From an uncultured Planctomycetota bacterium (GTDB lineage Bacteria; Planctomycetota; Planctomycetia; Isosphaerales; Isosphaeraceae): DNA of 64,000 nt. The notes under the pieces are model-generated. The model made no database searches, was not told the DNA's origin, and was given only the letters and a program-made list of their open reading frames with translations. The translations under genes and the position numbers were made by a program. The DNA lies in contig CAWJTV010000041.1 in NCBI GenBank assembly GCA_963845755.1, positions 608,001 through 672,000 on the forward strand, written 5' to 3'. The number at the start of each line of letters is the position of its first letter. The stretch's first letter is position 1. Of this stretch, positions 1 through 64,000 are shown piece after piece.

Positions 1-672
1 AGCGTCCGGGGCCGGGTCGTCGACGAACGCGGCGATCGCCTCGGGCTCTGGCGGCAGGCCGGTCAGGTCGAAGGTGAGGCGGCGGATCAAGGTCCTGCGA
101 TCGGCCTCAGGGCCGAGGGTCAACCCGCGCTCCTCGAGCGCCCGCTGGATGAAGCGGTCGACCGGGGTGCGGATGCGGCTTCGGTCCTGGACGGGAGGCG
201 GAACCGGGCGATTCGGCGCGGCGAATGCCCAATGGTCGGCGCCGGGTGCGGTCCTGGCCAATGTACCGACGTCCGGCAGGCCCTCGGCACCGTGTTCGAT
301 CCATCGGCGGAGGATCGCCTTCTCGTCGCTCGAGAGTGCCTCCTCTGGCTTCGGCGGCATCTCGTCGCTGGAGACCAGGTCCCAGAGCGGGCTCTCGTCC
401 AGATTCCCCGCCACCACGGCCGCCCCGTTCGATCCGCCCCGGGCCATCGATCGTGGGTTGCTCAGGTTGAGCTTCCCCTTGGGCTTGATCGGCCCGTGGC
501 ATTTCACGCAGCGTGCCTTGAGCAACGGCAGGATCTCACGGTCGAGGCTCGGGCGCGCGTGGGCGTCGCCGCCGCGCGCCGGTACGCCCGTCAGCAGGAG
601 CGTCGCGACCGCCACGATGCGTGCGAGATTCCGCCTCCTTCCCGCTTTCCGGATCATCTTGATACCGATCAT
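1..672 (-). CDS. Planctomycete cytochrome c / DUF1549 (PSCyt1-PSCyt2/PSD1-type) protein, 5' part (runs off window)
   Basis: Manual translation: signal peptide, ILPLLKARCVKCHG (CxxCH), EMPP, HWAF..P, 'PVDRFI...GPEADRRTLIRRLTFDLTGLPP' typical of DUF1549. Confidence 0.9.
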   Translation of the reverse strand, partial: MIGIKMIRKAGRRRNLARIVAVATLLLTGVPARGGDAHARPSLDREILPLLKARCVKCHGPIKPKGKLNLSNPRSMARGGSNGAAVVAGNLDESPLWDLVSSDEMPPKPEEALSSDEKAILRRWIEHGAEGLPDVGTLARTAPGADHWAFAAPNRPVPPPVQDRSRIRTPVDRFIQRALEERGLTLGPEADRRTLIRRLTFDLTGLPPEPEAIAAFVDDPAPDA

Positions 673-774
673 CAGCCCCCCCCGCGATGCGTCCAACCCA
701 CCGGCCACCTATCGGTTATTATGGGGGGAGTTCGGGCGTGTCTACAACCCGAGAGGTCGAGGTTCGTGCGCCGG

Positions 775-1368
775 TCACTTCACGATGCGTGCCGTACCGT
801 CCTCGGCGACCTCGATATCGATGGTGTTCGAGCCGCTCGCAACATCCACCTCCAAGCCCGATTCCTCGGGCACTCCGAGCTTCTTGGGCGTCACATAGCG
901 GTAGGCTCGTCCTCCGCGATCGCTGAACGTGTCTCCCGTCGCCTCGGCCCCGGCTTTCCGAGGCGGGGGACGGCGCGACTGATCGAGGGCCTTGGCCCGG
1001 TTCTTCATGAACTCCAGGGGCGCCTGATCGGGGGTGGGCAAGGGCTTATCACCGTCCTTGGTGACCGGCGTCGGATCGAGGCCGACGACGGAGATCTTGT
1101 GGTGGCCCACCAGAGCGCCATCACCTCCTTCGTCGGTGGAGAGGATATAGGTGCCGTCGCTCTTGATGGTCCCTGTCGCGATAGGGCCGTCGGACCCCTT
1201 CGAGGCGTCCGGCACGAAGGAGACGGTTCCGAACTTCACGGGCTCGCCCTTGTAGGTCACCTTCCCCTGGACGCGGCCGAGCGTCATTCCGTGGCCCGGA
1301 CCGCAGCCGGCCAGGGCTGCCGCCAGCAGCCCAGGCGCATACCATGGCAATCGCCATCGTTTCTGCAT
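775..1368 (-). CDS. Planctomycete lipoprotein (carboxypeptidase-regulatory-like fold), usual DUF1559 partner
   Basis: Lipobox LAGC; 'VQGKVTYKGEPV..GTVSFVP...GTIKSDGTYILST...GALVGHHKISV' pattern; directly downstream of DUF1559. Confidence 0.85.
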   Translation of the reverse strand: MQKRWRLPWYAPGLLAAALAGCGPGHGMTLGRVQGKVTYKGEPVKFGTVSFVPDASKGSDGPIATGTIKSDGTYILSTDEGGDGALVGHHKISVVGLDPTPVTKDGDKPLPTPDQAPLEFMKNRAKALDQSRRPPPRKAGAEATGDTFSDRGGRAYRYVTPKKLGVPEESGLEVDVASGSNTIDIEVAEDGTARIVK

Positions 1369-1401
1369 CGCGATCTCCCTCACCTCGTTTGTGGTGCCCA
1401 C

Positions 1402-2454
1402 TCAGTACGAATCCGACGAGATGATCTCGCCACCGGCCCGCGAGCCCAGCGCGTTATACGGGCGCGGGCTGATCGATTGCTTGACGAACCGGACCGAGCC
1501 GTCGGCCATCGCGAAGTTTCCGCCGCCCGGGTGCTTGCTCTTGAAGCCGTAGTTGTAGGTCTGGTTGCGGAAACAATGCGGTGTCGTAATCACGTTGAGG
1601 GCGCCGATGTTGCAGGTCGTCCCGTTGACGTCGATCTGGCCGTCCTGGAGGTTGGTCCGCCAGTTCAACGGGATGGCCGTCGATGAGTAGATCCCGTCAC
1701 CGTTGGTCCAGAGCAGGGATCCGTTGTAATAGGGCGAGTTCTCACCGACCAGGAAGGTGTTGCTCGTGCCGTCGGTCACGGCGGCGATCGTCACTACGGC
1801 GCCGTTGCTGCAATCGCCGAACATGCCGCGGAACGTGTTATTGCATCCCCATGACTGGGCCCCGTTGATGAGGGGGTCGCCGGTGTATTGATCGAAGATC
1901 GGGTTACCCACCCGCATATCGCCCCAGTTCGCCACGTAGCAGATCACCGCCCCGGTGAAGTTATTCGCGCCATTGGCGATCTGGGTGGTCGAGACCCAGT
2001 TCAAGTTGGTGAAGAGCTTGAGGGTATCATCCGACGGGCATTGGTACGTGTTGATGATCGTGAGGTAGACCGTGGAGTTCTCGGGGCTGGTGTCGCCGCC
2101 GGAGTTGTTGTCCCAGGTGAGCAGCCCGTGCGCCGAGAAGTTGATCGAATTGTAGAGCGGTCCCATCTCCATGTCGGGCAGGATGTACGCCGCCCACGGC
2201 CACCAGGGGCCCGACCACAAGCCACCGGGAGAGTTGCTGCCGCCGGCGAGAGAACCGGGCGGGAAGCTTCCCACGTTGCTGACGTAGTTGTGCATCGCCA
2301 GGCCGATCTGCTTCAGGTTGTTGGTACACTGGGCGCGCCGCGCCGCCTCCCGCGCCGCCTGGACCGCCGGCAAGAGCAGCGCGATCAGGACCGCGATGAT
2401 CGCGATCACCACCAGGAGCTCGATCAACGTAAAGCCGCCTCGTCGCAAACGCAT
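1402..2454 (-). CDS. DUF1559 (prepilin-type N-terminal cleavage/methylation, H-X9-DG) protein
   Basis: [41 protein letters not shown]-terminal [14 protein letters not shown]; start reset to MRLRRGG. Confidence 0.95.
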
Positions 2455-2893
2455 CGTTCGCCTCCTCCGCGATTGCGGGGATGAGGGAGATGAAGATAAG
2501 AGACTGATCGGACACGTTTGGCCATGATCAGGAGAGATCCGACATCGTCGCCTTGTGCTCGCGTGGCGAGGTCTTCGCCAGTAACTCACCCCCGAGGCGA
2601 CCTCGCTTCGGCGGACATCGAAACTCGGAGCTGTTCCCACATCCCAACCCGAATGTCCAGCAATCCTCCGTCGCGTGAGATGAGTCTGGAGATCGGCCTG
2701 GAGAATCCTGACAAGCATGAAGTCATCTGAGGATGCGGAGACTCTCGACGACCGATTCCGACCGGAGCCATCCACGCTGCTTCTTGGGGTCTTCGGGAAC
2801 TCTCGAAACTCTAACGAGATCATGCGAAGATAGGCAACAAAAAATTTTAAAATCCCCAGGCGCAGGAGTTCTTTGGGATCGGAGGACCCTTTC

Positions 2894-3286
2894 ATGGCAC
2901 TGGCACACATCACGCTAGCGACCCGCGATGTGCGGCGGTCGACGGCCTTCTTCGAGGAAACACTAGGTTGGCAGCCTCTGGCCCGGCCGAACAACATCGG
3001 CCGGCCGGCCGCCTGGCTGGCGATCGCTCCGGGGGTGGAGCTGCACCTGATCGAGGACCCCGAGTTCGAACCCTCGCCGTTCGAACGCGAGTACGGCCGG
3101 CACGTCGCCATCACCGTCCCGCTTGATGAGTTCCCGGCGCTCCAGGAGCGACTGAAAGCCCACGGCGCGACGCTCATGGACCCCCTGCGCGGCACGCCGT
3201 TCCAGCGGTTCTTCTTCCGCAGCCCGGACGGATACGTCTTCGAAGTCGTCGAAGACGATCACCACGAGCCAAGATCCCTGACTTGA
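2894..3286 (+). CDS. VOC/glyoxalase family protein
   Basis: [39 protein letters not shown] motifs. Confidence 0.9.
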
Positions 3287-3310
3287 CGTTGGACCAGGCA
3301 GCCTCCTTAC

Positions 3311-3658
3311 AGTCTTCCTCCGTAGGATCCCTGCGCCTCCGCGCCTCTGGGGATTCCGAATTCCGGATTCGAGATTCCCGATTCCCGGATCATTCCCCTT
3401 CGGGAATCCGGAATCGCGAATCGGGAATCCCGATGGGGTTGCGGCCGAGGAACGCTGACGAAACAACTTCCCGGAATCGGACCAGCCCTAACTCGTTCCG
3501 ACGCTCTGCGTGGGAATGCCTTCTTCGACGCTCTGCGTCGCGGCCTTCGGCCCCGCCCGTGGGACGCGGAGCGTCCCGGACGGCATTCCCACGCGGAGCA
3601 TTGGGAACGAGGGGAAATCGGGAGGTTGTTTCGTCAGCGTTCCAAGGCCGCGTTAGGG
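3311..3658. repeat. Dispersed palindromic element built from GATTCCC/GGGAATC-like heptamers, copy A (interrupted by an inserted MITE)
   Basis: Shares CGTAGGATCCCTGC, heptamer arrays and GGTTGCGGCCGA/AGGCCGCGTTAGGG ends with the reverse complement of 50512-50677. Confidence 0.75.
3449..3643. mobile_element. MITE-like element with 25-bp terminal inverted repeats, containing a REP-like palindrome pair (3492-3611)
   Basis: GGAACGCTGACGAAACAACTTCCCG (3449-3473) vs CGGGAGGTTGTTTCGTCAGCGTTCC (3619-3643), 24/25 match; inner CTCGTTCCGACGCTCTGCGTGGGAATGCC ... GGCATTCCCACGCGGAGCATTGGGAACGAG. Confidence 0.75.
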
Positions 3659-3949
3659 CTTCTTGGGCTCCGCGGGCGGTGGCGTGGAGGAAGTATCCGG
3701 CTTGATCACCGGCGAAGCCAGATCGTGCTGCAGGTCCTGCTCGAGCTTCGACGACTTCCCGGGTTCGACGGGGTTCGTCTGAGGTGGCACCGGCGGCGCC
3801 GGCGGTCGAGACGGTCCGGCGTTGGGTAACGGGCTGATCGGGGCGCTCGTCGGTGCCGATTCCTCCGGGGCACAGCCGGAGGCGACCATGGAGGCGACCA
3901 CCAGGGCCGGTAGAGTCAACCAGGCTTTCCGATTCGTTCTGACCGACAT
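3653..3949 (-). CDS. Small Pro-rich lipoprotein
   Basis: MSVRTNRKAWLTLPALVVASMVASGC lipobox; AGGAG upstream; low-complexity Pro-rich body. Confidence 0.65.
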   Translation of the reverse strand: MSVRTNRKAWLTLPALVVASMVASGCAPEESAPTSAPISPLPNAGPSRPPAPPVPPQTNPVEPGKSSKLEQDLQHDLASPVIKPDTSSTPPPAEPKKP

Positions 3950-4089
3950 GGGTTTTCTCCTATCAAAGCGTGATGAAGATTCCCTGCCGGTCACTTTCCT
4001 GCACGATGCGTGCCTCCGAGGTTGGAAATACCGCGCAATCCGGGGACCAGGGGGTACGCCTGCTTCCTTCCCCGTCCGGTTGACTCTTC

Positions 4090-4653
4090 TTAGCGACCCA
4101 CCCCCAGCGAATCCGCCACGCGGTTGATGTAGTTGAACCACGACGCGATCAGGGTGATCTGGAGTATGGCGCGGTCGTCGAAGCCCGAGGCGCGGAGCCG
4201 CTCATGGTCATCCGGCGAGACCCTGGTCGCATCCTTGGTGAGCTTGACGACGTAATCGATCATGACCCGCTCCTGATCGGTGATCGGAGCCTTCGTGTAA
4301 TCCTCGCGAAGCGCCTGGACGAGGTCGTCGTCCAGGGTGACCCGACGCAGAAACTCTGCGTGTGAGACAATTCAGTAATGACACTTGTTCGTGAGCGAGA
4401 CCATGGTCGCGATCATCTCATGCTGCCGGCGCCGGAGCGGCAGGTCCGGCGACATGAGGGAGCCGAATGTGGCGAACGCGTGGTAGAGCGCCTGCGGGAT
4501 CAAGGAGTGTGAGGCGACGATCCCCGGCAGGCCCTGGTCGAGCTCCTGCACGGGCTGCGCATATTCCGGGGGATAGAGCGTGCGCTGATCGGCCATCGCC
4601 TTGAGTACTGCGTCATCCTCGCCGTCCAACGGAGTTGTTCGAATCCAGGCCAT
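4090..4653 (-). CDS. AhpD/carboxymuconolactone decarboxylase-family peroxidase-like protein, probable selenoprotein (CHYU; TGA at 4372-4374)
   Basis: The frame continues through TGA: ...[26 protein letters not shown]...[22 protein letters not shown] to TAA at 4090; completes the CxxC-type AhpD motif. Confidence 0.9.
4345..4361 (-). promoter_or_regulatory. Candidate bacterial SECIS hairpin
   Basis: ACGCAGA-GTT-TCTGCGT, 7-bp stem starting 10 nt after the UGA. Confidence 0.7.
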
Positions 4654-4679
4654 GAGTGGAAACCCCTCTCCGGTTCAGT

Positions 4680-6113
4680 TCAAAGGTCGGTGAAGGCGGT
4701 CGCCGCGGAAGATTCCTCGCCCGATCCCTTTGGCAGGCGATCAGCCGCGCCGGCCGGCGGTCGCCGCGACATGACCCATGCGGCGACGGGCACTCCCAGC
4801 AGGACGACGGCGAACCCGATCCCGACGCGCCGGGGATCGCGCAGAGTCTGCAGGAGGATCACGATCACGATCGGGACGAGGGCCAGCAGGAGCGTAACGG
4901 GATAGCCGGGCACGGACAAGGGGGTCTTCGTCAGCCGGCGTGCGCGGCGTTGGAGGACGAAGACCCCGGCCAGGGCGAGCGCCAGGAAGGCCAGGGTCGG
5001 GACCATGAAATAATCGAGGATCTGTTCGAACGTGCCGGTCAAGGTGAGCACGCAGGCCAGCGCGGACTGGATCGCGATGGCCCGCAGGGGAGTCCCCCAG
5101 CGCGGGTCGATCGCGGCGATGGTGGGGAAGAACAATCCATCTCGCGCCATCGCGTAATACACGCGCGGGAATGCCATGAGGACCGCGGCCAGGCTGCCGG
5201 CCACCGAGGCGACCACGCCGGCCGCGAAGAGGATCTCCCCTGTGCCGCCGAAGAGGGCCCGGCCGGCCAGGGCCGCGAACGCCGCCCGGTCCTGGTCCGT
5301 CGTGATCTGGTCCGGCGCGACCAGATAGAGGAACACCACACTGACGGCAATGTAGACCATCGTGACGATCGACACGCCCAGCACCAATGCGCGGGGCATG
5401 GTGCGTTCGGGATCGCGGACCTCGCCCGCGATCTTGCTGGCATCCCACCAGCCCGCGATCGAGATGAAGGCCAGGATCAGGCCGCCGCCCAGGGCCGTCA
5501 GCGGCGGGTCCGAGCCGGCTCGCTGGGTCCAGAACGGCGTCAGGTTCGACCAGTCGCCGCCGCCGGAAGCGAAGCCCCAGACGACGAGGAAACCGAGCAG
5601 GCCCAGCTTCAACCCCGTCAAGGCGCGGAGGACCCCCGAGCCCAGCGCGATGCCCACCATGTTGAACGCGGCCAGGCCCACGATCGCGGCGATGGCCACC
5701 GCCTTCAGTGCCCAGCCGGAGAGCGGTGCCAGGTGCGCGACGTAGTCCGCCAGGCCGACGGCCAGCATCGCGGTCAAACCCGGGTCGGTGACCAGCATCG
5801 AGAGCCACCCGTAGAGGAAGGCCGTGCGCGGTCCGAACGCTTCTCTCAGATAAACGTAGACCCCGCCGGCCTCGGGATAGCGCGCCGCCAGGCCGCCGAA
5901 GCACAGGGCCCCGCCGATGGCGCTGATCCCCATCGCCAGCCAGACCGCCACGATCCATGTTGGCGAGCCCAGCGACTTTGCCATCCCGGCCGGCGCCAGG
6001 AAGATCCCCACGCCGATCACCTCGCCCACGACCAGGGCGGTCGCGGTCGCCAGGCCGAGTCGACGCGCCAGGTCCCGCTTCGGCGCGATGGTATCGTCCG
6101 TCTGGTTGTCCAT
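4680..6113 (-). CDS. APC-superfamily amino acid permease
   Basis: GEVIGVGIF..P, YPEAGGVYVYLREAFG, GEVRDPERTMPRA, PRVYYAMARDGLF; about 12 hydrophobic segments. Confidence 0.93.
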   Translation of the reverse strand: MDNQTDDTIAPKRDLARRLGLATATALVVGEVIGVGIFLAPAGMAKSLGSPTWIVAVWLAMGISAIGGALCFGGLAARYPEAGGVYVYLREAFGPRTAFLYGWLSMLVTDPGLTAMLAVGLADYVAHLAPLSGWALKAVAIAAIVGLAAFNMVGIALGSGVLRALTGLKLGLLGFLVVWGFASGGGDWSNLTPFWTQRAGSDPPLTALGGGLILAFISIAGWWDASKIAGEVRDPERTMPRALVLGVSIVTMVYIAVSVVFLYLVAPDQITTDQDRAAFAALAGRALFGGTGEILFAAGVVASVAGSLAAVLMAFPRVYYAMARDGLFFPTIAAIDPRWGTPLRAIAIQSALACVLTLTGTFEQILDYFMVPTLAFLALALAGVFVLQRRARRLTKTPLSVPGYPVTLLLALVPIVIVILLQTLRDPRRVGIGFAVVLLGVPVAAWVMSRRPPAGAADRLPKGSGEESSAATAFTDL

Positions 6114-6186
6114 GATCCGTCATCCGGAAGAGATGCTCCCGGCCCTCGCCTCGTCGGGGCGGGTTCCGAGAGCATCGATCGTTCAT

Positions 6187-7257
6187 TCAATAGTCCGACG
6201 CACTGATCACTTCGTTGCCATTCCGGGTGCTCAGGGCGCGCCACACGGTCAGGGCCACGCTGTCCTTGATGAACCGGACCGACCCGTCGCCGAACAGGAG
6301 GTTGACCCCGCCGGGGTGAGAGCTCGACGGGGGGAGATCCACGGCCATGTTCGCCATCGAGCCCATCATCATTCCAGAGGACATGCTCGCACAAGTCCGC
6401 GTATTCGGCGTGCCGACGTGGTTGTAGGTCGAGCAGCTCATGTCGCCGATGGCCCAGGTGGCTCCCATCCAGCTCGTGAGGGGCATGGCCATGCTCGGGC
6501 TCATGCTGGTGCACATCTGCAGGGTTTGATCGATGGTCAAGGCGGTGTTCATCATGTACATGTCGTTCTTCAGGTCGGGTGTCCCCTGGCCGCGGCGCCG
6601 CTCGCTGAAGAAGGCGGTGTTGCTGGTCCCGTCGGTCATGCTCGCCAGGTTGACGCAGCTCATGTTGTAGAGCGGGCCCTGGGGCAGATAGCCCGGCGCG
6701 ACCGTGCTGGGGGTCTGCTGGCAGCAGTCGCAGAGCCATGACCCCTCGTTGCCGAAGTAGTTGTTGCCGCCGTCCCAGCCGGGCGGGCCGCTCGCCGAGG
6801 ACGGGTCCGACGGGCACAGGAATGCCGACATCGCGATCCGGCACACCGTGCTGTTCTCGCGGTTCGGGTCCTGGAACGCCGGCATGAACCCCATGTTGTA
6901 ATTGTCCATGAACGGCGTTTCCGGCGGCAGGTTGAAGTTGATCGCGTTGAATAAGGGTGTTTGCTCGAAGAAACCGAGGATCTGGCTGTGAGTGGACCAT
7001 CGGGCGTAGGTCGGCGCCATGGGGATCACACTCATGTAATTATTCCCCTTGCCGAAGGGGAGGCTATTGAGCGCATCGACGTAGTTGTGCAGGGCCAACC
7101 CGAACTGCTTGAGGTTGTTGGTGCACTGGAACCGCCGGGCCGCCTCCCGCGCCGATTGCACGGCCGGCAGGAGCAGCGCGATTAGGACCGCGATGATCGC
7201 GATCACCACCAGGAGCTCGATCAGGGTGAAACCCGATCGGCGATGATTCCGAAGCAT
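6187..7257 (-). CDS. DUF1559 protein, Met/Cys-rich variable region
   Basis: GFTLIELL prepilin motif; [14 protein letters not shown]. Confidence 0.95.
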
Positions 7258-7338
7258 GGATCATCCTTTCATAGGATAAGATCAGGGCCGTTCACGGTGC
7301 AAAGGCCTTCTGAAACGCCCGTCACGTCGGGATGCGAT

Positions 7339-7814
7339 TCACTTCCGAAGCATGTCGCGAAAGACGGTCACCGATGGACTCGTGCCGACGAGGTACCACA
7401 CCGTCTTCTCGGCGGCCTTCCCTTGACTCTTTCCCGGGCCGTTCAGCGTGAGCTTGACCTGGACGCGAAGATTGGCGTCGTAGGCCTTGCCGTCGTCGAT
7501 CACCTGATAGTCGACCAGCCTGGCGCCGGCGGCCCAGTCGAAGTCCTGGACGGTCATCGGCGTCGCGGACGATGCGAGCGACCTGGGATCCTCCCCTTTC
7601 TTCCACTGCTCCAGGGCGGTCTTGAGCGCCTCGCGGGCGCAGGCGGGTTAACGGCATGAGCACCGGCGGAGCCCGAGCAGCCCGAGAAGAACAGGGTAGC
7701 CAGCACGCCGAGGCAGGCGGCCAGCACGCCGAGCGTGCCGTACCAGCTCAAGTCGCGGTCGCCCCGCCGGGCCACGGAATGCGCGAACGTCATCGATTTC
7801 GTCGTGATGATCAT
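7339..7814 (-). CDS. Lipoprotein partner of DUF1559 (frameshifted near 7640, probably sequencing error)
   Basis: FFSGC lipobox; joined frames give AREALKTALEQWKKGE...VQDFDW..GARLVDY, similar to 11306-11713. Confidence 0.75.
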
Positions 7815-7850
7815 CAGTCACCTCCAATTCGTTGATAAGTCCCTGGACGC

Positions 7851-8810
7851 TCAGAAGCTGTCGGCACTGACGATCTCGCCACCGTTCCGAGTCCCCAGTG
7901 CACGCCAGGTTTGCAGGTTGACCGAGTCCTTGACGAACTTGACCGATCCGTCGCCGAAGCAGACATTGACGCCGCCGGGATGACGGCTGCTCGGCGGCAT
8001 CACCGCGCGAAGGGCGATGAAGAACCCGCAGGACCGCGAGTTCGGCGGCGTGACGTGCAGGAAGATGTGCTGCCCATTCAGCCACGGCGCGCCCATGAAG
8101 AGCGGGAACTGATTGTTCAGGTCGAAGATATTCACGGCCTGGCAGATCTGCATGGCCTGGTCGGGCGTCGTGGGGGACGCGGGCGAGAAGAACACGTCCG
8201 CGACCGGGCTGACGACCGCGTTGTTGCCGTCGGCCAGGACCCGCTCGCTGAAGAACGTCGTATTGGATAGCCCGTCGGTGATCGCGGCGAACGTCGTGGC
8301 GCTGTCGCCGTAGAAGATGCCATTGGGCTGGGGCAGCCCGGCGTTGCCGCCGACCGCCTGCTGCCAGACGATGCCGCTGCCCATGTTGGCCATGTAGTTC
8401 GTCTGACCCCCCAACGAGGGGATCGGATCCGGCAGGTCCGAGGGACAGATGAAGCCGTTGATGACCGTCATCATGGCGGTGAAGTTGGTCGGATCCTGAT
8501 AGGAAAAGTCGCAGTTGATCGTGTTATACACGTTCGACTGCTCCAGGTACGGCAAGATCTGCGAGAGGGCCGAAAGCTCGGTGGCGTTGGGGCTGTTGTA
8601 CACCATGTCGGCCCCCGGCAAGGCATTGCGCGACTCGAAATAATTGTGCAGGCCAAGGCCGATCTGCTTGAGATTGTTGACGCACTGAGCCCGCCGCGCG
8701 GCCTCCCGCGCCGCCTGCACTGCGGGCAAGAGCAGCGCGATTAACACGGAGATAATGGCAATGACCACCAGCAGCTCGATGAGCGTGAATGCGGAACGGC
8801 GACGAATCAT
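7851..8810 (-). CDS. DUF1559 protein
   Basis: [14 protein letters not shown]...; [14 protein letters not shown]. Confidence 0.95.
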
Positions 8811-9187
8811 GGGGATCTCCTTCGATCGTATGTGGGTCAATGATGGAAACGGAATTGAAGCGATTGATTGACTCGTGCGCACATTCACACCAGGGACCGG
8901 TCCTCGATGGGTCGAGTCAGGGGCCACGGGCTCTTCATGACGTCACGGAGCCGCGGTGGAATCCAGGCCCTGAGATCGATCCGGTGTCATCGCGAACGGA
9001 GCCGGGTGGGTCAGCTGGTGTGCGACGCGGTAGCCCGATCGAACCGGGATAGCTCTCTGCCCATGCGATGACGATCGAACCTCGACCCAGCAAGGGTCAC
9101 CTCGAACCTGGAGGGAGAAAGGCCCGATTCGCTCGAGTCTTGCGACCATGCGCACATGAAGATTGAGCGGACTGTTGAGATGTCGGG

Positions 9188-9627
9188 TCAGGCGGGAGGA
9201 GGATGGAAGATGGAGGGCTTTTCTCCGGCGGCCCGCTCGGACGGTTCATCGACCGTTCGACTCGGCGGAGTGAGTGGGGGAGGATCGCCAGCGTTGTCAA
9301 GACGCCCCATTGGTCGGAGCGGTCGGAGTCTGGGGAAGCGTCGTCGGGGCCGGCATGGGAACTCGGTTCGAGCAACCCGGACCCGAGCACGGTGTAGGAT
9401 GCTTGGGTCCCGGCTCTCCCGCGGGATCATCCGAGCGTGAGGAAGGCGAGCCGCCGGTAATGAGCTTATCGAGCTGGTTGATGCCGAGGAGCCGATGGGA
9501 ATGCGAGGAGACGAGGTGATTGCAGACGGCCCAGGCGGGGCGAGCCATACCGAGACCGTGGACCAAGAGCAGCATCAGCGCCTCCGGTTGCCCACCGCGT
9601 CACTCGCTCAAAACGCCTGTACTTCAT
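9188..9627 (-). CDS. Leader ORF copy 1 (signal peptide, AxAxCNH, PCSGPGCS, C-terminal FHPP); frameshifted
   Basis: Pieces in successive frames: MKYRRF.., ..ARPAWAVCNHLVSS..PCSGPGCS.., ..DQWGV.., ..KPSIFHPPPA*; paralogous to copies 2-4. Confidence 0.7.
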
Positions 9628-9967
9628 TATTGTCTCACGGCCGAACGGGAGATATCCCGTTCGCGGAAACCCATCTTGAGGTTGATACCTTGAGATGCCG
9701 AGTTGAAGGGACAATGTCCCCACTTTCGTTGAGATAACATACACGCTCGGGGCATGGCATTGCAAGAAGTTACCAGAGAGAAATCCCATGCCCCGTTCCG
9801 AGACGAGGGACCGAGGTCATCGATCGCAGCGAAACGGGTCGTGTCTCCTTCGAGGGCCGCAAATCACTTCTGGCTCATGTGAGGAAGCTCGTGGGCGGGC
9901 AGGTCCCGCGGGAAACCAGTCAGGTCTTCCCGCGGGAATCCCACTCCAGCGAAAGCCACCCCTCCCG

Positions 9968-11281
9968 TCATTTCGGCCGAACGATTCGCTGTCGCGGCGC
10001 GGGACCAGTCTCCGTTCTCACTCTCTGGCTGCGGTCGGCGGCCACCCCGGTGGGTTCGGGACCTTCGGCCGATTCCTGGTCGAGCAAGAGCATCACTAAA
10101 GACTGTTCCAGTTCACCCGGCTTGAACCCCATGGGGCCGCGCCCTCCCTTGTAGACAACCCGGCCATCCCGGTTGATGAGGTAGAGTCGGTCCGGCATGC
10201 CGCTGTAGGCGTGGCCCACCCGATCGTCCAACTCGTCCACGAGCAGGGGCATCGTCATCTTCAGGAGCGTGCAACACTTCTTGGCCACGGCGAATCGCTC
10301 GCCGGGGTCAGTCGGCTGACTGAGGGCAATTCCGGCCTTCTCGTTGCTCGGGAGCGGCCAGCCATCGGTCGGATGGGCCTCGCGGACGTAGACCCCCAGA
10401 AATGCAACGCGATCATCGTACCGCTTGTACATCTCTTCGAGGACCCCAAACTGGGATCGGTAGGGCGGTCAGGTGAAGCTGCCGAAGATCAGGACGACAG
10501 GTTTCTTGCCGCGGTACTGTGAGAGCCCGATGACGCCACTGTGGTCGTGGGTCGTGAGCGTGAAGTCCGGGGCCGGTGCCCCGAGGTCCGGACCTTCGAA
10601 CGTCGAGCCGATATCGCCGTTGAGTATCACTTTGAGTCGATCCACGCGGTCTGCGAAGGTGGCGAATCGGGATCTTGGCCGCTCCGCATTGATGAACATC
10701 GCGTCGCGGAGGTCATCGTTGGTAAGGTGGTCCTTACCCTGGGCGACGATGGTGAAGAATGCCTTCCACTCGCCCTCGGTAATCCGGCCGTTCGCGTCGG
10801 AATCGATCATATCGAACCGGCGGCTCCCCTGCCGTGCCATCTGGTACCACGCCGACCGCTCCGACCAGTCGAAGTCGGTTGCGGCGATCACGCCGTCGTG
10901 GTCGCGGTCGAGCCGGTCCCAGTCGGGGGCCGGTCCCGTGAACTCATGGCGGAGGATCACGCCGTTGCGATCACGGTCGAACCGGGAGGCGAGCCACTCC
11001 CACGTGTAGCGCGAGATGCTGGGGTGATACCAACCGCCCGGCGAACCGCTGGTACGCGGTGCGGTCGAGAAATTGGACCGGATCTGTTCGAACAGTTCGG
11101 GCATGCGGCCGGCGCGGATGGCCGGTGCGATAGCCTGCCGGAGACGGTTCGGATCGATCGCGTTGAGTCGTGGCCGTTGCGGCGCCGGTTTGGCTTCGTC
11201 TGCCGCCGGAGCGGGGACGCCGCCAGCCAGCGCGAACAGGGCCGCCAGCGCGGCGGCCCTGGTTCGTGAGTTCATCGTCAT
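9968..11281 (-). CDS. Secreted EF-hand + iodothyronine-deiodinase-like (thioredoxin-fold) protein, probable selenoprotein (FGSFTUPP; TGA at 10469-10471)
   Basis: ORFs 10469-11281 and 9968-10432 are in the same frame: KPVVLIFGSFT-U-PPYRSQ...VYVREAHPTDGW...YSGMPDRLY; DxDxNG EF-hands; N-terminal signal peptide. Confidence 0.92.
10442..10458 (-). promoter_or_regulatory. Candidate bacterial SECIS hairpin
   Basis: GATCCCA-GTT-TGGGGTC, 7-bp stem (one G-U) starting 10 nt after the UGA; same geometry as 4345-4361. Confidence 0.7.
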
Positions 11282-11305
11282 GTCCTCCAGAGGGTAAGAT
11301 TGTGA

Positions 11306-11713
11306 TTAGTTGAATACCAAGCGAGAGACCGTCCCGACCGGGTTGGTGCTGACCCGATACTCAGCCGATTCCTTCGTCTGTTTCCCCTTGACGTTGGTCA
11401 GCCAGAGTGTGACCTCGAATGCCTGCTGGCCTCCCTTGGGTGAACCCGGGCCTTTCAACTCGAACTTCGTCAGCTTGCTGCCGCTTTCCCATTTCGGCTC
11501 GGAGACCTTGATCGGCGGGTTGGCCTTCTCCATCCCTTCGAGGGTCTCTCCGTTCTGCCAGGATGTGAGCGCCCGCTCCAGGGTTCGTTTCGCCTCGTCG
11601 AGGTTCGGGGGGGACGGTGCCGGGATGCTCTCGCATCCGAATAGGACGATCAGAACGGACGCCGCCAGGACTGACCTGGAGCGAAGGTAGGGTGCGAAAC
11701 GTCGTTCACGCAT
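11306..11713 (-). CDS. Lipoprotein partner of DUF1559
   Basis: LFGC lipobox; AKRTLERALTSWQNGE...W.SG.KL..FEL. Confidence 0.85.
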   Translation of the reverse strand: MRERRFAPYLRSRSVLAASVLIVLFGCESIPAPSPPNLDEAKRTLERALTSWQNGETLEGMEKANPPIKVSEPKWESGSKLTKFELKGPGSPKGGQQAFEVTLWLTNVKGKQTKESAEYRVSTNPVGTVSRLVFN

Positions 11714-11747
11714 TATGAGACCTCCTCGTCAGGTGTTTGCGAATGGA

Positions 11748-12743
11748 TCAATAGTTGTCGCTCGAGATCACCTCACCGCCATTCCTCGAGCCGATCGCGC
11801 GCCAGACGGTCCGATCGATCGTCTGCTTGAAGAAGCGGACCGAGCCGTCGCACATGCCGACGTTCACGCCGCCGGGGTGGAGGCTCGTGGAGGTCAAGGT
11901 GAGCCGTTCTGGGTAGTAATAGCAGGACATCGTGTTGGGTGGGGACACGTGCTTGTAGGGCGTGACCGAAACCGTGCCGGAAATCCAGGGCGTGCCTTCG
12001 GTTGACGATCCATTGGACGGTGTCGCGGTGGGGTCGAGCGCCTGGCAGTACTGGTAGGCCTGCTCCGGAGTGGTCGGGATAACCGTTCCGACGTAGATGT
12101 CGCGGATCTGGTTGGCGACGGCGGTATTGAAGTCGCCCAGCAGCTTCTCGGCGGTCGCCGCCGTGTTGCTCGTGCCGTCTGTGATCTGGGCCAGGGTCAC
12201 CGCGGTGTTGTCGAAGAACGGCCCATCGGGCGCCGGCAGCGACGCGTTATACCCCGACGGGTCAGTCGCGCCCCATTCGTAAGCGATGGTCGTTCCCTCA
12301 CTGAAGCGGTAATCACTGCCTGCCTCGCCCGCGGGCACTTGCTGGGGGTCGGTAGGGCAGAGGAGACCCGAGATGACGGTGGCCAACGCCGTGGTGTTAC
12401 CGGCCTGGTATGTGGTCCCCGACGGCAGGTTGAAGTTGATCGACGCGTAAAGGGGCGCCTGCTCGATGAATGGCAGCAACATGGCGAACGCCGAGTACGC
12501 GTATGGGGTTGGCACCGGGGGTGCGGCTACAAAAACGCTACGGTTGATCGGGAAGCTCCCGAAGGAGCTGTTGTAGTTGTGCAGCGCCAGTCCCAGTTGC
12601 TTCAAGTTGTTGACGCACTGCGCCCGCCGGGCCGCCTCGCGGGCGGCCTGGACGGCGGGCAGCAAGAGTGCGATCAGTACCGAGATGATTGCGATCACCA
12701 CTAAGAGCTCGATCAGCGTGAAACCGGATCGTTGCCTGTTCAT
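11748..12743 (-). CDS. DUF1559 protein
   Basis: GFTLIELL motif; [14 protein letters not shown]. Confidence 0.95.
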
Positions 12744-13074
12744 GACTGGGACTCCTCAAGGTTCGAGATCGTAACAACAGCTTCGTCTTCAAGGACACCG
12801 GAGGGCGACATTGCCGGCGCGTAGGCCGGACCCGAGCCTCTCAGGGAGTGGCTGTGCCGGGTACCGGCCACGGGCGCGTACCATCGTTCGGGGATGGATC
12901 GGGCGCGGTGAGTGGACTCACACCCCGACCGAAACCGGACAACACAGTGCATTGCGTACGACGGTCATGGCGATCGCCGCACGCAAAGCGACGACCGCGG
13001 GACTTCGACTCGGAAGACTTGGGGCGATTTCCTTTCGTGCCAGATGTGCTCAGAAATCGGCATGAACGCGAGGA

Positions 13075-14544
13075 TCATCGGCTCGAGGCCGCCTGGCCGG
13101 GCTTCGGCGGTTCCGAGTCCGGCAGCAAGAAGTCCATGAAAACATTCTCTTTCTCCAGGGCGAGCTGGAAGCCGTTGGAGATCCGGGTCATGTAGTTATC
13201 GTGGCTGGCGGTCCGGATGATGACGAAAGCGCGCTCGGGGCCGAAGTCCCGCTTCAAGCTCTCGATGTCGGCGGCTGAGATCGTCCAGGGAGCGCGAGTG
13301 AGCTTGCGGGCGAAGGCGAACGCCCGCTGCTCTTCCGCCGGGAAGCTCGACCAGTCCTCGCCGGCCAGGAGTTGGGCACGCTCGGCGACCTCGGACTTGG
13401 TCAACCCGTTGCGCTCCATGATCATCTCGGTGTGGCCCATGCAATAGGGGCAATTGATGGAACGCGTGACAACCCAGAACACGCTCGTCAAGAAGACCGG
13501 CTCCAGCCGATTCGTGTTATTGTTCGCGGACCCCCGCGTGCCCTGGCCGCCATACCGGCTCCAGGCCGCGGCCAGCTCGGGCTGATAACCGCTACACACC
13601 AGGTTCCAGATGATTCGGGTCGGGCGCCGGTTCGCATTCGGGATGGGATTCGGATTGTTGCTCGGCGGCGCGACCGCCCTGACCTCCTCCCAGGTCGGGA
13701 CTCGCACCCGCGTCTTTTTGTTCTTCTGCCGCTCCAGCCGCTCCTGCAATTCCTCATAGGGGACGCCGGTCCACTCCAGGTCGTCCTCGATCAGGTCCTT
13801 GCCCGTCGGCTTGGGTAGTGGCGATGGCCGGCTGGTCGGGCGCCGCTGGTTCTGTTGACCGTCGCCCCTGCCGGGCTCGGGGATCACGACCGCATCGATC
13901 GGTGGATACGGCCCGTCCGGCTCCAGCGGGGCACCCAGGCAGAGGAGGAATCGATCCTGGAAGTTCGAGTAGGCCATCAGCATGACCATCGCTGCGGCAT
14001 TCTTCTCGCCGTATGCCTTGGCCAGCTCGGCGAACTCGTCATCGGTGACCGAGTATGAGTTGACGGTCATCTTGCGGGCGAACTCCAGCGCGGCCTTCTC
14101 GGCGGCAGACATCTTGGAGTGATCGCCGCGGCGGAGGGCTTGGATGGCCGCGTCATCGAGCCCGGCGCGTCGGGCATCGGCGAGGGCGTAGGCTTCGGTA
14201 TAGGCGCAGTGGTTGGCGTGCGCGGCGACCCAGCGCATCTCGGCCCGGATCTTGGGGTCGAGCGGGCTGTGCGCCCGATGGACGAAGTCGAGATGGAGCA
14301 AACCGGCGGCCATGCGAGGATTGGGCCCGGCGAGCAGCCTGGCCCATGACGGGAGCGGTTCGCCCGTGCGTTTCTCGACCGGTAATTTCTTCCAGCTCTC
14401 CTCATTACTCAGCGGTGCGAATCCGAGAATGGCAGCACCCCCGGCACCCGCGCTCGGCGGATCGGCCTTCACGGCCACCGGGAACAACCCAGCGCCTATC
14501 GCCAGTAACAATCCGATCCGCGTCATCATCGCGATTCGAGACAT
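13075..14544 (-). CDS. Secreted tandem AhpD/CMD-domain protein, Cys form (NCPYCMGH)
   Basis: Signal peptide; domain 1 ANHCAYT, domain 2 SINCPYCMGH; AALEFARKMT / AFAFARKLT repeats. Confidence 0.88.
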   Translation of the reverse strand: MSRIAMMTRIGLLLAIGAGLFPVAVKADPPSAGAGGAAILGFAPLSNEESWKKLPVEKRTGEPLPSWARLLAGPNPRMAAGLLHLDFVHRAHSPLDPKIRAEMRWVAAHANHCAYTEAYALADARRAGLDDAAIQALRRGDHSKMSAAEKAALEFARKMTVNSYSVTDDEFAELAKAYGEKNAAAMVMLMAYSNFQDRFLLCLGAPLEPDGPYPPIDAVVIPEPGRGDGQQNQRRPTSRPSPLPKPTGKDLIEDDLEWTGVPYEELQERLERQKNKKTRVRVPTWEEVRAVAPPSNNPNPIPNANRRPTRIIWNLVCSGYQPELAAAWSRYGGQGTRGSANNNTNRLEPVFLTSVFWVVTRSINCPYCMGHTEMIMERNGLTKSEVAERAQLLAGEDWSSFPAEEQRAFAFARKLTRAPWTISAADIESLKRDFGPERAFVIIRTASHDNYMTRISNGFQLALEKENVFMDFLLPDSEPPKPGQAASSR

Positions 14545-14920
14545 GGTTTAGACCCTCAGTTAGTTGAGCCTGTTGTAAATTAGCATCAAATTCACATGTT
14601 TTGAAAGTTATGGACGCGTCGTCCCGCACGTGGTCCGAGCCCGTCACGCCTAGAAAGCAGTCGATCCGGACCCGGATCGTTGCGCAGGCGCGATTCGAGT
14701 CGAAGGAGCATGGTGCCGCGACGATGCGGCCCGAGTGATCCTCGACCGGTTCCTGAGTCGCAGCTCGTGGACTTTCCGGACCTAGGGCGCATCGACGCCC
14801 CGGAGTCGGATGTGATCACCGGAGGAGCACACGCCAGGCGATCATTTGGCCCATCGGGCGCGAGACATCATCGAAGATGTCCCTCCCCGCGGCGGGAAAC
14901 CGACGACGGATTCGGCGCAA

Positions 14921-15420
14921 CTACCGAGGGGTCCGCGTCGGGACCGCACGCAGGAAACCCATCGCGACGATCGGGTCTTCAGGCGCACGGAGGAGGAGTC
15001 GAGGCGGATGGAACACTCGGCTCCCCCGATGAACTGGGCGAGGAGCGGTCATTACCCCTGCGAGGAAGGTGGGACATTGCGGGCGCATCGCCCGGAACGA
15101 CGAGCACCACGCCCAGGTATCGATTCGTCCGTCGCTGACGCCGGCCGGAACCGCCGGCGCGGCCGGTTGTCCTGAGCAGAACGCCCCTGAGCAGGGGCGC
15201 GGACGTGAGGGCTCCGGGATGGGATCGGCGGGAATGGCCAGATCGTGCATCAAGGAATCCGTCAACATGGAGGGCTTGTGTCGATCGGTCCGGGACGTGA
15301 CGAGGTGCGAGCAACCGGCCTGCGCCCGGGGGCGCAATCGGTAGCCAGCGCCAGGAGAACCACGAGAGCTCTTGCCGGCGGCGACACCAGTCGTTGAAGG
15401 AAGAAGGACCTCGCCATCAT
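14921..15420 (-). CDS. Leader ORF copy 2 (signal peptide, AQAGCSH, PCSGAFCS, FHPPR); frameshift near 15325
   Basis: MMARSFFLQRL..ALVVLLALA joins RAQAGCSHLVTS...PCSGAFCSGQP...SRVFHPPR; exact stop uncertain. Confidence 0.72.
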
Positions 15421-15507
15421 ACCCGCTTGTTGAGCATCGATCCCGCCCGTCTCGAGAGGGGTACGCAATGAGGCGAACGGGACCGCGAGTTATCAAGAAT
15501 TTCGAAT

Positions 15508-15536
15508 AAGGTATACGTGAACTGATCGGTTTTCAA
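15508..15536 (-). promoter_or_regulatory. Sigma70-like promoter of leader copy 2
   Basis: TTGAAA-17 nt-TACCTT; same layout upstream of copies 3 and 4. Confidence 0.7.
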
Positions 15537-15608
15537 GAGCCTTGTCATTTTTCCGGGGGTCCATGATACTGCGGGCGAGTGGAAAAAGGGGATGGGATTG
15601 TTGTGTCC

Positions 15609-16995
15609 TCACTTGCCACTCGTCGCGGCCTTGTCCTTCTCCCTGGGCGGCTGGTTATCCTTGAAAACATTCTCGCGCTCCAGGGGGATCTGGAAGGCGT
15701 CGGCAACCCGGGTCATATAGTGACAACGGCACGCCCAAAACAGGATGTCGAGTGTGCGTTCGGCGCCGAAGTGATCGATGAGCCGGTTCATGTCCTCGGC
15801 CGTGATCGACCAGGGCTCCCTGGACTGTTTGCGAGCAAAACGGTATGCGGCCCGATCGCCGGGAGGAAAAGAAGACCAATCCCCACTGGCCAACCGCCGT
15901 GTCCGTTCATCGAGTGCCAACTTGTCGAGGCCCGCGACCGCGAGCAGCATTTCGCAGTGCCCCATTCAGTAAAAGCAATGGATCGTGCGCGTCACGATCC
16001 AGAAGAGGCTCTCCTCGAAGACACGGTCCTGTTTCGATTCTTCGCGAAACGCGCGGGTGCAGGCCGACCAGGCCATCGCCAGCTCGGGCTGGTAGCCCAT
16101 GGTCACCAGGCTCCATCGGATGCGGATCGGCTTCTCAGGCCGGGAGACCCCCGGGGGCATCGCGCGGAGCACTTCCTCCCAGGACGGGACGCGAATCCGG
16201 CTGGGCCTTGCCCGCTGTTCCATGAGCCGCCCCTGGAGATCGTTGAACTCCATGGACAGCCAGAAGGGATCGTTGAACTCGCGACGGCTCTTCTGGGATG
16301 GGTCGGCCTTCGGAACGCTTCCGGGCCGGGACCGGTGGCGGTTCGGTCTTGGAATCGAGGCGGACCTCCAGCGGAGGCAACGGGCCACCAGGCTCGATGG
16401 GCGAGCCAAGGGCCAGGAGGAGTCGGTCCTGGAAGTTGGCATGGGCCAGCAGCAAGACCATGGCCACGACCTTCTCTTCGCCGTACCAGCCGATCAGATG
16501 CGCGACCTCGGCATCGGTGACCTCGGAGGCATCCTCGGTCATCTGGCGAGCAAAGTCGAGTGCTGCCCGCTCGGGTTCGGGCAGATCCCGATGGTCCCCT
16601 TTCAGGGAACGGAGCCCGGCCTCATCGAGGCCGTCACGCCGCAGGTCGGCCTCGGCATACGCCATGCTGTATTCGCAACGATTGGCATGACCGGCCACCC
16701 ATCGCATCTTGCCTCGGAGCATCGGCCCGAGGGGATTCCGCGCCCGATGCGCGAAGTCGAGACGGATCATCGCCGCCGTGGTTCGCGGCATCGCACCGGC
16801 CATCGCGCCCGCCCAGGACGGCAGGGCCCGGCCATTTCGCTCCTTGGTCGGCGAGAGCTTTCGCCAGCACTCGTCATCGCTCAAGAGCGGGAAGATGCCG
16901 GCCGCACCGTTGCGGGGCGGTTCGGCCGCCAGGTCGCTCGGCAGCAGGAGGGCCACCATCGGTAGCAGGATGCCGAGATTGATCACTCTAAACAT
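15609..16995 (-). CDS. Secreted tandem AhpD/CMD-domain protein, probable selenoprotein (CFYU; TGA at 15966-15968); frameshift near 16275
   Basis: WIVTRTIHCFY-TGA-MGHCEM aligns to WVVTRSINCPY-C-MGHTEM of 13075-14544; frame continues to 15609. Confidence 0.87.
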
Positions 16996-17071
16996 AAAAG
17001 AGACTCCTCGATTCAATGATCCAGGACCGACGAGAGGATGGATCGGCCTGCCGAAGGCGGTGTCGAGTGAC

Positions 17072-17635
17072 TCATGGGTTTGACGTTGTGGACGGACGGT
17101 TCTTTTGATACGAACGCAGCAACTGCGTGAGCCGCTGTCGCGCTTCTATGCTGAGATCGCAGTACAACTCATATTTCGGTCCGAACATCTTGACCTCTCC
17201 GCATTCCAGGCAAATCAGGGCCTGGGTTGCGGCTTCTCCCGCCTTCCACTCGATGGCGTAGTCGGGAGAGTAACCGCCGCATCGCTTTTTCTCGTCGTAT
17301 CGTTTGAATGACGCCTTGGAGGAAAACAGCGCAGTGAATGGCTCGGAGTCCGTCCCTTGTAACGTACGTTGCTCCTCGTAAAACGGGTAACCATGAAACG
17401 TGATCGTCTTCTTCTGAGTCAGCTCCTGTTCCCGTAATTCCGGTTCCCAAAACTCGCTGGGGAGTCCTTCATGGAGCAAGATATCCCCCGATTTCGGAAT
17501 GCCTGCGAGAAGCTGCGGCAGTCGGGCGAAATCCGTATCGGTTTTCTGCGGTGGTTCAGGCTCGCCCTGGATTTGTGTGGCTTGCGAGCAGCCCGCGAAC
17601 AGGATCGCCGCCAATAACAGCCAGCGACGATCCAT
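17072..17635 (-). CDS. Hypothetical lipoprotein
   Basis: MDRRWLLLAAILFAGC lipobox; KRCGGYSPDY..ICLECGE Cys motif. Confidence 0.75.
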   Translation of the reverse strand: MDRRWLLLAAILFAGCSQATQIQGEPEPPQKTDTDFARLPQLLAGIPKSGDILLHEGLPSEFWEPELREQELTQKKTITFHGYPFYEEQRTLQGTDSEPFTALFSSKASFKRYDEKKRCGGYSPDYAIEWKAGEAATQALICLECGEVKMFGPKYELYCDLSIEARQRLTQLLRSYQKNRPSTTSNP

Positions 17636-17791
17636 GACTGGACTCCAGGCCTTGAATTGCACCTCAGGAACTAGGCCGCGCGAGCCTGCGGTCTCGCTCG
17701 AGGAGCGTCGCCTTCCGAAGAGCCAGCAGGTCCGGGTTGCTCGCATATTCGCGTCAGGTCTCCGCTCGGTTCCCCACATCTCCAGCCTGGA

Positions 17792-18706
17792 TCAATAGCC
17801 GTCGATGATCTGTCCGTCGTTTCTCACAGCCAGCTTGTTGAGGACGCTGAGGTCGGTCGAGTTAATCACGGCCATCACATGGCCGTCGGTGAAAAGAAAC
17901 TGGCAGATGCCGGGGTGGTAGCTGCCGAACTTGCAATGCCACGGGCCACTCAGGTCGTAGAGCCCCTGACCCAGGTTGAATTGCGGAAGACCGGCGATTC
18001 GGGAGAAATTGCGTGGGAAGTCACCGTTGTAGATCGCGCCGTCTCCCCACGACGGTCCGCTCTGGCCGAACTTGCTCAGCGGGACGTGTTTCTCGCCGAC
18101 GAGAAACGTATGACTGGTCCCGTCGGTAACGTCGCGTAACCGAGTTTGCGATTGCGTTTGCACCAGTTGACTGTTGGTGATTTGCGACTGGGCCTGGCAC
18201 ATGGCGCCGTTGCACAACGGATTATCCACGATCGAGCCGGCAAACTGCCCACCATTGCCGGCATAATCCCCCACCACTCCCGGATACTGCTGAGTATCGG
18301 GAATCCCGGTGCTGGAGATCTCGAACTGCGTGCTCAGCATGGGCGGCCGCCGGGTGGGGCAATAGAACGCCTCGACAGCCGTGGCCCTCACCGTCGATTG
18401 CTGCAAGTAATAGGTGTTTGTGAGGTTCCACGCGTTGTAGAGGGGGGTCTGCTCCATGAAAGGAAGGATCTCGATGAACCAGGTGGCGTGCTGAGGTCCG
18501 ACGCGGCTCGAGGGCAGGGTCTGCTGCACCTGCTCGAAGTTATGAATGGCCAGGCCGATCTGTTTGAGGTGGTTGGCACACTGAGCCCGCCGGGCCGCCT
18601 CACGACTCTGCTGCACGGCGGGCAGCAACAAGGCGATCAAGACCGAGATGATCGCGATCACCACCAAGAGCTCGATCAAGGTGAATGCTGCTCGTTGTCT
18701 TCTCAT
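17792..18706 (-). CDS. DUF1559 protein
   Basis: AFTLIELL motif; [18 protein letters not shown]. Confidence 0.95.
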
Positions 18707-19108
18707 GGGTTGAAACTCCGTGTTGAGTCAGAATGAGCCGGCTTGGGTCGAAACGTCTCATGAGAGAGGATTGCGCTGGGATTCTTAGGTAAACGGTCAT
18801 CTCGCGGGCTGCGCGTGCAGGCAGGCGGGATGTCTCCGCCACAAGACCGAATTGAATCGAATGTTTAGGAGCCTGTTCTCGAGTAACAACTCGCGAACTA
18901 TCCCGGTCAGGGCGCAGACGACATTACGGAGTCGGATGCCCGGACCGGACAAGTCTACGCGCAGCAACGATCCCAACGGCGGGCGGGAGACCGCATCGAA
19001 GATGTCCACTCCCATCGCTGCAACTCGACGACGAATCCGGCGCAGGCGACAAGCGAACCCGAGACGAGATCGGCATCTCGGAAGGGACCAACCGCGAGGA
19101 TCAATTCG

Positions 19109-19548
19109 TCATGTCGGCTGGATGAGCGATGGGGGCGGATGGAACACGCCAATCCCTCGCCGCACGGGGCGCATCGCGGTCGCTTCCCAGGAAAGGAAGG
19201 AGGATTGTACGGAGTTCAAGAGGTGGGCCGACGAAGACCAGGGCCAGGAATCAATCCGAACGTCAGTCACCCCGGCCGGGACGGCCGGCACATCCGGCTG
19301 TCCCGAGCAAAACGCGCCCGAGCAGGGGCGCGACGGCGGGCGCTCCGGAAGCCGATCGGAAGGGGCGACCAGATCGCGCACCAAGGACTCGGTCAGCGCG
19401 GAGGACTCGGGCCGATTGGTCAGGGACGTGACGCGGTGCGAGCAGCCGGCCTGCGCGCGGGTGGCGCAATCGCAGCCATCGCCAGGAACGCCAGAACGGC
19501 TCCTGCCGGAATCGAGACCGGTCGCTGGAAGGTAACGGACCTCGTCAT
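19109..19548 (-). CDS. Leader ORF copy 3 (signal peptide, AQAGCSH, PCSGAFCS, FHPPP); frameshift near 19460
   Basis: MTRSVTFQRP..AVLAFLAMAAIA joins RAQAGCSHRVTS...PCSGAFCSGQP...GVFHPPPSLIQPT*. Confidence 0.72.
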
Positions 19549-19638
19549 CGCACCAAGTTCTTGGGGATCGATCGCTTCCATCCCGAAAGAGAGTCGCAAC
19601 GGAGCGATCGAGATCGTGAGCCATCAAGAGTTCCGAAT

Positions 19639-19667
19639 AAGCTACAGGTGAAACGATCGTGTTTCAA
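19639..19667 (-). promoter_or_regulatory. Sigma70-like promoter of leader copy 3
   Basis: TTGAAA-17 nt-TAGCTT. Confidence 0.7.
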
Positions 19668-19807
19668 GGGCCTCGTCATTTTTCCCGGGGCCTGGTGGGT
19701 CGATGGGACTCACCCCCTGCTGAAGTCGTAGTTGGCGTAGCCCTGGTTGGCCAGAAGCAAGGTTGGGTCTAACTTTCCCGGTGGCGGACTCGGTGAGCCG
19801 GCAGGGC

Positions 19808-20355
19808 TCACCGCTTGCCGAAGTCGTAATTCACGTACCCCTGGTTGGCCAGCCGCAATCCCGACTCCTCGTAGGCAGCGGGTCGCTCGGGGCCCAGGTT
19901 CCCAGGCCATCCACGTACCGATTGAACATGCAGAACGCCGCGGCGATCAGGACCGTATCGTGGATCGCCTTGTCATCGGCACCCTCGGCACGGGCGCGAT
20001 CGACGTCCGCCGCCTCGACGAGCCGTCCGTCGCGCCGGACTTTGTCGGCGATTGCGAGCAGAGCCTTCAATTTCGGCGAAACCAGGGCGGAATCGGGATT
20101 CTCGAGTACCTCATCGACAACCACGGTTCTCCCCGTAGTGTACCCGGGCTGCTGCCGCATGCGACTGCGTGCAGAAGTGACACCGATTCCTCGACGACAC
20201 ATAGGAGGCGATCAGCTCGCGCTCGGCCGACGTCAGTGACGACGGCGCTCTCAGAGCGCCTCGGCCAGGCCACTCAGATGGACCTGGGTTTCCGGGTAGG
20301 CGATCATCGGCCCGACGATGCCCGGTACGCCTTCGGGCAATGAGATATGCGCCAT
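19808..20355 (-). CDS. AhpD/CMD peroxidase-related protein, Cys form (NRCHFC); several frameshifts
   Basis: MAHISLPEGVPGI..., ERELIASYVSSRNRCHFCTQSH, DTVLIAAAFCMFNRYVDGL. Confidence 0.85.
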
Positions 20356-20399
20356 GGATGTCTTCCTCCACTGGTTCGTGAGTTCCCGAGAAGTCCGGG

Positions 20400-21682
20400 T
20401 CAGTTCGAGGACGGACGCGTCACATGCGATGACTCGCGCTGAACCTGGACTCCACTGGGCGTTGAAGCCGCGGCCTGGGTCGGCCGCGTCGCACCTTCCT
20501 GAAGGAGCAGGATGAGCGAGTGCTCCAGTTCGGCCGGCTTGAACAGGTACGGGCCGCGTCCACTCTTGAAGCCGACCTTGCCCTCTCGGTCGATGACATA
20601 AAGGCGGCCGGGCATGCCGCTATAGCGGTTGCCGGCCAGGTCGTCGATCGAATCGACGAGCATCGGGAAGCCGAGCCCGAGGAGCCGACTGCAGGTCTGG
20701 GCGACTTCGCGCGCTCGTCGTAGGTCCGGGGCTGGGCCGTGGCGACGTTCGCGCGATCGTTGCTGTCCATCCGCCAGCCATCGGTCGGATGGGCTTCCCG
20801 CACGTAGACCATCACGAACGTGGCGCGGTCCTTGTAACGCCGGTAGAGCTTCTCCATGTTCCCGGCCTGGCTGCGGAACGGCCCGCAGGTGAAGTTCCCG
20901 AAGACCAGGACGACCGGCTTGGGGCCGATCAGTTTCGAGAGCGTGATCTCGCCCTTGCCGTCATTGGTCTTGAGCGTAAAATCGGGCGCACTCTCGTCGA
21001 GCTTCGGACCCGGCTCGAGCGAACCGACCTCTCGACGAAACAGGCCGCGGATCAGCGTCGCCTTCGAAGGCCGCCCCGTGTTCGGGCCGGTCGGAGGCAT
21101 CGGAGGTGGGGCGAACGCCTCTTGCAGGTCGGAGAGCGACAGGAAGTCCTGACCGCCGCTGTCGGCCGCCCGGAAGAACGCGTCAACCTCCTCGCGCGTG
21201 ACCTTGCCGTTGCTGTCGCGATCCATGCGCGAGAATATCAGAGATCCCGGCGAAGGTGCCAGCGAGCTGCCCGAGAAGTCGAAATCGGGCGGTGTCAATA
21301 CACCGTCGTGATTGCGGTCCAGCCGCGCGAAGTCGTCGCCGCCGCCGAACTCCTGGCGCGTGATCTTGCCGTTAGCGTCGCGGTCGAATCGCTTGCGAGT
21401 CGCGTTCCAGTCGAATCGCGTTTGCGAAACGGCCGTGCGAAACCAGCCGAAGTTGGGACTCATCGGTTCTTCTTCGAGAATGCTTGCGAGCATATCGACC
21501 CACTCGGGATGATCGGGCCAGGATTCATTCAGAGCCGCGGCCACCTCTGCCACCTCTCGCTGGTGGGCCTCAGCCGGTGAGGCCGGCGGCTTCCTCGGGT
21601 CGTCGGCCGCCACCAGCGCCGCCACGACCCACGGGAGGAGGATCGTGCTCGCGGTCGTCCGGATTCCAGGTCGTCTGTTCAT
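20400..21682 (-). CDS. Secreted EF-hand + deiodinase-like protein, Cys form (FGNFTCGPF); frameshifts near 20700
   Basis: Paralog of 9968-11281: KPVVLVFGNFTCGPFRSQ...VYVREAHPTDGW...YSGMPGRLY. Confidence 0.88.
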
Positions 21683-22219
21683 CAGGAGGCTCCTCAGTTC
21701 TTTGATTCGTGTCTGGGCAGGAAATGGGGCGCGCGGTCGGCCGGGGGCAGCACTCCGGAGCGGGAATCGGCGCGGTCCGATGGGCGCGCGCGGGGTCGTC
21801 CTCGGCACAGGGCGAGGTATCCGAGAGCGGGACTACCTGGGTTGGCGGAGGCGCGTCCTTCTCGATCCGCCTCGCCATGAGTCGCACGGCGATGAAATCG
21901 GCCAGGAATCGCCTTGAAATATTGTTGCTGTCATCCATAGCAGGCAATCCTTTCACGCTCGGTTTCTCGGAGGCATACTGACGAATGGCGAGCGCAAACG
22001 AGCTCTGTGTAACCCGCCTCGAGTGGCCCCTCGACCCCCTTGGGGCTGGGTCACCGGAGCCTTGCAACAGGGTAAGGAGAGTCGGTGGACCGAGATCGAT
22101 CGATCACGATTCGAGATCGAGCATCGTGCTGCTCGCAATCACCTGCGATCGCCGGTCCGATGGGATACGCGCCGCGCACGGATTGAAACGATCCCACCGG
22201 GTCAACTCCGTTGAGGCGA

Positions 22220-22672
22220 TTAAGAGTGTGAATGCGACTGGAGATGCCGGGGAGGCCGTTCCGGCGGAGAGGAATTGTGCCGTGGATGTGCCCGGAGGAT
22301 CTCGGGCCGTATCTCGGTCGAGTTCGGGCTATCCCAGCCGGGTGCTACGGTTGTGCAGCACCAGGATTCACTTCGCAAGGAAGTCGCTGGCGATGGTGCC
22401 GGCGGCAACGGTTGTCCCTGCGAGCAGGATAGGCCGGAACACGGTTGGTTGCGCCGGGGCCCGGGCAGCGCCGAATCGCGAGGGCTGGCGAGGGAAGCAT
22501 CGAGCCATGCCAGGTCAGCGAGCGATTCTTGGACCGATCGGCTCAGTTGAGAAGTGACGCCATGACTGCAACCCGCCCGAGCTGTTGAGGGCGCAATGCC
22601 CCCGACCGTCAGGAGCACGCAGAATGCCCCCGTAACCCAGTGCTTCGCTCGCTGGCGGAACGAAGAGATCAT
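22220..22672 (-). CDS. Leader ORF copy 4, intact 150 aa (signal peptide, ARAGCSH, PCSGLSCS, ERPPR)
   Basis: MISSFRQRAKHWVTGAFCVLLTVGGIAPSTARAGCSH...PCSGLSCSQGQP...SWCC...PERPPRHLQSHSHS. Confidence 0.8.
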   Translation of the reverse strand: MISSFRQRAKHWVTGAFCVLLTVGGIAPSTARAGCSHGVTSQLSRSVQESLADLAWLDASLASPRDSALPGPRRNQPCSGLSCSQGQPLPPAPSPATSLRSESWCCTTVAPGWDSPNSTEIRPEILRAHPRHNSSPPERPPRHLQSHSHS

Positions 22673-22718
22673 TTCGACTCGAGTTGGTGAGGGAACGGCG
22701 ATCTGAGAAATCAGTAAA

Positions 22719-22747
22719 AGGCTATCCGGTAAAAGGTCGGATTTCAA
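22719..22747 (-). promoter_or_regulatory. Sigma70-like promoter of leader copy 4
   Basis: TTGAAA-17 nt-TAGCCT. Confidence 0.65.
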
Positions 22748-22907
22748 GGGACTGCCGAGACTCCGGTCGTTTTTCGAGACCGAGGCCATTCCTCTTTGCG
22801 GAAGGGCCGGGAGTCCAGGTCGCGCCGAGGCGCGAGGCTCGCAAGGCGAACTACGCCGGGAAATCTCCCGATGTGCGCAGGACGCTGCGATCCACCGGAG
22901 GAACACG

Positions 22908-23982
22908 CTACTGAGCGATGACCACTCGCCCAGGTTGGCCGTCTTCGGTAGGCTCCTCGATGGTGATCGAGCGGTCGAGGAAGGCGGAGATGGTCTCGAC
23001 GTTGGTGCGAAGGTGGTCGGTGACTTCACTGACGGTGAACTCGCTCCGGCCGGCTGCGAAGGCCAGTGGCAGGAGGATCTGGTCGGCGGAGTGGGGGTCA
23101 ACCGCGGCATCGGCGACGGTCTCGAAGGCCAGCAACTGGTCAACGGCCTCATCGGCGACCGCTTCCGACGGCTTACCGCGCTCGCCCAGGCCGACGAATG
23201 TGGCGGGGATCCCGCCGTCGTGTTCGGCCGTCAAGCTCAATGCAGCCCCCTGTCCCGGGCTGGTCCAGCGGACGAGGTCGATCTCGGCGGAGAGGCCGTG
23301 GGCCAGGAGGCGATGGACGACGCGGTCGCGCATCCGGCTGGCGATGTCGTCGCGAAGGTTGGCGACTCCGGCGAGGCCATGAATACGGCGAAGCGGGCCG
23401 CGATCGGTCTGGACCCACGCGCGGGGACGCGCCGGCTCGATCCAGGCTTCGAGTTGTCCGCCGCCGCGAGGATAGAAACCGGCCGAAGACATCGCCAGCG
23501 AGATCGGCATGCCGAACGCTTCGAGGTAGGCGCGCCAGGTGGATTCCAGGAAGGGGAAGGCCGGCGCCTTGGGGTTGAAGGTCCCCCCGGCGAGCACGAT
23601 CCGGGACGGCCGGGTGGCGCGCAAGGCCAGTGGCAGGTGCAAGGTCTGAAGGACCAGGCCGGTCGAGCCGGCCGTACCGATGTCGATTGTCAGGTCGCGC
23701 GGCTCGTAGGCCCCGGGCTGAAAGGACAGCTCCCGCGCCGACGGTCGCGCCGACAACGTCCGCGCGGCCCAGCTCGACGGCCGCATCCACTGCCGTCTTG
23801 TGCTGGGGACGCAGGCCCGGATTGTCACGATTGGCGCGGATCCGGGTCATGCGGAATGGCCGGCCGGTCAAGAGTGCGAGCGTCAACGCGGTGCGGAGGA
23901 TCTGGCCGCCCCCCTCACCGCGCGAGCCATCCAGCCGCACCGGGTCCGGCCGTTCCGGCGAGTTTGTTGTCTCCGGCGCCAT
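22908..23982 (-). CDS. rtcA: RNA 3'-terminal phosphate cyclase (frameshift near 23740)
   Basis: LDGSRGEGGGQILRTAL..IRANR..PGLRPQH; DIGTAGS; GFYPRGGG; VDPHSADQILLP. Confidence 0.92.
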
Positions 23983-24239
23983 GACCCGAAGCTCCGATCG
24001 ACCTGACATCCAGGGCCGCGACGCCCGATGCGGCATCGCGACCGAACCGGGCTCGTGCGCCCATGCGCCCGCCACCGCCGCGTCCCGACGCTCCTGAGCC
24101 GCGGACCACTCCACTCTACCCGCTCCGGTGCTGCGTAACCATCCATGGTCGTTGGTCCTCGGTCCTTCGATTGATTTCGAGGGCCCTCCATCCTCGCAGA
24201 GGGCGGCTCGGTCGGCTTGCGAACCAAAGCCCGAAGACT

Positions 24240-25353
24240 AAGGGCCATTCGAAGCGGGTAACGGTGGCGCTGGGAATCGGGCGGGGTGATCGAGCTCGTC
24301 GTCGTGACGTTGGGTGCGGCGGCATTCGGCTGGGCTTTCGTATCGGGCCTGGCGGGTCGGGGGGTGCTGGCGGTGGAATCCGCCCGGGGGGGCGGCGGCG
24401 GTGTTGGAGTCGTGCTCGGTACCGCGGGTGGTTCCGGAGGCGGCCCGACCAGCCGCTGGAACAGCTTGGGACGGTCGTTCGTCTTGGGAGCCTCACCGAA
24501 CACGCCGTTAAGGTTGCGGGAGGCCCAGATCAGGATTAACCGCTGGTGACGCTGGTCGCGATCGGATGGCGACTCGCTGAAGAGAAAGCTGCCGAGGCTG
24601 CTCGGGCTCTCGGGCCGGCAGCCGATGACCGCGACCTGGCCCGGTTCGAGCTCGAGGTCCACGGTCAGCTCGCGGACGGTCAATTCCTGCTGGCCGTCGC
24701 GCAGGCTCAACTCCTGGGGGGCCAAACCGGGCGTGCTGTTCAGCGCGGGGAAGGAGGCGCTGCATCGGGCCGTGGTGGACCTCGGGGATCAACCGCAGCG
24801 AGACACCATGGGCACCGTCGTGTCGCGGGGTCACCCGGAAGTAGCCGCTGGCCGCCTCATAATCCTTGCCCGTGACCCGGTTGTCCCGGTTGAGCAGCAG
24901 GGTGGTCTGGTCCACGGCCTCGCTGACGTTGATCAAGTTCTGCTCGCCGCTCTCGAGCACCAGAGTCGTCGGGATGACTGTCGGATGCTGCGGGCCGCCA
25001 TCCTTGAGGATCGTCTGGAGCTCCGACGGGAGCTCGCCGAGGATCCGGCCGACTCGAAGACCATTGGCCTGGAGCGCGCGCCTTTGGGGCGGCGAGACGA
25101 TCTGCTCGTCGGCCACGCGCCAGACCAGCTCATTGATCGCCGGCTCGTTGAACGGCCGGCTCAAGATCGCGACCTGGAGCAGGCAGCGCTTGGGCTCGAT
25201 GAGCTGGCCGGCATGGCCACCGATCCGGTTGAAGATCTGCTGGGGCCGGCTCCCGGGCTTATCCATCGAGCAGCCCGCGACGATCAGCAGGCCGCACGTT
25301 GACACGGCGGTCAGGATCGCAAGCCACACCGGCATCCGGCTCGTCGAGCGCAT
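24240..25353 (-). CDS. Hypothetical lipoprotein (frameshift near 24750; 3' end uncertain)
   Basis: LLIVAGC lipobox; W..ADEQ, ANGLRVG, PEVHHG motifs; Pro-rich tail. Confidence 0.6.
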
Positions 25354-25562
25354 AGGGCGGAATCCTTTCCGCTGGGAAGAGTGGCGGGCCCAGGAGCCCG
25401 CTCCACTGAGGGACCCGTATCCTGGGATCAGTGGGTCGGGCACCCCTGCCCGTCGGCACGTGAGCGTGCCCATCCCGGCCGCGCGGCGCGAGCCGAGCTG
25501 CCGGCGTTGTTTCCAACGGGACTCGGTCTGGAGTCTAGAACCAGACCGCCGACACGTCAACC

Positions 25563-28500
25563 TCAAGTCGTCGGTCGTCGGTTGCGCGACACGGCCATCG
25601 GCCCGTCGAGCAATCGCTCGATCTCGCCGATCGGCGCGCCGGTCGTACCGTCGAAGATCTCGACCAATGTCTGATGGCGCCCTCGAGACTCCGCGACGAT
25701 CTCGGGCGTACTTTCGCCGCTGACATTACGGGTCGTGACCTGGATCCCGCGGTGGAACACATGCCGGAACGCCGTGATGGACTCGATGCGCCGGCCGGTG
25801 ACACCGTCGAAGACATCGATCACCGTCCGGCCGCCGCGCGTCCCTGCGGCGATGATCTCGGAACTGCCATCCCGGTTGAGGTCCGCCATGGCCACCGACA
25901 CGCCGCGAGAGTTCGCGCGACCGAACGGGTAGAACCGGCGGATCACCGCACCGGTCAACCCATTGATCAACTCCACCGGCTCTCGACGGCCTGGCCTCGG
26001 GGCGACGAGGATCTCCGGAGCGCCATTGGCGCTGACCTGTCCCTCCGCCACGTTCACACCGCCACGGCCTGAGGGCTTGTAAGGCCGGATCAGGACCTGC
26101 GGCGAGCCGCTGGGATTCTCGACCTCGATCTTCGACCGGGTCACGACGACCGGATCGACCCCGACCATCAGGACTCCCGAATCGCTCCCGGAATGCTTCG
26201 AATCCCCTTCGTAGACGGCCTGAATCGCCTGAGTGCCGGCGGGCAGTTGCACGTTCAGCGTGGCCACGCCGCCGCTCTCGGGGACGATCCCCAGTACGTT
26301 CGCTCCATCCAGGAACGCCACCAGGCCGGAGCCCAGGGGACTTCCCGTCGCCGTGGAGTTGACCAGGGCGGTCAGTGTGATGGACTCGCCGGTCAGGGCC
26401 GTTGAGGGGCCGACCAGGAGGGTCAACGTGGTCGACGGCGGCGGCGGCGGCGGATTGGCGCCAAGGGTCGGCCCGTGGGGGTTGCCCACAACCAGCACGC
26501 TGTTCGCCCCCAACGACCCGGCCAGGCCGGGCACCGGCAGCGACGGGTCCGCGGCCTGATGGTTGTAGGCGTCCTGGATCGTGGTGCTGGGCGGAATCAT
26601 CAGCGCCGCGGAGGACAGGTAATCCAGCCGCGCACTCCGTTGACCGGCGCCGACGGTATAGTCGAACGTCAGCGTGTTCGTCCCCGAGCCGCCGCTATAA
26701 TTCACCACGGCGGCGCCGCCACCGGCGCCGGTGCTGGCGGCCAGCACGAGCGCGGGCGTGCCGGTCACGATCACGGGCCGGTCGAACTGGACCTGGATCG
26801 GGATCACGTCGCCGGCCTGATACCGACCATCGGGCACCGTGGTCGTGACGGACGACACCACGGGCACCGGCGCGGCCGCGGTATTGATGGCGATCCGATT
26901 GTTATTGCCCAGCGACCCCGGCGCCCCCACCGCCGGCAGGGCCAGGTTCGTGGACCCGTTCAGGACGAGATCGGTGCCGTCATCGAGCCGCGAGCTGCCC
27001 TGACCGGCCGCGACGGTGTAGTCGAACGTCAGGAGATTCGTGCCCGAACCCTTCACGTAGGTGGCGATCGCGGTCTGGCCGCCGCCGAGCGCCAGTTGCA
27101 ACTGCGTGTGCGACGGGTCGGTCACCGTCGCGGGCACGCTGAGGTTCACCGTGATCGGGATGGTCGCGCCCAGGCCGTACGTGCCGTTGATGGCCGTCGA
27201 ACTGACGTTGGCGACCACCGGCGTTGCGGACGCGACCGTCTGGACCGCCAGCGAGCTACTGCCTGGCAGCGAGGCGGCCGATCCCGGTGCCGGCAGCGTC
27301 AGGTTGGCCGGCACGGTCGAGAACTGTTTCGACATGATCGTCGCGCCGTTGAGCTCGAGCGCATCGGTCCCGGCGTAGTCCAGCAGCGGGCTACTCTGGC
27401 CCGCCTGGGGCGTGGCGAGCGTGTAGATAAACTGGAGGATCGGAAGCGTGTCCAGGACCAGGGCGTTGTAGACCGCGACCGCACCGGTGCCGGAGTTCAG
27501 GAGCAGGGTCGGCTTACCCTTCGTGGTATCGACCGTCACGAGGGAGCTGAACGTCACATCGATCACGATCGACGAATTGACCGTACCGCTGGCATCGAGC
27601 CCATAGCCGCCGTTGACGGACTCGGCGGTGACGCTGACCACCTGAGGCGGGGCACCGGCCACCGTCGTGTTATTGCTCCGGAGCGAGCCGGACCCGCCCG
27701 GCGGCGGCAGCATCAGGTTGGCGTTATTTCCCAGCGCGTCGACGATCGTCGCGCCTTTGAGCGCCAGGGCGCCGGCGGAGGCGTAATCCAGATCGCGGCT
27801 CGTGTCGCTGGTCCCGACGGTGTAATCGAACTCCAGCGAGGTGGTGCCCGAGCCGGCCGTGTAGTTGACCGCGACGGTCTGGCCGTTATCGAGCGCCAGG
27901 GTGAGCGTCGGCGTCCCGCCGGTGGTGTGCACCGTCACGGGACTATCGAAGGTGACGAAGATTTGAATGACGCCAGCCGGGCCCACGGTCGCGTTCGTCT
28001 GGTTGTCCCAGACGGCGAGCACCTGCGCGGGATGGTCAACGACGGCCACGGCCCCGCTGGTGCCCAGCGACCCCAGCGTCCCCGGCGGCGGCAGCGTCAA
28101 GTCGGCCGGGGCCGCGGTATTCCCGATCAGGATCTGGCCGCCGTTGAGACTCAGGGCGCCGGTGGACGTATAGTCGAGGGCCGGACTGGCCTGTCCGGCA
28201 ATCGGCGTGAAGTCGAACGTGAGGGTATCCGTCCCGGAACCGCTCACATAGGTGGCATTGGCCGTGCCGGTCCCCCCGGCGACCGCCAGCGCGAGCGTGG
28301 GCGTCCCGCCCGTGGTCTTCACCGTGACCGGCGCGTTGAACTGCACCGTGATCGGGATGAGCGTACCCACTCCGTAGATCCCGTCGGGCTTGGTGGAGCT
28401 GACGTCGATCACGCCGGTCGCCGCGGCGCCGACGGCGATCTGGGTGTTGCCGCCCAGCGAACGCGGACTGCCGGGGTCGAACAAGACCGGCGTCGGGATC

Positions 28501-31500
28501 GCGTTCTTGGTCGTCGCATCCAGGATGTTCCCGGCGATCAGGTTGCTCTGCCCCAGCGAGATGAACGCGGAGCTGGAGAATTCATCGAGGTGCGCGGTCC
28601 GCTGGCCGGCCTGGACGACGTAGTTGAAGACCAGTGTGGTGCTGGGCGCGTTGGGCGACCCGCCCCCCACGTAGGTGGCCATGGCGTTGCCGCCCGGCCC
28701 GTCCGCGTTGAGGAGCAGCACGGGGAGCCCCACGGCTGTGTTCACGATGACCGGGCTGCTGAACGTGACCTGGACCGGGATCAGCGAGCCGGGCAGCTCC
28801 GTGCCGCTGGCATTCGACGTGACGTTCGTCACGACCGGGCCGGCGACGAGATTGCGAATCAAGGTGAAGGAGAGCCCCGTCAGCGGCTTGCCGCTCGTCA
28901 CGCCCGTGATCCCCCCCGCGTTGATGCCGACCTGAACCGAGTTCGGGCTGCCCACGGGGGTGAGGTCGAACGTGTACTGCTCCAGGTCCTGGGGATTCTG
29001 CTGGAAGTTCGAGACCGTGGCATTCGGCGAATAGTTGTTGAGGCTGCCTGCCGTGAAACCGGTGACCGGTTCGGAGAACGTGGCGGTGACCGGGATGGCG
29101 GTGTTGGACCAGTAATCGTGCGTCTGGCCCGAGGTGAGGATCACGGTCGGGCCCGTGATCGTACCGGTGTCGATCGTGAGGCTCGCCGGGGTCGCCAAGG
29201 GGATCCCATCGACGCCAGTGGCGGCGCCCTTCGGGATCGTGACGGTCAACGTCATCGACGACCCGATATCGCTCTGCGCCGGGTTCGCGGCCACGTAGAA
29301 GTTATAGAGGTTGCCACTGCCCTGGAATCCCCAGACCAACGCATTGGGGGAGACCTGGATCTTGGACGCGTCGAAGTTGGTCACCGAGGGTTGGTTGAAC
29401 TGGACTTGCACGAAGTTATAGGCCCCCGCCGTCCCGATCAGTTTGAGCGTGGGCGTCAGGGTCGCATATTGCGAATAGGTAAATCGATAGTTATTCGAAC
29501 CCTGATTCTGGTTCCCGAATGCGTCGGTCGCGGCAAGCTGGAGCAGCGTCACGGTGACGGCGGTGCTCTGCTGGCCAGACGGAAGGGTCGGCTGCACGTG
29601 GATGAGGTAGGTGGTCGGGCTGACCTGGGTCACCGCCCCTTGGATCGAGCCCTGGACGACGGTGATGCCCGAGGCACTGAGCCGGACCGGCTCGTTGAAC
29701 TGGATGTAGACGGGGACGTCCGTGCTGGTGGTATTGGCCGGCGCCGTGGAGTACATGATCGCGACGGGAGCGACTTCGAAGACGCGGGAGAAGGCATTGG
29801 AGGCCGTGTTCGCGTTCCCGGCCGCGTCCTGCGCCGCGCCGCGCGGACCTGGGCCGTGACGGGCCCGATGCCATTCGGGACCAGGTTGAACGTGTAGCGG
29901 GCGCCGCTGCCCGAGAAGTCTTCCAGGGTCGCGTTGCCGACGGTGATGCTCGAGGCGGCGAGGCCGGTGACCGGCTTGCTGAAGATCATGGTGACCGGGA
30001 TCGGGGATTGGAACGTCCCCGGCGAGTCGGCCGACGTGAGGACGACGGAGGGCGGCGTGTTGTCGAACGTGACGGAGAACGGCGCGGCGGCCGTGTTCGC
30101 GTGTCCCGAACCATCCTCGGCCGCGCCCGCGGGGACCTGCACGCTCACCGTCACGGGTCCCGGCCCCGAGGGGGACAGGTTGAAGTGGTAGGTGCTGCTG
30201 TCCGCGGTCGCCTGGGCCACGGCGAGCGTGCCGCCGGTGACCAGGATCTCGTTGAGGAGCGCCGGCGGCGGTGATGTTCACCGCGCTGCTGAACGTCACG
30301 GTCAAGGGGACCTGCGAGAGATTCGTCGTGTTCGAGCCCGGCGTCGAGACCAGGACACTCGGCCCGGTGGTGACCAGGGGCACGCTGAGCTGGGACGAGG
30401 CCGGATTCACGTTCCCGGCCGCGTCCCGCGCCACGCCCGCCAGCACGCCGGCCGTCACCGGCGCGCGGGGGACGTCGGGGTCAGGTCGAAGCTGTACTGG
30501 TTGCCGCTCCCCTGGAAGTTGGTCAGCGTGGCGTTTCCGACCTTCACCCCGCCGGCACCGAAACCGGAGACCGGCTTGCTGAAGAGCACCGTCACCGGGA
30601 TCGGCGTCGTCTGGCCGGTGGCCGTGGTGAACAGCGAGGCGGTCGGCGACGACTGGTCCAGGACCCAACTGACGGAGGCCGTCCCGCTCCCGGCCTGGCC
30701 GGCTGGGTTGAAGATCTGGGACGCGTCGATCGTGAGCACGTAGTTGCCGGGCTGGGTCTGCGTGGCCGCCAATCCCTGGATCTGATAGGTCCCGTCGGGT
30801 TGTCGGACGACGGAGACCCCGTCTCCCAGCACCACCCCGACCCCATCCCACGTCAAGGTCAGCGCGCCGATCCCGAAGCCCTGGAGCGCGGCCGGCGTGG
30901 AGAGGTCCACCGTCACGGAACCGACCGGGCTGCTGCGCAGGACGGGCGAGACGGGCTGGATGGCGGACACCGTGAGCGGGGTCTCGGCGTTGCCGCTGCC
31001 ATCGGTGACGGTGTACGGGATGATCAGCCGGGACGTGCGGGCCATCTGCTCGATCGTGTTGACGGAGATCGCGAAATCCTTGGGCCCCAGGGGGGAGTTG
31101 GTGGCCCCACCCCAGATCTGGACCTTCACCCGGCCGTCCACCATCGGCTGGAACGGCTGGTTCGCCAGGTTGGCCTGGTTGAACAGCGGACTGAACGAGA
31201 CGGTGGGGTCGGCCACCGTCGTGTCGTAGAGCACGAACTGATTGTTTGGCTGGAGCTTGGCCGTGTACCACTCGACGCGGTCCGTGAACGTGGCATTCGC
31301 GCCGGTCGGGTCGTTGCTGTCGTTGAACTGGTAGGAGATCTCGATATTGAAGCTCGGGTTGCCGAGCGCTGTGTTCTGCACGACCCCGGGCCCGTACTGC
31401 CGGCCGTAGGTCGAGTTCGGGGCCGGCGTGTTGTAGGTCCAGGTCAGGAGGTTGTCGAGGAAAACCTGGAACTCCGTCGAACCGCCGGCGATCGGCGTGC

Positions 31501-34500
31501 CATTGATCGGCGCGGAGATGAACGTCAGGGCATACTGGTCGCCCGGGAAGGCGTCGCCGGTCTGTGTCGCGTTCGGGTTCGCGGGGACGTCGGCGAACGT
31601 GCCGACGTACGTGTTGATGTCCAGCGGGTTGCCGTCGGGGTTCGGCACGGCGGTGCCGGGCTGGAGCCCGAGCGTGTTCTGATTACCGGAGCTGAGCAGG
31701 TACAGGCTCGCGCCCTGGTTGGCGACCTGGTAGTCCTCCAGCCGGTCGTTCAGCAGTTGGCCCGAGCCGAGCCGGGTGACCATCTGGCCGGGGCCGACGG
31801 TCAGCACGGCCAGCGCCGTGCCGCTCTGGGCGTCGCGGAACGTCACGTCGATCGTTTGGCTCGTGGGGTTGAAGGCCACGAAGCTTCGCTGGCCGTCCTG
31901 GATGAAGGCGGCGTAGCTGGGCGCGTTCGCGGTCACGGTCGGATCGACCTGGCCGAGGTCCTGGAGGGTATCGATCCAGTTCAGCGCCTGGGTGCGCGTG
32001 GTGCCCAGGTAGCCGTTGTTCACCATGTTGTCGGGCGCGGGGGGGATGATCGCCGTGTTGAAGCTGGGGTCGAGCCGCAGCAGCGCATTGGACGGGCCGG
32101 GCTGATTGAGCCCGACGCCGTCGTTGGGCATCAGTGCCTGATAGGCGGCCACCAGCAGCTCGTAGACTCCCTCGTTGGCCGGGGTCTGGGCGTTGTAATC
32201 CTGGATGAACTGGGGCCAGTTCTCCTCCAGGAAACTCTGGTTCTGACCCAGGTAGAGGCTCTGGGCCGAGATCGGCAGCCAGTTGATGGCATACGTGCCT
32301 TCGGCATAGTTGGGGTCGGCGAAGAACGTGGAGCGGGTCGGGCCGTTCTGCTCGGGATTGGCAATCTGGGTCACGCTGACCGGCGTGCTGTTGAGGTTGT
32401 ACTGCACGAACTCCTGGGGCCAGTTGCCGAAATTGCCCTGGGACGGGTCGGCGTTCTCGTTGAACCAGTACTCCTTCTCGGCCTCGATCTCCGTCGTATA
32501 GAGGTAGATGCCGCCGTCCTGCCACTGCACGTCGCCCAGCAGCATGCCCAGTTGGGCCATCGACGAGTCGAACTGGAGGGACTCGGCGATCGACTCCATG
32601 TTCTCGCCGCCCTGGCCGAGCCCGTCGGCCCAGCTATGGCCCTCGAACGCGTTGAACTCGCGGAGGAAGGGGAGGTTCGGATCGTTGCGGTTGAAGTTGG
32701 CGACGTCGTTGATGAGCAGCGTGATCTGCGGTTTCAGGTCGTCGACGAACTGGGGGTCGAACTGGGCTACGGTGGCGAAGGCGTTGAGGAAGTATCCATA
32801 GTGAAAGTTATGATCATTAATCGAGAAGTCGCTGCCGAAGCCCGCCGGGTAACCGATCACCGTGTCGTAGGTGGTATTGAGCTGGAAGACCCGGCCGGTC
32901 GCGGCGTCGAACCAGGAATACAGGGCCGCCTCCAGGTCCTGGAGGACGCGGTTCAGCCACGATGTCGCGGTCGCGCGCTGGTCCGGCGTGAGCAGGCTGG
33001 TCGGTGCCGCGAGCTGGTCGATGATGACGAGCTGCTCGCTCAGCAGCGTCAATCCGGTCTCGTAGGTATTGTCGGTCGGGCCGATCACGGCGCTGGGGTT
33101 TTGCAAGTATGCGTTGAACCACTGGGCCGCGTCGTCGTAGAGGGCCTCGGCCTGCGCGGGGTCCGTCTGGGCCGCCACGCTCGGCAGGTAGGGCAGGATG
33201 CCCGAGTACGGCAATTGAGTGGCGAACGTGTTGGTCGGGCTGGAATAAAGCTTCGCCGTGCCGTCGATGGTCAAGTACTGGAGCGGTTCCGCGACCCCGT
33301 TGATCGGGTACGTGAGGAAGTTCGTCTGGTCGCCGGGGAGCAGGTTGTCGTACTGGGCGGGATAGAGGATCTCGTCGGTCGGCTCGGCGTCGTCGGTGGC
33401 GACGGTGTACTTGGTCGTGACCAGGCTGGTTGTCTGGTCATAGCCGAACGTGACCTGCTGACCGTCGTAGGTCTCCTGCTCGGGGGTCGGGGCGGACACC
33501 TGGGTGGCGCCGGTGTTGTTTGCGGGGAAGTTGAACGCCACCGCGCTCGAATTGGGGGAGCCGGCCGGGGGGGCGTAGAACATCTGGGCGATGCCCAACT
33601 GGTCGGCCGCCGGCAGGGCGACGAACGGCGTCTCTCCGACCATGTGCGGCAGCAGGACGACCACCATCTTGCCGTTGGCGATCCCGTTGTCCACCCAGAG
33701 TTGAAGCTGGTTTGCGGCCGCGTTGGTATAATTCGGCGCCAACTGCCACGAGCCCGTCTGGGCGATGACCAGGTAGCTGCTGATGTTCTGATGGGTGACG
33801 CCCGAATTGTCGGTCCAGACGACGGTGCTGGTCACGCCCAGGACGTTCGACGGGAGCGTCTGGCCCGCGAGATCCCGGCCCCAGATCTGGTTGGTCGCCC
33901 CCGGGCCGATCGGGGAGAGCCAGACGTCGGCCGGCGCCGGGCCCTGCTTGGTGAAATCGATGAACGGGCTGCCATTGTCGATGTTGATGGTCAGCGTGTT
34001 GGCCTCGGTACTCGGGTCGTTGGCACCCTGGGCCGTGGTGGCGTCGCCGTAGACGAGCTGGACGCCCCAGTCGGAGTACTGGTTGACGCGGACCATCAAC
34101 TGCGATTCGTCGGGGCCGTGTGCATTGACCGGGTTCCCGGTCTGCAGGGCCTGAGGGTCGATGAGCGGGGCGATCCCCGGGTCCGCCACGCCCTGTTCGA
34201 TCCGCTTGCCCGAGCCGATGCCGACGGTCAGCGGCGTCAATTGAGGGACGTAGAACGCTCGGTTGGTCGTCGCCTCGGGACCCTGCGGTCCCGGAGTGAT
34301 CCCGAACGTGTCCGGGTTGAAGATGGACAGCCCCTGGACCCAGTCGCCGGTCGCCGCATTGAACTGGTTATTCGTGAACCTCAGCACGGCCGGGTCGGAG
34401 TAGAGGAATTGATTGCTGTACTGGAAGCTCGCCCCATTGACCGTCGTGGGGTCGGTGCGGAACATCAGGTTGCTCCACCAATCGCTCGATTCGACCGCCT

Positions 34501-34870
34501 GGTTGAATTCGTCGCTGCCGTTGGTGGTGAACGGCACGTTGACGTCTTTCGGGGGGTCGGAGAGCCCATTCGTGCCCGGCACCTGGTAAATGCCGGAGAC
34601 GGAACCATTCGTGTTCAACGAGGGCACGATGGTGGTCGTGCCATTCTCCGTTTGCGGGGCCCAGAACATATTCAGCGGCTGGCCGGTTGTGGGATCGGTC
34701 GGCGGCGTGGGGCCCATCAGGACCGTTCCCGGATCCACGGTCAGGAGCACTCGGCCTTCCAGCCTCTCCAGTGACAACGACTGACGTTTGCGGCTTCGAC
34801 CTCGACGGCGGCTCACCGGACGGGTGAAACGGGAACGATCGTTGTGCAATCGGCTTGATGACTGGGTCAT
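25563..34870 (-). CDS. Giant secreted/surface protein: planctomycete LExRxLL N-terminal motif, GH81 endo-beta-1,3-glucanase domain, many Ig-like repeats, C-terminal FG-GAP-like region (about 3100 aa; frameshifts at about 30480, 30270, 29840)
   Basis: LERLEGRVLL; SSDWWS; INDHNFHYGYF, FEGHSWADG, ENMESIAES (GH81); repeated VTVTFS.PV.GF and SGSGT.TLTFDYTV units; ADLNRDGSSEII. Confidence 0.85.
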
Positions 34871-35485
34871 GGAAGGGGCTTTCCCAAAGAGGAGGCCGGG
34901 GAAGGGGCAGCACGGTCCGGTCGCAAGGACCTTCAACGTATCGAGTTGTCGGCAGTTCCGACGAACCCGGAAACACCAGCCGGACCGCACCAACGGGGAC
35001 TGGCGACCCGGACGCGGACGGCGAATGTCCCGCACCGGCTTCGAGCACGGGTCGATCTCGGTCGGATTGGCAGCGGCGCGACACGAATCCCCCGGGTCAC
35101 ACGCCATGGCTGGGTGGAATCGACGTTGTTCGGGATCGTGTGCCTTTGCGTCGCTCGGAAAGTTCAGTATCCTCTACCATTGAGTACGGTTCCGGGAGGC
35201 GTCATCTCAATCTGAGGCTGTAAGAAAAAACGGATTCGTCGGGTGGGCGGAGTTAGACTCGGCTCGGTGCAGCCCAGTCGGCGACCGGACTGGATCGTTC
35301 CGTGGGTCGGCTGCGCCGGCCTCCACGAAGAGGCTTTGAACGGTCGATTCCCCATCATGAGCTGCCGATGGGAAATGACCGTAACTTTCGTCCGAACAGG
35401 GCATTACGTTCATTGAATCTTGAATTTGGAATCCTCCATCCTTTCAGAGGCTCTCACCCTACAGGCTTGAACCGGATCTCCTCCG

Positions 35486-36154
35486 ATGGCGAAGGCGAAA
35501 GGCACCGAGACGAGCACGACCTTGCTGGGCCGGCTGGCGCTCTTCCCGCTCGATCAGGCGGCCTGGGAGGAGTTTGTGGAGCGGTACGGGCCCCTGGTGG
35601 TCAACTGGTGCCGGCGGTGGGGCGCCCAGGAGGCGGATGCCCTGGACGTCACCCAGGTCGTGCTGGCCAAGCTGGCGGTGCAGATGCGACGATTCGCCTA
35701 CGACTCGTCGCGGAGCTTCCGGACCTGGCTGCACACCGTCGCGCTGAATGCCTGGCGCGATAGCCGGGATGCGCGGCGGCCGGACGCCGGCAGCGGCCAT
35801 TCCGAGACGCTCGACTTCCTGCACAACCTGGAAGCGCGCGACGACCTGGTGCGTCGGCTGGAGCAGCAGTACGACCTGGAGCTGCTGGACGAGGCAGGCC
35901 GTCGGGTGCGCGGGCGGGTGCAACCGCGGACCTGGGATGCTTATGAGCTGACGGCCGTTCAGGGCGTCTCCGGCGCCGAGGCCGCGGCGCGGCTGGGCAT
36001 CAGCGTGGGCTCGGTCTTCATGGCCAAGGCGAACGTGTTGCGGATGCTCCGCGAAGAGATCCAGGCCGTGGACGAGCGAATCGATCCCGGCGAGGCCGCC
36101 GGAGGGCCGAACGCGCCGCCCACGCCCCCGCCGATTGAGGATCGACCGGGATGA
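35486..36154 (+). CDS. ECF RNA polymerase sigma factor
   Basis: [35 protein letters not shown]; region 4 [17 protein letters not shown]. Confidence 0.93.
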
Positions 36155-39100
36155 GCGCGTGCCCGTCCGCCGAGGTGCTGGAACAGTTCGTCAACGGCCG
36201 GCTCGGCGGCGCGGAGAGTACCTCGGTCGAGGCTCACGTCGGTATCTGCCCGGCGTGCCAGCGAATCCTCGAGGACCTCACCCCCGCGCTGGGCAGCTCG
36301 ACGAGGCCGGAGGAGCCGGGAGGATCGGCCTTCGATGCCTCGGCCCTCGACCGCCTCAAGGCCCATCGGCCGTTGATCGTCCACGAGCAGCCGGCCGGGC
36401 CGCCCGGCGCACCTTCGATCCCGCTCCGCCCGTCTCACGCGGGCGGCGACCCGGGATCCAGCCGGGCTTCCGGCCGCGATGCGGCCACGCCGCCGCCCCC
36501 GACCGCGCCCCTGGCGATCGCCGGTTTCGAGATCGTGCGCGAGGTGGGCCGGGGCGGCATGGGGATCGTCTACGAGGCGATCGAGCTGGCACTGGGCCGC
36601 CGCGTGGCTTTGAAAGTCCTGCCGCCGCTGTCGGCGGGACCGACGGCCGCCGCCCGATTCCGTCGCGAGGCGCGCCGCCGCCGGTCGGCTGCACCACACC
36701 AACATCGTGCCGATCTTCGGGGTGGGCTCCGACGACGGCCTGTTGTATTACGCGATGCAGTTCATCGAGGGCGAAGGTCTCGACCGGCTCATCGACCGGC
36801 TCCGACGGGACCGGACGCTCCTGGCCCGATCAGGGCTCAGGTCCGGGCTCGACCGGACGCGGGCCGAGCCGATGGAACCAGATCGCGCCCCGGACAGCCC
36901 CGCGACGCCCCCCACGCCCGCCGAGAGCGGCCCCCTCGCCCCGTCCTCCGGTGCCGCGAGTCTCGTCCATGCCCGACACGTCGCCCGCATCGGCCTCCAG
37001 GTCGCCGATGCCCTCGACTATGCCCACCAGAGCGGCTTCCTTCATCGCGACATCAAGCCGTCGAACATCTTGCTCGATCAGGCCGGCACGGCCTGGGTCG
37101 CCGACTTCGGCCTGGCCAAGAGCGCCGAACTCGAGGAAGACCTGACCCACACCGGAGACATCATCGGCACGCTCCGCTACATGCCTCCGGAGCGGTTCGA
37201 CGGCCACTCCGACGCCCGCGGCGATGTCTATGCCCTCGGCGCGACCCTCTACGAGTTGTTGACGCTTCGACCGGTCTTCGACGACCCCGACCGCACCCGG
37301 CTGATCGAGCGCGTGCTGGAGTCCGAGCCGATCCCGCCGCGTCAGCTCGACCGCCGCGTGCCCCGCGACCTCGAGACGATCGTGCTCAAGGCGATGGCCA
37401 AGAGCCCGTCGGCGCGGTATGCCACGGCCGGCCTCCTGGCCGAGGACCTGCGGCGATTCCTCGAAGGCCGGCCGATCACGGCGCGCCGGGTAGGGATGCG
37501 AGAGCGCGCCGTCCGCTGGGCGCGGCGGCGGCCCCTGGCGGCGGCGCTCAGTGCGATCGTGACGCTGCTGCTGGCCTCACTGCTGGGCCTGGGCGCCTGG
37601 TCCTACGTGCGAATCAGCCGCACCCTGGGCATCGAGGCCAGGACCCGTCGGGAGATGGAACGACTCTCGGCCGATCTCGTCCTGGACCGGGGCATTGCCC
37701 TCGCCGAAGACCGGCAAATCGGCCCGGGCCTGCTCTGGATGCTCCGGAGCCTGGACCTGGCACCGTCCGGTGCCCTGGGCCTGAGGCGGGCGGCCCATGG
37801 CAACCTCGCGGCCTGGCTCGACCAGACGATCGTCCCGCGGCTCATCATCCCCACCGGCAACCCGATCGAGTGCTTCGCCCTGAGTCCCGACGGTCGGACG
37901 GCCGTGACGGGTCATTCCGACGGCCGTCTGCGGACCTGGGACCTGACGTCCGGCCAGCCGTTGGGCTCCGTGATGGCGCACCGGGGCAACGTGCTCGCCG
38001 TGACGTACCGGCCCGGCGGCGCCGTCATCGCCTCCAGCGGGCTCCACACCGACTCGACCGCACGGCTCTGGGATGCTGCCTCCTTGCGACCGATTGGCGA
38101 GCCGATGCGGCATCCCGCCGGCTCGCAGGTCTTCCACGTGTTCCGGCCCGACGGTCAGGTCCTGGTGACGTACAGTCCCGACGACGGGACCGTGCGCGCC
38201 TGGGACGCGACGAGCGGACGGTCGATGGCCCCGCCCATCTTCCACATGCGCGTCGTCCACGCCACGTTCAGCCCCGACGGCACGCGGCTGGCGACGACGA
38301 GCATCGAGCGCGAGGCCCGGCTCTGGGACCTCGCCAACGGCCGCCCGCTCGGCAAGCCGATGAGGCATCAGAGCGCCGTCTGGGACGCGGCGTTCAGCCC
38401 CGACGGTCGTCGAACTCGCGACCGTCAACGGCGATTTCCAGGAGCGGAGCCGCGACTCGAAGGTGGACGGACATGTGCGGGTCTGGGATGTAAACACCGG
38501 CCGGCCACTCGCCACGGGGCCGGCCGTCCGGCCTGGTCTCTGCACCGTCGCCTTCCACTCCGACGGCCGTCGGATCGTCGCCGGGGGCTTCAACGGCTTC
38601 GCCCACCTCTTCGAAGCCGAGACCGCCCAGCCTATCGGCGTGACGATGACTCATGCGGAATGGATTCGATTCATCGTTTTCAGCCCCGACGCCCGGATCG
38701 CCCTGACCGGCAGCGACGACGGCATCGCCCGGCTCTTCGACGCCGAGACGGGCCAGGCGCTCGGCTCGATCATGGAGCACGGCCAGGAGGTGGTCGGCGC
38801 CCAGTTCGGCCCCGACGGCAAGACGATCATCACGGCCAGCCGCGACGGCTCGCTTCGGGTCTGGGACGGCCACGGCGTCGCCCCGACCGGCCGTCCCCTG
38901 GCCCGGCTCTCCGGCGTCCAGACCGTCGAGTTCAGCCCCGACGGCCGGCTCGTGGCGACCGCCAGCTTCGACGGCACGGTCCGGCTCTTCGACGTCGCCA
39001 ACGGCCAGCCCATCGGCCCGCCGTTGTTCCACGCGGGCCGCGTGCGCAGGCGCGGTTCCGGCCGGACGGCAAGGTCCTCGCCACCGGCGGCGACGATCGC

Positions 39101-41101
39101 GCCATTCGTCTCTGGGACGTCGCCACCGGCCGCCCCATCGGCGCCCCCCTGCTCCACGGCCACTGGGTCGTCAACCTCCGGTTCAGCCCGGACGGGAGGC
39201 GCCTCCTGGCCGGTCGTGTGGAAGGCGAGGCCATGCTCTGGGACCTGTCCGTCTCACCGCCGCGCGGCATCGCGCTGGAACACCCCAGCCGGATCCCTGG
39301 CCACGAAGTCTGGAACGTGTTGTTCACCCGGGACGGCCGAACGGCGATCACGGCCTCGACCGACGGCAGCCTACGATTCTGGGAAGCGGCGACCGGCCGG
39401 CTCGACGGTTCCCTCGAGTTCGCGGGCCACACCCGGCAGTTCCTCCTCAATGGGACCGGACGGTCCTTGCTGCTCCTGAGCGGCGGCCAGGTGCACACCG
39501 TGGATTGTGAGAGCCATCGTGAGAGGACCTCGCCCTTCGGCGACCGCATCCTGGCCATTGCGCTGAGCCCCGACGGCAAGACGTTGCTGTCCGGAGGGTC
39601 GGACAAGGCCGCCCGACTCTGGGACCTCGAGACCGGCCGGCCGATCGGGTCGACGATGCGACACGACGGGGTGGTCGTGGGCGTGGCCTTCAGCCCGGAT
39701 GGATCGACCGCCGCGACCGTGACCGGGGCCGGCCGGGTCCGGTTCTGGGACGCCGCCATCGGCAAGCCGATCGGTCCCTACCTGGAACATGGCAACTGGG
39801 TCACGCGGTACGGCAGCCGATGACCGGCAGCCCCTGGCCTTCTTCCCCGACGGCCACGCCCTGATCACCGCCGGCAACGCCGTCGTCGTGTGGCCCGTCC
39901 CGGCTGTGAACCGCGCCGATCGCGCGGATCGCATCGCGCGGATTCCCAGCCTGGTCGGCCTCCGGTACGACGAACAGGGAGAGTTGCAGCGACTCAGCCC
40001 TGGGGAATGGGCGCGGGCGATCGGCGATCGGCTCGCCGGGGCGGCGGTGCCGCCCGACGCGCTCGACTGGCACGATCGGACCGCCGCCCATTGCGAGAAC
40101 TTCGGGCCGGCCTGGGCGGCGTTGTGGCACCTCGATCGTCTGATCGCCGCCCGATCCAACCAGTGGTCCCTGTTCGCACGCCGCGCCCGCATCTATCGGC
40201 AACTCGGCGACCCGGCGCACGCCGAAGCTGACGAGGCGCGCGCCGCGCGCTGGGACCGCCGGACGAGGTTCGCGCCTGGCAGACTCACGAGGCCAACGAC
40301 CTCGCCGCCGCGGCCGAGTCCGCACATCGATGGGCCGAGGCCCGCACGCGGCTCGACGGCCTGATCGACTCCCTCGGGCCCGTCGCCGGCCTGTCCATGC
40401 GACGCGCCGAGGCGCACGCCAGCCTCGGCCACTGGGCCGAGGCCGCCGACGACATGGAAACGGCGTTCCGCTCCGGTTTCGCCTTCTCCGAACCGACCGA
40501 CGCCGCCTTCCGTCGCCGCCTGGCGACCTACGACCCTCATCCGGATCGCCACGATCTCGAATCCCTCGTCATTTATCGCCTGGCGTCCGGAGCGCGGCAG
40601 GGCTATCGCGCCATCGGCTCGATGCTCCGGAGTTGGACCTCACGCGATGCGCGCCCGGGTATCGCGATCCTGGTCGTCTATCTCCTGACGATGGGCCCGG
40701 ATGGCTCGGCCGACCCCGGCGACACCGTGCGCCTGGCCGAATCCGCGATCGCCGCGCTGTCCCCCGAGGAAGCGCTGGGGGCTCAACGTTACCTGGGTGC
40801 GGCGCTGTACCGTGCCGGCCGTTATGCGGAGGCCGTCTCCCATCTGGAATCCGGCCGCAACGGCAGGGACGGGACGGAGGCCCCTGGAACTGGGCCTTCC
40901 TGGCGATGGCACACACTCGACTCGGCCACGACGCCGAGTCCCGCCGATGGCTCGAGCACTTCCCCCCCCGGCCCGATATCGGCCGAGGGACCGACTCGCT
41001 CCCGTCCGTCGATGACCTCGAGATCGACCTGCTCCGCCGCGAGGCCGAGGCGGTGGTCGCTGCTCGATCCGCGATTCCCCGCCGAACCGTTCGGGCCCTG
41101 A
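36151..41101 (+). CDS. Ser/Thr protein kinase with N-terminal zinc-finger (HxxxCxxC), TM segment, WD40 repeats and TPR-like tail; several frameshifts
   Basis: [42 protein letters not shown]; many FSPDG/LWD repeats; ATGA overlap with the ECF stop. Confidence 0.9.
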
Positions 41102-41137
41102 TGTGACCCCGGGGACGGCAAGGATCCCCCGGGCCGA

Positions 41138-43405
41138 TCAGGCCATCGCCACGGCCAGGTCGTCGATGTGCGCGGCACACGCCGCGTCGCGGGCAGGCGG
41201 TCCTTCGTCGATCGGCAGTTTGGCGAACAGATCGGCGAGCGCGGTCTTATAGTTCTTCCATCGCCCGACCGATCGGCGATAGATCGGCTGGCGGACCTGG
41301 GTGACGCTGGCAGTCCTGACCGGTCGCTGGGTGCGGTGAAACTCCAGGCAGGCCGGCTCCCACTCGAGGCCGCACGCCGCGATCAGCCGCGCGCCGATCC
41401 CCTCCAGGTCGGCCACGGTTTCCTCGTAGTCCACCTCGTGGATCGGCACCGGCAGCACGCTCTGCCAGTGGCCCATCAGCCGGCGGTATAGCCGGAACTG
41501 ATCGGCGATGTGATCGGGATTGTTGGCCCAATGGATCATGCTGAAATGAGTCATCCAGCAGGAGACGGCCACGTCGCGGAGGTCGCGTCGGCAATGAATG
41601 AATGTCGCCCATGGGAACAGCGTCGCAAGGAGACCCAGATGTGTATAATTGCCAGGCATCTTATCCACGATTCGCTCAACTCGCCCCTTATCACGGGCCG
41701 ACAACCACTCCAGGTGCTGGACGGCCAATCGAAGGATGACCGCTTCGTCCAGGTGGGCGACACACTCCAAGGGCGGCCCAGGCCGGCCTACCATGGCGGG
41801 AAGCGATTCGAACGATCTCTGTGCTAGTCCCAGCTCGCCGGCACCATGGATGAGGGAGTGGCTTGCCAGCACCTGTTCAATGAGCGTGGTGCCCGAGCGC
41901 GGCAGACCGAAAACGAAGACTGGTCGGCGCGAGTCCGACCCGAAGCCCGCTATTCTGGTGAAGAAGTCGGTACCAAAGACTTCGAGTAGTCGGTCTGCGA
42001 CGGAACCGCTGTCAACTGGCGCGCACCAGCAATCGCCCCATGTCTTCCTCGACGACAAGGCATTAGCCTCACGCAAGCACTCGGCCGCACGATCGTATTC
42101 GCCCCGCCCATCAAGCACGTGAGCCAGTCCGAACAGGAGTCTTGCTCGTGGCCTCCCGCCGAGTTGGAGATCAGCCAGCCTCGCCTCCAGCGCGGCAAGG
42201 TCCTCGTCGGGCAGCCGGCCACGGAGCAGGGTCGCGAGCCGAGCGTGCGCGGCGGGAAACATGGGCTGGATCGCCATCGATTTGCGGAACGCGGCCTCGG
42301 CCTCATCCAGGTTTCCACGAATCTCATGGAGTCCACCGAGCTGAACCTGAACCGAGGGCGAATCCGGTTGGAGGCGTAGAGCAACATGGTAATGTGTCTC
42401 GGCCTCGTCCACGCGCCCATCTCCCTCTTTCGCCCTCCCGAGTGAGAGATGGAGGCCCGCACGATCGTCTCCCGCCAGACTCAGAGCGTGCTCGAGACAG
42501 GCGATCGCCTGGGTGGGCTCCCCCAGTTCCTCGAACAGGTCGCCGAGGGATCCCTGGAAGCTCCCGTTATTCGGGTCTAACTCGACGGCCTGCTTGAGCC
42601 ATGGCAGAGCCTCATGGGGTCGATCTTCTCGGAGCAACGTCCATCCGATGTGGGCGTGGGCGGGGGCCAAGTCGGGGTCGAGGCGTAAGGCGTCGAGGTA
42701 GGCGGCTCGGGCCTCGACGTCTCGATTGAGTGCCCGCAAGGCATTGCCGAGATTGTGATGCACGATGGGAAGATCGGGCTGGAGTCGCACGGCCTCCTCA
42801 CAATGCGGCAGGGCCTCCTCCGCGCGACCTCGCTCCATAAGCATCTGGCCGAGATTGGTTAGAGCGGGAGCAAAAGCCGGGTTGAGCTCGACGGCGCGGC
42901 GGAAGTGCCCCAGAGCCTCATCGCGTTGGCCAAGCTCGCGAAGGGCGATGCCGAGGTTATTGTGGACGGGCGCCAGATCCTCCCGCAGCTCCAGAGCCCG
43001 CCGGAACTGGGAGACAGCCTCCTCATACCGCCCCATTTGTTGGAATGACAGGCCAAGGTTGCAGAGCGCCTCCGGACAATCTGGCCACAACTTGAGGGCC
43101 AGTCGGCAGGAACCGACCGCAAGCTCCAATTGTCCAAGCCCGCGATACGCCTCGGCCAGATTGGCGTGGTATGCGGGGACGCTGGGACACAACGCCAGCG
43201 CCCGACCGATCAGTTCAACGGCCCTGGCGTCGTCGCCACGCTGATGATTGAGAATGCCGAACCAGTGGAGCGCGGAGCCGTTCTTCTCATCCAGGGCCAA
43301 GCTCCTTTCGTACAAGGCCGCAGCTTCTGCGAAATCCCCAGCTTGGTGTTTGTCGACGGCGCTCGCCAGAATGTCCTGCGCGCTAGGAGAATTCAGGGTT
43401 GCCAT
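41138..43405 (-). CDS. TPR-repeat sulfotransferase family protein
   Basis: Multiple TPRs; PVFVFGLPRSGTTLIEQVLASH, DKMPGN, RRDLRDVAVSC, TASVTQVRQPIY. Confidence 0.93.
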   Translation of the reverse strand: MATLNSPSAQDILASAVDKHQAGDFAEAAALYERSLALDEKNGSALHWFGILNHQRGDDARAVELIGRALALCPSVPAYHANLAEAYRGLGQLELAVGSCRLALKLWPDCPEALCNLGLSFQQMGRYEEAVSQFRRALELREDLAPVHNNLGIALRELGQRDEALGHFRRAVELNPAFAPALTNLGQMLMERGRAEEALPHCEEAVRLQPDLPIVHHNLGNALRALNRDVEARAAYLDALRLDPDLAPAHAHIGWTLLREDRPHEALPWLKQAVELDPNNGSFQGSLGDLFEELGEPTQAIACLEHALSLAGDDRAGLHLSLGRAKEGDGRVDEAETHYHVALRLQPDSPSVQVQLGGLHEIRGNLDEAEAAFRKSMAIQPMFPAAHARLATLLRGRLPDEDLAALEARLADLQLGGRPRARLLFGLAHVLDGRGEYDRAAECLREANALSSRKTWGDCWCAPVDSGSVADRLLEVFGTDFFTRIAGFGSDSRRPVFVFGLPRSGTTLIEQVLASHSLIHGAGELGLAQRSFESLPAMVGRPGPPLECVAHLDEAVILRLAVQHLEWLSARDKGRVERIVDKMPGNYTHLGLLATLFPWATFIHCRRDLRDVAVSCWMTHFSMIHWANNPDHIADQFRLYRRLMGHWQSVLPVPIHEVDYEETVADLEGIGARLIAACGLEWEPACLEFHRTQRPVRTASVTQVRQPIYRRSVGRWKNYKTALADLFAKLPIDEGPPARDAACAAHIDDLAVAMA

Positions 43406-43465
43406 GAGCGCCACCACCTCCAGAAACTCGCGAACTCGATTGGCGGAAGTGAACACTGCCGTGAT

Positions 43466-44539
43466 TCAGAGCGAGCCGGAATCAACGACCTCGCTCCCCG
43501 AGCGCGTCGACACCGATTGCCAAACACCGGGAGTCGGAAGATTGACCCACCAGCCGCCGGCGCTCCGCGAAGCGCCAGCGGGTTTCCCGCTGACTGGACT
43601 CAAAGGCCAAGACTGGATCGAATCCTTGACGAATCGCACCGATCCATCCCCCATCAAGACGTTCACGCCACCTGGGTGGAGGCTCGAAGCCGAGCTGGTC
43701 CACGACCCTGTCGCACCCAGCGTGACTTTCTCGTAGGCGTTTGGGGGATAGAGAGCCGCGATCAAAGTGTCTCCCCAATTACCCGTGATGTACCAGCCGT
43801 GCTTGGCAAAGAGATTAGGATCGACCACATCCAACTCCTGAAGGATCGTCGTCAACTTCTCGGCCACGAAGATGGTGTTGCTCAATCCATCGGTGACGGA
43901 GGCCAGGCGGATCGGTGAGAGATCGTTGAATACGCCGTTGGACTGGGCCAGGAGCGGTGAGGCCACAACGCAGCCGTTACGAGGCGAGGGGAACGCATCC
44001 ACAGCCAGAGAACCCATCGAGCCTGCGTAGCTGGTGAACACCATCCACGAGGGATCGGGAACCCCGAATCGAGTCAGGGCACCGGGGTTGAGCCTGCGGG
44101 GTGAGCCGGACATCGGATCGCTCGGACAGGCGAAGCAGGAAATCGCCACCGAATGCGCCGTGCTGTTCTCGGCGCCCACGATGGCCAGGCTCTGATTGAT
44201 CGCGTTGAAAAGGGCACTCTCTTCCAGGAACGGCAGGATGAAGACCTCGAAGCTCTTGTCAATGAACATGGCCGTACAAGGAGGGTTGGACCCGTCGTAC
44301 CGCGGATCGTAGGTTGTGATGCGACCGGGTGGCAGTGATGTGAATGCATCATGGTAACCGTGCAATGCCAGGCCGATCTGATTGAGGTTGTTCGTGCATT
44401 GGAGGCGACGGACCGACTCACGGGCCGACTGCACGGCCGGCAGCGTCAGTGCGATCAACAGACCCACGACTGAGATGGCGACGAGCATCTCAACGAGAGT
44501 GAAGCCAGGCGACCTGGTCCAATTAGCTGGAGTGTTCAC
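43466..44539 (-). CDS. DUF1559 protein
   Basis: [37 protein letters not shown]. Confidence 0.92.
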
Positions 44540-45206
44540 TTGCCAAACCCTCGGGCGGCCCGCCGAGGGAGCCGGCCTCACTACCTTTGATCCGACCTTT
44601 CTGGATGGCCCTTCCCTTCCGATACAGCAGGACACCAATGGCGAAGGCGCCAAGGGCAAGAGCCGTCAGTCCCACGGTTTCATAGGTCTTGCGCGTTCTG
44701 ACCGTTGAGAGCGTTCGCTCAACGTCGCCGAGACCGAACGCGGCCAGTGTGAATTCGCGAGAAGGCGTCGCTGTGAGGGCGAATTCCGAGAGGGTGTAGT
44801 TGTTGCACAATTCAAAGCGCCTACCTGTAGTTTGGGTCTTAGTGTATTCGATCTCGGTGGGTACAGCGACGCCATTGACCTGCTGGTAATGCACCGAACC
44901 GCTGTAATGCAAGGAAGACTTCGAACCATTTTTGATAATCTTATCATGCGTGTATTCGTAATTCTGGATTACCCAGTTCATCGACGGGTCCAGGACAAGC
45001 CAGCCCACAATCGTTGGCTTCTTTGGGTCGGGGTCGCGGTATTGGAACGAGACCTTTAGTGTCGTCCTTCCATTTTCCGACACTTGGTCGATCCGTTTGA
45101 TTTCGTAATTGGGAGAATCCACGAGAGAGGGGTAGTTCGGATGGTCGGGCATGAAAAAGCATTCGGGGGGCGAATAGGGAGCATTCTTGACCATTTCCCT
45201 GTACTC

Positions 45207-46491
45207 TGGCCTGCCCCCCAAAACCTGGTCCAGTCTTAATGGGGATCGTACAACTGGCACAGAGCCAGGGAGCGACCCATGCGAAAACGACCGAGTCCGG
45301 ACCAGATTGCATCCATCCTTCGAGACTTCCAAGCCGACCTCGACGCCGGCTTGACCCTCCACCAGGCCTGCCGCAAGGCCGGCATCGGACCGACGACCTA
45401 CTACCGCTGGAAGGCTCTCCAGGAGGAACCTATATCGCGTGAACAATTTCACATTTCAGAACTCGAAGCCGAAATCGATCGCCTCAAGCTCCTGGTCGCC
45501 GAGCTGGCGCTGGACCGCCGCATGCTCCAGGAGGCCTTGAAAAAAAGGCCATGACTGCCCCCAGACGCCGCATGATCGTCAAAGAATTATGTGAAGAATT
45601 CCACGTATCTCAACGCCGCGCGTCGCGGGCGCTGGACCTGGCCCGGTCCGGCCTTCGCTACGCGCCGGTCGTTCGCGATGAGCAGGTGGCGCTGGCTCGA
45701 CGCATCGAGGAACTGGCCGGGGCCCGACCGCGGTTCGGCTACCGGCGGATCTGGGCCTTGCTGGATCGCGAGGGCTGGACGGTCAACAAGAAGGCCGTGC
45801 GTCGAACTCTATCGCGAGCTGGGGCTGAAAGTGGCCCAACCGCGGGCCAATCCCAAGCTGTGCCGGGCTCATGGGCAGGACGAGAATGCCTGCCACCTCC
45901 GGCCCGCGCGGGAAAAACGACGTATGGACATGGGACTTTATCTTCGACCGTACCAGTGACGGTCGAAGTCTCAAATGGCTGAGTATTGTTGATGAATATA
46001 CTCGAGAATGCTTGGCCTTGGAGCCGCGCCGGGGTATGACGGCCGAGGACATCCGGGTCATCCTGGCCGAAGTCGCGGCCGGTCGCGGCGGCCCGCCGTG
46101 CCGGATGCGAAGCGACAACGGGCCGGAGTTCGTTGCCGAGGTGGTGCGGTCGTGGCTGGAGGACACCGGCTCCGGGACCTGGCCCGTGGCGCCGGGGAGC
46201 CCCTGGCAGAACGGTTATGCGGAGTCGTTTCATAGCAAGGTCCGTGACGAGTTCCTGAACCGCGAGGAATTCGAGAGCGAACCGCAGGCCAGGGCGTTGG
46301 GCGCGCTCTGGATGGAGGAGTACAATACCGAACGCCCGCACAGTTCCCTGGGATATCAGACACCGGCCGAATTCGCGGCCACTTGTGTGAGGTATGTGCC
46401 TATCGATGAAGACCCGCCCGATCCCTCGTCTACTGAATCAACGAACAGGTGATTCCCATTATCACTGGACCAAGAAATGGGGAGCAGGCCA
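45207..46491 (+). mobile_element. IS3-family insertion sequence (1285 bp)
   Basis: TG...CA ends; imperfect IR TGGCCTGC.CCC.A....TGGTCCAGT; 3-bp target duplication CTC; orfA 45279-45554, A7G slippery site at about 45540, orfB DDE (W.WDF, SDNGPEF, PWQNGYAESF). Confidence 0.93.
45279..46452 (+). CDS. IS3 transposase OrfAB (programmed -1 frameshift plus additional breaks in orfB)
   Basis: HTH orfA TYYRWK; orfB GYRRI, DEYTRECL, YNTERPHSSLGY.TP. Confidence 0.9.
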
Positions 46492-47359
46492 CTCGAAGAA
46501 GGTGGCTAAAAAGAAATTCCCCACCTCCTGGCCAACCTGTCTTTCAAGAAAGTAAGGGCCATCTGGCGTCTGACGGCGACCGGAAAAGAAGTTGCTTCCC
46601 CCCTGGTTGATGAAGAACCGATCGAAGTAATGCGGGGTCTCCCGCACGAATACGGCCCTTTCGCTGCCGTTGCAGGATAGGTAGGAATACCTCAAGATGC
46701 CCAGAGGCGGACGAGCCTGCGTCTTGGTCTTTGAGGATTCATCTCTCTTGCCAGTTGTCCGAACCGTTCCCTCGATCCTGGCATTGCGATAGGTTTCCTC
46801 AAGGTCGCGCAGCTTTTGTCGGTACCTGGGGAGGAAATCACCGGGAGCAGTCTCAACCGCCTGTGCTTTGGCCCGCGCGGGATCGCCAGGGAGGCGGCGA
46901 GAATCAGCCAGACGAGGCAGCGAAGAACGGAAGATGCGGGAGAGACGTGGGAACCCCACGGGAATCTGTGCGTCATGTCATCTCGCCTCCACTTACCCAT
47001 CGATGGCTTGAGTCGCCTGTTGATGGCTGTGTCCTGCGTTCTACAGCGGAAGGAATCGCGAGGGTTCCCCTGAACACCTGGAAACGCTGGGGGTTGGCCT
47101 CCGGGCTCGGTGCGGTCCGCGTCGCGGCGGGGCTAGGACCGTTCGCCGCAACTGGCCGCAAGATCACCGGTTCTGACGGGGCCGGGAGACTCGGTCCGCT
47201 GTAGAACCCGGCACTCCTCGGACAGCTAATGGAGTGCATGGTTACGAGGCTCGGCCCGGCGAAAGGCGGTGGTGTTCGCCGAGGAGTCTCCCGTTCCCCG
47301 CCCTTAAGTACTGACGCTCGTACGCAAATCCGATCCTGAAGTTGCGCCGAGTGCCGATT

Positions 47360-47668
47360 TCAAGAGGGCGGGAGCCGCGACGGTGGCACGCAAATCCATT
47401 GCTGGAGGTATGCCGGGTATGTGCACCCGCAGCTTTGACAACCTGTATTTAGACTTAGAGCACAACCCCTCGCAGCATTCGTGCAGGACCCGCCCTTGTC
47501 GTAGTTTTCATTAGTGCAGTTGGGGTGGCCGCACGCGGAGGGGCCGCGGCTCGGATGGGCAAAGAGCGCCTGTGTGGGCAGAGCGATCATGCCAGTACCC
47601 AGGAAGAGGGCGGAGCCGAGGTAAAACGAGGAAACGCGCGATGCCAATTGACGCCGAGATTCGAACAT
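47360..47668 (-). CDS. Small secreted Cys-rich peptide (8 Cys)
   Basis: AGGAGG RBS; hydrophobic N-terminus; CGHPNC..SC..GC..GCQSCGC..WIC. Confidence 0.7.
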   Translation of the reverse strand: MFESRRQLASRVSSFYLGSALFLGTGMIALPTQALFAHPSRGPSACGHPNCTNENYDKGGSCTNAARGCALSLNTGCQSCGCTYPAYLQQWICVPPSRLPPS

Positions 47669-47748
47669 GGGTGTCCTCCTTTGCGGGTTGATGAATGTCT
47701 CTCGACGAAAGAGCCCAAGTGTGGTGTGAGACGCCGGCGTATTCGATC

Positions 47749-48279
47749 TCATGGGTTTACGGCAGGCGAGACTGACGGGTTACGTATCTCGCCCTTGACC
47801 GTCAGCCCGATGCGGGGCTGTGCGGGGTTGGTCGTAAAAAGTTTGAGATCAAGGCCTACGTATCCCTTCGGTACTGCTCCTTCACGTTTTGGGTTGCGGA
47901 TCGATACAGGGAAGTCGCGGCTCTCGTTCGGCTCAAGAACGAACGGCATATCCTTCGGGACCACACAGTTACACCAAGCTTCGCACCCAGCGATGCGAAC
48001 GGGTGCGGCGCCGGTGTTCGTCAACGTGAATGAAACAGAGATTGGATCGCCAGGTGAAACGACTCCGAACGACTTCGTGTTCGAGTCCACCAGAATCGTC
48101 TCGCCTCTGAGGTAAACGTAAGCCGACCGGATTGCATTAAAGCCACCAACGATCCAGATTGCTGTGGCGAAAACAGTTATGGCCAGGCCGGCGGCGACGG
48201 GCTTCGCGGACGGCGAACTCACAATTCGCTTCCATCGGATGGTCGGTGCTCGCTGGCCGATCGCTTGCTCGGTCGCCAT
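47749..48279 (-). CDS. DUF1573-like Ig-fold membrane-anchored protein
   Basis: SFGVV..G...SFTLTNTG..PVRI.....WCNC motif. Confidence 0.8.
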   Translation of the reverse strand: MATEQAIGQRAPTIRWKRIVSSPSAKPVAAGLAITVFATAIWIVGGFNAIRSAYVYLRGETILVDSNTKSFGVVSPGDPISVSFTLTNTGAAPVRIAGCEAWCNCVVPKDMPFVLEPNESRDFPVSIRNPKREGAVPKGYVGLDLKLFTTNPAQPRIGLTVKGEIRNPSVSPAVNP

Positions 48280-48545
48280 CGTAATCGCCCTTTCGTTCCC
48301 AACCAGAAACGCAATCCCGGCGTCATTCGCCCTCTGGATCCACCTCGATGTTGACCTTGGTCTGGAAGCCAACTCTGCCGTCGGTCAAATAACCGGTCAC
48401 GTCAACGGAGAGCCGACCTTCGAAATCCGGATCATCGGACGGATTGAAGGTGACACTCAGGCCCATTGACTGGTTTGGTCCGAGCCGGGCCGGCGCCCGC
48501 GCACGTCGATGCAAAGGCACGACGTCTCGATGCGCTCAAGAGTAA

Positions 48546-49865
48546 GGAACAGCGAAAAAATAACCTGAGCAATTATTTCTGGGGGCGGATTGTGTAGTTC
48601 CACTCTCCGTGAAACTTGGCCGGCGTTAACTTGAGGCTAGCAAGTTGCTCGTCACTGACCTCGATTCCGGTCTCATATACGTCGGTATCCAGGAGGGCAC
48701 GCACCGTCAGGCCCGTCTTCGTCGTCGTATTCGCGATGAGGTTCACGATCACCTGGTAGCTCGTCAGCGGCCGGCCCCGCCAGTTCTTGGTAATGAAGCA
48801 GAAGAGCCGATGTTCGATTTTGTTCCATTTACTGGTCCCCGGTGGGAAGTGACACACGCGCAGCGACATACCCAAGTCACTGGCCAGGTCTTGCAATGCC
48901 AGCTTCCACAGTCGGTTGCGGCTGCCATTGCTTCCGCCCCCGTCCGCGGTGATCATCAATTGCGTAGCTCGCGGATAGCGCCGGCAACCCATCTCCCGCC
49001 ACCAGCGCCCGATGCTGGCCACCGCGAACCGCGCCGTATCGTGATCGATCCCCACGCTGACCCAGCCTTCGTTATGAGCGAGGTCGTATACCCCATAAGG
49101 GATCGCCTTACCCAACTTCTTGTCCGGGAAGTCATGGACTTTGACCTCCTCCGGCTCGCCTTTGGGTTGCCATTCCTCACCCGGGTTCTTGAATTCGCCG
49201 ACCAATTCCTTCTTCTTGGTGTCGACGGACACGACCGGTTGACTGCGCCTCTGGTATGCGATCACTTGTCGGTTGATGTACTCGAACTGGGCGTTGCGGT
49301 CCGGCTGCGAGGAGCCTTCTCTCGTCTTGCGATTGGCTTGCAGGCTATAGCCGGCCTTCTTCAGGAGGTGAGCGACCGCGCGGTCCGACACGGCGTGCCC
49401 CTGATTCCGAAGTTCCTCGGCCAACTTACTGGTGCTCTTACAGGTCCAGCGCAGCGGCGACTCCGGATGCCCTCGGGTCGCCGGATCGACCAAGACCTCC
49501 AAAGCTTGTTGCAATCCCGGGTCGGTCTCGGTCAGGAGCTTGCGACCGGCACCAGGGCGACGAATCCGCAACGCGCGGCTCGGCTCCGGATGAGCACGAC
49601 GATCTTCCAGTTCACGAAGCCCCGCCGCGATCGTATTACGAGCCACACCCGTAGCCAGGGAGACGGCCGTGACGCCGCCCCAACCCAAGGCGGAAGCCTC
49701 AGTAGCTACCCACAGTCTGCGTATCTGCTCGTCCATCACAGGAGACAGCGCCAGGTACTTCTGCCGGATACACTCAATGGTGGTTGTGTCTTGCATGCGG
49801 CAAGGATCGTCGAAGCCGCATAATTCCGCAACCCGAAATTGCTCAACTTATTTTTTCGCGGTTCC
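48546..49865 (-). mobile_element. ISAzo13-family insertion sequence (1320 bp)
   Basis: IRs GGAAC(A/C)GCGAAAAAATAA..TGAGCAATT; 3-bp target duplication TAA. Confidence 0.92.
48573..49796 (-). CDS. ISAzo13-family (Rhodopirellula-type) DDE transposase
   Basis: SVDTKKKELVG, ITADGGGSN, PGTSKWNKIEHRLF, FHGEWNY. Confidence 0.95.
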   Translation of the reverse strand: MQDTTTIECIRQKYLALSPVMDEQIRRLWVATEASALGWGGVTAVSLATGVARNTIAAGLRELEDRRAHPEPSRALRIRRPGAGRKLLTETDPGLQQALEVLVDPATRGHPESPLRWTCKSTSKLAEELRNQGHAVSDRAVAHLLKKAGYSLQANRKTREGSSQPDRNAQFEYINRQVIAYQRRSQPVVSVDTKKKELVGEFKNPGEEWQPKGEPEEVKVHDFPDKKLGKAIPYGVYDLAHNEGWVSVGIDHDTARFAVASIGRWWREMGCRRYPRATQLMITADGGGSNGSRNRLWKLALQDLASDLGMSLRVCHFPPGTSKWNKIEHRLFCFITKNWRGRPLTSYQVIVNLIANTTTKTGLTVRALLDTDVYETGIEVSDEQLASLKLTPAKFHGEWNYTIRPQK

Positions 49866-50511
49866 TAAGCGACTTGGTTTGCGTGTTTTGGACCGAGAGC
49901 CAAGTCTCGGCCGGCTCTCCGGGATGGACGACGCCCAGAACGGCCGGTTCCGGGCTGATCGCGAGCGGGAAATGCGGGCGCGCCGGACTTGCCGGTTCTA
50001 ACGGGGGGGGGGCTTTATCCGATGATGCGGAGCCGAGGGAGGATAAGGCCAATGCTCCCAGCCCGATGACCGCCGGGATGGCGGTCCAGGTGAGCCAGCG
50101 TCCGCGACGAGATCCGTCGAGCAGGACACGCATTGGAGGACCTCGAATCGACTGGATGTCAACCCGACCTCTTTCCAGTCTATACTAGGCGTCGAACCGC
50201 GCTGTCAAGGCCCCAGTTTCCTGTTCGCAAGAATTATTTTTGGCTCATGGGCCAGGTTTTGGTGGTTGGGAGGATCAGGCCGGTCCTTGTGCTTCACGCG
50301 TCCCCACGCCACAGTTTGAAAACGCTTTTTCGAGAGCTCTCGCGGAACACCACGGGCCAGGAGTGGTCGGCCATGATTGTTGAGTATCCCTTCTGACATA
50401 CGCCCGCCCGCTCGCCGAAGTGCTGGGTCGGGACGGTTGTCGGGCGCGGGCCAGGAGGCCACTGTGACGAACGCCTTGCATGGCCTCGCAAGGATCGGTG
50501 GTCACAGAACA

Positions 50512-50677
50512 CCCTAACGCGGCCTTCGGCCGCAACCCAGGTGGGATTCGAGATTCCCGATTCGAGATCCCTGATTCAAGATCCAGAAATCGTTCCATCG
50601 GGAATCTCGAATCTCGAATCGGGAATCCGGAAGTCCCCAGGTGCGCGCACGGGGCAGGGATCCTACGCAGGCAGACT
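50512..50677. repeat. Dispersed heptamer-palindrome element, copy B (uninterrupted, opposite orientation)
   Basis: Reverse complement matches 3311-3448 joined to 3644-3658. Confidence 0.75.
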
Positions 50678-51387
50678 CGACCGTCGGGGTTCGGGGGGTT
50701 CTTCAGGAGAAGGCTTTGAGCATGTGCAAGACAACTGTTATGCGCTCTTCGTCCCATCAGCTCGGTAGTTCACTTGTCAACCTCGCTGGAGGCCGGTCAG
50801 ATGAACCGGCCTCCTTCCCGTCCGTCCGACCTTCCTGTTGGTCTGCGAGCTTCGCCAACCTGCTCTCCCTTCGAGCCCGCCGGGAGGGCCGCTAATCCAC
50901 AGGCCAAAATTTTTTTCGGATTTTCGTATCCGCCGTTAAGGTCAACAGTTCGGGAGGCTCGGGGCTCCAAAACCGCCATAGGTGCATTAACCGAATTCAA
51001 ATCTTGCGGCATACTATGAGTATGACGCGCGCGCGATCACTTCGAAGCCACGCCGTGACACGGCGCCCACACCATCACGGATTCGACGCAACTCTTTTCC
51101 CGCCCGAAGTATCGGGAATGGCGCCCCGCCAAAAAGATGCTCAAAAATGCCACTTTGTGTCACGATCATCGCGGGGTGATGGCCTCGCGCGTCGCGATCG
51201 CATGGCCGGTGGAGAAATGGGGGGCGTTCCGGACAGGCCCTTTCCATCGGAGCCTTCCCGCAGCACGGTTTCGGAAATGTGCGTTCGGGACCTCTCGCAT
51301 GGCACAGCGGGTCAGGGGAAAGTCGGCAATGACCTTGGGTCCGTCGTTATCCGCGACTCGGATCACGCCGTCTGGCCGCCTCAAGTA

Positions 51388-51899
51388 TTACGTGGTCTGA
51401 CCCTTCGACTGGCGTCGAGCGGCCGCCGTCTCCTGTTGTCGGAGCTTCCGCGTCTCCTCGTGGAGCATCTGGCTGCTGCGGTTCATGAAGTCCAGGATGG
51501 TGGCCAGCTCCCGCTCGCTGTACCGTGCGCTCAGGTCGTTCACCGCGGTCGAGAGCGATTTCGAAAAGCCGGCCGATCTCGCGATAGCCCTTGGGAATCA
51601 CGCGAAGGATCACGCGGCGACGATCATTCGGGTCGTCCTCCCGGCGCGAACCCGGCCGCCTCCAGGCGGTCGATCACCCCCGTGATCGCGCCGGTCGTCA
51701 GGCCGGTCATCTCGGCGAGCTCGCCGGCCGTCATCAATCCCTTCGACGCCAGAAGATCGAGGCATTTATGATCGGTCGGATTCAGTCCCAGCCGGTCGGC
51801 GATCGCCTGGTGGAACATGATAGTGGCCGCGCTGAGCTCTCGCCCCGCCCGTTGCATCTCGTCGAGCAGACCGGTCCTCTCCGACGAGACCTCTGACAC
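51388..51899 (-). CDS. MarR-family transcriptional regulator (frameshifted)
   Basis: GLNPTDHKCLDLL..MTAGELAE.TGLTTGAITGVIDRLE.AGF..R..D..DRRR. Confidence 0.88.
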
Positions 51900-51924
51900 G
51901 TCTTGACCTCCGCTTGAAAACTCA

Positions 51925-51945
51925 TTATCTTAGTTTGTGAGATAA
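51925..51945. promoter_or_regulatory. Candidate MarR operator
   Basis: TTATCT-N9-AGATAA inverted repeat between the divergent marR and methyltransferase genes. Confidence 0.55.
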
Positions 51946-51996
51946 ATGACCCTGGTGGGACGCGATCCCGCCGGCCCATTCTAGCGAGGGAATGCC

Positions 51997-52674
51997 ATGG
52001 ACACCAGCACATCGACGCGGCTCAAGAAGGGATACATAGGGATCGGGATGGAGGGCCCGCTTGCTCGTTGGTATGCGAAGTTGACCGGGAAGGACATGGG
52101 CGAGTTCCGCAGGCTGGCCGCGGCGCTGGCCGGGCGGATCCCGGAGGGGGGTGCCGTTCTCGAAGTCGCGCCGGGCCCGGGCTACCTGGCGATCGAGCTG
52201 GCGAGGCTCGGTGGCCATCGCGTCACCGGGCTGGACATCAGCCGATCCTTCGTCGGCATCGCCACCGAGAACGCGGCGCGGGCGGGTGTGCCGGTCGCAT
52301 TCCTGCACGGCAACGCCGCCGCGATGCCCTTCGAGCCCGACTCTTTCGATCTCCTTGTCTGCCGGGCCGCCTTCAAGAACTTCTCGGAGCCGGCCCGGGC
52401 CATCGACGAGATGCATCGCGTCTTGAAGCCCGGCGGCGAGGCCCTGATCATCGACCTGCGCGGCGACGTTTCTCCCGCGGAAATCGATGCCCATGTGAAC
52501 GGTATGGGGTTGGGCCGATTGGACACGTTCTTCATAAAATTCACATTCCGCCACATGCTCATCAAGCGAGCCTATTTGCCCGATCAGTTCCGAAGCATGG
52601 CCGCCGCGAGCCGGTTCGGATCGTGCGCGATCCAGGAGAACTCGATTGGCATGGAAGTGTCGCTTGTGAAATGA
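51997..52674 (+). CDS. Class I SAM-dependent methyltransferase
   Basis: VLEVAPGPG, TGLDIS, GNA..MPF...SFD, RVLKPGG. Confidence 0.93.
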   Translation: MDTSTSTRLKKGYIGIGMEGPLARWYAKLTGKDMGEFRRLAAALAGRIPEGGAVLEVAPGPGYLAIELARLGGHRVTGLDISRSFVGIATENAARAGVPVAFLHGNAAAMPFEPDSFDLLVCRAAFKNFSEPARAIDEMHRVLKPGGEALIIDLRGDVSPAEIDAHVNGMGLGRLDTFFIKFTFRHMLIKRAYLPDQFRSMAAASRFGSCAIQENSIGMEVSLVK

Positions 52675-52768
52675 CCCGGCCCGGTGACTGGTCTCGCAGT
52701 CGAACCGAGAGGATGTGGAGGAATCGAGAAGATTCGAGATTCGATGAACGAAAACTCGATGCAGATCT

Positions 52769-55221
52769 TTATGATTTTGAATCGATTCTTTCACAACCTA
52801 TCAGGGAAGCTCTGGCCTGCGCCAGCTCGAACTCGCCGGAGTCCGTCCCCTGGGTCCTCAATCGGAATGGCTCGTCTTCCTCGGCGGACTCGCGGACCCG
52901 GCTGGTGGCGCGATGGATGGCATCGTCGAGCTGATTCAGGTCGATGGGCTTGGTCAAGTGGTCGAAGAAGCCGGCTTCTCGACTGAGCTGCAAATCCTCC
53001 TCGGTGCCGAATCCGCTCATGGCGATGCCGAGCCAGTTACCCCGGGCGGCGAGCTCACGCATCAGCTCGAGCCCGTTGCCGTCGGGCAGTTCGACATCGG
53101 AGAGGATCAGGTCGAATCGTGTCTTGGGCCCGTCCACCGCGGCGCGGGCGGCGGCGAGGCAATCGGCGGTCACGACCTCGTGGCCACGGCGGCGGAGCAC
53201 AGTCGCGAGGAAGCGGAGGGTATCCGCATTGTCTTCGACCAGGAGGATGCGCAACGGCGATGCGCGCGGTGCGGTCCGCGGCGTGGCGGGTCGTGTGGGG
53301 GACCGCCCCGTGGTGGTCGTGACGGCCGGGGCGGGGACCGTCGCCAGGTCCAGCCGGAACGTCGAGCCGCGCCCCGTCCCGGGGCTGGTCGCCGTGAGTC
53401 GGCCGCCCATGGCCTCGGCGAGCGATCGGCTGATTGCCAGGCCCAGACCCAGGCCGTGCGAGCGGCCGCGCATGTCGTCCTGGCCTTGTTCGAATGCGTC
53501 GAAGATCCGCCCCATGACCGCGGGCGCGATCCCGATCCCGGTGTCCTCGAACTCGACGACGAGGTGCTCGGCGGCCTCCGCGCCGGGGAGCCCCGCCGGG
53601 TCCGACGGCCCGGGACTGTTGGTCGTCCGGATGACCAGCCGGCCGTCGGGGGGGGTGAACTTCACGGCGTTGTGGATCAGGTTCCAGGTGATCTGCATGA
53701 TCCTGGCGTGGTCGGCCCTGACATGATGGTGCCGGGCCTTGAGCTCGGTCAGGACGGCGAGCCCGGCGACGAGTACCTCGTCGCGGCAGATCTCCACGGC
53801 TCTCCGGATGATCTGGTGAACGTCCACGACTTCGGGGTCGAGTCGGAGCCGGCCCCGGACGATCCGGGAGAGGTCGAGCAGGTCGTCGATGAGGCGGGCC
53901 TCCAGCTCGATGTTTCGGCGGATCATCTCCAGGTCGGGGAGCAGCGCCGGGTCGGGCCGCGACTCGAGCATCGACGAGACGGCGATCAGCGTGGGGGTCA
54001 GCGGTGTTCGGAGTTCATGGCTGAGCACGGCGAGGAATCGATCCTTGGCCCGTGAGGCGGCCTCGGCAACCTCCTTGGCCACGCGTAGGTCTTCTTCCGT
54101 CCGCTTGCGGTCGGTGATGTCCTCGATGATGAACGAGCAAAGGTCGCCCGCCGAGCCCGGGGTGTCCATCGCCGAGAGCGTGATCGCGACCCATTCCGGA
54201 CACGTCGGCCAGAGGCTCCGGCACTCATAACGGACTGGCTGACCGGTCTGCCGGCAGTTGCGGAACCGGCCGATCCAGGCGGACACGTGCTCCGACGGCC
54301 CTGCGAGATCCTTGGCCGTCATCCCATCCAGAGTCCCCGGCGCCAGCCCGAAGAACCGATCGGTCAGCGCGTTGGCCGAGACCAGCCGGGCGCCGTCCTC
54401 GAAGAGCTCGACGACACCCATGGCCATCGCCGACGACTCGTAGAAACTTCGGAGCACCGATTCCTTCTCGCGCAGGGCCCGCTCGCGCGCTTCAGCGAGG
54501 TCACGTCGGTGACCATCAAGAGCAGGCCGCCGGCTTCGGCCGGCCCGGCGAGCCGGCCGCCGCCGGGGGCATCGTCCGGGCCGATCGGCCGCGCGGTCGC
54601 CACGACGTCCTTCACCGTCCCCGCGCCGCGGAACCGGACCTCATGCCAGACCGGTGTGCCTTCCGGCGGGTCAGGCCAGTTCCGCGGGTCGGACGTGGGA
54701 TCCAGGAGGAAATCCGCCAGCGGCCGGCCGACGAGCCGGTCCGGCGGCACGTCCAGGATCTCGCCCAGGCGAGGGTTGGCATAGACCGTTCGGCCGTCCC
54801 GGTCGAGCGCCCAGATGCCCTCACCCGAGGCCTCGACCAGGCGGCGATAGCGGCCCTCGCTGCGCAGATACTCTTTCTCCTTCAGTTCGGCACGCCGGCG
54901 CTGGGCATGCATCCCCTCGAATAGCATCGTGATCAGCAAGGCCAGCGGCACGAACCGCCATAACCGCGTCAACAGGCTCGACGTGTCGCCCGGCATGTCA
55001 ATCGTCAGGACAATCGTGAACAAACCCGCGGCCGTCGCGAATAGGCCGGGGCCTCGACCGCCCATCCAGGCCGAGCAGGTCACCACCGCCACGAGGATCA
55101 GCCGCATCGGGCCCGAGTTGCCGAACAGCGGAGTCAGCCACCAGGGAGATAGGCCCGCCACCACCACCCCCGCCGCGGCGATACCATAACTCAACAGCAC
55201 ATGACGGCTTGATGCGGACAT
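52769..55221 (-). CDS. Hybrid sensor histidine kinase/response regulator with N-terminal TM (DUF4118-like) and PAS domains (frameshift near 54480)
   Basis: SHELRTPL, NLIHNAVKFT, DTGIGI, GLGLGL, ILLVEDN..SDVELPDGNG. Confidence 0.92.
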
Positions 55222-55919
55222 TCTGGCCCCTCTCCGTTGCTGACCAACCGCCGTCCTGTGGTCGCGCAACGTCCCATACTCTGGTTCGCATCGCCACCGT
55301 GCATTCCGTCTTCCGTTCCACGCACTCCACCCAGGCGGCCTGATTCTACCAATAGTCCGGCCGCGCTCCAAGTCTCGGCGACGTGAAGGGGCATCCGGGC
55401 CAGGACCTGGAACCGGGGCACATTGTCGAGAGCTGATGAGATGCGAAGGGCGAGGTGGAGCCGATTCATGTCTTATGGTAAAGCTCGAAAGTGCCCCGCG
55501 CCCGCGGGGGCAGGAACCGGCCGAGGAAATCTTGTTTTCGGATCAACTATTGACCGGCGAGGAATCCCTTCTCTCGATCGATCTGACGGGAATACTGGAC
55601 CATGGGCCGCCTCTGCTCGCTCGTACCGATGACGACTTCTCCGACGGTCCACCTCACCTCGAGTGATCCCCGGTAGGACGAGGAAGTTCGACCGCTCCGT
55701 GATCTGGTCGTACATCTCCCCCATGATCCGGTGGCCTTCTTGACGGATCTCGGCGGTGATCGCGAACGCTCCCAATTGCTCCGAGCGATGGCGGTAGAAG
55801 CCGACTCACCGGCCCGTCATCGCACCGATTCGAGTCCGTCGTCTGCCATCTGGCCTCTCCTCCAGATCCCAGTCCATGGAATACCACCCCGTCACATCTT
55901 CCTTGCTTCCGGCCCGCGG

Positions 55920-56255
55920 TCAGCCGAACCGCACGAGCAGGATCAGCGAGGCGATGGCCAGAACCAGGCCGGCGATCTCGTGGGCGTTGAGCGATTCCCG
56001 GAAGAACACGGCGCCGATGCCTGTGAGCAGCACGATCATCGACACGGAGTACACAACCCCGATCGTCGCCAGCTTCAGGTGCCGCATCACGAACACCCAG
56101 CCGAACGCGGTCGAGGCATAAACGACGAAGCCGATGTAGAACCAGCGGCTGCGAAGCGGCTGATCGCGGGAACTGGCGAGCTTGAGCAGATAGTCTCCCA
56201 CGACTCCCACAACGCTGAACGCAATGGTCACGACGACTGCGAAAGCGTACTTCAT
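55920..56255 (-). CDS. Small DMT/SMR-like 4-TM transporter
   Basis: 111 aa, four hydrophobic helices, VFFRESLN..EIAG. Confidence 0.75.
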   Translation of the reverse strand: MKYAFAVVVTIAFSVVGVVGDYLLKLASSRDQPLRSRWFYIGFVVYASTAFGWVFVMRHLKLATIGVVYSVSMIVLLTGIGAVFFRESLNAHEIAGLVLAIASLILLVRFG

Positions 56256-56549
56256 CGGCAGTCTCTCTTCACGCCTGCAGAGGCCTGCGCGGATGGGAGC
56301 CGGGTTTTACGGTTCGCCCCTGGCATCTTCATCCGCCCTGGCTGGGTAGCCAGCGCCATGGGACGGATCACGGCAGTTCCGTGAGGATTGGCTTCCGCGC
56401 GATTCCTGCCCCGTCGATTGTTCGGTTGGGAAGTCGCTATAATACCCGAAGGGGTCGCGAGGGAACACATGTAGTGACGCCCCCATGGCCCATATGGCTT
56501 CAGGAAGATTGTCCGACTGATGGATCCCTTCGCGTCGGAGGTCCAGGCC

Positions 56550-58094
56550 ATGAACGTCCGTTTGCTCGAACTGTCTCGCCGACGGACTTCGGCCGTCGGC
56601 ATCGCCGCGCTCGCCGTCGCCTGCATGGTTGCCGACGGTCGCAAGAGCGCCCATGCTCAAGGCGGGAGAGCCGCGAATCAGCAGCCGGGGCAAGGGCTCG
56701 ACACGCCGCGTAGCCTGAGTTCTTACGGCATGTCACCCCTTCGGGGTCGATACTGGTCTTATCCCGTCAGCGACCCGACGGCCGCCGAGCGCGCGGCGCT
56801 CGCGAGCCGGATCTATCGAGACCTTCTCGACGAGTCGGTGCCTCGAGCCCTGACACCACACCGACCGGGCGGTGGCCCACGGGACGTCGAGGCCCTCTTC
56901 CGCCTCGAGTTGGCGGAGCGGTTGGGGCAATGGTCTCTCCGCTGGCAGGAAGCCCAGGACAACGCCGCGAAGAGCCGGGCCGCCCGCTACCAGGCCTTGT
57001 CCGATCACCTCCGCCGCATGAGTTCCCTGGAGTCCGGCCGGTTCCGGCATGACACGGCCAGGGCGGCCGGAGGGTCGGTCGAGACCAGGCCGCCCCGCGA
57101 GTTCGCAGAAGTCGCCCGGTTCTTCCGGCGGGTCAACGAGCATGGCATCGACCGGATTATTCCCGCGCTCCTCCAGTCCGAGCGGCCGCTCAATCCGGTG
57201 GGCGTCGCGGTGACTCCTGCCGAGCAGGTCGAGATCGCGGGCCGAGTCTACCGGGCGATCCTGGACGAAGCCGTCGATCGATTCGCGGCCTCACCGCCCG
57301 CGGGCGAGCCTCGCTTGCAGGAGGGAGGGATTTCCGACGGGCTGCTCGCCGAGCGGCTGGCGTACTGGTCGGACCTCTGGAGGCACGCGGAGGACGCCGC
57401 CGTCACGGACCGGGCCTCGCTATCGGCCGGGGCCCGCGACCGCGCGGCGCGGGTCGCTCTGGCGGGGGCACGGCTCGCGCGCCCGGACGGGCGCACGGCG
57501 ACTCTCCGGTCGCACATCGAGCGGTTGGGTGGGTTGGAAAGCGGCCGTTTCCTGAACGACGCCCTCAAGAGGGCCGGCCGCGATACCGTTGAGCCCGTCG
57601 ACAAGGCCCGGTTCCGGGCATTCGCCGATGTGGCCCGATTCTTCCGAATCGAAGCCGAGAGCCAATTGCCGAAGGCGTCACGGTCGAGGGACTCAGACGA
57701 TCCATCTTCCAGCCAGGCCGTGGCGGCAGGCCGGATTTACCAGAGGATCCTGGACGAAGCTGTCCGGCGGTACCGCGAGGACGGGGAGCCGACCGACGCC
57801 CGCCTCGTATTCGACCCTCGTCTCGCGGAGCACCTGGCGGCTTGGTCCATCTTCTGGGGGCGCGCCCAGGTTGGCTCGGACGGCAGCCGGGTCGCGCCGT
57901 TCACGGCGATCCGGTCGCATATCGAGCGAATGGCCTCGCTGGAGGACGGCCGATCGCTCCATGACGCCTTCAAGCGAACCGGCCCCCTCAGCGGCGGACG
58001 GGTCGAACTGGCCCCTCCTCGCGAATTCGCCGAGGCCGCCCGGTTCTTCCGCCTGGAAGCCCTGTGGGAGCTGGAGTTGATCAAATCTCGATAG
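56550..58094 (+). CDS. Hypothetical exported protein with three internal helical repeats
   Basis: Repeated RIY..ILDE...LAE.L..WS..W...HI.RM.SLE.GR...FA..ARFFR. Confidence 0.7.
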   Translation: MNVRLLELSRRRTSAVGIAALAVACMVADGRKSAHAQGGRAANQQPGQGLDTPRSLSSYGMSPLRGRYWSYPVSDPTAAERAALASRIYRDLLDESVPRALTPHRPGGGPRDVEALFRLELAERLGQWSLRWQEAQDNAAKSRAARYQALSDHLRRMSSLESGRFRHDTARAAGGSVETRPPREFAEVARFFRRVNEHGIDRIIPALLQSERPLNPVGVAVTPAEQVEIAGRVYRAILDEAVDRFAASPPAGEPRLQEGGISDGLLAERLAYWSDLWRHAEDAAVTDRASLSAGARDRAARVALAGARLARPDGRTATLRSHIERLGGLESGRFLNDALKRAGRDTVEPVDKARFRAFADVARFFRIEAESQLPKASRSRDSDDPSSSQAVAAGRIYQRILDEAVRRYREDGEPTDARLVFDPRLAEHLAAWSIFWGRAQVGSDGSRVAPFTAIRSHIERMASLEDGRSLHDAFKRTGPLSGGRVELAPPREFAEAARFFRLEALWELELIKSR

Positions 58095-58147
58095 GCTGGG
58101 GATTGAGACCTTATCCGCGAGTGATTCGCCAAGAGGAGCCAGGTTCG

Positions 58148-60413
58148 ATGCTGAGACTTGGAGGATTCAAGGCCGCTCTCGGTTTCCTGCTGATCGCGGC
58201 CGTGGCGCGGGCGGACATCGGACCGTTGCGCTACGATTTCGAGAAGGACGACGTCGGCAAAGCCCCTGCGGACTGGGTCCTGACGACGCGCGGCTACCGA
58301 GCCGAGGTGGTGAAGGGTGGCGCGCGCGAAGGCCAACAATGTGTCCGGATTCGGGTTCAAGGGGATGCGCCGAAAGGTGGGGTCGCTATCCTGCTTCGGT
58401 CGATTGACGCGAGGCCGTACCGCGGCCGCATGATCCGCATGCGCGGGTCCGCGCGAATCGAGCCGACGGGGCCGGTCGACCGCGTGCAATTCTGGCTGCG
58501 CGTCGACCGCGCCGGCAACCAGATGGGCTTCTTCGACAATATGGACGACCGCCCGATTCGGAACCGAACCTGGGGCGAGTCCGAGATCGTCGGCGACGTC
58601 GCCCCGGACGCCGAGTCCATCGTCTTCGGCGTCCTGCTCATCGGCGGCAGCCCGACCTGGATCGACGACGTCCGGCTGGAAGACGCCGGAGCAGTGCCCG
58701 CGACCTCGAGAGAGCCGGCGCGGCCTCTGGAGGGGCGGGGACTCGACAACCTGGTCGCCCTCACGCGCCTGCTGGGCTACGTCCGTCACTTCCACCCGAG
58801 CGACGCGGCCGCCTCGACGGACTGGGACGCGACGGCTATGGCGGGCGTCCGCGAGATCGAATCGGCGAAGGACCCGGCGGACCTGGCCCAACGGCTCGAA
58901 AAGCTGTTCCGCCCGCTGGGCCCGACGGTCCGCGTTTTCCCGACCGGCGCCGCACCGTCCACTCCCGACGACTTGAAAATGACGGCAAAAGCGCAGAGAG
59001 ATCGTCTCCTGGGACCATTTCGGCTACGGCAACGATTCGAACCGGCAGTTCCAGATCTATACAAGCCGTCGTCAGCGTTGGAAGCTGACCGACGGTCGCC
59101 GTCCCGACGCGGCACCCGACCCGGCCGAAGCGTTTCGCGCCGATCTGGGCGGAGGCGTCTCCTGCCTGGTCCCGCTGGCCCTGTACGGCGACGACGCCGG
59201 TACACTCCCGCACGCGAAGACCGACCCCGCGAAGCCGGCACTCTCGCGCTACTCGGGCGACGACCGTACGACACGCCTGGCGGATGTCGCCCTCGGGTGG
59301 AACGTCCTCCAGCACTTCTACCCCTATTTCGACGTCGTGACAACCGACTGGTCCGCGGTGCTCCGTGCGGCGTTAACCTCGGCGGCCCAGGACCCCGACG
59401 AGCGCGCGTTCCTGGCGACGCTCCGGCGGATGGTCGCCGCCTTGAACGACGGCCATGGCGGGGTCTCCATGACACCCGGTGGCGACCCGACCGGCTCCCC
59501 TCCCCTGGCCTGGGACTGGATCGAAGGCCAGGTCGTCGTGACGCGGGTCGGCGACCGGGTCAAGGATGCCAAGCCCGGCGACATCATTCGAACGATCGAC
59601 GGTAAGCCCGCCGCCGAGGCGCTGGCCGACGTCGAGCGATCGATCTCCGGCGCGACTCCACAATGGCGGCGCTACATTGGCTTGAAACGCCTGGGTGCCG
59701 GCGCGCCGGGCTCCGAGGTCGTCCTCGGGCTCGGCGATGCCGGTCAGCCGCCTCGGACGGTCCGCCTGTCCCGCGAACAGGGTCGACCGGAAGACTCGCG
59801 ACCGCCGAAGCTCCAGGAGGTCCGCAAGGGGATTTATTATGTGGATGTGAGTCGGATCGACGATGAGGACTTCCGCCGGGCACTGCCCGACCTGGAGCGC
59901 GCCGAGGGGATCGTCTTCGACTTCCGCGGCTATCCCAGCAAGCTAAACCCCTTCACCTTCTTCGCGCACCTGACCGAGAAGCCGATGACCAGCGCACAGT
60001 GGCATGTCCCGCAGCTCCGGCGGCCCGATCGCGAGCGGATGACTTTCCAGCGGCAGGGCGAGTGGAAGATCTCGGCGACCAAGCCTTACCTGAATGCGAA
60101 GAAGGCGTTCATCACCGACGGGCGAGCCATCAGTTACGCCGAGTCGTGCATGGGGATCGTCGAGCACTACAAGCTCGGCGCGATCGTCGGCGGTCCGACG
60201 GCCGGGACCAACGGCAATGTCAACCCGTTCGCCCTGCCGGGTGGTTACCGGGTGGTCTGGACGGGGATGAAGGTGCTCAAGCACGACGGCTCCCGACATC
60301 ACGGCGTCGGCATCTTGCCGACGGTTCCCGTCTCGCGGACGATCGCGGGCGTCGCCGCCGGCCGCGACGAATTGCTGGAGAAGGCGATCGAGGTCGTCGG
60401 CGGCAAGCCATGA
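58148..60413 (+). CDS. S41-family peptidase with N-terminal carbohydrate-binding-like domain (frameshifted at about 59000-59090)
   Basis: GYVRHFHPSD, WNVLQHFYPYF, LNDGH, FDFRGYP, AISYAES, TAGTNGN, HGVGILP. Confidence 0.88.
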
Positions 60414-60480
60414 GATCCGAGGTGGTGGTGCGTGAGGCGCGAGTTTTCCGACTTCGCCCAACATCGGGGACCGTAAGTGT

Positions 60481-62373
60481 CTAATCGGCCATGACTGGAG
60501 GAGCCTTCACGATCTGTTCGAGGGCCTCCGCGGCCCACATCCGGACCCACGGGCTCGAGTGCTTGCGGAACTCGTTCAGGCGGGGGATGGCTAACCTTGC
60601 TCCACTGCCGAGACGGCCGACGTTTTCGAACCAACCATCGAGGATTCCTATCCAGTTCTGGTCATTGTATGCGGGCATGTCCTCGAGCTCTTCCAGATAA
60701 CGGCGGGTCAGCCAATCAGTCTCGAAACTCGTTCGGCCCATGGCAGCGATCACTCTGGCCCGAGCCTCCAGATTGAGTCGCATCTCCCGGTGTCCCTGGT
60801 TGCTCACTACTTGTTTGAGCCATTGCTCGGCGGAATCCTTCCCGTCCGGGGCCAGCTGATACAGCGCGATTACGAGTTCCGGATGGTATCGAGACTCTTC
60901 ACCATATTCTGTCATCAAATTCTGAAGGATTGGGATCGCGGCTTTGGCTTCGGGTCCAATCTGTCCCAGGGCCAGTATGACCGCACGGTAGAGAGGCCCA
61001 TTCTGGTGCTCGTTCTCACGCGTTCTGATCATTTCAATCAAGGCGGGGATTGCGGCCTTCGCCTCGGCCTCAAAGGAGCCGAGAACCTCGGCAGCGGTTT
61101 TGGCGGCATGGTAATCGCGCCCCGGGCCCATGAGCTTGAATCGGTGATTCAGAGCACCAATCAGGATGGGGATTGACGACTTCGCCCGCGGGTCGATGCG
61201 TCGCAGGGCCTTGACTGCGCTGACCTGCGGATCATAGTCATTCTCGAATACCTTTGAGAAATCGCGTGTCACGGTGTTCGACAGAGCGGAGACGGCGTCC
61301 TTGGCCCGCGGCCCTAGCAGGCCGAGGCACCTGGCCGCAGTGTCAACGATTTCGAACTCCTCGTGCTTCAGGGCCTCGATCAACACGGGCACGCATTCCG
61401 TGCCATCAGGATCGATCTGCACGAGGACCTCCAGGAGAACCGTGATGAATGCCGTGTTATCAGACCCGTTCTTCACGAGGCCGATCAATTTGGGTAACGC
61501 CGCCTTGGCCCTCGTCCCGAGGCGCGCCAGCGCCTCGGCGACCAGCTCGTCACCAATGTCTGGGTCGTCGGGAATCTTTAAGGCTTCGATCAGCACCGGG
61601 ATCGATTCCACCGCGGAAGGCTCGATGTGCGCGAGGTCGACCGCTGCGGAGATGCGGATTCGGGACCGCTTGTCCGTCAGGGCCGCACGAAGGGCGGGAA
61701 CCGCATCATGGGCACTCGGTCCCAGCATGGCCAGTTCATTAGTGATGTCGGGTTGAGCTTCGCGGAGGACCATGTCGAGCAGCTTCCGGACAGGCGGTGC
61801 GCCGATCCGCTCCAGGGCGAGGACCACCTCGAAATCGTTGCCAGCCGCTTCGTCGAGCAAGTCGTTCAAGACCGGCACAGCGGCCTTGGCCTCCGGTCCG
61901 ATCCGACCCAGCGCCTCGACAACCTCCCCAACGAGGTTGTCGGGATCTCGCTGGGGATCAAAGGGGGGTCTGATGACGCGGATGAGCGACGGAACGGCCG
62001 CCCGCGCCGGTGGGCCGATCCTCCCGAGAACCGAAGCCGCGCGGGCGCGCATCTCTCCGTCCGGCTCGTTGAGCATGTCACGGAGCGCCGGCACGGATGG
62101 GCCACCGATCCGGACCAGGGCATCGAATGCTTCACTCCAGAATTGGAAGTGGTGGAGCGCCTCGATCAAATCCGGGACCGCCGCTTCGGCCTCTGGCCCG
62201 AAGTATTCCAGGGCCACCAGTGCCTGCCGGCGCTGGTCCTCAGTGCTCGACTTGTCGCGATAGACCGCGATCCATGCCCCGACCGTCTTCCCCCAGAGCA
62301 TACGTGGTTCCTCGGCCCGGGCCGATTGAAGCCAACCGGCGAGGATGAGCAAAATCAGCACGTTGGCTCGCAT
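60481..62373 (-). CDS. HEAT-repeat protein with signal peptide
   Basis: Repeated ALGRIGP.AKAAVP.L units. Confidence 0.9.
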   Translation of the reverse strand: MRANVLILLILAGWLQSARAEEPRMLWGKTVGAWIAVYRDKSSTEDQRRQALVALEYFGPEAEAAVPDLIEALHHFQFWSEAFDALVRIGGPSVPALRDMLNEPDGEMRARAASVLGRIGPPARAAVPSLIRVIRPPFDPQRDPDNLVGEVVEALGRIGPEAKAAVPVLNDLLDEAAGNDFEVVLALERIGAPPVRKLLDMVLREAQPDITNELAMLGPSAHDAVPALRAALTDKRSRIRISAAVDLAHIEPSAVESIPVLIEALKIPDDPDIGDELVAEALARLGTRAKAALPKLIGLVKNGSDNTAFITVLLEVLVQIDPDGTECVPVLIEALKHEEFEIVDTAARCLGLLGPRAKDAVSALSNTVTRDFSKVFENDYDPQVSAVKALRRIDPRAKSSIPILIGALNHRFKLMGPGRDYHAAKTAAEVLGSFEAEAKAAIPALIEMIRTRENEHQNGPLYRAVILALGQIGPEAKAAIPILQNLMTEYGEESRYHPELVIALYQLAPDGKDSAEQWLKQVVSNQGHREMRLNLEARARVIAAMGRTSFETDWLTRRYLEELEDMPAYNDQNWIGILDGWFENVGRLGSGARLAIPRLNEFRKHSSPWVRMWAAEALEQIVKAPPVMAD

Positions 62374-62474
62374 GAGAATTGCCTCGTCATCGGCGGTTGG
62401 ATTAGACGACGATCCAGGCTCCAAAGTGGGTGACGTCGGGACGCGTCCGGGTATTCGCCATCCTCAATTGTCGA

Positions 62475-62807
62475 TCAACCGACAATGACTCTTGTCCCAG
62501 CCTCCGTGGCTCGACGGGCGGGCCGGATGATGATCTCGACATCACGACCCAGGGCGTTGAGGAACCGGAACAGCCGATCGATCGAGAACTCGTCGAGCTG
62601 ACCCCGTATCAGCGCGGAGACCTGCGGCCGATCGATGCCGAGAACTGCCGCGGCCCGGGTTTGCGTCAGTTTTCGCTCGGCGATGATGTCGCAGATGCGT
62701 TGCACCAGCTCCGCCTTGGCCAGTAACTCCTCAGGGTTCTCGAGGTCCAGGTCTGCAAAGACGTTGCCACTACTCGGTTCAATGATCTCCGGAGGTTCCT
62801 GACTCAT
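62475..62807 (-). CDS. XRE-family HTH antitoxin (HigA-like)
   Basis: SSGNVFADL, LTQTRAAAVLGIDRPQVSAL, FSIDRL..FL.ALG. Confidence 0.9.
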   Translation of the reverse strand: MSQEPPEIIEPSSGNVFADLDLENPEELLAKAELVQRICDIIAERKLTQTRAAAVLGIDRPQVSALIRGQLDEFSIDRLFRFLNALGRDVEIIIRPARRATEAGTRVIVG

Positions 62808-63186
62808 CGTCTTCCGATCGTCTTGCCGCATGATGCTTCTCCGCCGCTTTGAGCCGGCGCCGGATGGTTTCGACTTCCGGCGTCGGTGTCTTGATGCCCT
62901 TCTTGGATTTCTTCTGGAAGATGTGAAGGACGTAAACCGTTCCAGGAAGTTTGACGGTATAAACCCCTCGGTAGGTACTGCTATCCTGATTTTTGACAAA
63001 CTCCAGAATGCCAGCTCCACCGAAGCCTTTGAGAGGCTTGGCATCCGGGTTCTTGCGGCCGATCTGAGCCTGCCAGAAGGCAAAGCCGATCGCCAGGCGA
63101 ACTTCCGGCGGGAAGCCTTTCAGGTCGTTCCGACTCGACCCAATCCAGAAAAGCGGTTTCGGTGCGTCCGTCTCTCCTGTGCTCAT
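62779..63186 (-). CDS. RelE/ParE-superfamily (Gp49-like, HigB-type) toxin
   Basis: FWIGSS..DLK.FP, AKPLKG.G, TYR.VY, YVLH.FQKKS; toxin-first order. Confidence 0.9.
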   Translation of the reverse strand: MSTGETDAPKPLFWIGSSRNDLKGFPPEVRLAIGFAFWQAQIGRKNPDAKPLKGFGGAGILEFVKNQDSSTYRGVYTVKLPGTVYVLHIFQKKSKKGIKTPTPEVETIRRRLKAAEKHHAARRSEDDESGTSGDH

Positions 63187-63478
63187 AGATGCCAGTTTGA
63201 GCTGAGATCGACAAGGCTGTCCAGAGATGGGGCTTCGATCGCGGCCTAGAAACATCGAGCGACCAACCGAGTAGACTCCCGCCTGCCAAAATGGCAGCGG
63301 ATCGAGCCGTAGTCCTTCGGCAAACAGTCGCATCTGCCAAAAACGACGATCCGAGGCCGATACCGGCTTGCGACATTAGCTCCGGGGAAGTATATCGATA
63401 TGGGTCACCTTGAGCGGAGTCGCGGCATGGCCGCCGGTTCGGGGCTCCTTTCCGGACGGGATCGTTCGGGGGAGCGGC

Positions 63479-64000
63479 ATGGAGGGTGGATCCTTGGACG
63501 CTCAGGTCCCGGTCTTCAATGGAGTCGACGCCGGTCCGGCCTGGCTGGGAAGCGTCGGGGAGATGATCTCGCGCACCGTGCAGCCTGCGTCCGACCTGAT
63601 GCTCGGACTGGCTTGCCTGATCCTGGCGGCGGTCGCCGCCGAGTCCCTGATCCGATGGCGGCATTCTGTCGCGGCGTCTTTCGCGCGCGGCAGGGTCTGG
63701 GTGCTGGGAGCTATCCTGGTCGTCTGCGGACTCTTACAGCTCGTCCAGGTCATTGCGGTGGCGCCGGCGGGTCGCATCGCGGCGGCGCCGCTGCTCGCGG
63801 CGGTCGCCTGCTGGGCGGCAACGCTCAGTCTGCGCCAGTCCGGTGCAATCGCGTTGTCGATCCCAGCGCGGCCGAGCCCCGATGCCCACCCTGCTCTGCC
63901 GAGTCCCAGCGCGGAGGCGGACACGGTCGTGGTCGTGAGCCGTCGCCGACTGGAGGATGACCTCCGGCGCAGCGAGGCCCAGGTGCGAGAGTTTGCCCAG
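63479..64000 (+). CDS. Membrane protein, probably N-terminus of a sensor kinase (runs off window)
   Basis: Open frame from ATG 63479 with three hydrophobic segments, then RRRLEDDLRRSEAQVRE coiled linker. Confidence 0.55.
   Translation, partial: MEGGSLDAQVPVFNGVDAGPAWLGSVGEMISRTVQPASDLMLGLACLILAAVAAESLIRWRHSVAASFARGRVWVLGAILVVCGLLQLVQVIAVAPAGRIAAAPLLAAVACWAATLSLRQSGAIALSIPARPSPDAHPALPSPSAEADTVVVVSRRRLEDDLRRSEAQVREFAQ

Follow-up and report, generated by a model that had tools for sequence, protein, structure and literature searches.

Four tandem planctomycete operons headed by a predicted exported leader protein and coupled to Cys/Sec redox enzymes and DUF1559 proteins

Four real operons lie in tandem on the minus strand of the 64,000-nt stretch of planctomycete DNA analysed here (the window), each headed by a member of one family of protein-coding leaders of about 145 residues, in which a signal peptide and one cysteine are followed by a Cys-x4-Cys motif and, just ahead of the stop codon, by Phe/Glu-His/Arg-Pro-Pro. 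By its sequence, the leader is a predicted exported uORF protein with the layout of the CruR and CutF arrest-peptide sensors, without RAPP and with a longer ruler, so that the operons would follow a regulatory principle with known relatives. The likely role of the leader at the head of each operon, in our view, is to act in cis, as a nascent chain that senses a thiol-reactive signal in the periplasm and so controls an exported thiol/selenol reductase module.

Gene calls and Pfam/NCBIfam annotation confirmed the gene order and positions originally predicted for Op1 to Op4 (Table 1): promoter-like site, leader, Cys deiodinase and Cys AhpD in Op4; promoter-like site, leader, DUF1559, lipoprotein and Sec tandem AhpD in Op3; and promoter-like site, leader, Cys tandem AhpD, DUF1559, lipoprotein and Sec deiodinase in Op2. 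The series of Op1 (leader, DUF1559, lipoprotein, Met-rich DUF1559, APC permease, Sec AhpD, lipoprotein) was likewise recovered, with a promoter-like site that the prediction had missed. Neighbourhoods in related genomes support the modular reshuffling of these parts under paralogous leaders. The original prediction had placed a leader at the head of each operon, as found, and had not recognised it as a uORF-encoded protein, predicted to be exported and laid out like CruR/CutF, rather than an RNA element; the label 'extracytoplasmic' holds for the tandem AhpDs, deiodinases, lipoproteins and DUF1559 proteins and not for the single AhpDs, which have no signal peptide. The small ORF in Op4 overlaps the deiodinase start and is therefore probably frameshifted; its start at 21938 falls inside what had been predicted as the Op4 leader.

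Table 1. Features of the four operons (positions in the window).
Feature	Position	Strand	Remarks
Op4 sigma-70-like promoter, predicted	22719..22747	-	pattern and family enrichment; not in strict scan
Leader protein 4, intact, 150 aa	22220..22672	-	signal peptide, Cys, Cys-x4-Cys, Glu-Arg-Pro-Pro type tail 56 residues on
Small ORF, own ribosome-binding site	21570..21938	-	N-terminus kept in three relatives; no Pfam match
Exported EF-hand + deiodinase-like protein, Cys form	20400..21682	-	NF038285; one frame break near 20710
Single-domain AhpD/CMD, Cys-x-x-Cys, without signal peptide	19808..20355	-	several frame breaks, one near 20253
Op3 promoter-like site	19639..19667	-	
Leader protein 3, Phe-His-Pro-Pro type	19109..19548	-	one frame break near 19460
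DUF1559 prepilin-like, outside main leader-linked clade	17792..18706	-	
Lipoprotein, no family	17072..17635	-	
Exported tandem AhpD-like, Cys-x-x-Sec in second domain	15609..16995	-	UGA 15966-15968; frame break ~16280-16350
SECIS-like hairpin of Sec tandem AhpD	15930..15945	-	6 pairs, G-starting loop at +27 from UGA
Op2 promoter-like site	15508..15536	-	
Leader protein 2, Phe-His-Pro-Pro type	14921..15420	-	frame break near 15325
Exported tandem AhpD-like, Cys form, 489 aa	13075..14544	-	top PDB match debrominase Bmp8 (E 5e-4)
DUF1559 prepilin-like, leader-linked clade	11748..12743	-	model aligns with type IV pilins only (Z 2-4)
Lipoprotein, unnamed planctomycete family, usual partner of leader-linked DUF1559	11306..11713	-	
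Exported EF-hand + deiodinase-like, Sec form	9968..11281	-	UGA 10469-10471
SECIS-like hairpin of Sec deiodinase	10442..10458	-	7 pairs, 3-nt loop with initial G at +18
Op1 promoter-like site, absent from original prediction	9736..9765	-	
Leader protein 1, Phe-His-Pro-Pro type	9188..9627	-	several frame breaks; 75% identity in part to intact relative L011
DUF1559, leader-linked clade	7851..8810	-	
Lipoprotein, same family as 11306-11713	7322..7813	-	frame break near 7645
Met/Cys-rich DUF1559	6187..7257	-	6.5% Met, 10 Cys
APC-family amino-acid permease	4680..6113	-	Pfam/NCBIfam
Single-domain AhpD-like selenoprotein, Cys-x-x-Sec, without signal peptide	4090..4653	-	UGA 4372-4374; TIGR01926 above cut-off
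SECIS-like hairpin of Sec single AhpD	4345..4361	-	7 pairs, 3-nt loop with initial G at +18
Pro-rich lipoprotein, no family	3653..3949	-	

The leader family is large, with 2,629 representatives at 50% identity (E<=0.001) or 1,119 at E<=1e-10. Neither the leaders nor the lipoproteins of the window match a Pfam or NCBIfam family, the leader family as a whole has no Pfam match, and none of 44 of its members matches DUF2946 (PF11162) at E<=10; the PF11162 matches found in five genomes are genes other than the leader family, and true DUF2946-type uORFs precede DUF1559 genes in four loci, one of them in this genome. Among the named clusters of the ESM Atlas, those closest to the leader all resemble DUF2946 (0.89-0.90), a lead only, with just 77-92 of 256 features shared. 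Reading frames are intact in 111 of 124 matches, and in 107 of these 111 members, which are related by descent and thus not independent counts, the third cysteine lies 54-59 residues from x-Pro-Pro (56 in 67), in a set drawn with a profile already favouring that spacing and with 13 of the 124 matches unparsable. The distance from the first to the second cysteine varies in the same 111 leaders (28-62 residues), and 18 of 19 parsed leaders from other families of the class place Cys and Pro-Pro 56-58 residues apart. The residue before His/Arg in the terminal motif is Phe (59%), Glu (20%) or Asp (12%), the next is His (59%) or Arg (37%), and at most 13 residues follow Pro-Pro in 107 of 111. At the other end, the ATG stands 32-37 codons upstream of the first cysteine in 90 of 111, and 104 of 110 leaders carry a hydrophobic signal, as judged by hydrophobicity and not by SignalP, with cleavage suggested by small residues preceding the first cysteine. 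Selection on the leader is purifying (pN 0.25 vs pS 0.49; pN<pS in 75 of 75 pairs), the invariant Cys, Gly, Cys, Pro and Pro are encoded by synonymous codons, and DNA conservation at leader loci ends at the stop codon.

Leaders were found in 74 of 100 genomes of the same taxonomic family and in other families of the class. A sample of the phylum, with few candidates scored per genome, gave matches in at least 9 of 300 other genomes, three of which lie outside the class (E 4e-5 to 6e-4, with internal stops). Cultured carriers, where the proteins are named hypothetical at NCBI, include Singulisphaera sp., Paludisphaera mucosa and Aquisphaera giovannonii. The predicted co-occurrence of leader, DUF1559 and AhpD- or deiodinase-like genes is conserved in other genomes: among 47 leaders from 10 near-complete genomes, 35 have a DUF1559 gene within 5.5 kb, against about 2% by chance (a DUF1559 start within 5.5 kb downstream for 2.2% of 20,000 random positions drawn in this genome), 32 have an AhpD- or deiodinase-like gene nearby, and seven lack both a DUF1559 and a redox gene within 5.5 kb. 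Conversely, 20 of 22 tandem AhpD genes stand under a leader, with none in the ~6 kb upstream region of the other two, and one of seven deiodinase genes lacks a leader in such a region; a search of related loci for tandem AhpD returned three, two with leaders and the third cut at the contig start, and one locus (L121) encodes a fusion of deiodinase and tandem AhpD. The leader always comes first, and the next gene follows after a median of 350 nt (quartiles 261-476, none below 100 nt; n=102). Redox genes are the main cargo; copper or heavy-metal efflux genes occur under a leader only in L005 and L113.

Bmp8 and the iodothyronine deiodinases have reductive dehalogenation as their common chemistry. 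The two deiodinase-like genes of the window score 367.5 and 410.6 bits against NF038285, whose cut-off is 250 bits, and the deiodinase domain matches iodothyronine deiodinases (PDB 4tr3, 9h48; E 4e-21) with the redox residue aligned. CMD/AhpD matches cover both single-domain AhpDs and the Cys tandem AhpD; the Sec tandem AhpD, in two pieces, gives only weak AhpD-family matches below the cut-off. The first Cys of the Cys tandem AhpD aligns, in its Bmp8 match (PDB 6ohi), with a Cys that is Ala in 6ohj; this likeness in sequence is weak and scores little better than generic AhpD matches do. All indirect tests support the prediction that the three UGA codons encode selenocysteine. UGA and Cys alternate at the aligned redox position (UGA/Cys 10/13 in single AhpDs, 7/57 in tandem AhpDs and 1/24 in deiodinases), a stem of at least six pairs with a G-loop, our simple custom rule for a SECIS-like element, follows the codon in 18 of 18 UGA versus 13 of 94 Cys versions, and selA, selB (in pieces), selC and selD were found in the genome.

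The window holds four DUF1559 genes with an N-methyl motif (Pfam/NCBIfam). One clade takes in 44 of 49 leader-linked DUF1559 proteins, so the functional context proposed for DUF1559 applies to this clade and not to the whole family, and in this genome to only about 5 of 118 DUF1559-type genes. The methionine content of the Met/Cys-rich member compares with a median of 1.8% in non-linked paralogues. DUF1559 gave no PDB sequence match and no Foldseek match at E<=0.001, the pilin alignments in Table 1 coming from VIA-align. Pair prediction weakly supports a putative DUF1559-lipoprotein complex (0.54 vs 0.03 for the best control, with contact agreement of at least 73% and partner pLDDT of at least 85), by a mark that 116 of the 157 solved pairs reach, as do 2 of the 215 mismatched ones.

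In the mechanism we favour, the leader would be exported via Sec during its own translation; when the ribosome reaches (Phe/Glu/Asp)-(His/Arg)-Pro-Pro, the Cys-x4-Cys motif 56 residues back would have just left the exit tunnel and translocon, coming to lie next to the N-terminal Cys-x-His, which is free. By acting on these three cysteines, a thiol-reactive signal in the periplasm would then alter the dwell of the ribosome on Pro-Pro, the leader probably stalling its own ribosome and so switching the operon on or off, and the dwell time would decide transcription through the 200-500 nt spacer in a CruR-like, probably Rho-dependent manner, in either direction of control; a rho gene is present. 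The cargo would be an envelope thiol/selenol reductase module, built on an enzyme of the deiodinase/peroxiredoxin fold, which carries a single Cys or Sec and could be recycled by AhpD-fold proteins, with the DUF1559 pilin-like protein and its lipoprotein as a further part. Within this sensor model, we give about half the weight to a thiophilic metal (Cu/Ag/Zn/Hg) as the signal, somewhat less to thiol oxidation or a halogenating electrophile, and little to selenium or another signal. Selenium was rejected as the main signal and kept as a minor option because selD occurs in only one leader operon (L092) and most cargo is in the Cys form. In a fuller version, to which we assign perhaps one chance in four, the leader would respond to thiol oxidation in the periplasm or to halogenating electrophiles instead of a metal, arrest the ribosome at a motif other than RAPP and govern a planctomycete regulon across the class. 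Within that regulon, the deiodinase-fold selenoenzyme and its Bmp8/AhpD-fold partners would work at the cell surface, removing peroxides or halogens by reduction, while a dedicated unit of DUF1559 pilin and lipoprotein would display or support them.

It is very improbable that the leaders are cis-regulatory RNAs (riboswitches or attenuators) with incidental ORFs, as the 73% identity of leaders 2 and 3 over 300 nt and the three ORFs broken here might suggest: codons vary synonymously under the selection described, most frames are intact, indels are general in this assembly, no Rfam family was found in the window, and the spacers show no conserved hairpin, terminator or sequence (folding mean z -0.2 to -0.6), on which grounds an RNA leader was rejected. 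The 60 nt past the leader stop do show a C-over-G skew (0.11 vs -0.01 in 172 controls) that fades beyond. For the sensor model the skew is a point in favour, while its fading, the lack of conserved spacer structure and the three broken leaders of the window count against it. All four operons carry a promoter-like pattern (TTG-x3, 17-18 nt, TA-x3-T), which in a looser form precedes 32 of 111 leader family members vs 5.9 in shuffles; a strict sigma-70 scan recovered none of the four sites, listing two, both on the plus strand, vs 3.0 expected, and strict sigma-70 and terminator scans of the window gave no excess over shuffles. The broken frames could also be real, most copies then being pseudogenes of a cluster decaying in this organism, which would leave the family-level claim unaffected and which we regard as improbable. 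Breaks do affect at least seven genes (three leaders, the Cys deiodinase, the Cys AhpD, the Sec tandem AhpD and one lipoprotein), but 41 of 118 DUF1559-type starts in the assembly lack the C-terminal motif in frame, so that indels are general here; the load is high genome-wide, selB included, the pieces before and after each break still match intact relatives at 50-80% identity, and one contig of run X1, a DNA run with a share of 0.06 that yielded short pieces only, carries an extra base at 20253, this being a single contig of depth 4.9. Relatives of leader 2 terminate at the TGA seen here at 14979-14981 in a different frame.

Two further explanations accept the protein and strike us as unlikely to a similar degree. 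Given its signal peptide and conserved Cys/His, the leader could act in trans in the periplasm, either binding metals or thiols as a peptide or serving the enzymes as a redox shuttle, and stand first only by coincidence, and purifying selection alone is no proof of cis action; against this, the model of leader 4 has a single N-terminal helix and is otherwise unstructured (pTM 0.23), conservation is confined to the cysteines, the terminal Pro-Pro and a few other residues in an otherwise variable protein that always comes first and is followed by a long spacer, and the unchanging distance between the motifs can be understood only if the ribosome still holds the chain. Alternatively, the leader could be a ligand-free monitor of secretion or prepilin export of the SecM/VemP type, with cysteines in a structural disulfide and stalling that reports envelope export or oxidative folding. 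Most cargo is indeed exported (prepilin-like proteins, lipoproteins, enzymes with signal peptides), and RAPP/RGPP uORFs are described upstream of DsbA/thioredoxin genes in the accessible part of PMC12992588. Yet no sec or yidC gene occurs among the annotated leader cargo, three cysteines are an odd number and come with a conserved His, and the fixed Cys-to-Pro-Pro ruler is a CruR hallmark of ligand sensing.

In the literature outside subscription journals we found no account of this leader family or operon type. Exported nascent-chain sensors form a small set, which this family would enlarge by a large, unnamed group; its different di-proline motif and ruler would therefore allow the need for the RAPP arginine and non-metal sensing to be tested. 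Three kinds of protein that have long lacked an explanation, namely bacterial deiodinase-like selenoproteins, exported tandem AhpDs and a DUF1559 clade, could also be tested together in this one regulon.

As far as the excerpts available to us describe it, CruR (Bp2923 of Bordetella pertussis, DUF2946/PF11162) is likewise a first gene of about 145 aa with an export signal and a long spacer, in which the C-terminal di-proline stands a few residues ahead of the stop codon and its distance from the Cys motif is conserved too (PMC9426467). The leader differs in its Cys-x4-Cys and N-terminal Cys-x-His (CruR: CxxC), in Phe/Glu/Asp-His/Arg-Pro-Pro (CruR: RAPP), in about 54 residues between motifs (CruR: 45), in lacking a PF11162 match and in its AhpD/deiodinase/DUF1559 cargo, which replaces TonB or copper chaperones. 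Its motif is neither RAPP nor RGPP, with Phe/Glu/Asp in place of the arginine whose loss is described as abolishing CruR arrest (PMC12992588, in part), and is absent among the motifs in the available part of PMC10987492; both points count against the sensor model. With the CutF-like proteins (CutF of Rhodobacter capsulatus and the rule of Ozturk et al.), as outlined in the accessible text (10.1101/2022.11.11.516240; 10.1101/2025.02.05.636593), it shares a length of about 150 aa or less, a signal peptide, Pro-Pro in the last 15 residues, a same-strand neighbour within 1,000 nt and a Cys motif read in the periplasm. CutF itself has CxxxC and a short spacer with a stem-loop hiding the next ribosome-binding site, to which leader spacers show no conserved counterpart, and most CutF-like spacers are below 100 nt, unlike those of the leader. 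'Planctomyc' is absent from the main text of that study as available, and its supplement text (8,054 characters, without the protein list; 29 clusters / list D) holds no leader match. The enzymes share folds and Sec/Cys interchange at the redox residue with bacterial deiodinase-like (PF00837, NF038285) and AhpD/CMD (TIGR01926, PF02627) selenoproteins, for which clustering of Prx-like and AhpD-like genes is mentioned (PMC13188914, in part); exported EF-hand and tandem or quadruple-domain forms, their fusion, the DUF1559 link and leader control do not figure in the accessible text of that review, and neither does 'Planctomy'. The DUF1559 proteins, finally, share the domain architecture (PF07596 + PF07963) of DUF1559/SBP_bac_10 prepilin-like proteins, whose genes are described, in the portion available, as having neighbours on their flanks that encode type I or type II signal peptides (PMC8567305); unlike that group at large, one clade here is tied to a leader, one lipoprotein family and redox enzymes.

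Every leader of the four minus-strand operons in the window (Op1 to Op4) is protein-coding: leader 4 is unbroken (150 aa), and leaders 1 to 3 align with intact relatives across frame breaks. Of 100 other genomes of the family, 74 contain a match to a profile built from these four leaders; a larger profile has matches in 31 of 36 genomes of the same family and, outside it but within the class, in 10/35, 10/30, 3/19, 1/5 and 1/1 genomes of five families. NCBI records list members across Isosphaeraceae genera, annotated as 'hypothetical protein', and this genome carries six copies, four of them within the window.

The fetched loci yielded 124 distinct profile matches, 111 of which could be parsed as intact. 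A hydrophobic signal is found in 104 of 110, a start codon lies 32–37 codons upstream of the first Cys (90/111) and a His two residues past it (63/111), followed by Cys-x4-Cys, a (Phe/Glu/Asp)-(His/Arg)-Pro-Pro motif with mostly Arg as the next residue, and a stop codon at most 13 residues further on (107/111). The third Cys precedes the di-proline motif by 54–59 residues in 107/111 (56 in 67), a count that leans towards this spacing because the profile itself favours it; the contrast with the free interval between the first and second Cys (28–62 residues) nevertheless holds within the same set. Among 20 other-family loci, the best-scoring of those outside the earlier fetched set, 18 of 19 parsed leaders have a spacing of 56–58. 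Selection acts on the protein: synonymous codons are used at invariant residues, an approximate count puts pN at 0.25 and pS at 0.49, with pN<pS in 75/75 (non-independent) pairs, and conservation drops immediately past the stop codon in DNA alignments of three subfamilies. Structure prediction returns a signal helix and otherwise little.

The reshuffled sets of genes on which the original prediction rests reappear under such leaders, again in varying order, in 20 regions from 13 genomes. Because these had been picked for strong matches, we counted the cargo of all 47 leader matches in 10 near-complete genomes, within 5.5 kb downstream. The leaders stand first and are linked to their cargo: DUF1559 genes follow 35 of the 47 (base rate for the same distance in this genome, 2.2%), the window's lipoprotein family 28, tandem AhpD genes 25, deiodinase genes 7 and any redox gene (AhpD- or deiodinase-like) 32, with both DUF1559 and a redox gene in 27 and neither in 7, so that the anticipated co-occurrence is conserved in other genomes. 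Conversely, in five of the ten genomes a leader lies above 20/22 tandem-AhpD and 6/7 deiodinase genes (one leader was found only in a separate search), and in this genome every copy of either gene at E<1e-8 sits in the window cluster. At the 20 other-family loci, DUF1559 is the first gene in 9 and a redox gene is among the first five in 11.

Further cargo includes frequent FG-GAP/ASPIC-UnbV proteins, in some cases accompanied by a membrane protein resembling RnfD, as well as ABC systems of the NMT1/SsuA type, multi-haem c-TPR proteins, MgtE, ArsP, CutC and, in L005 and L113, heavy-metal RND efflux. At individual loci, selD lies a few genes below a leader and DUF1559 gene (L092, genome G064), genes for both ribonucleotide reductase subunits, large and small, follow ∼1.3–1.4 kb beyond a leader and an unknown 112-aa gene (L183 and L184, genomes G437 and G479), and a lone short ORF in the post-leader spacer matches only the signal-peptide part of the window lipoprotein at 7322–7813 (L045, L039, L133).

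Features in and around the leader operons (G000, genome of the window; C, contigs; L, fetched loci)
Location	Strand	Feature	Fetched locus, related loci
window 775–2454	−	fifth DUF1559 gene and different lipoprotein type after Op1, without leader	order kept in L045
window 3290–3610		inverted and short tandem repeats past Op1 end, beside glyoxalase-family gene (2885–3286, +)	
window 19694–19858	−	duplicated 3' end of Cys AhpD gene, 67 nt, 78% identical	both copies in one frame in L044
window 21570–21938	−	small ORF in Op4 spacer; no Pfam match	N-terminus and ribosome-binding site kept in L042, L043, L044
window 22908–24114	−	RtcA-like RNA 3'-phosphate cyclase gene, frameshifted, immediately upstream of Op4 promoter	
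G000:C4:54944–56894		tRNA-Sec gene adjoining DUF1559 gene, divergent	
G000:C11:86571–90000		canonical DUF2946-type uORF (CxxC, RAPP), then DUF1559, lipoprotein, Csp1-like four-helix copper-storage gene (sub-cut-off score)	L139, L152
G000:C14:40000–48895		sixth leader, then FG-GAP/ASPIC-UnbV gene and 329-aa membrane gene	L006; orthologous pairs in L090, L132, L186 (weak RnfD/NQR2 match)
G000:C28:403612–412000		fifth leader, then Met-rich DUF1559, lipoprotein, heavy-metal-binding efflux genes	L005; L113 arranged alike

Within the window, inspection of gene positions bears out the four units and their gene order. Domain scans (25 references against Pfam, 24 against NCBIfam) identify DUF1559 with a prepilin motif in four genes, two deiodinase-related genes above the NF038285 cut-off, AhpD-like genes matching CMD/TIGR01926-type models (weakly for the Sec tandem pieces) and one APC permease; the window lipoproteins and leaders match neither database. 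The assembly (14.3 Mb, 88% complete) has numerous indels: seven genes of the stretch carry frame breaks, selB is split into pieces, and the C-terminal motif is not in frame in 41 of 118 DUF1559-type starts, some of which may lack it naturally.

The predicted selenocysteine forms are supported: UGA aligns with the Cys position (UGA/Cys 10/13 in single AhpD, 7/57 in tandem AhpD and 1/24 in deiodinase genes of the fetched loci), a G-loop hairpin of at least 6 pairs follows 18/18 UGA vs 13/94 Cys codons, and selA, selB, selC and selD are all found in this genome. The deiodinase UGA is seen only in the window, and a chance stop is unlikely there, as its hairpin has the geometry of the conserved AhpD hairpin and is found in 0/24 Cys deiodinases. 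An 849-aa fusion of a deiodinase with a tandem AhpD in L121 supports the two as a working pair. Among solved structures, the deiodinase-like protein is closest to mammalian deiodinases (E 4e-21) and the tandem AhpD to the debrominase Bmp8 (E 5e-4); in the simplest model, AhpD would recycle a peroxiredoxin-like enzyme, as in the AhpC/AhpD pair of mycobacteria. Having no signal peptide, the single-domain AhpDs would act in the cytoplasm. Four-domain AhpD-like proteins (830–925 aa) also occur (L095, L109, L145, L146, L195, L197, L201).

The functional context foreseen for DUF1559 proteins applies to one subfamily and not to the family at large, since 44 of 49 leader-linked proteins fall in one 45-member clade (support 0.605) of a 113-sequence tree that omits 52 of this genome's 118 starts as not full length. 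The DUF1559 model (pTM 0.88) aligns with type IV pilins only (Z 2–4), and complex prediction (0.54 vs 0.03) weakly suggests that DUF1559 may bind its lipoprotein. True DUF2946-type uORFs (CxxC, RAPP/RGPP) precede DUF1559 genes at four loci, one in this genome, and at least two leader types thus appear to run DUF1559 operons. Pairs resembling that of L139 occur in L138 (two tandem uORFs), L141 and L142.

The exit tunnel and translocon span ∼56 residues, and the 56-residue Cys-to-di-proline distance fits sensing outside the membrane. Taking as models the copper sensors CruR (PMC9426467; arrest, PMC12992588) and CutF (10.1101/2022.11.11.516240; 10.1101/2025.02.05.636593), we infer that the leader would be exported co-translationally, its cysteines probing the periplasm as the ribosome dwells at the Pro-Pro codons. 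At a median of 350 nt (none <100, n=102), the spacer to the next gene exceeds the length over which the next start could be unmasked directly, as in CutF. CruR-type termination control within the spacer would agree, weakly, with a C-rich patch just past the leader stop (skew 0.11 vs −0.01) and the presence of rho in the genome; no conserved RNA switch was found. Against the arrest model, CruR needs for arrest an Arg (PMC12992588) that the leader motif lacks, and the Pro-rich tail of CutF alone is a weak staller (10.1101/2022.11.11.516240). As to the signal, copper is weakened because metal-specific cargo is a minority, and a non-metal signal is kept open since two leader types head DUF1559 operons and one already serves copper; a redox cargo, in turn, is no proof that the leader senses redox state.

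No description of the leader family or operon type was found in the literature searched, including passages of PMC10987492, PMC8567305, PMC13188914 and PMC2754498, although the published list of CutF-like proteins may hold members unremarked; the leader heads an apparently undescribed redox/DUF1559 regulon. Among named ESM Atlas clusters, DUF2946, DUF6660, CzcI and DUF6769 come closest to the leader (0.89–0.90), a likeness with few shared features that serves as a lead only. The leader differs from DUF2946, the family of CruR, in profile (0/44 members match at E≤10), Cys motif and arrest motif, falls within a loose CutF-like definition, and would share its mode of action with both CruR and CutF.

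Follow-up and report, generated by a model that had tools for sequence, protein, structure and literature searches.

The closest described counterparts of the leaders considered here are CruR (Bp2923) of Bordetella pertussis, a DUF2946 (PF11162) protein (Roy et al. 2022, PMC9426467), and CutF of Rhodobacter capsulatus, together with the rule-based class of CutF-like peptides (bioRxiv 10.1101/2022.11.11.516240, also PMC9973294; bioRxiv 10.1101/2025.02.05.636593). DUF1559 is listed among the families enriched behind upstream ORFs with RAPP or RGPP motifs (112 RAPP vs 68 AAPP; Fujiwara et al. 2025, PMC12992588, Fig. 4B source data), and a further survey described the RQH-family arrest peptides and uA_LPPP, a planctomycete polyproline arrest peptide of the non-RAPP type that has been shown to stall ribosomes (Fujiwara et al. 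2024, PMC10987492). The Arg of R-A-P-P is irreplaceable and replacement of its Ala with Pro is partly tolerated; PPR is listed as a weak staller that EF-P resolves (PMC11381339).

Four tandem leaders and their family

The window, a stretch of 64,000 nucleotides, contains four leader copies (u1 to u4, Table 1), all on the minus strand. The sequence-only reading had described them as four paralogous ORFs, each heading an operon. The paralogy is real, as are the shared motifs: all four copies have a hydrophobic N-terminus ending in AxA, VCNH or GCSH, PCSGxxCS, a Trp and, near the C-terminus, FHPP or ERPP (found as FHPPP, FHPPR, FHPPP and ERPPR), and the stop-to-ATG gaps agree with the claimed 380-540 nt or so to the next gene. 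A single open frame, however, exists only at 22220-22672, a point absent from the sequence-only reading, and the copies head operons only in the sense of a same-strand tandem array in which each lies behind its own promoter-like site. The four leaders are not a chance product, since in a set of 62,133 six-frame ORFs (110 aa or longer) from the same genome a CxGxxC-to-[HR]PP distance of 57 is found in exactly these four, and every other distance from 40 to 79 in 0-3. Apart from a signal helix, the AlphaFold model of u4 shows little fold (pTM 0.23).

Table 1. Leaders, promoters, spacers and downstream genes in the window
Feature	Coordinates	Strand	Description
Leader u4	22220..22672	-	ATG at 22672; intact 150-aa ORF; signal peptide ending ARA
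u4 motifs	GCSH 22562-22582; PCSGLSCS 22421-22444; ERPPR 22247-22261	-	Trp also present
Predicted promoter of u4	22719..22748	-	sigma70-type; CTTGAAA-17-TAGCCT, score 12.2
Spacer after u4	21683..22219	-	537 nt; best promoter score 4.0
Genes behind u4	19814..21682	-	EF-hand + deiodinase/thioredoxin-like protein (one break), then small AhpD/CMD protein (about three breaks)
Leader u3	19109..19548	-	ATG at 19548; one frame break near 19457; GCSH
u3 motifs	PCSGAFCS 19304-19327; FHPPP 19130-19144	-	
Predicted promoter of u3	19639..19668	-	CTTGAAA-17-TAGCTT, score 12.9
Spacer after u3	18707..19108	-	402 nt; best promoter score 2.5
Genes behind u3	15609..18706	-	DUF1559 prepilin-type protein 17792-18706, lipoprotein-like ORF, large CMD/AhpD-like gene (broken)
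Leader u2	14921..15420	-	ATG at 15420; net one frame break near 15321-15343
u2 motifs	PCSGAFCS 15173-15196; FHPPR 14999-15013	-	
Predicted promoter of u2	15508..15537	-	CTTGAAA-17-TACCTT, score 12.3
Spacer after u2	14545..14920	-	376 nt; best promoter score 7.6, below cut of 9
Terminator-like hairpin in u2 spacer	14662-14679		one seen
Genes behind u2	9968..14544	-	large CMD/AhpD-like 13075-14544, DUF1559 11748-12743, lipoprotein-like ORF, EF-hand/deiodinase-like gene
Leader u1	9188..9627	-	ATG at 9627; three frame breaks near 9581, 9337, 9271; VCNH
u1 motifs	PCSGPGCS 9369-9392; FHPPPA-stop 9194-9208	-	
Predicted promoter of u1	9736..9766	-	CTTGCAA-18-TATGTT, score 13.3
Spacer after u1	8811..9187	-	377 nt; best promoter score 3.7
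Genes behind u1	4372..8810	-	DUF1559 7851-8810, lipoprotein-like ORF, DUF1559 6187-7257, APC amino-acid permease 4680-6113
Small AhpD-like ORF behind u1	4372-4653	-	resemblance only; homolog without Pfam/NCBIfam hit

On sequence evidence the leaders belong to a real planctomycete family that has no existing name and no match in Pfam or NCBIfam. The family is present in 92 of 121 genomes of the taxonomic family (named matches: Isosphaeraceae) and in 121 of 301 of the class. The loci studied are the 147 best-scoring among about 365 matches to a family-derived HMM; with loci chosen in this way and genomes that are related, the counts given here are not independent. Residues C35, C78, G80 and C83 are invariant and correspond to a lone Cys, followed two residues later by His in 86 of 142 proteins, and to CxGxxC. 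The second Cys of the latter lies 57 residues from the first Pro in 117 and 58 in 32 of the 162 full copies (149/162), and the same distance is 56-58 in 121 of 135 scorable proteins among 153 from an independent search, in which the distance from the first Cys varies from 92 to 120. At most linker positions the commonest residue stays below 40%, and Trp stands at -36 from PP in 130 of 149. The tails of the 162 copies read FHPPR (71), ERPPR (35), FHPPP (21), DRPPR (13), FRPPR (7) and others (15), in a census whose search required [RHE]PP; they comprise at most 13 residues in 158 copies and more in only 4, so that of u2, with 26, is unusually long. AxA-xC is present in 142 of 153 leaders, the signal peptide being judged from pattern and hydropathy rather than by SignalP. 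All four Pro codons occur at PP, which implies that the constraint acts on the protein, with CCT enriched there (94/298 vs 227/2091 in the leader body).

The lengths of u1, u2 and u3 (440, 500 and 440 nt) are not multiples of 3, and two further copies in the genome, on C28 and C14, are also split. Assembly errors introducing small indels are the most likely cause of the breaks in u1-u3, since all 82 leader matches in ten near-complete relatives are full-length and in one frame; in the cell, the three leaders are quite probably intact. The other reading, that they are true pseudogenes whose operons have lost the control, is rather unlikely. The leader breaks are without read coverage, and breakage of 5 of 6 copies exceeds the 17-25% or so expected (roughly p 0.005 by our own arithmetic), the break rate of DUF1559 genes being at most 0.42 per kb, or 17% per 450 nt. 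Yet the broken copies keep every motif and the promoter, several breaks fall within C/G runs, and splits also affect selB as well as the nearby rtcA, CMD and deiodinase-like genes. One independent short-read contig (depth 4.9), otherwise identical, has an extra base at 20253 that restores the frame of the neighbouring AhpD gene, and in five low-completeness assemblies of few contigs 9 of 36 loci are split, against none of the 82 in near-complete genomes. The DNA of u1 is 81.5% identical to an intact ortholog.

Gene order, promoters and RNA features

The expectation that homologs stand first in operons is strongly borne out. Of 154 leaders, 146 are followed by a gene on the same strand (1 by a gene on the opposite strand, 7 with no next gene called), and a family-trained, cross-validated two-box model with a cut of 9 predicts a sigma70-like promoter in 66% of 149 leader upstream regions vs 1% of shuffles, in 0 of 83 spacers before the next gene and in 6% of 64 control DUF1559 upstream regions. 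Spacers have a median of 376 nt (range 135-634 nt), and terminator-like hairpins are seen in only 5 of 83. The C/G ratio reaches 2.1 at PP, and fourfold sites of the last 33 codons show C>G skew (+0.13 vs -0.02, n=162); the excess in the spacer is small (1.14 vs 1.04). RNA structure at PP is low but no different from shuffles, so the low structure is compositional. The genome has a rho gene.

Among the 154 next genes, DUF1559 (88), AhpD/CMD (17) and EF-hand/deiodinase (10) are prominent families, and most downstream products have prepilin, lipoprotein or signal-like N-termini. DUF1559 has about 160 Pfam matches in this genome; 63 of 67 leader-linked DUF1559 proteins fall in a single clade of 66 rows (SH 90), the remaining three rows being genes of this window's own operons, and the protein at 17792-18706 lies outside it. 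The deiodinase-like gene of the u2 operon has an in-frame TGA (10469-10471) at the position of the catalytic Cys, which probably encodes selenocysteine. This gene content, with AhpD-like and deiodinase/thioredoxin-like proteins, lends little weight to copper as the signal, which the sequence-only reading had brought in by analogy with CruR: none of the 154 next genes is a copper-homeostasis gene, a CusB/CusA-like (CusA/CzcA-like) pump, below family cut-offs, lies further behind the C28 copy only, and one heavy-metal-binding-domain cluster was found among 26 neighbour representatives.

Comparison with described leader peptides

The resemblance to CruR and CutF is well supported for anatomy and for the fixed Cys-to-PP spacing; the tail is not RAPP. 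Like CruR (PMC9426467), the leaders are operon-first genes of about 145 aa with a signal peptide and little fold, a Cys motif at a set distance from a C-terminal PP, an extended spacer, more C than G towards the 3' end and Rho in the genome. CruR, however, has CxxC and RAPP where the leader family has CxH plus CxGxxC and [H/R]PP[R/P]; it precedes TonB receptors and Cu chaperones rather than DUF1559, AhpD, deiodinase-like and CRTAC1-like genes, and its median spacer is 162 nt vs 376 nt. Forty-five residues intervene between Cys and PP in CruR, matching the distance of 46 found in 13 of 16 local DUF2946-like RAPP/RGPP leaders, whereas the leader family, counted alike, has 57-58 and no profile similarity. 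Membership in DUF2946 is ruled out by PF11162, HMM comparison, the CxxC motif and RAPP/RGPP alike. PF11162 matched none of the four window frames and none of 94 family members at E up to 1, and a genome scan recovered other loci only; against planctomycete DUF2946-like leaders, the best cross-HMM score was 8.2 bits and hhalign gave a probability of 6.8% over 7 columns. The named language-model neighbours, DUF2946, DUF6660, CzcI and DUF6769 at 0.89-0.90, are a lead only.

With CutF the leaders share a Sec signal, a Cys/His metal-type motif, a non-RAPP C-terminal polyproline, a same-strand next gene within 1000 nt and proposed sensing on the periplasmic side. They also follow the CutF-like rules of fewer than 150 aa (some are just over, the 5-95% range being 138-154 aa), a signal peptide and PP within the last 15 residues. 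Planctomycetes are absent from the main text of both CutF papers (PMC9973294; 10.1101/2025.02.05.636593). The RAPP/RGPP uORFs of PMC12992588, leaders of which type are present in this genome too (C11, L200), have a similar size and layout and DUF1559 downstream; they were chosen by a motif that the leader family lacks, and by eye none of the 30 rows listed of 58 places in those data has a CxGxxC/[H/R]PP layout. As in RAPP/HAPP (PMC10987492), R and H alternate at the first motif position, but RQH and uA_LPPP precede secA/secDF, while the present leaders mostly have Arg as the fourth residue and carry a Cys sensor module. In the usual [R/Q/H]-[A/G]-P-P register the leaders have F, E or D at the Arg position; shifting the register lets [H/R]-P-P-x match at the first three positions, but x is then mostly Arg (81%) and less often Pro (14%), u1 and u3 having HPPP.

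Proposed mechanism and alternatives

The sequence itself shows the anatomy, the spacing of 57-58, where the predicted promoters lie, the order of the genes and the DUF1559 clade linked to the leaders. Beyond them, we favour, at a probability of roughly one in two, the reading that the leaders are cis-acting nascent-chain sensors of copper or thiol oxidation, in which a PP pause on a Sec-threaded chain would block Rho termination. The first gene of each of the four tandem operons encodes a largely unfolded chain that combines a signal sequence, three fixed cysteines and an [H/R]PP tail; during passage of this chain through the Sec channel the ribosome would pause at PP, with the cysteines sensing copper or thiol oxidation from the periplasmic side. 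Action in cis on its own operon is very likely, and a pause at [H/R]PP[R/P], aided by Trp at -36 and Pro at -10, is likely. The path from the PTC to the periplasmic end of SecYEG takes up about 50 residues (bioRxiv 2021.02.06.430026), for which reason the 11 extra residues (57 vs 46) fit a trans-membrane reach. If some 50 extended residues span ribosome and SecYEG, as seems somewhat more probable than the contrary, CxGxxC (-62/-57) and CxH (near -105) would lie just outside the membrane, and the signal would thus be periplasmic. More tentatively, and by analogy with CutF, metal or a disulfide may prolong a pause that is otherwise weak and resolved by EF-P; by analogy with CruR, the C-rich, poorly structured stretch may be covered by the parked ribosome, preventing the Rho termination that would otherwise occur within the long spacer and turning the operon on. 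Copper and oxidation are about equally probable as the signal.

Several observations weigh against the arrest model: the motif lacks the irreplaceable Arg of R-A-P-P, PPR is among the weak stallers and the genome has two efp matches. The compositional origin of the low structure at PP, the small C/G excess in the spacer, rare copper genes nearby, the 5 of 6 broken copies and an SD-like word in only 31% of 153 leaders also count against the favoured reading.

A variant that appears unlikely would make the leaders class-wide trans-membrane redox sensors, in which the set length of the nascent chain puts three cysteines immediately beyond SecYEG and Cys oxidation, not metal, sets the pause at [H/R]PPR, a new arrest motif, and gates Rho termination; the regulon would comprise up to 10-14 operons per genome, encoding a single DUF1559 subfamily dedicated to it together with peroxidase-like proteins of the Cys/Sec type. 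Improbable, too, is a monitor of secretion or oxidative folding with no small ligand (SecM/VemP logic), whose pause would be released by Sec pulling and DsbA-type disulfides and which would tune an operon of exported proteins to export capacity. The signal is strongly hydrophobic (median best 12-residue KD 2.47), the downstream products mostly have export-type N-termini, and a LepB Cys pair adds to the force on an arrest peptide, but no Sec, YidC or Dsb component is encoded downstream and the conserved His after the first Cys resembles a metal ligand.

The leaders could also be ordinary small secreted Cys/His proteins (metal chaperones or DUF1559/AhpD partners), co-transcribed first, with [H/R]PPR serving as a tag for sorting or binding. 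A cleavable signal, invariant Cys and fixed operon membership suit this quite improbable view, as does the fact that [H/R]PPR is not a proven arrest motif; the lack of a predicted folded core, the constant first place before a long promoter-free spacer and GC3 below that of the next gene (0.75 vs 0.82, n=80) do not, and a fixed-length, sequence-free linker to PP suits a ribosome ruler better than a fold. A translational output of a cis leader, with the paused ribosome refolding the spacer to free the next ribosome-binding site (CutF/SecM type), is decidedly improbable, although CutF operates in this way (PMC9973294; 10.1101/2025.02.05.636593). The HPP codons can be read as anti-SD, SD-PP window pairing probability exceeds 0.3 in 7 of 62 folded loci, and a G-poor TCATT-like stretch lies 30-65 nt before the next ATG in 66% of 83 spacers vs 34% of 64 controls. 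However, duplexes between the PP window and the RBS score no better for cognate than for non-cognate pairs (mean z -0.07, p 0.83, n=80); SD accessibility is 0.35 by default and just 0.37 when the ribosome footprint is kept single-stranded, and 2 of the 62 loci folded of 80 gain more than 0.2; no SD-shielding stem-loop opened by a stalled ribosome was found in RNA folding of the leader loci; and most CutF-like spacers are shorter than 100 nt, against 135-634 nt here.

The general kind of system is already known from CruR and CutF, and DUF1559 genes behind RAPP leaders appear in published tables. Arrest-peptide surveys searched for RAPP/RGPP and so missed the leader family, which is a candidate non-RAPP arrest motif open to testing. 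Together with the local DUF2946-like leaders it offers a natural ruler comparison within the same genomes, of 46 vs 57 residues and of predicted cytoplasmic vs periplasmic sensing. For DUF1559, itself a large planctomycete family, the leaders provide a point of entry, because they single out one of its clades as co-regulated with redox proteins of the AhpD-like and deiodinase-like types. If the redox reading is true, the leaders would be a ribosome-based sensor of the periplasmic thiol state and would provide a functional assignment for that DUF1559 clade.

Extent of the leader family and its place in operons

The leaders, which combine a signal peptide, CxH and CxGxxC motifs, a Trp and a C-terminal [H/R]PP, constitute a real, class-wide and unnamed family. 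A phmmer search with u4, the fourth leader of the window, yielded 291 representatives at E <= 0.001, and the alignment of 94 family sequences contains invariant C35, C78, G80, C83, P140 and P141. The family model matched 92 of 121 genomes of the bacterial family and 121 of the 301 genomes covered at class level, a single genome carrying as many as 14 matches; in an even sample of the phylum, 10 of 401 genomes matched, all ten inside the class. Named protein matches belong to Isosphaeraceae, including Aquisphaera insulae, the organism names resting on these matches and not on the extracted loci. No Pfam or NCBIfam family was common to the 94 members scanned. In the ESM Atlas, the leader falls among unnamed Planctomycetota clusters (0.97), the nearest named sets being DUF2946, DUF6660, CzcI and DUF6769 at 0.89-0.90, with few features in common, and AlphaFold predicts a signal helix and short helices without a folded core (pTM 0.23).

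The sequence-only reading had described four paralogs with these motifs, each heading an operon. All four were recovered with their motifs, on the minus strand, with stop-to-next-ATG gaps of 377, 376, 402 and 537 nt; as an ORF, only u4 is continuous (Table). The source genome (14.3 Mb, 49 contigs, 88% complete; the window is 608001-672000 of its contig C41) contains two additional, likewise split copies, and also a divergent leader-like ORF that scores only weakly against the family model.

Leaders, selected neighbors and other features of the source genome
Feature	Location	Strand	Frame and tail	Context
Leader u1	window 9188-9627	-	three frame changes (within 9271-9581); HPPP	
Leader u2	window 14921-15420	-	net one frame change (15321-15343)	
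Leader u3	window 19109-19548	-	one frame change (near 19457); HPPP	
Leader u4	window 22220-22672	-	single ORF	
Fifth copy	L029:5600-14000 (contig C28)		split; IERPPR	then split DUF1559, two lipoprotein-like ORFs, CusB/CusA-like heavy-metal RND pump
Sixth copy	L117 (C14:48358-48895, -)		split within Cys motif; IFHPPR	upstream of CRTAC1/ASPIC-UnbV-like gene
Divergent leader-like ORF	C5:593426-593917	+	signal, AGCH, PCSG, IDRPPR near end	one Cys fewer
DUF2946-like leader	L200:1468-1830 (C11 ~86640-87002)		CxxC...RAPP, spacing 46	391 nt before DUF1559
EF-hand/deiodinase-like gene	window 9968-11275	-	in-frame TGA, 10469-10471; frame continues	leader-headed operon
rtcA	window 22908-24114		split	
Large secreted GH81 + Ig-like + FG-GAP gene	window 25563-35107	-	split across two frames	
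Kinase/WD40 gene	window 36151-39823		split	

The positional conservation upstream of operons holds across the family: in 146 of the 154 copies for which 900 nt or more of downstream sequence was available, leader and following gene share a strand, and promoters are predicted before most leaders and in none of the 83 spacers (leader stop to next gene) preceding DUF1559. Motif discovery revealed CTTGcaa upstream of leaders, and under cross-validation 66% of 149 leader upstream regions exceeded a score of 9 with a two-box model, CTTG[C/A]AA-16/18-TAnnnT, compared with 1% of shuffles, 0 of the 83 spacers and 6% of 64 regions upstream of control DUF1559 genes. In this family-trained model, the only source of these predictions, the promoters of the four window leaders score 12.2-13.3; a generic sigma70 scan recovered none of them. 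The next gene encodes DUF1559 in 88 of the 154 copies, CMD/AhpD in 17 and an EF-hand/deiodinase-like protein in 10; about 13 of 26 "other" genes are CRTAC1/ASPIC-UnbV-like, four of them confirmed by Pfam. The genome has 163 PF07596 (DUF1559) matches, which together with the Isosphaeraceae protein matches mark it as planctomycete, and in a FastTree phylogeny of 67 leader-linked and 63 other DUF1559 proteins, the comparison group coming from this one genome and kin sharing labels, 63 leader-linked proteins fall in one 66-row clade (SH 90), the three remaining rows being the window's own operon genes; the DUF1559 protein behind u3 is a long-branch outlier. Loci L114 and L126 are back-to-back divergent leader pairs, and L097 and L101 lack a called same-strand next gene. 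At L130, L179 and L096, leaders lie upstream of an ECF sigma factor gene, a possible regulatory cascade.

Broken reading frames

The frame breaks are probably assembly errors, given that the broken copies retain their motifs and promoters unaltered, that the neighboring CMD, deiodinase-like and rtcA genes are also split, and that the matches in relatives span the model in one frame. The last is the case for 82 of 82 matches in ten near-complete genomes, some of the matches listing one stop, the terminal one in the subset of copies extracted; in five few-contig, low-completeness assemblies, 9 of 36 leader loci are partial. In the source genome, the H-X9-DG motif of DUF1559 is reached in frame from 64 of 99 starts, and an otherwise identical short-read contig (one contig) has one additional base at 20253, which puts the adjacent AhpD gene back in frame. 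Reads of the single DNA run cover none of the leader breaks, and a second stretch showed no indels among the pieces listed. Nevertheless, the broken leaders may represent real decay, because 5 of 6 broken copies exceed the DUF1559-based expectation (17% per 450 nt, perhaps 25% with 1.6-fold more C/G runs). Programmed frameshifting as a shared feature was rejected: the breaks of u2 and u3 fall at comparable points of the leader but stem from different indels, and the relatives are intact.

Spacing, pausing and regulatory output

DNA was extracted around the 147 best family matches and combined with earlier loci, which gave 182 records, 162 of them full and distinct. Among these 162 copies, the distance from the second Cys of CxGxxC to the first Pro of the tail is 57 residues in 117 and 58 in 32, whereas that from the first Cys varies from 92 to 120; in an independent protein set, the spacing is 56-58 in 121 of 135 scorable sequences (of 153). 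Counted from the first Pro, Trp occupies -36 in 130 of 149 leaders and Pro occupies -10 in 72%. The DUF2946-like RAPP/RGPP leaders found in this bacterial family serve as an internal control: their spacing is 46 in 13 of 16 (20 loci examined), in agreement with the 45 residues intervening in CruR, where spacing matters (PMC9426467). Since a chain of about 50 extended residues reaches from the peptidyl transferase center to the periplasmic side of SecYEG (bioRxiv 2021.02.06.430026), a 57-58 spacing suggests that, with the Pro-Pro in the center, the Cys cluster would have just reached the periplasm.

The tail consensus is [I/V/L][F/E/D][H/R]PP[R/P]; every one of the four Pro codons occurs there, CCT being enriched about threefold, and CCC and CCU are reported to be slower in Escherichia coli (PMC12856214). 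The Arg of R-A-P is irreplaceable in ApcA, ApdA and ApdP (PMC12992588), whereas F, E or D stands in its place in this family; PPR counts among the weak, EF-P-type stallers (PMC11381339); and in a shifted register [H/R]-P-P-x resembles the RQH family (PMC10987492), with HPPP in u1 and u3, but Arg predominates at the fourth position. For these reasons, a weak default pause at Pro-Pro that a ligand would prolong, as reported for CutF, fits better than strong default arrest.

As the output of such a pause, CruR-like Rho attenuation in the spacer is proposed, by elimination and on weak positive signs. Unmasking of the Shine-Dalgarno (SD) sequence by a paused ribosome was unsupported, cognate and non-cognate duplexes being equal (n=80) and SD accessibility moving only from 0.35 to 0.37 when the footprint is blocked (n=62 finished folds), as was long-range anti-SD pairing via the HPP codons. 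An intrinsic terminator was rejected because terminator-like hairpins are scarce in the spacers (5 of 83 sense, 1 antisense); a scan of the window found 11 sites vs 9.8 expected. The spacers measure 135-634 nt (median 376, n=84), the C/G ratio reaches 2.1 at Pro-Pro with C>G skew at fourfold sites of the last 33 codons, and rho is present in the genome. A G-poor TCATT-like stretch 30-65 nt before the ATG, the commonest local SD partner in the folds, occurs in 66% of 83 leader-linked DUF1559 spacers vs 34% of 64 controls.

Candidate signals and relation to known leaders

Judged from the encoded proteins, the operons point to thiol or peroxide stress as the signal, as downstream products match AhpD/peroxidase-related and deiodinase/thioredoxin-like models and one is probably a selenoprotein: the EF-hand/deiodinase-like gene has its TGA at the catalytic Cys position, where 23 distinct homolog motifs comprise 20 TGC, 1 TGT and 2 TGA (one from another genome), and selA and selB are present. 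On the metal side, a CusB/CusA-like pump lies behind the fifth copy, and the CxH and CxGxxC set may form a soft-metal site; neither signal is clearly favored.

The sequence-only reading had likened the leaders to DUF2946/CruR upstream ORFs; profile and cross-family comparisons place the family outside DUF2946. Both leader types coexist in the source genome, given its RAPP leader (Table). DUF1559 genes behind RAPP leaders already appear in the PMC12992588 source data (112 RAPP vs 68 AAPP), and the 30 rows compared belong to a different family. Among the publications listed on arrest peptides, upstream ORFs and ribosome stalling, DUF1559, DUF2946/DUF6660 and Planctomycetes, none describes the present leaders, although the CutF-like list may hold members; the PMC9973294 supplement text searched contains no planctomycete term. 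We consider the leader role likely (probability about 0.8) and put the full proposed mechanism at roughly even odds. Alike in anatomy to CruR and CutF and falling within the rule-based definition of the CutF-like class, the family is a variant within this already known kind.
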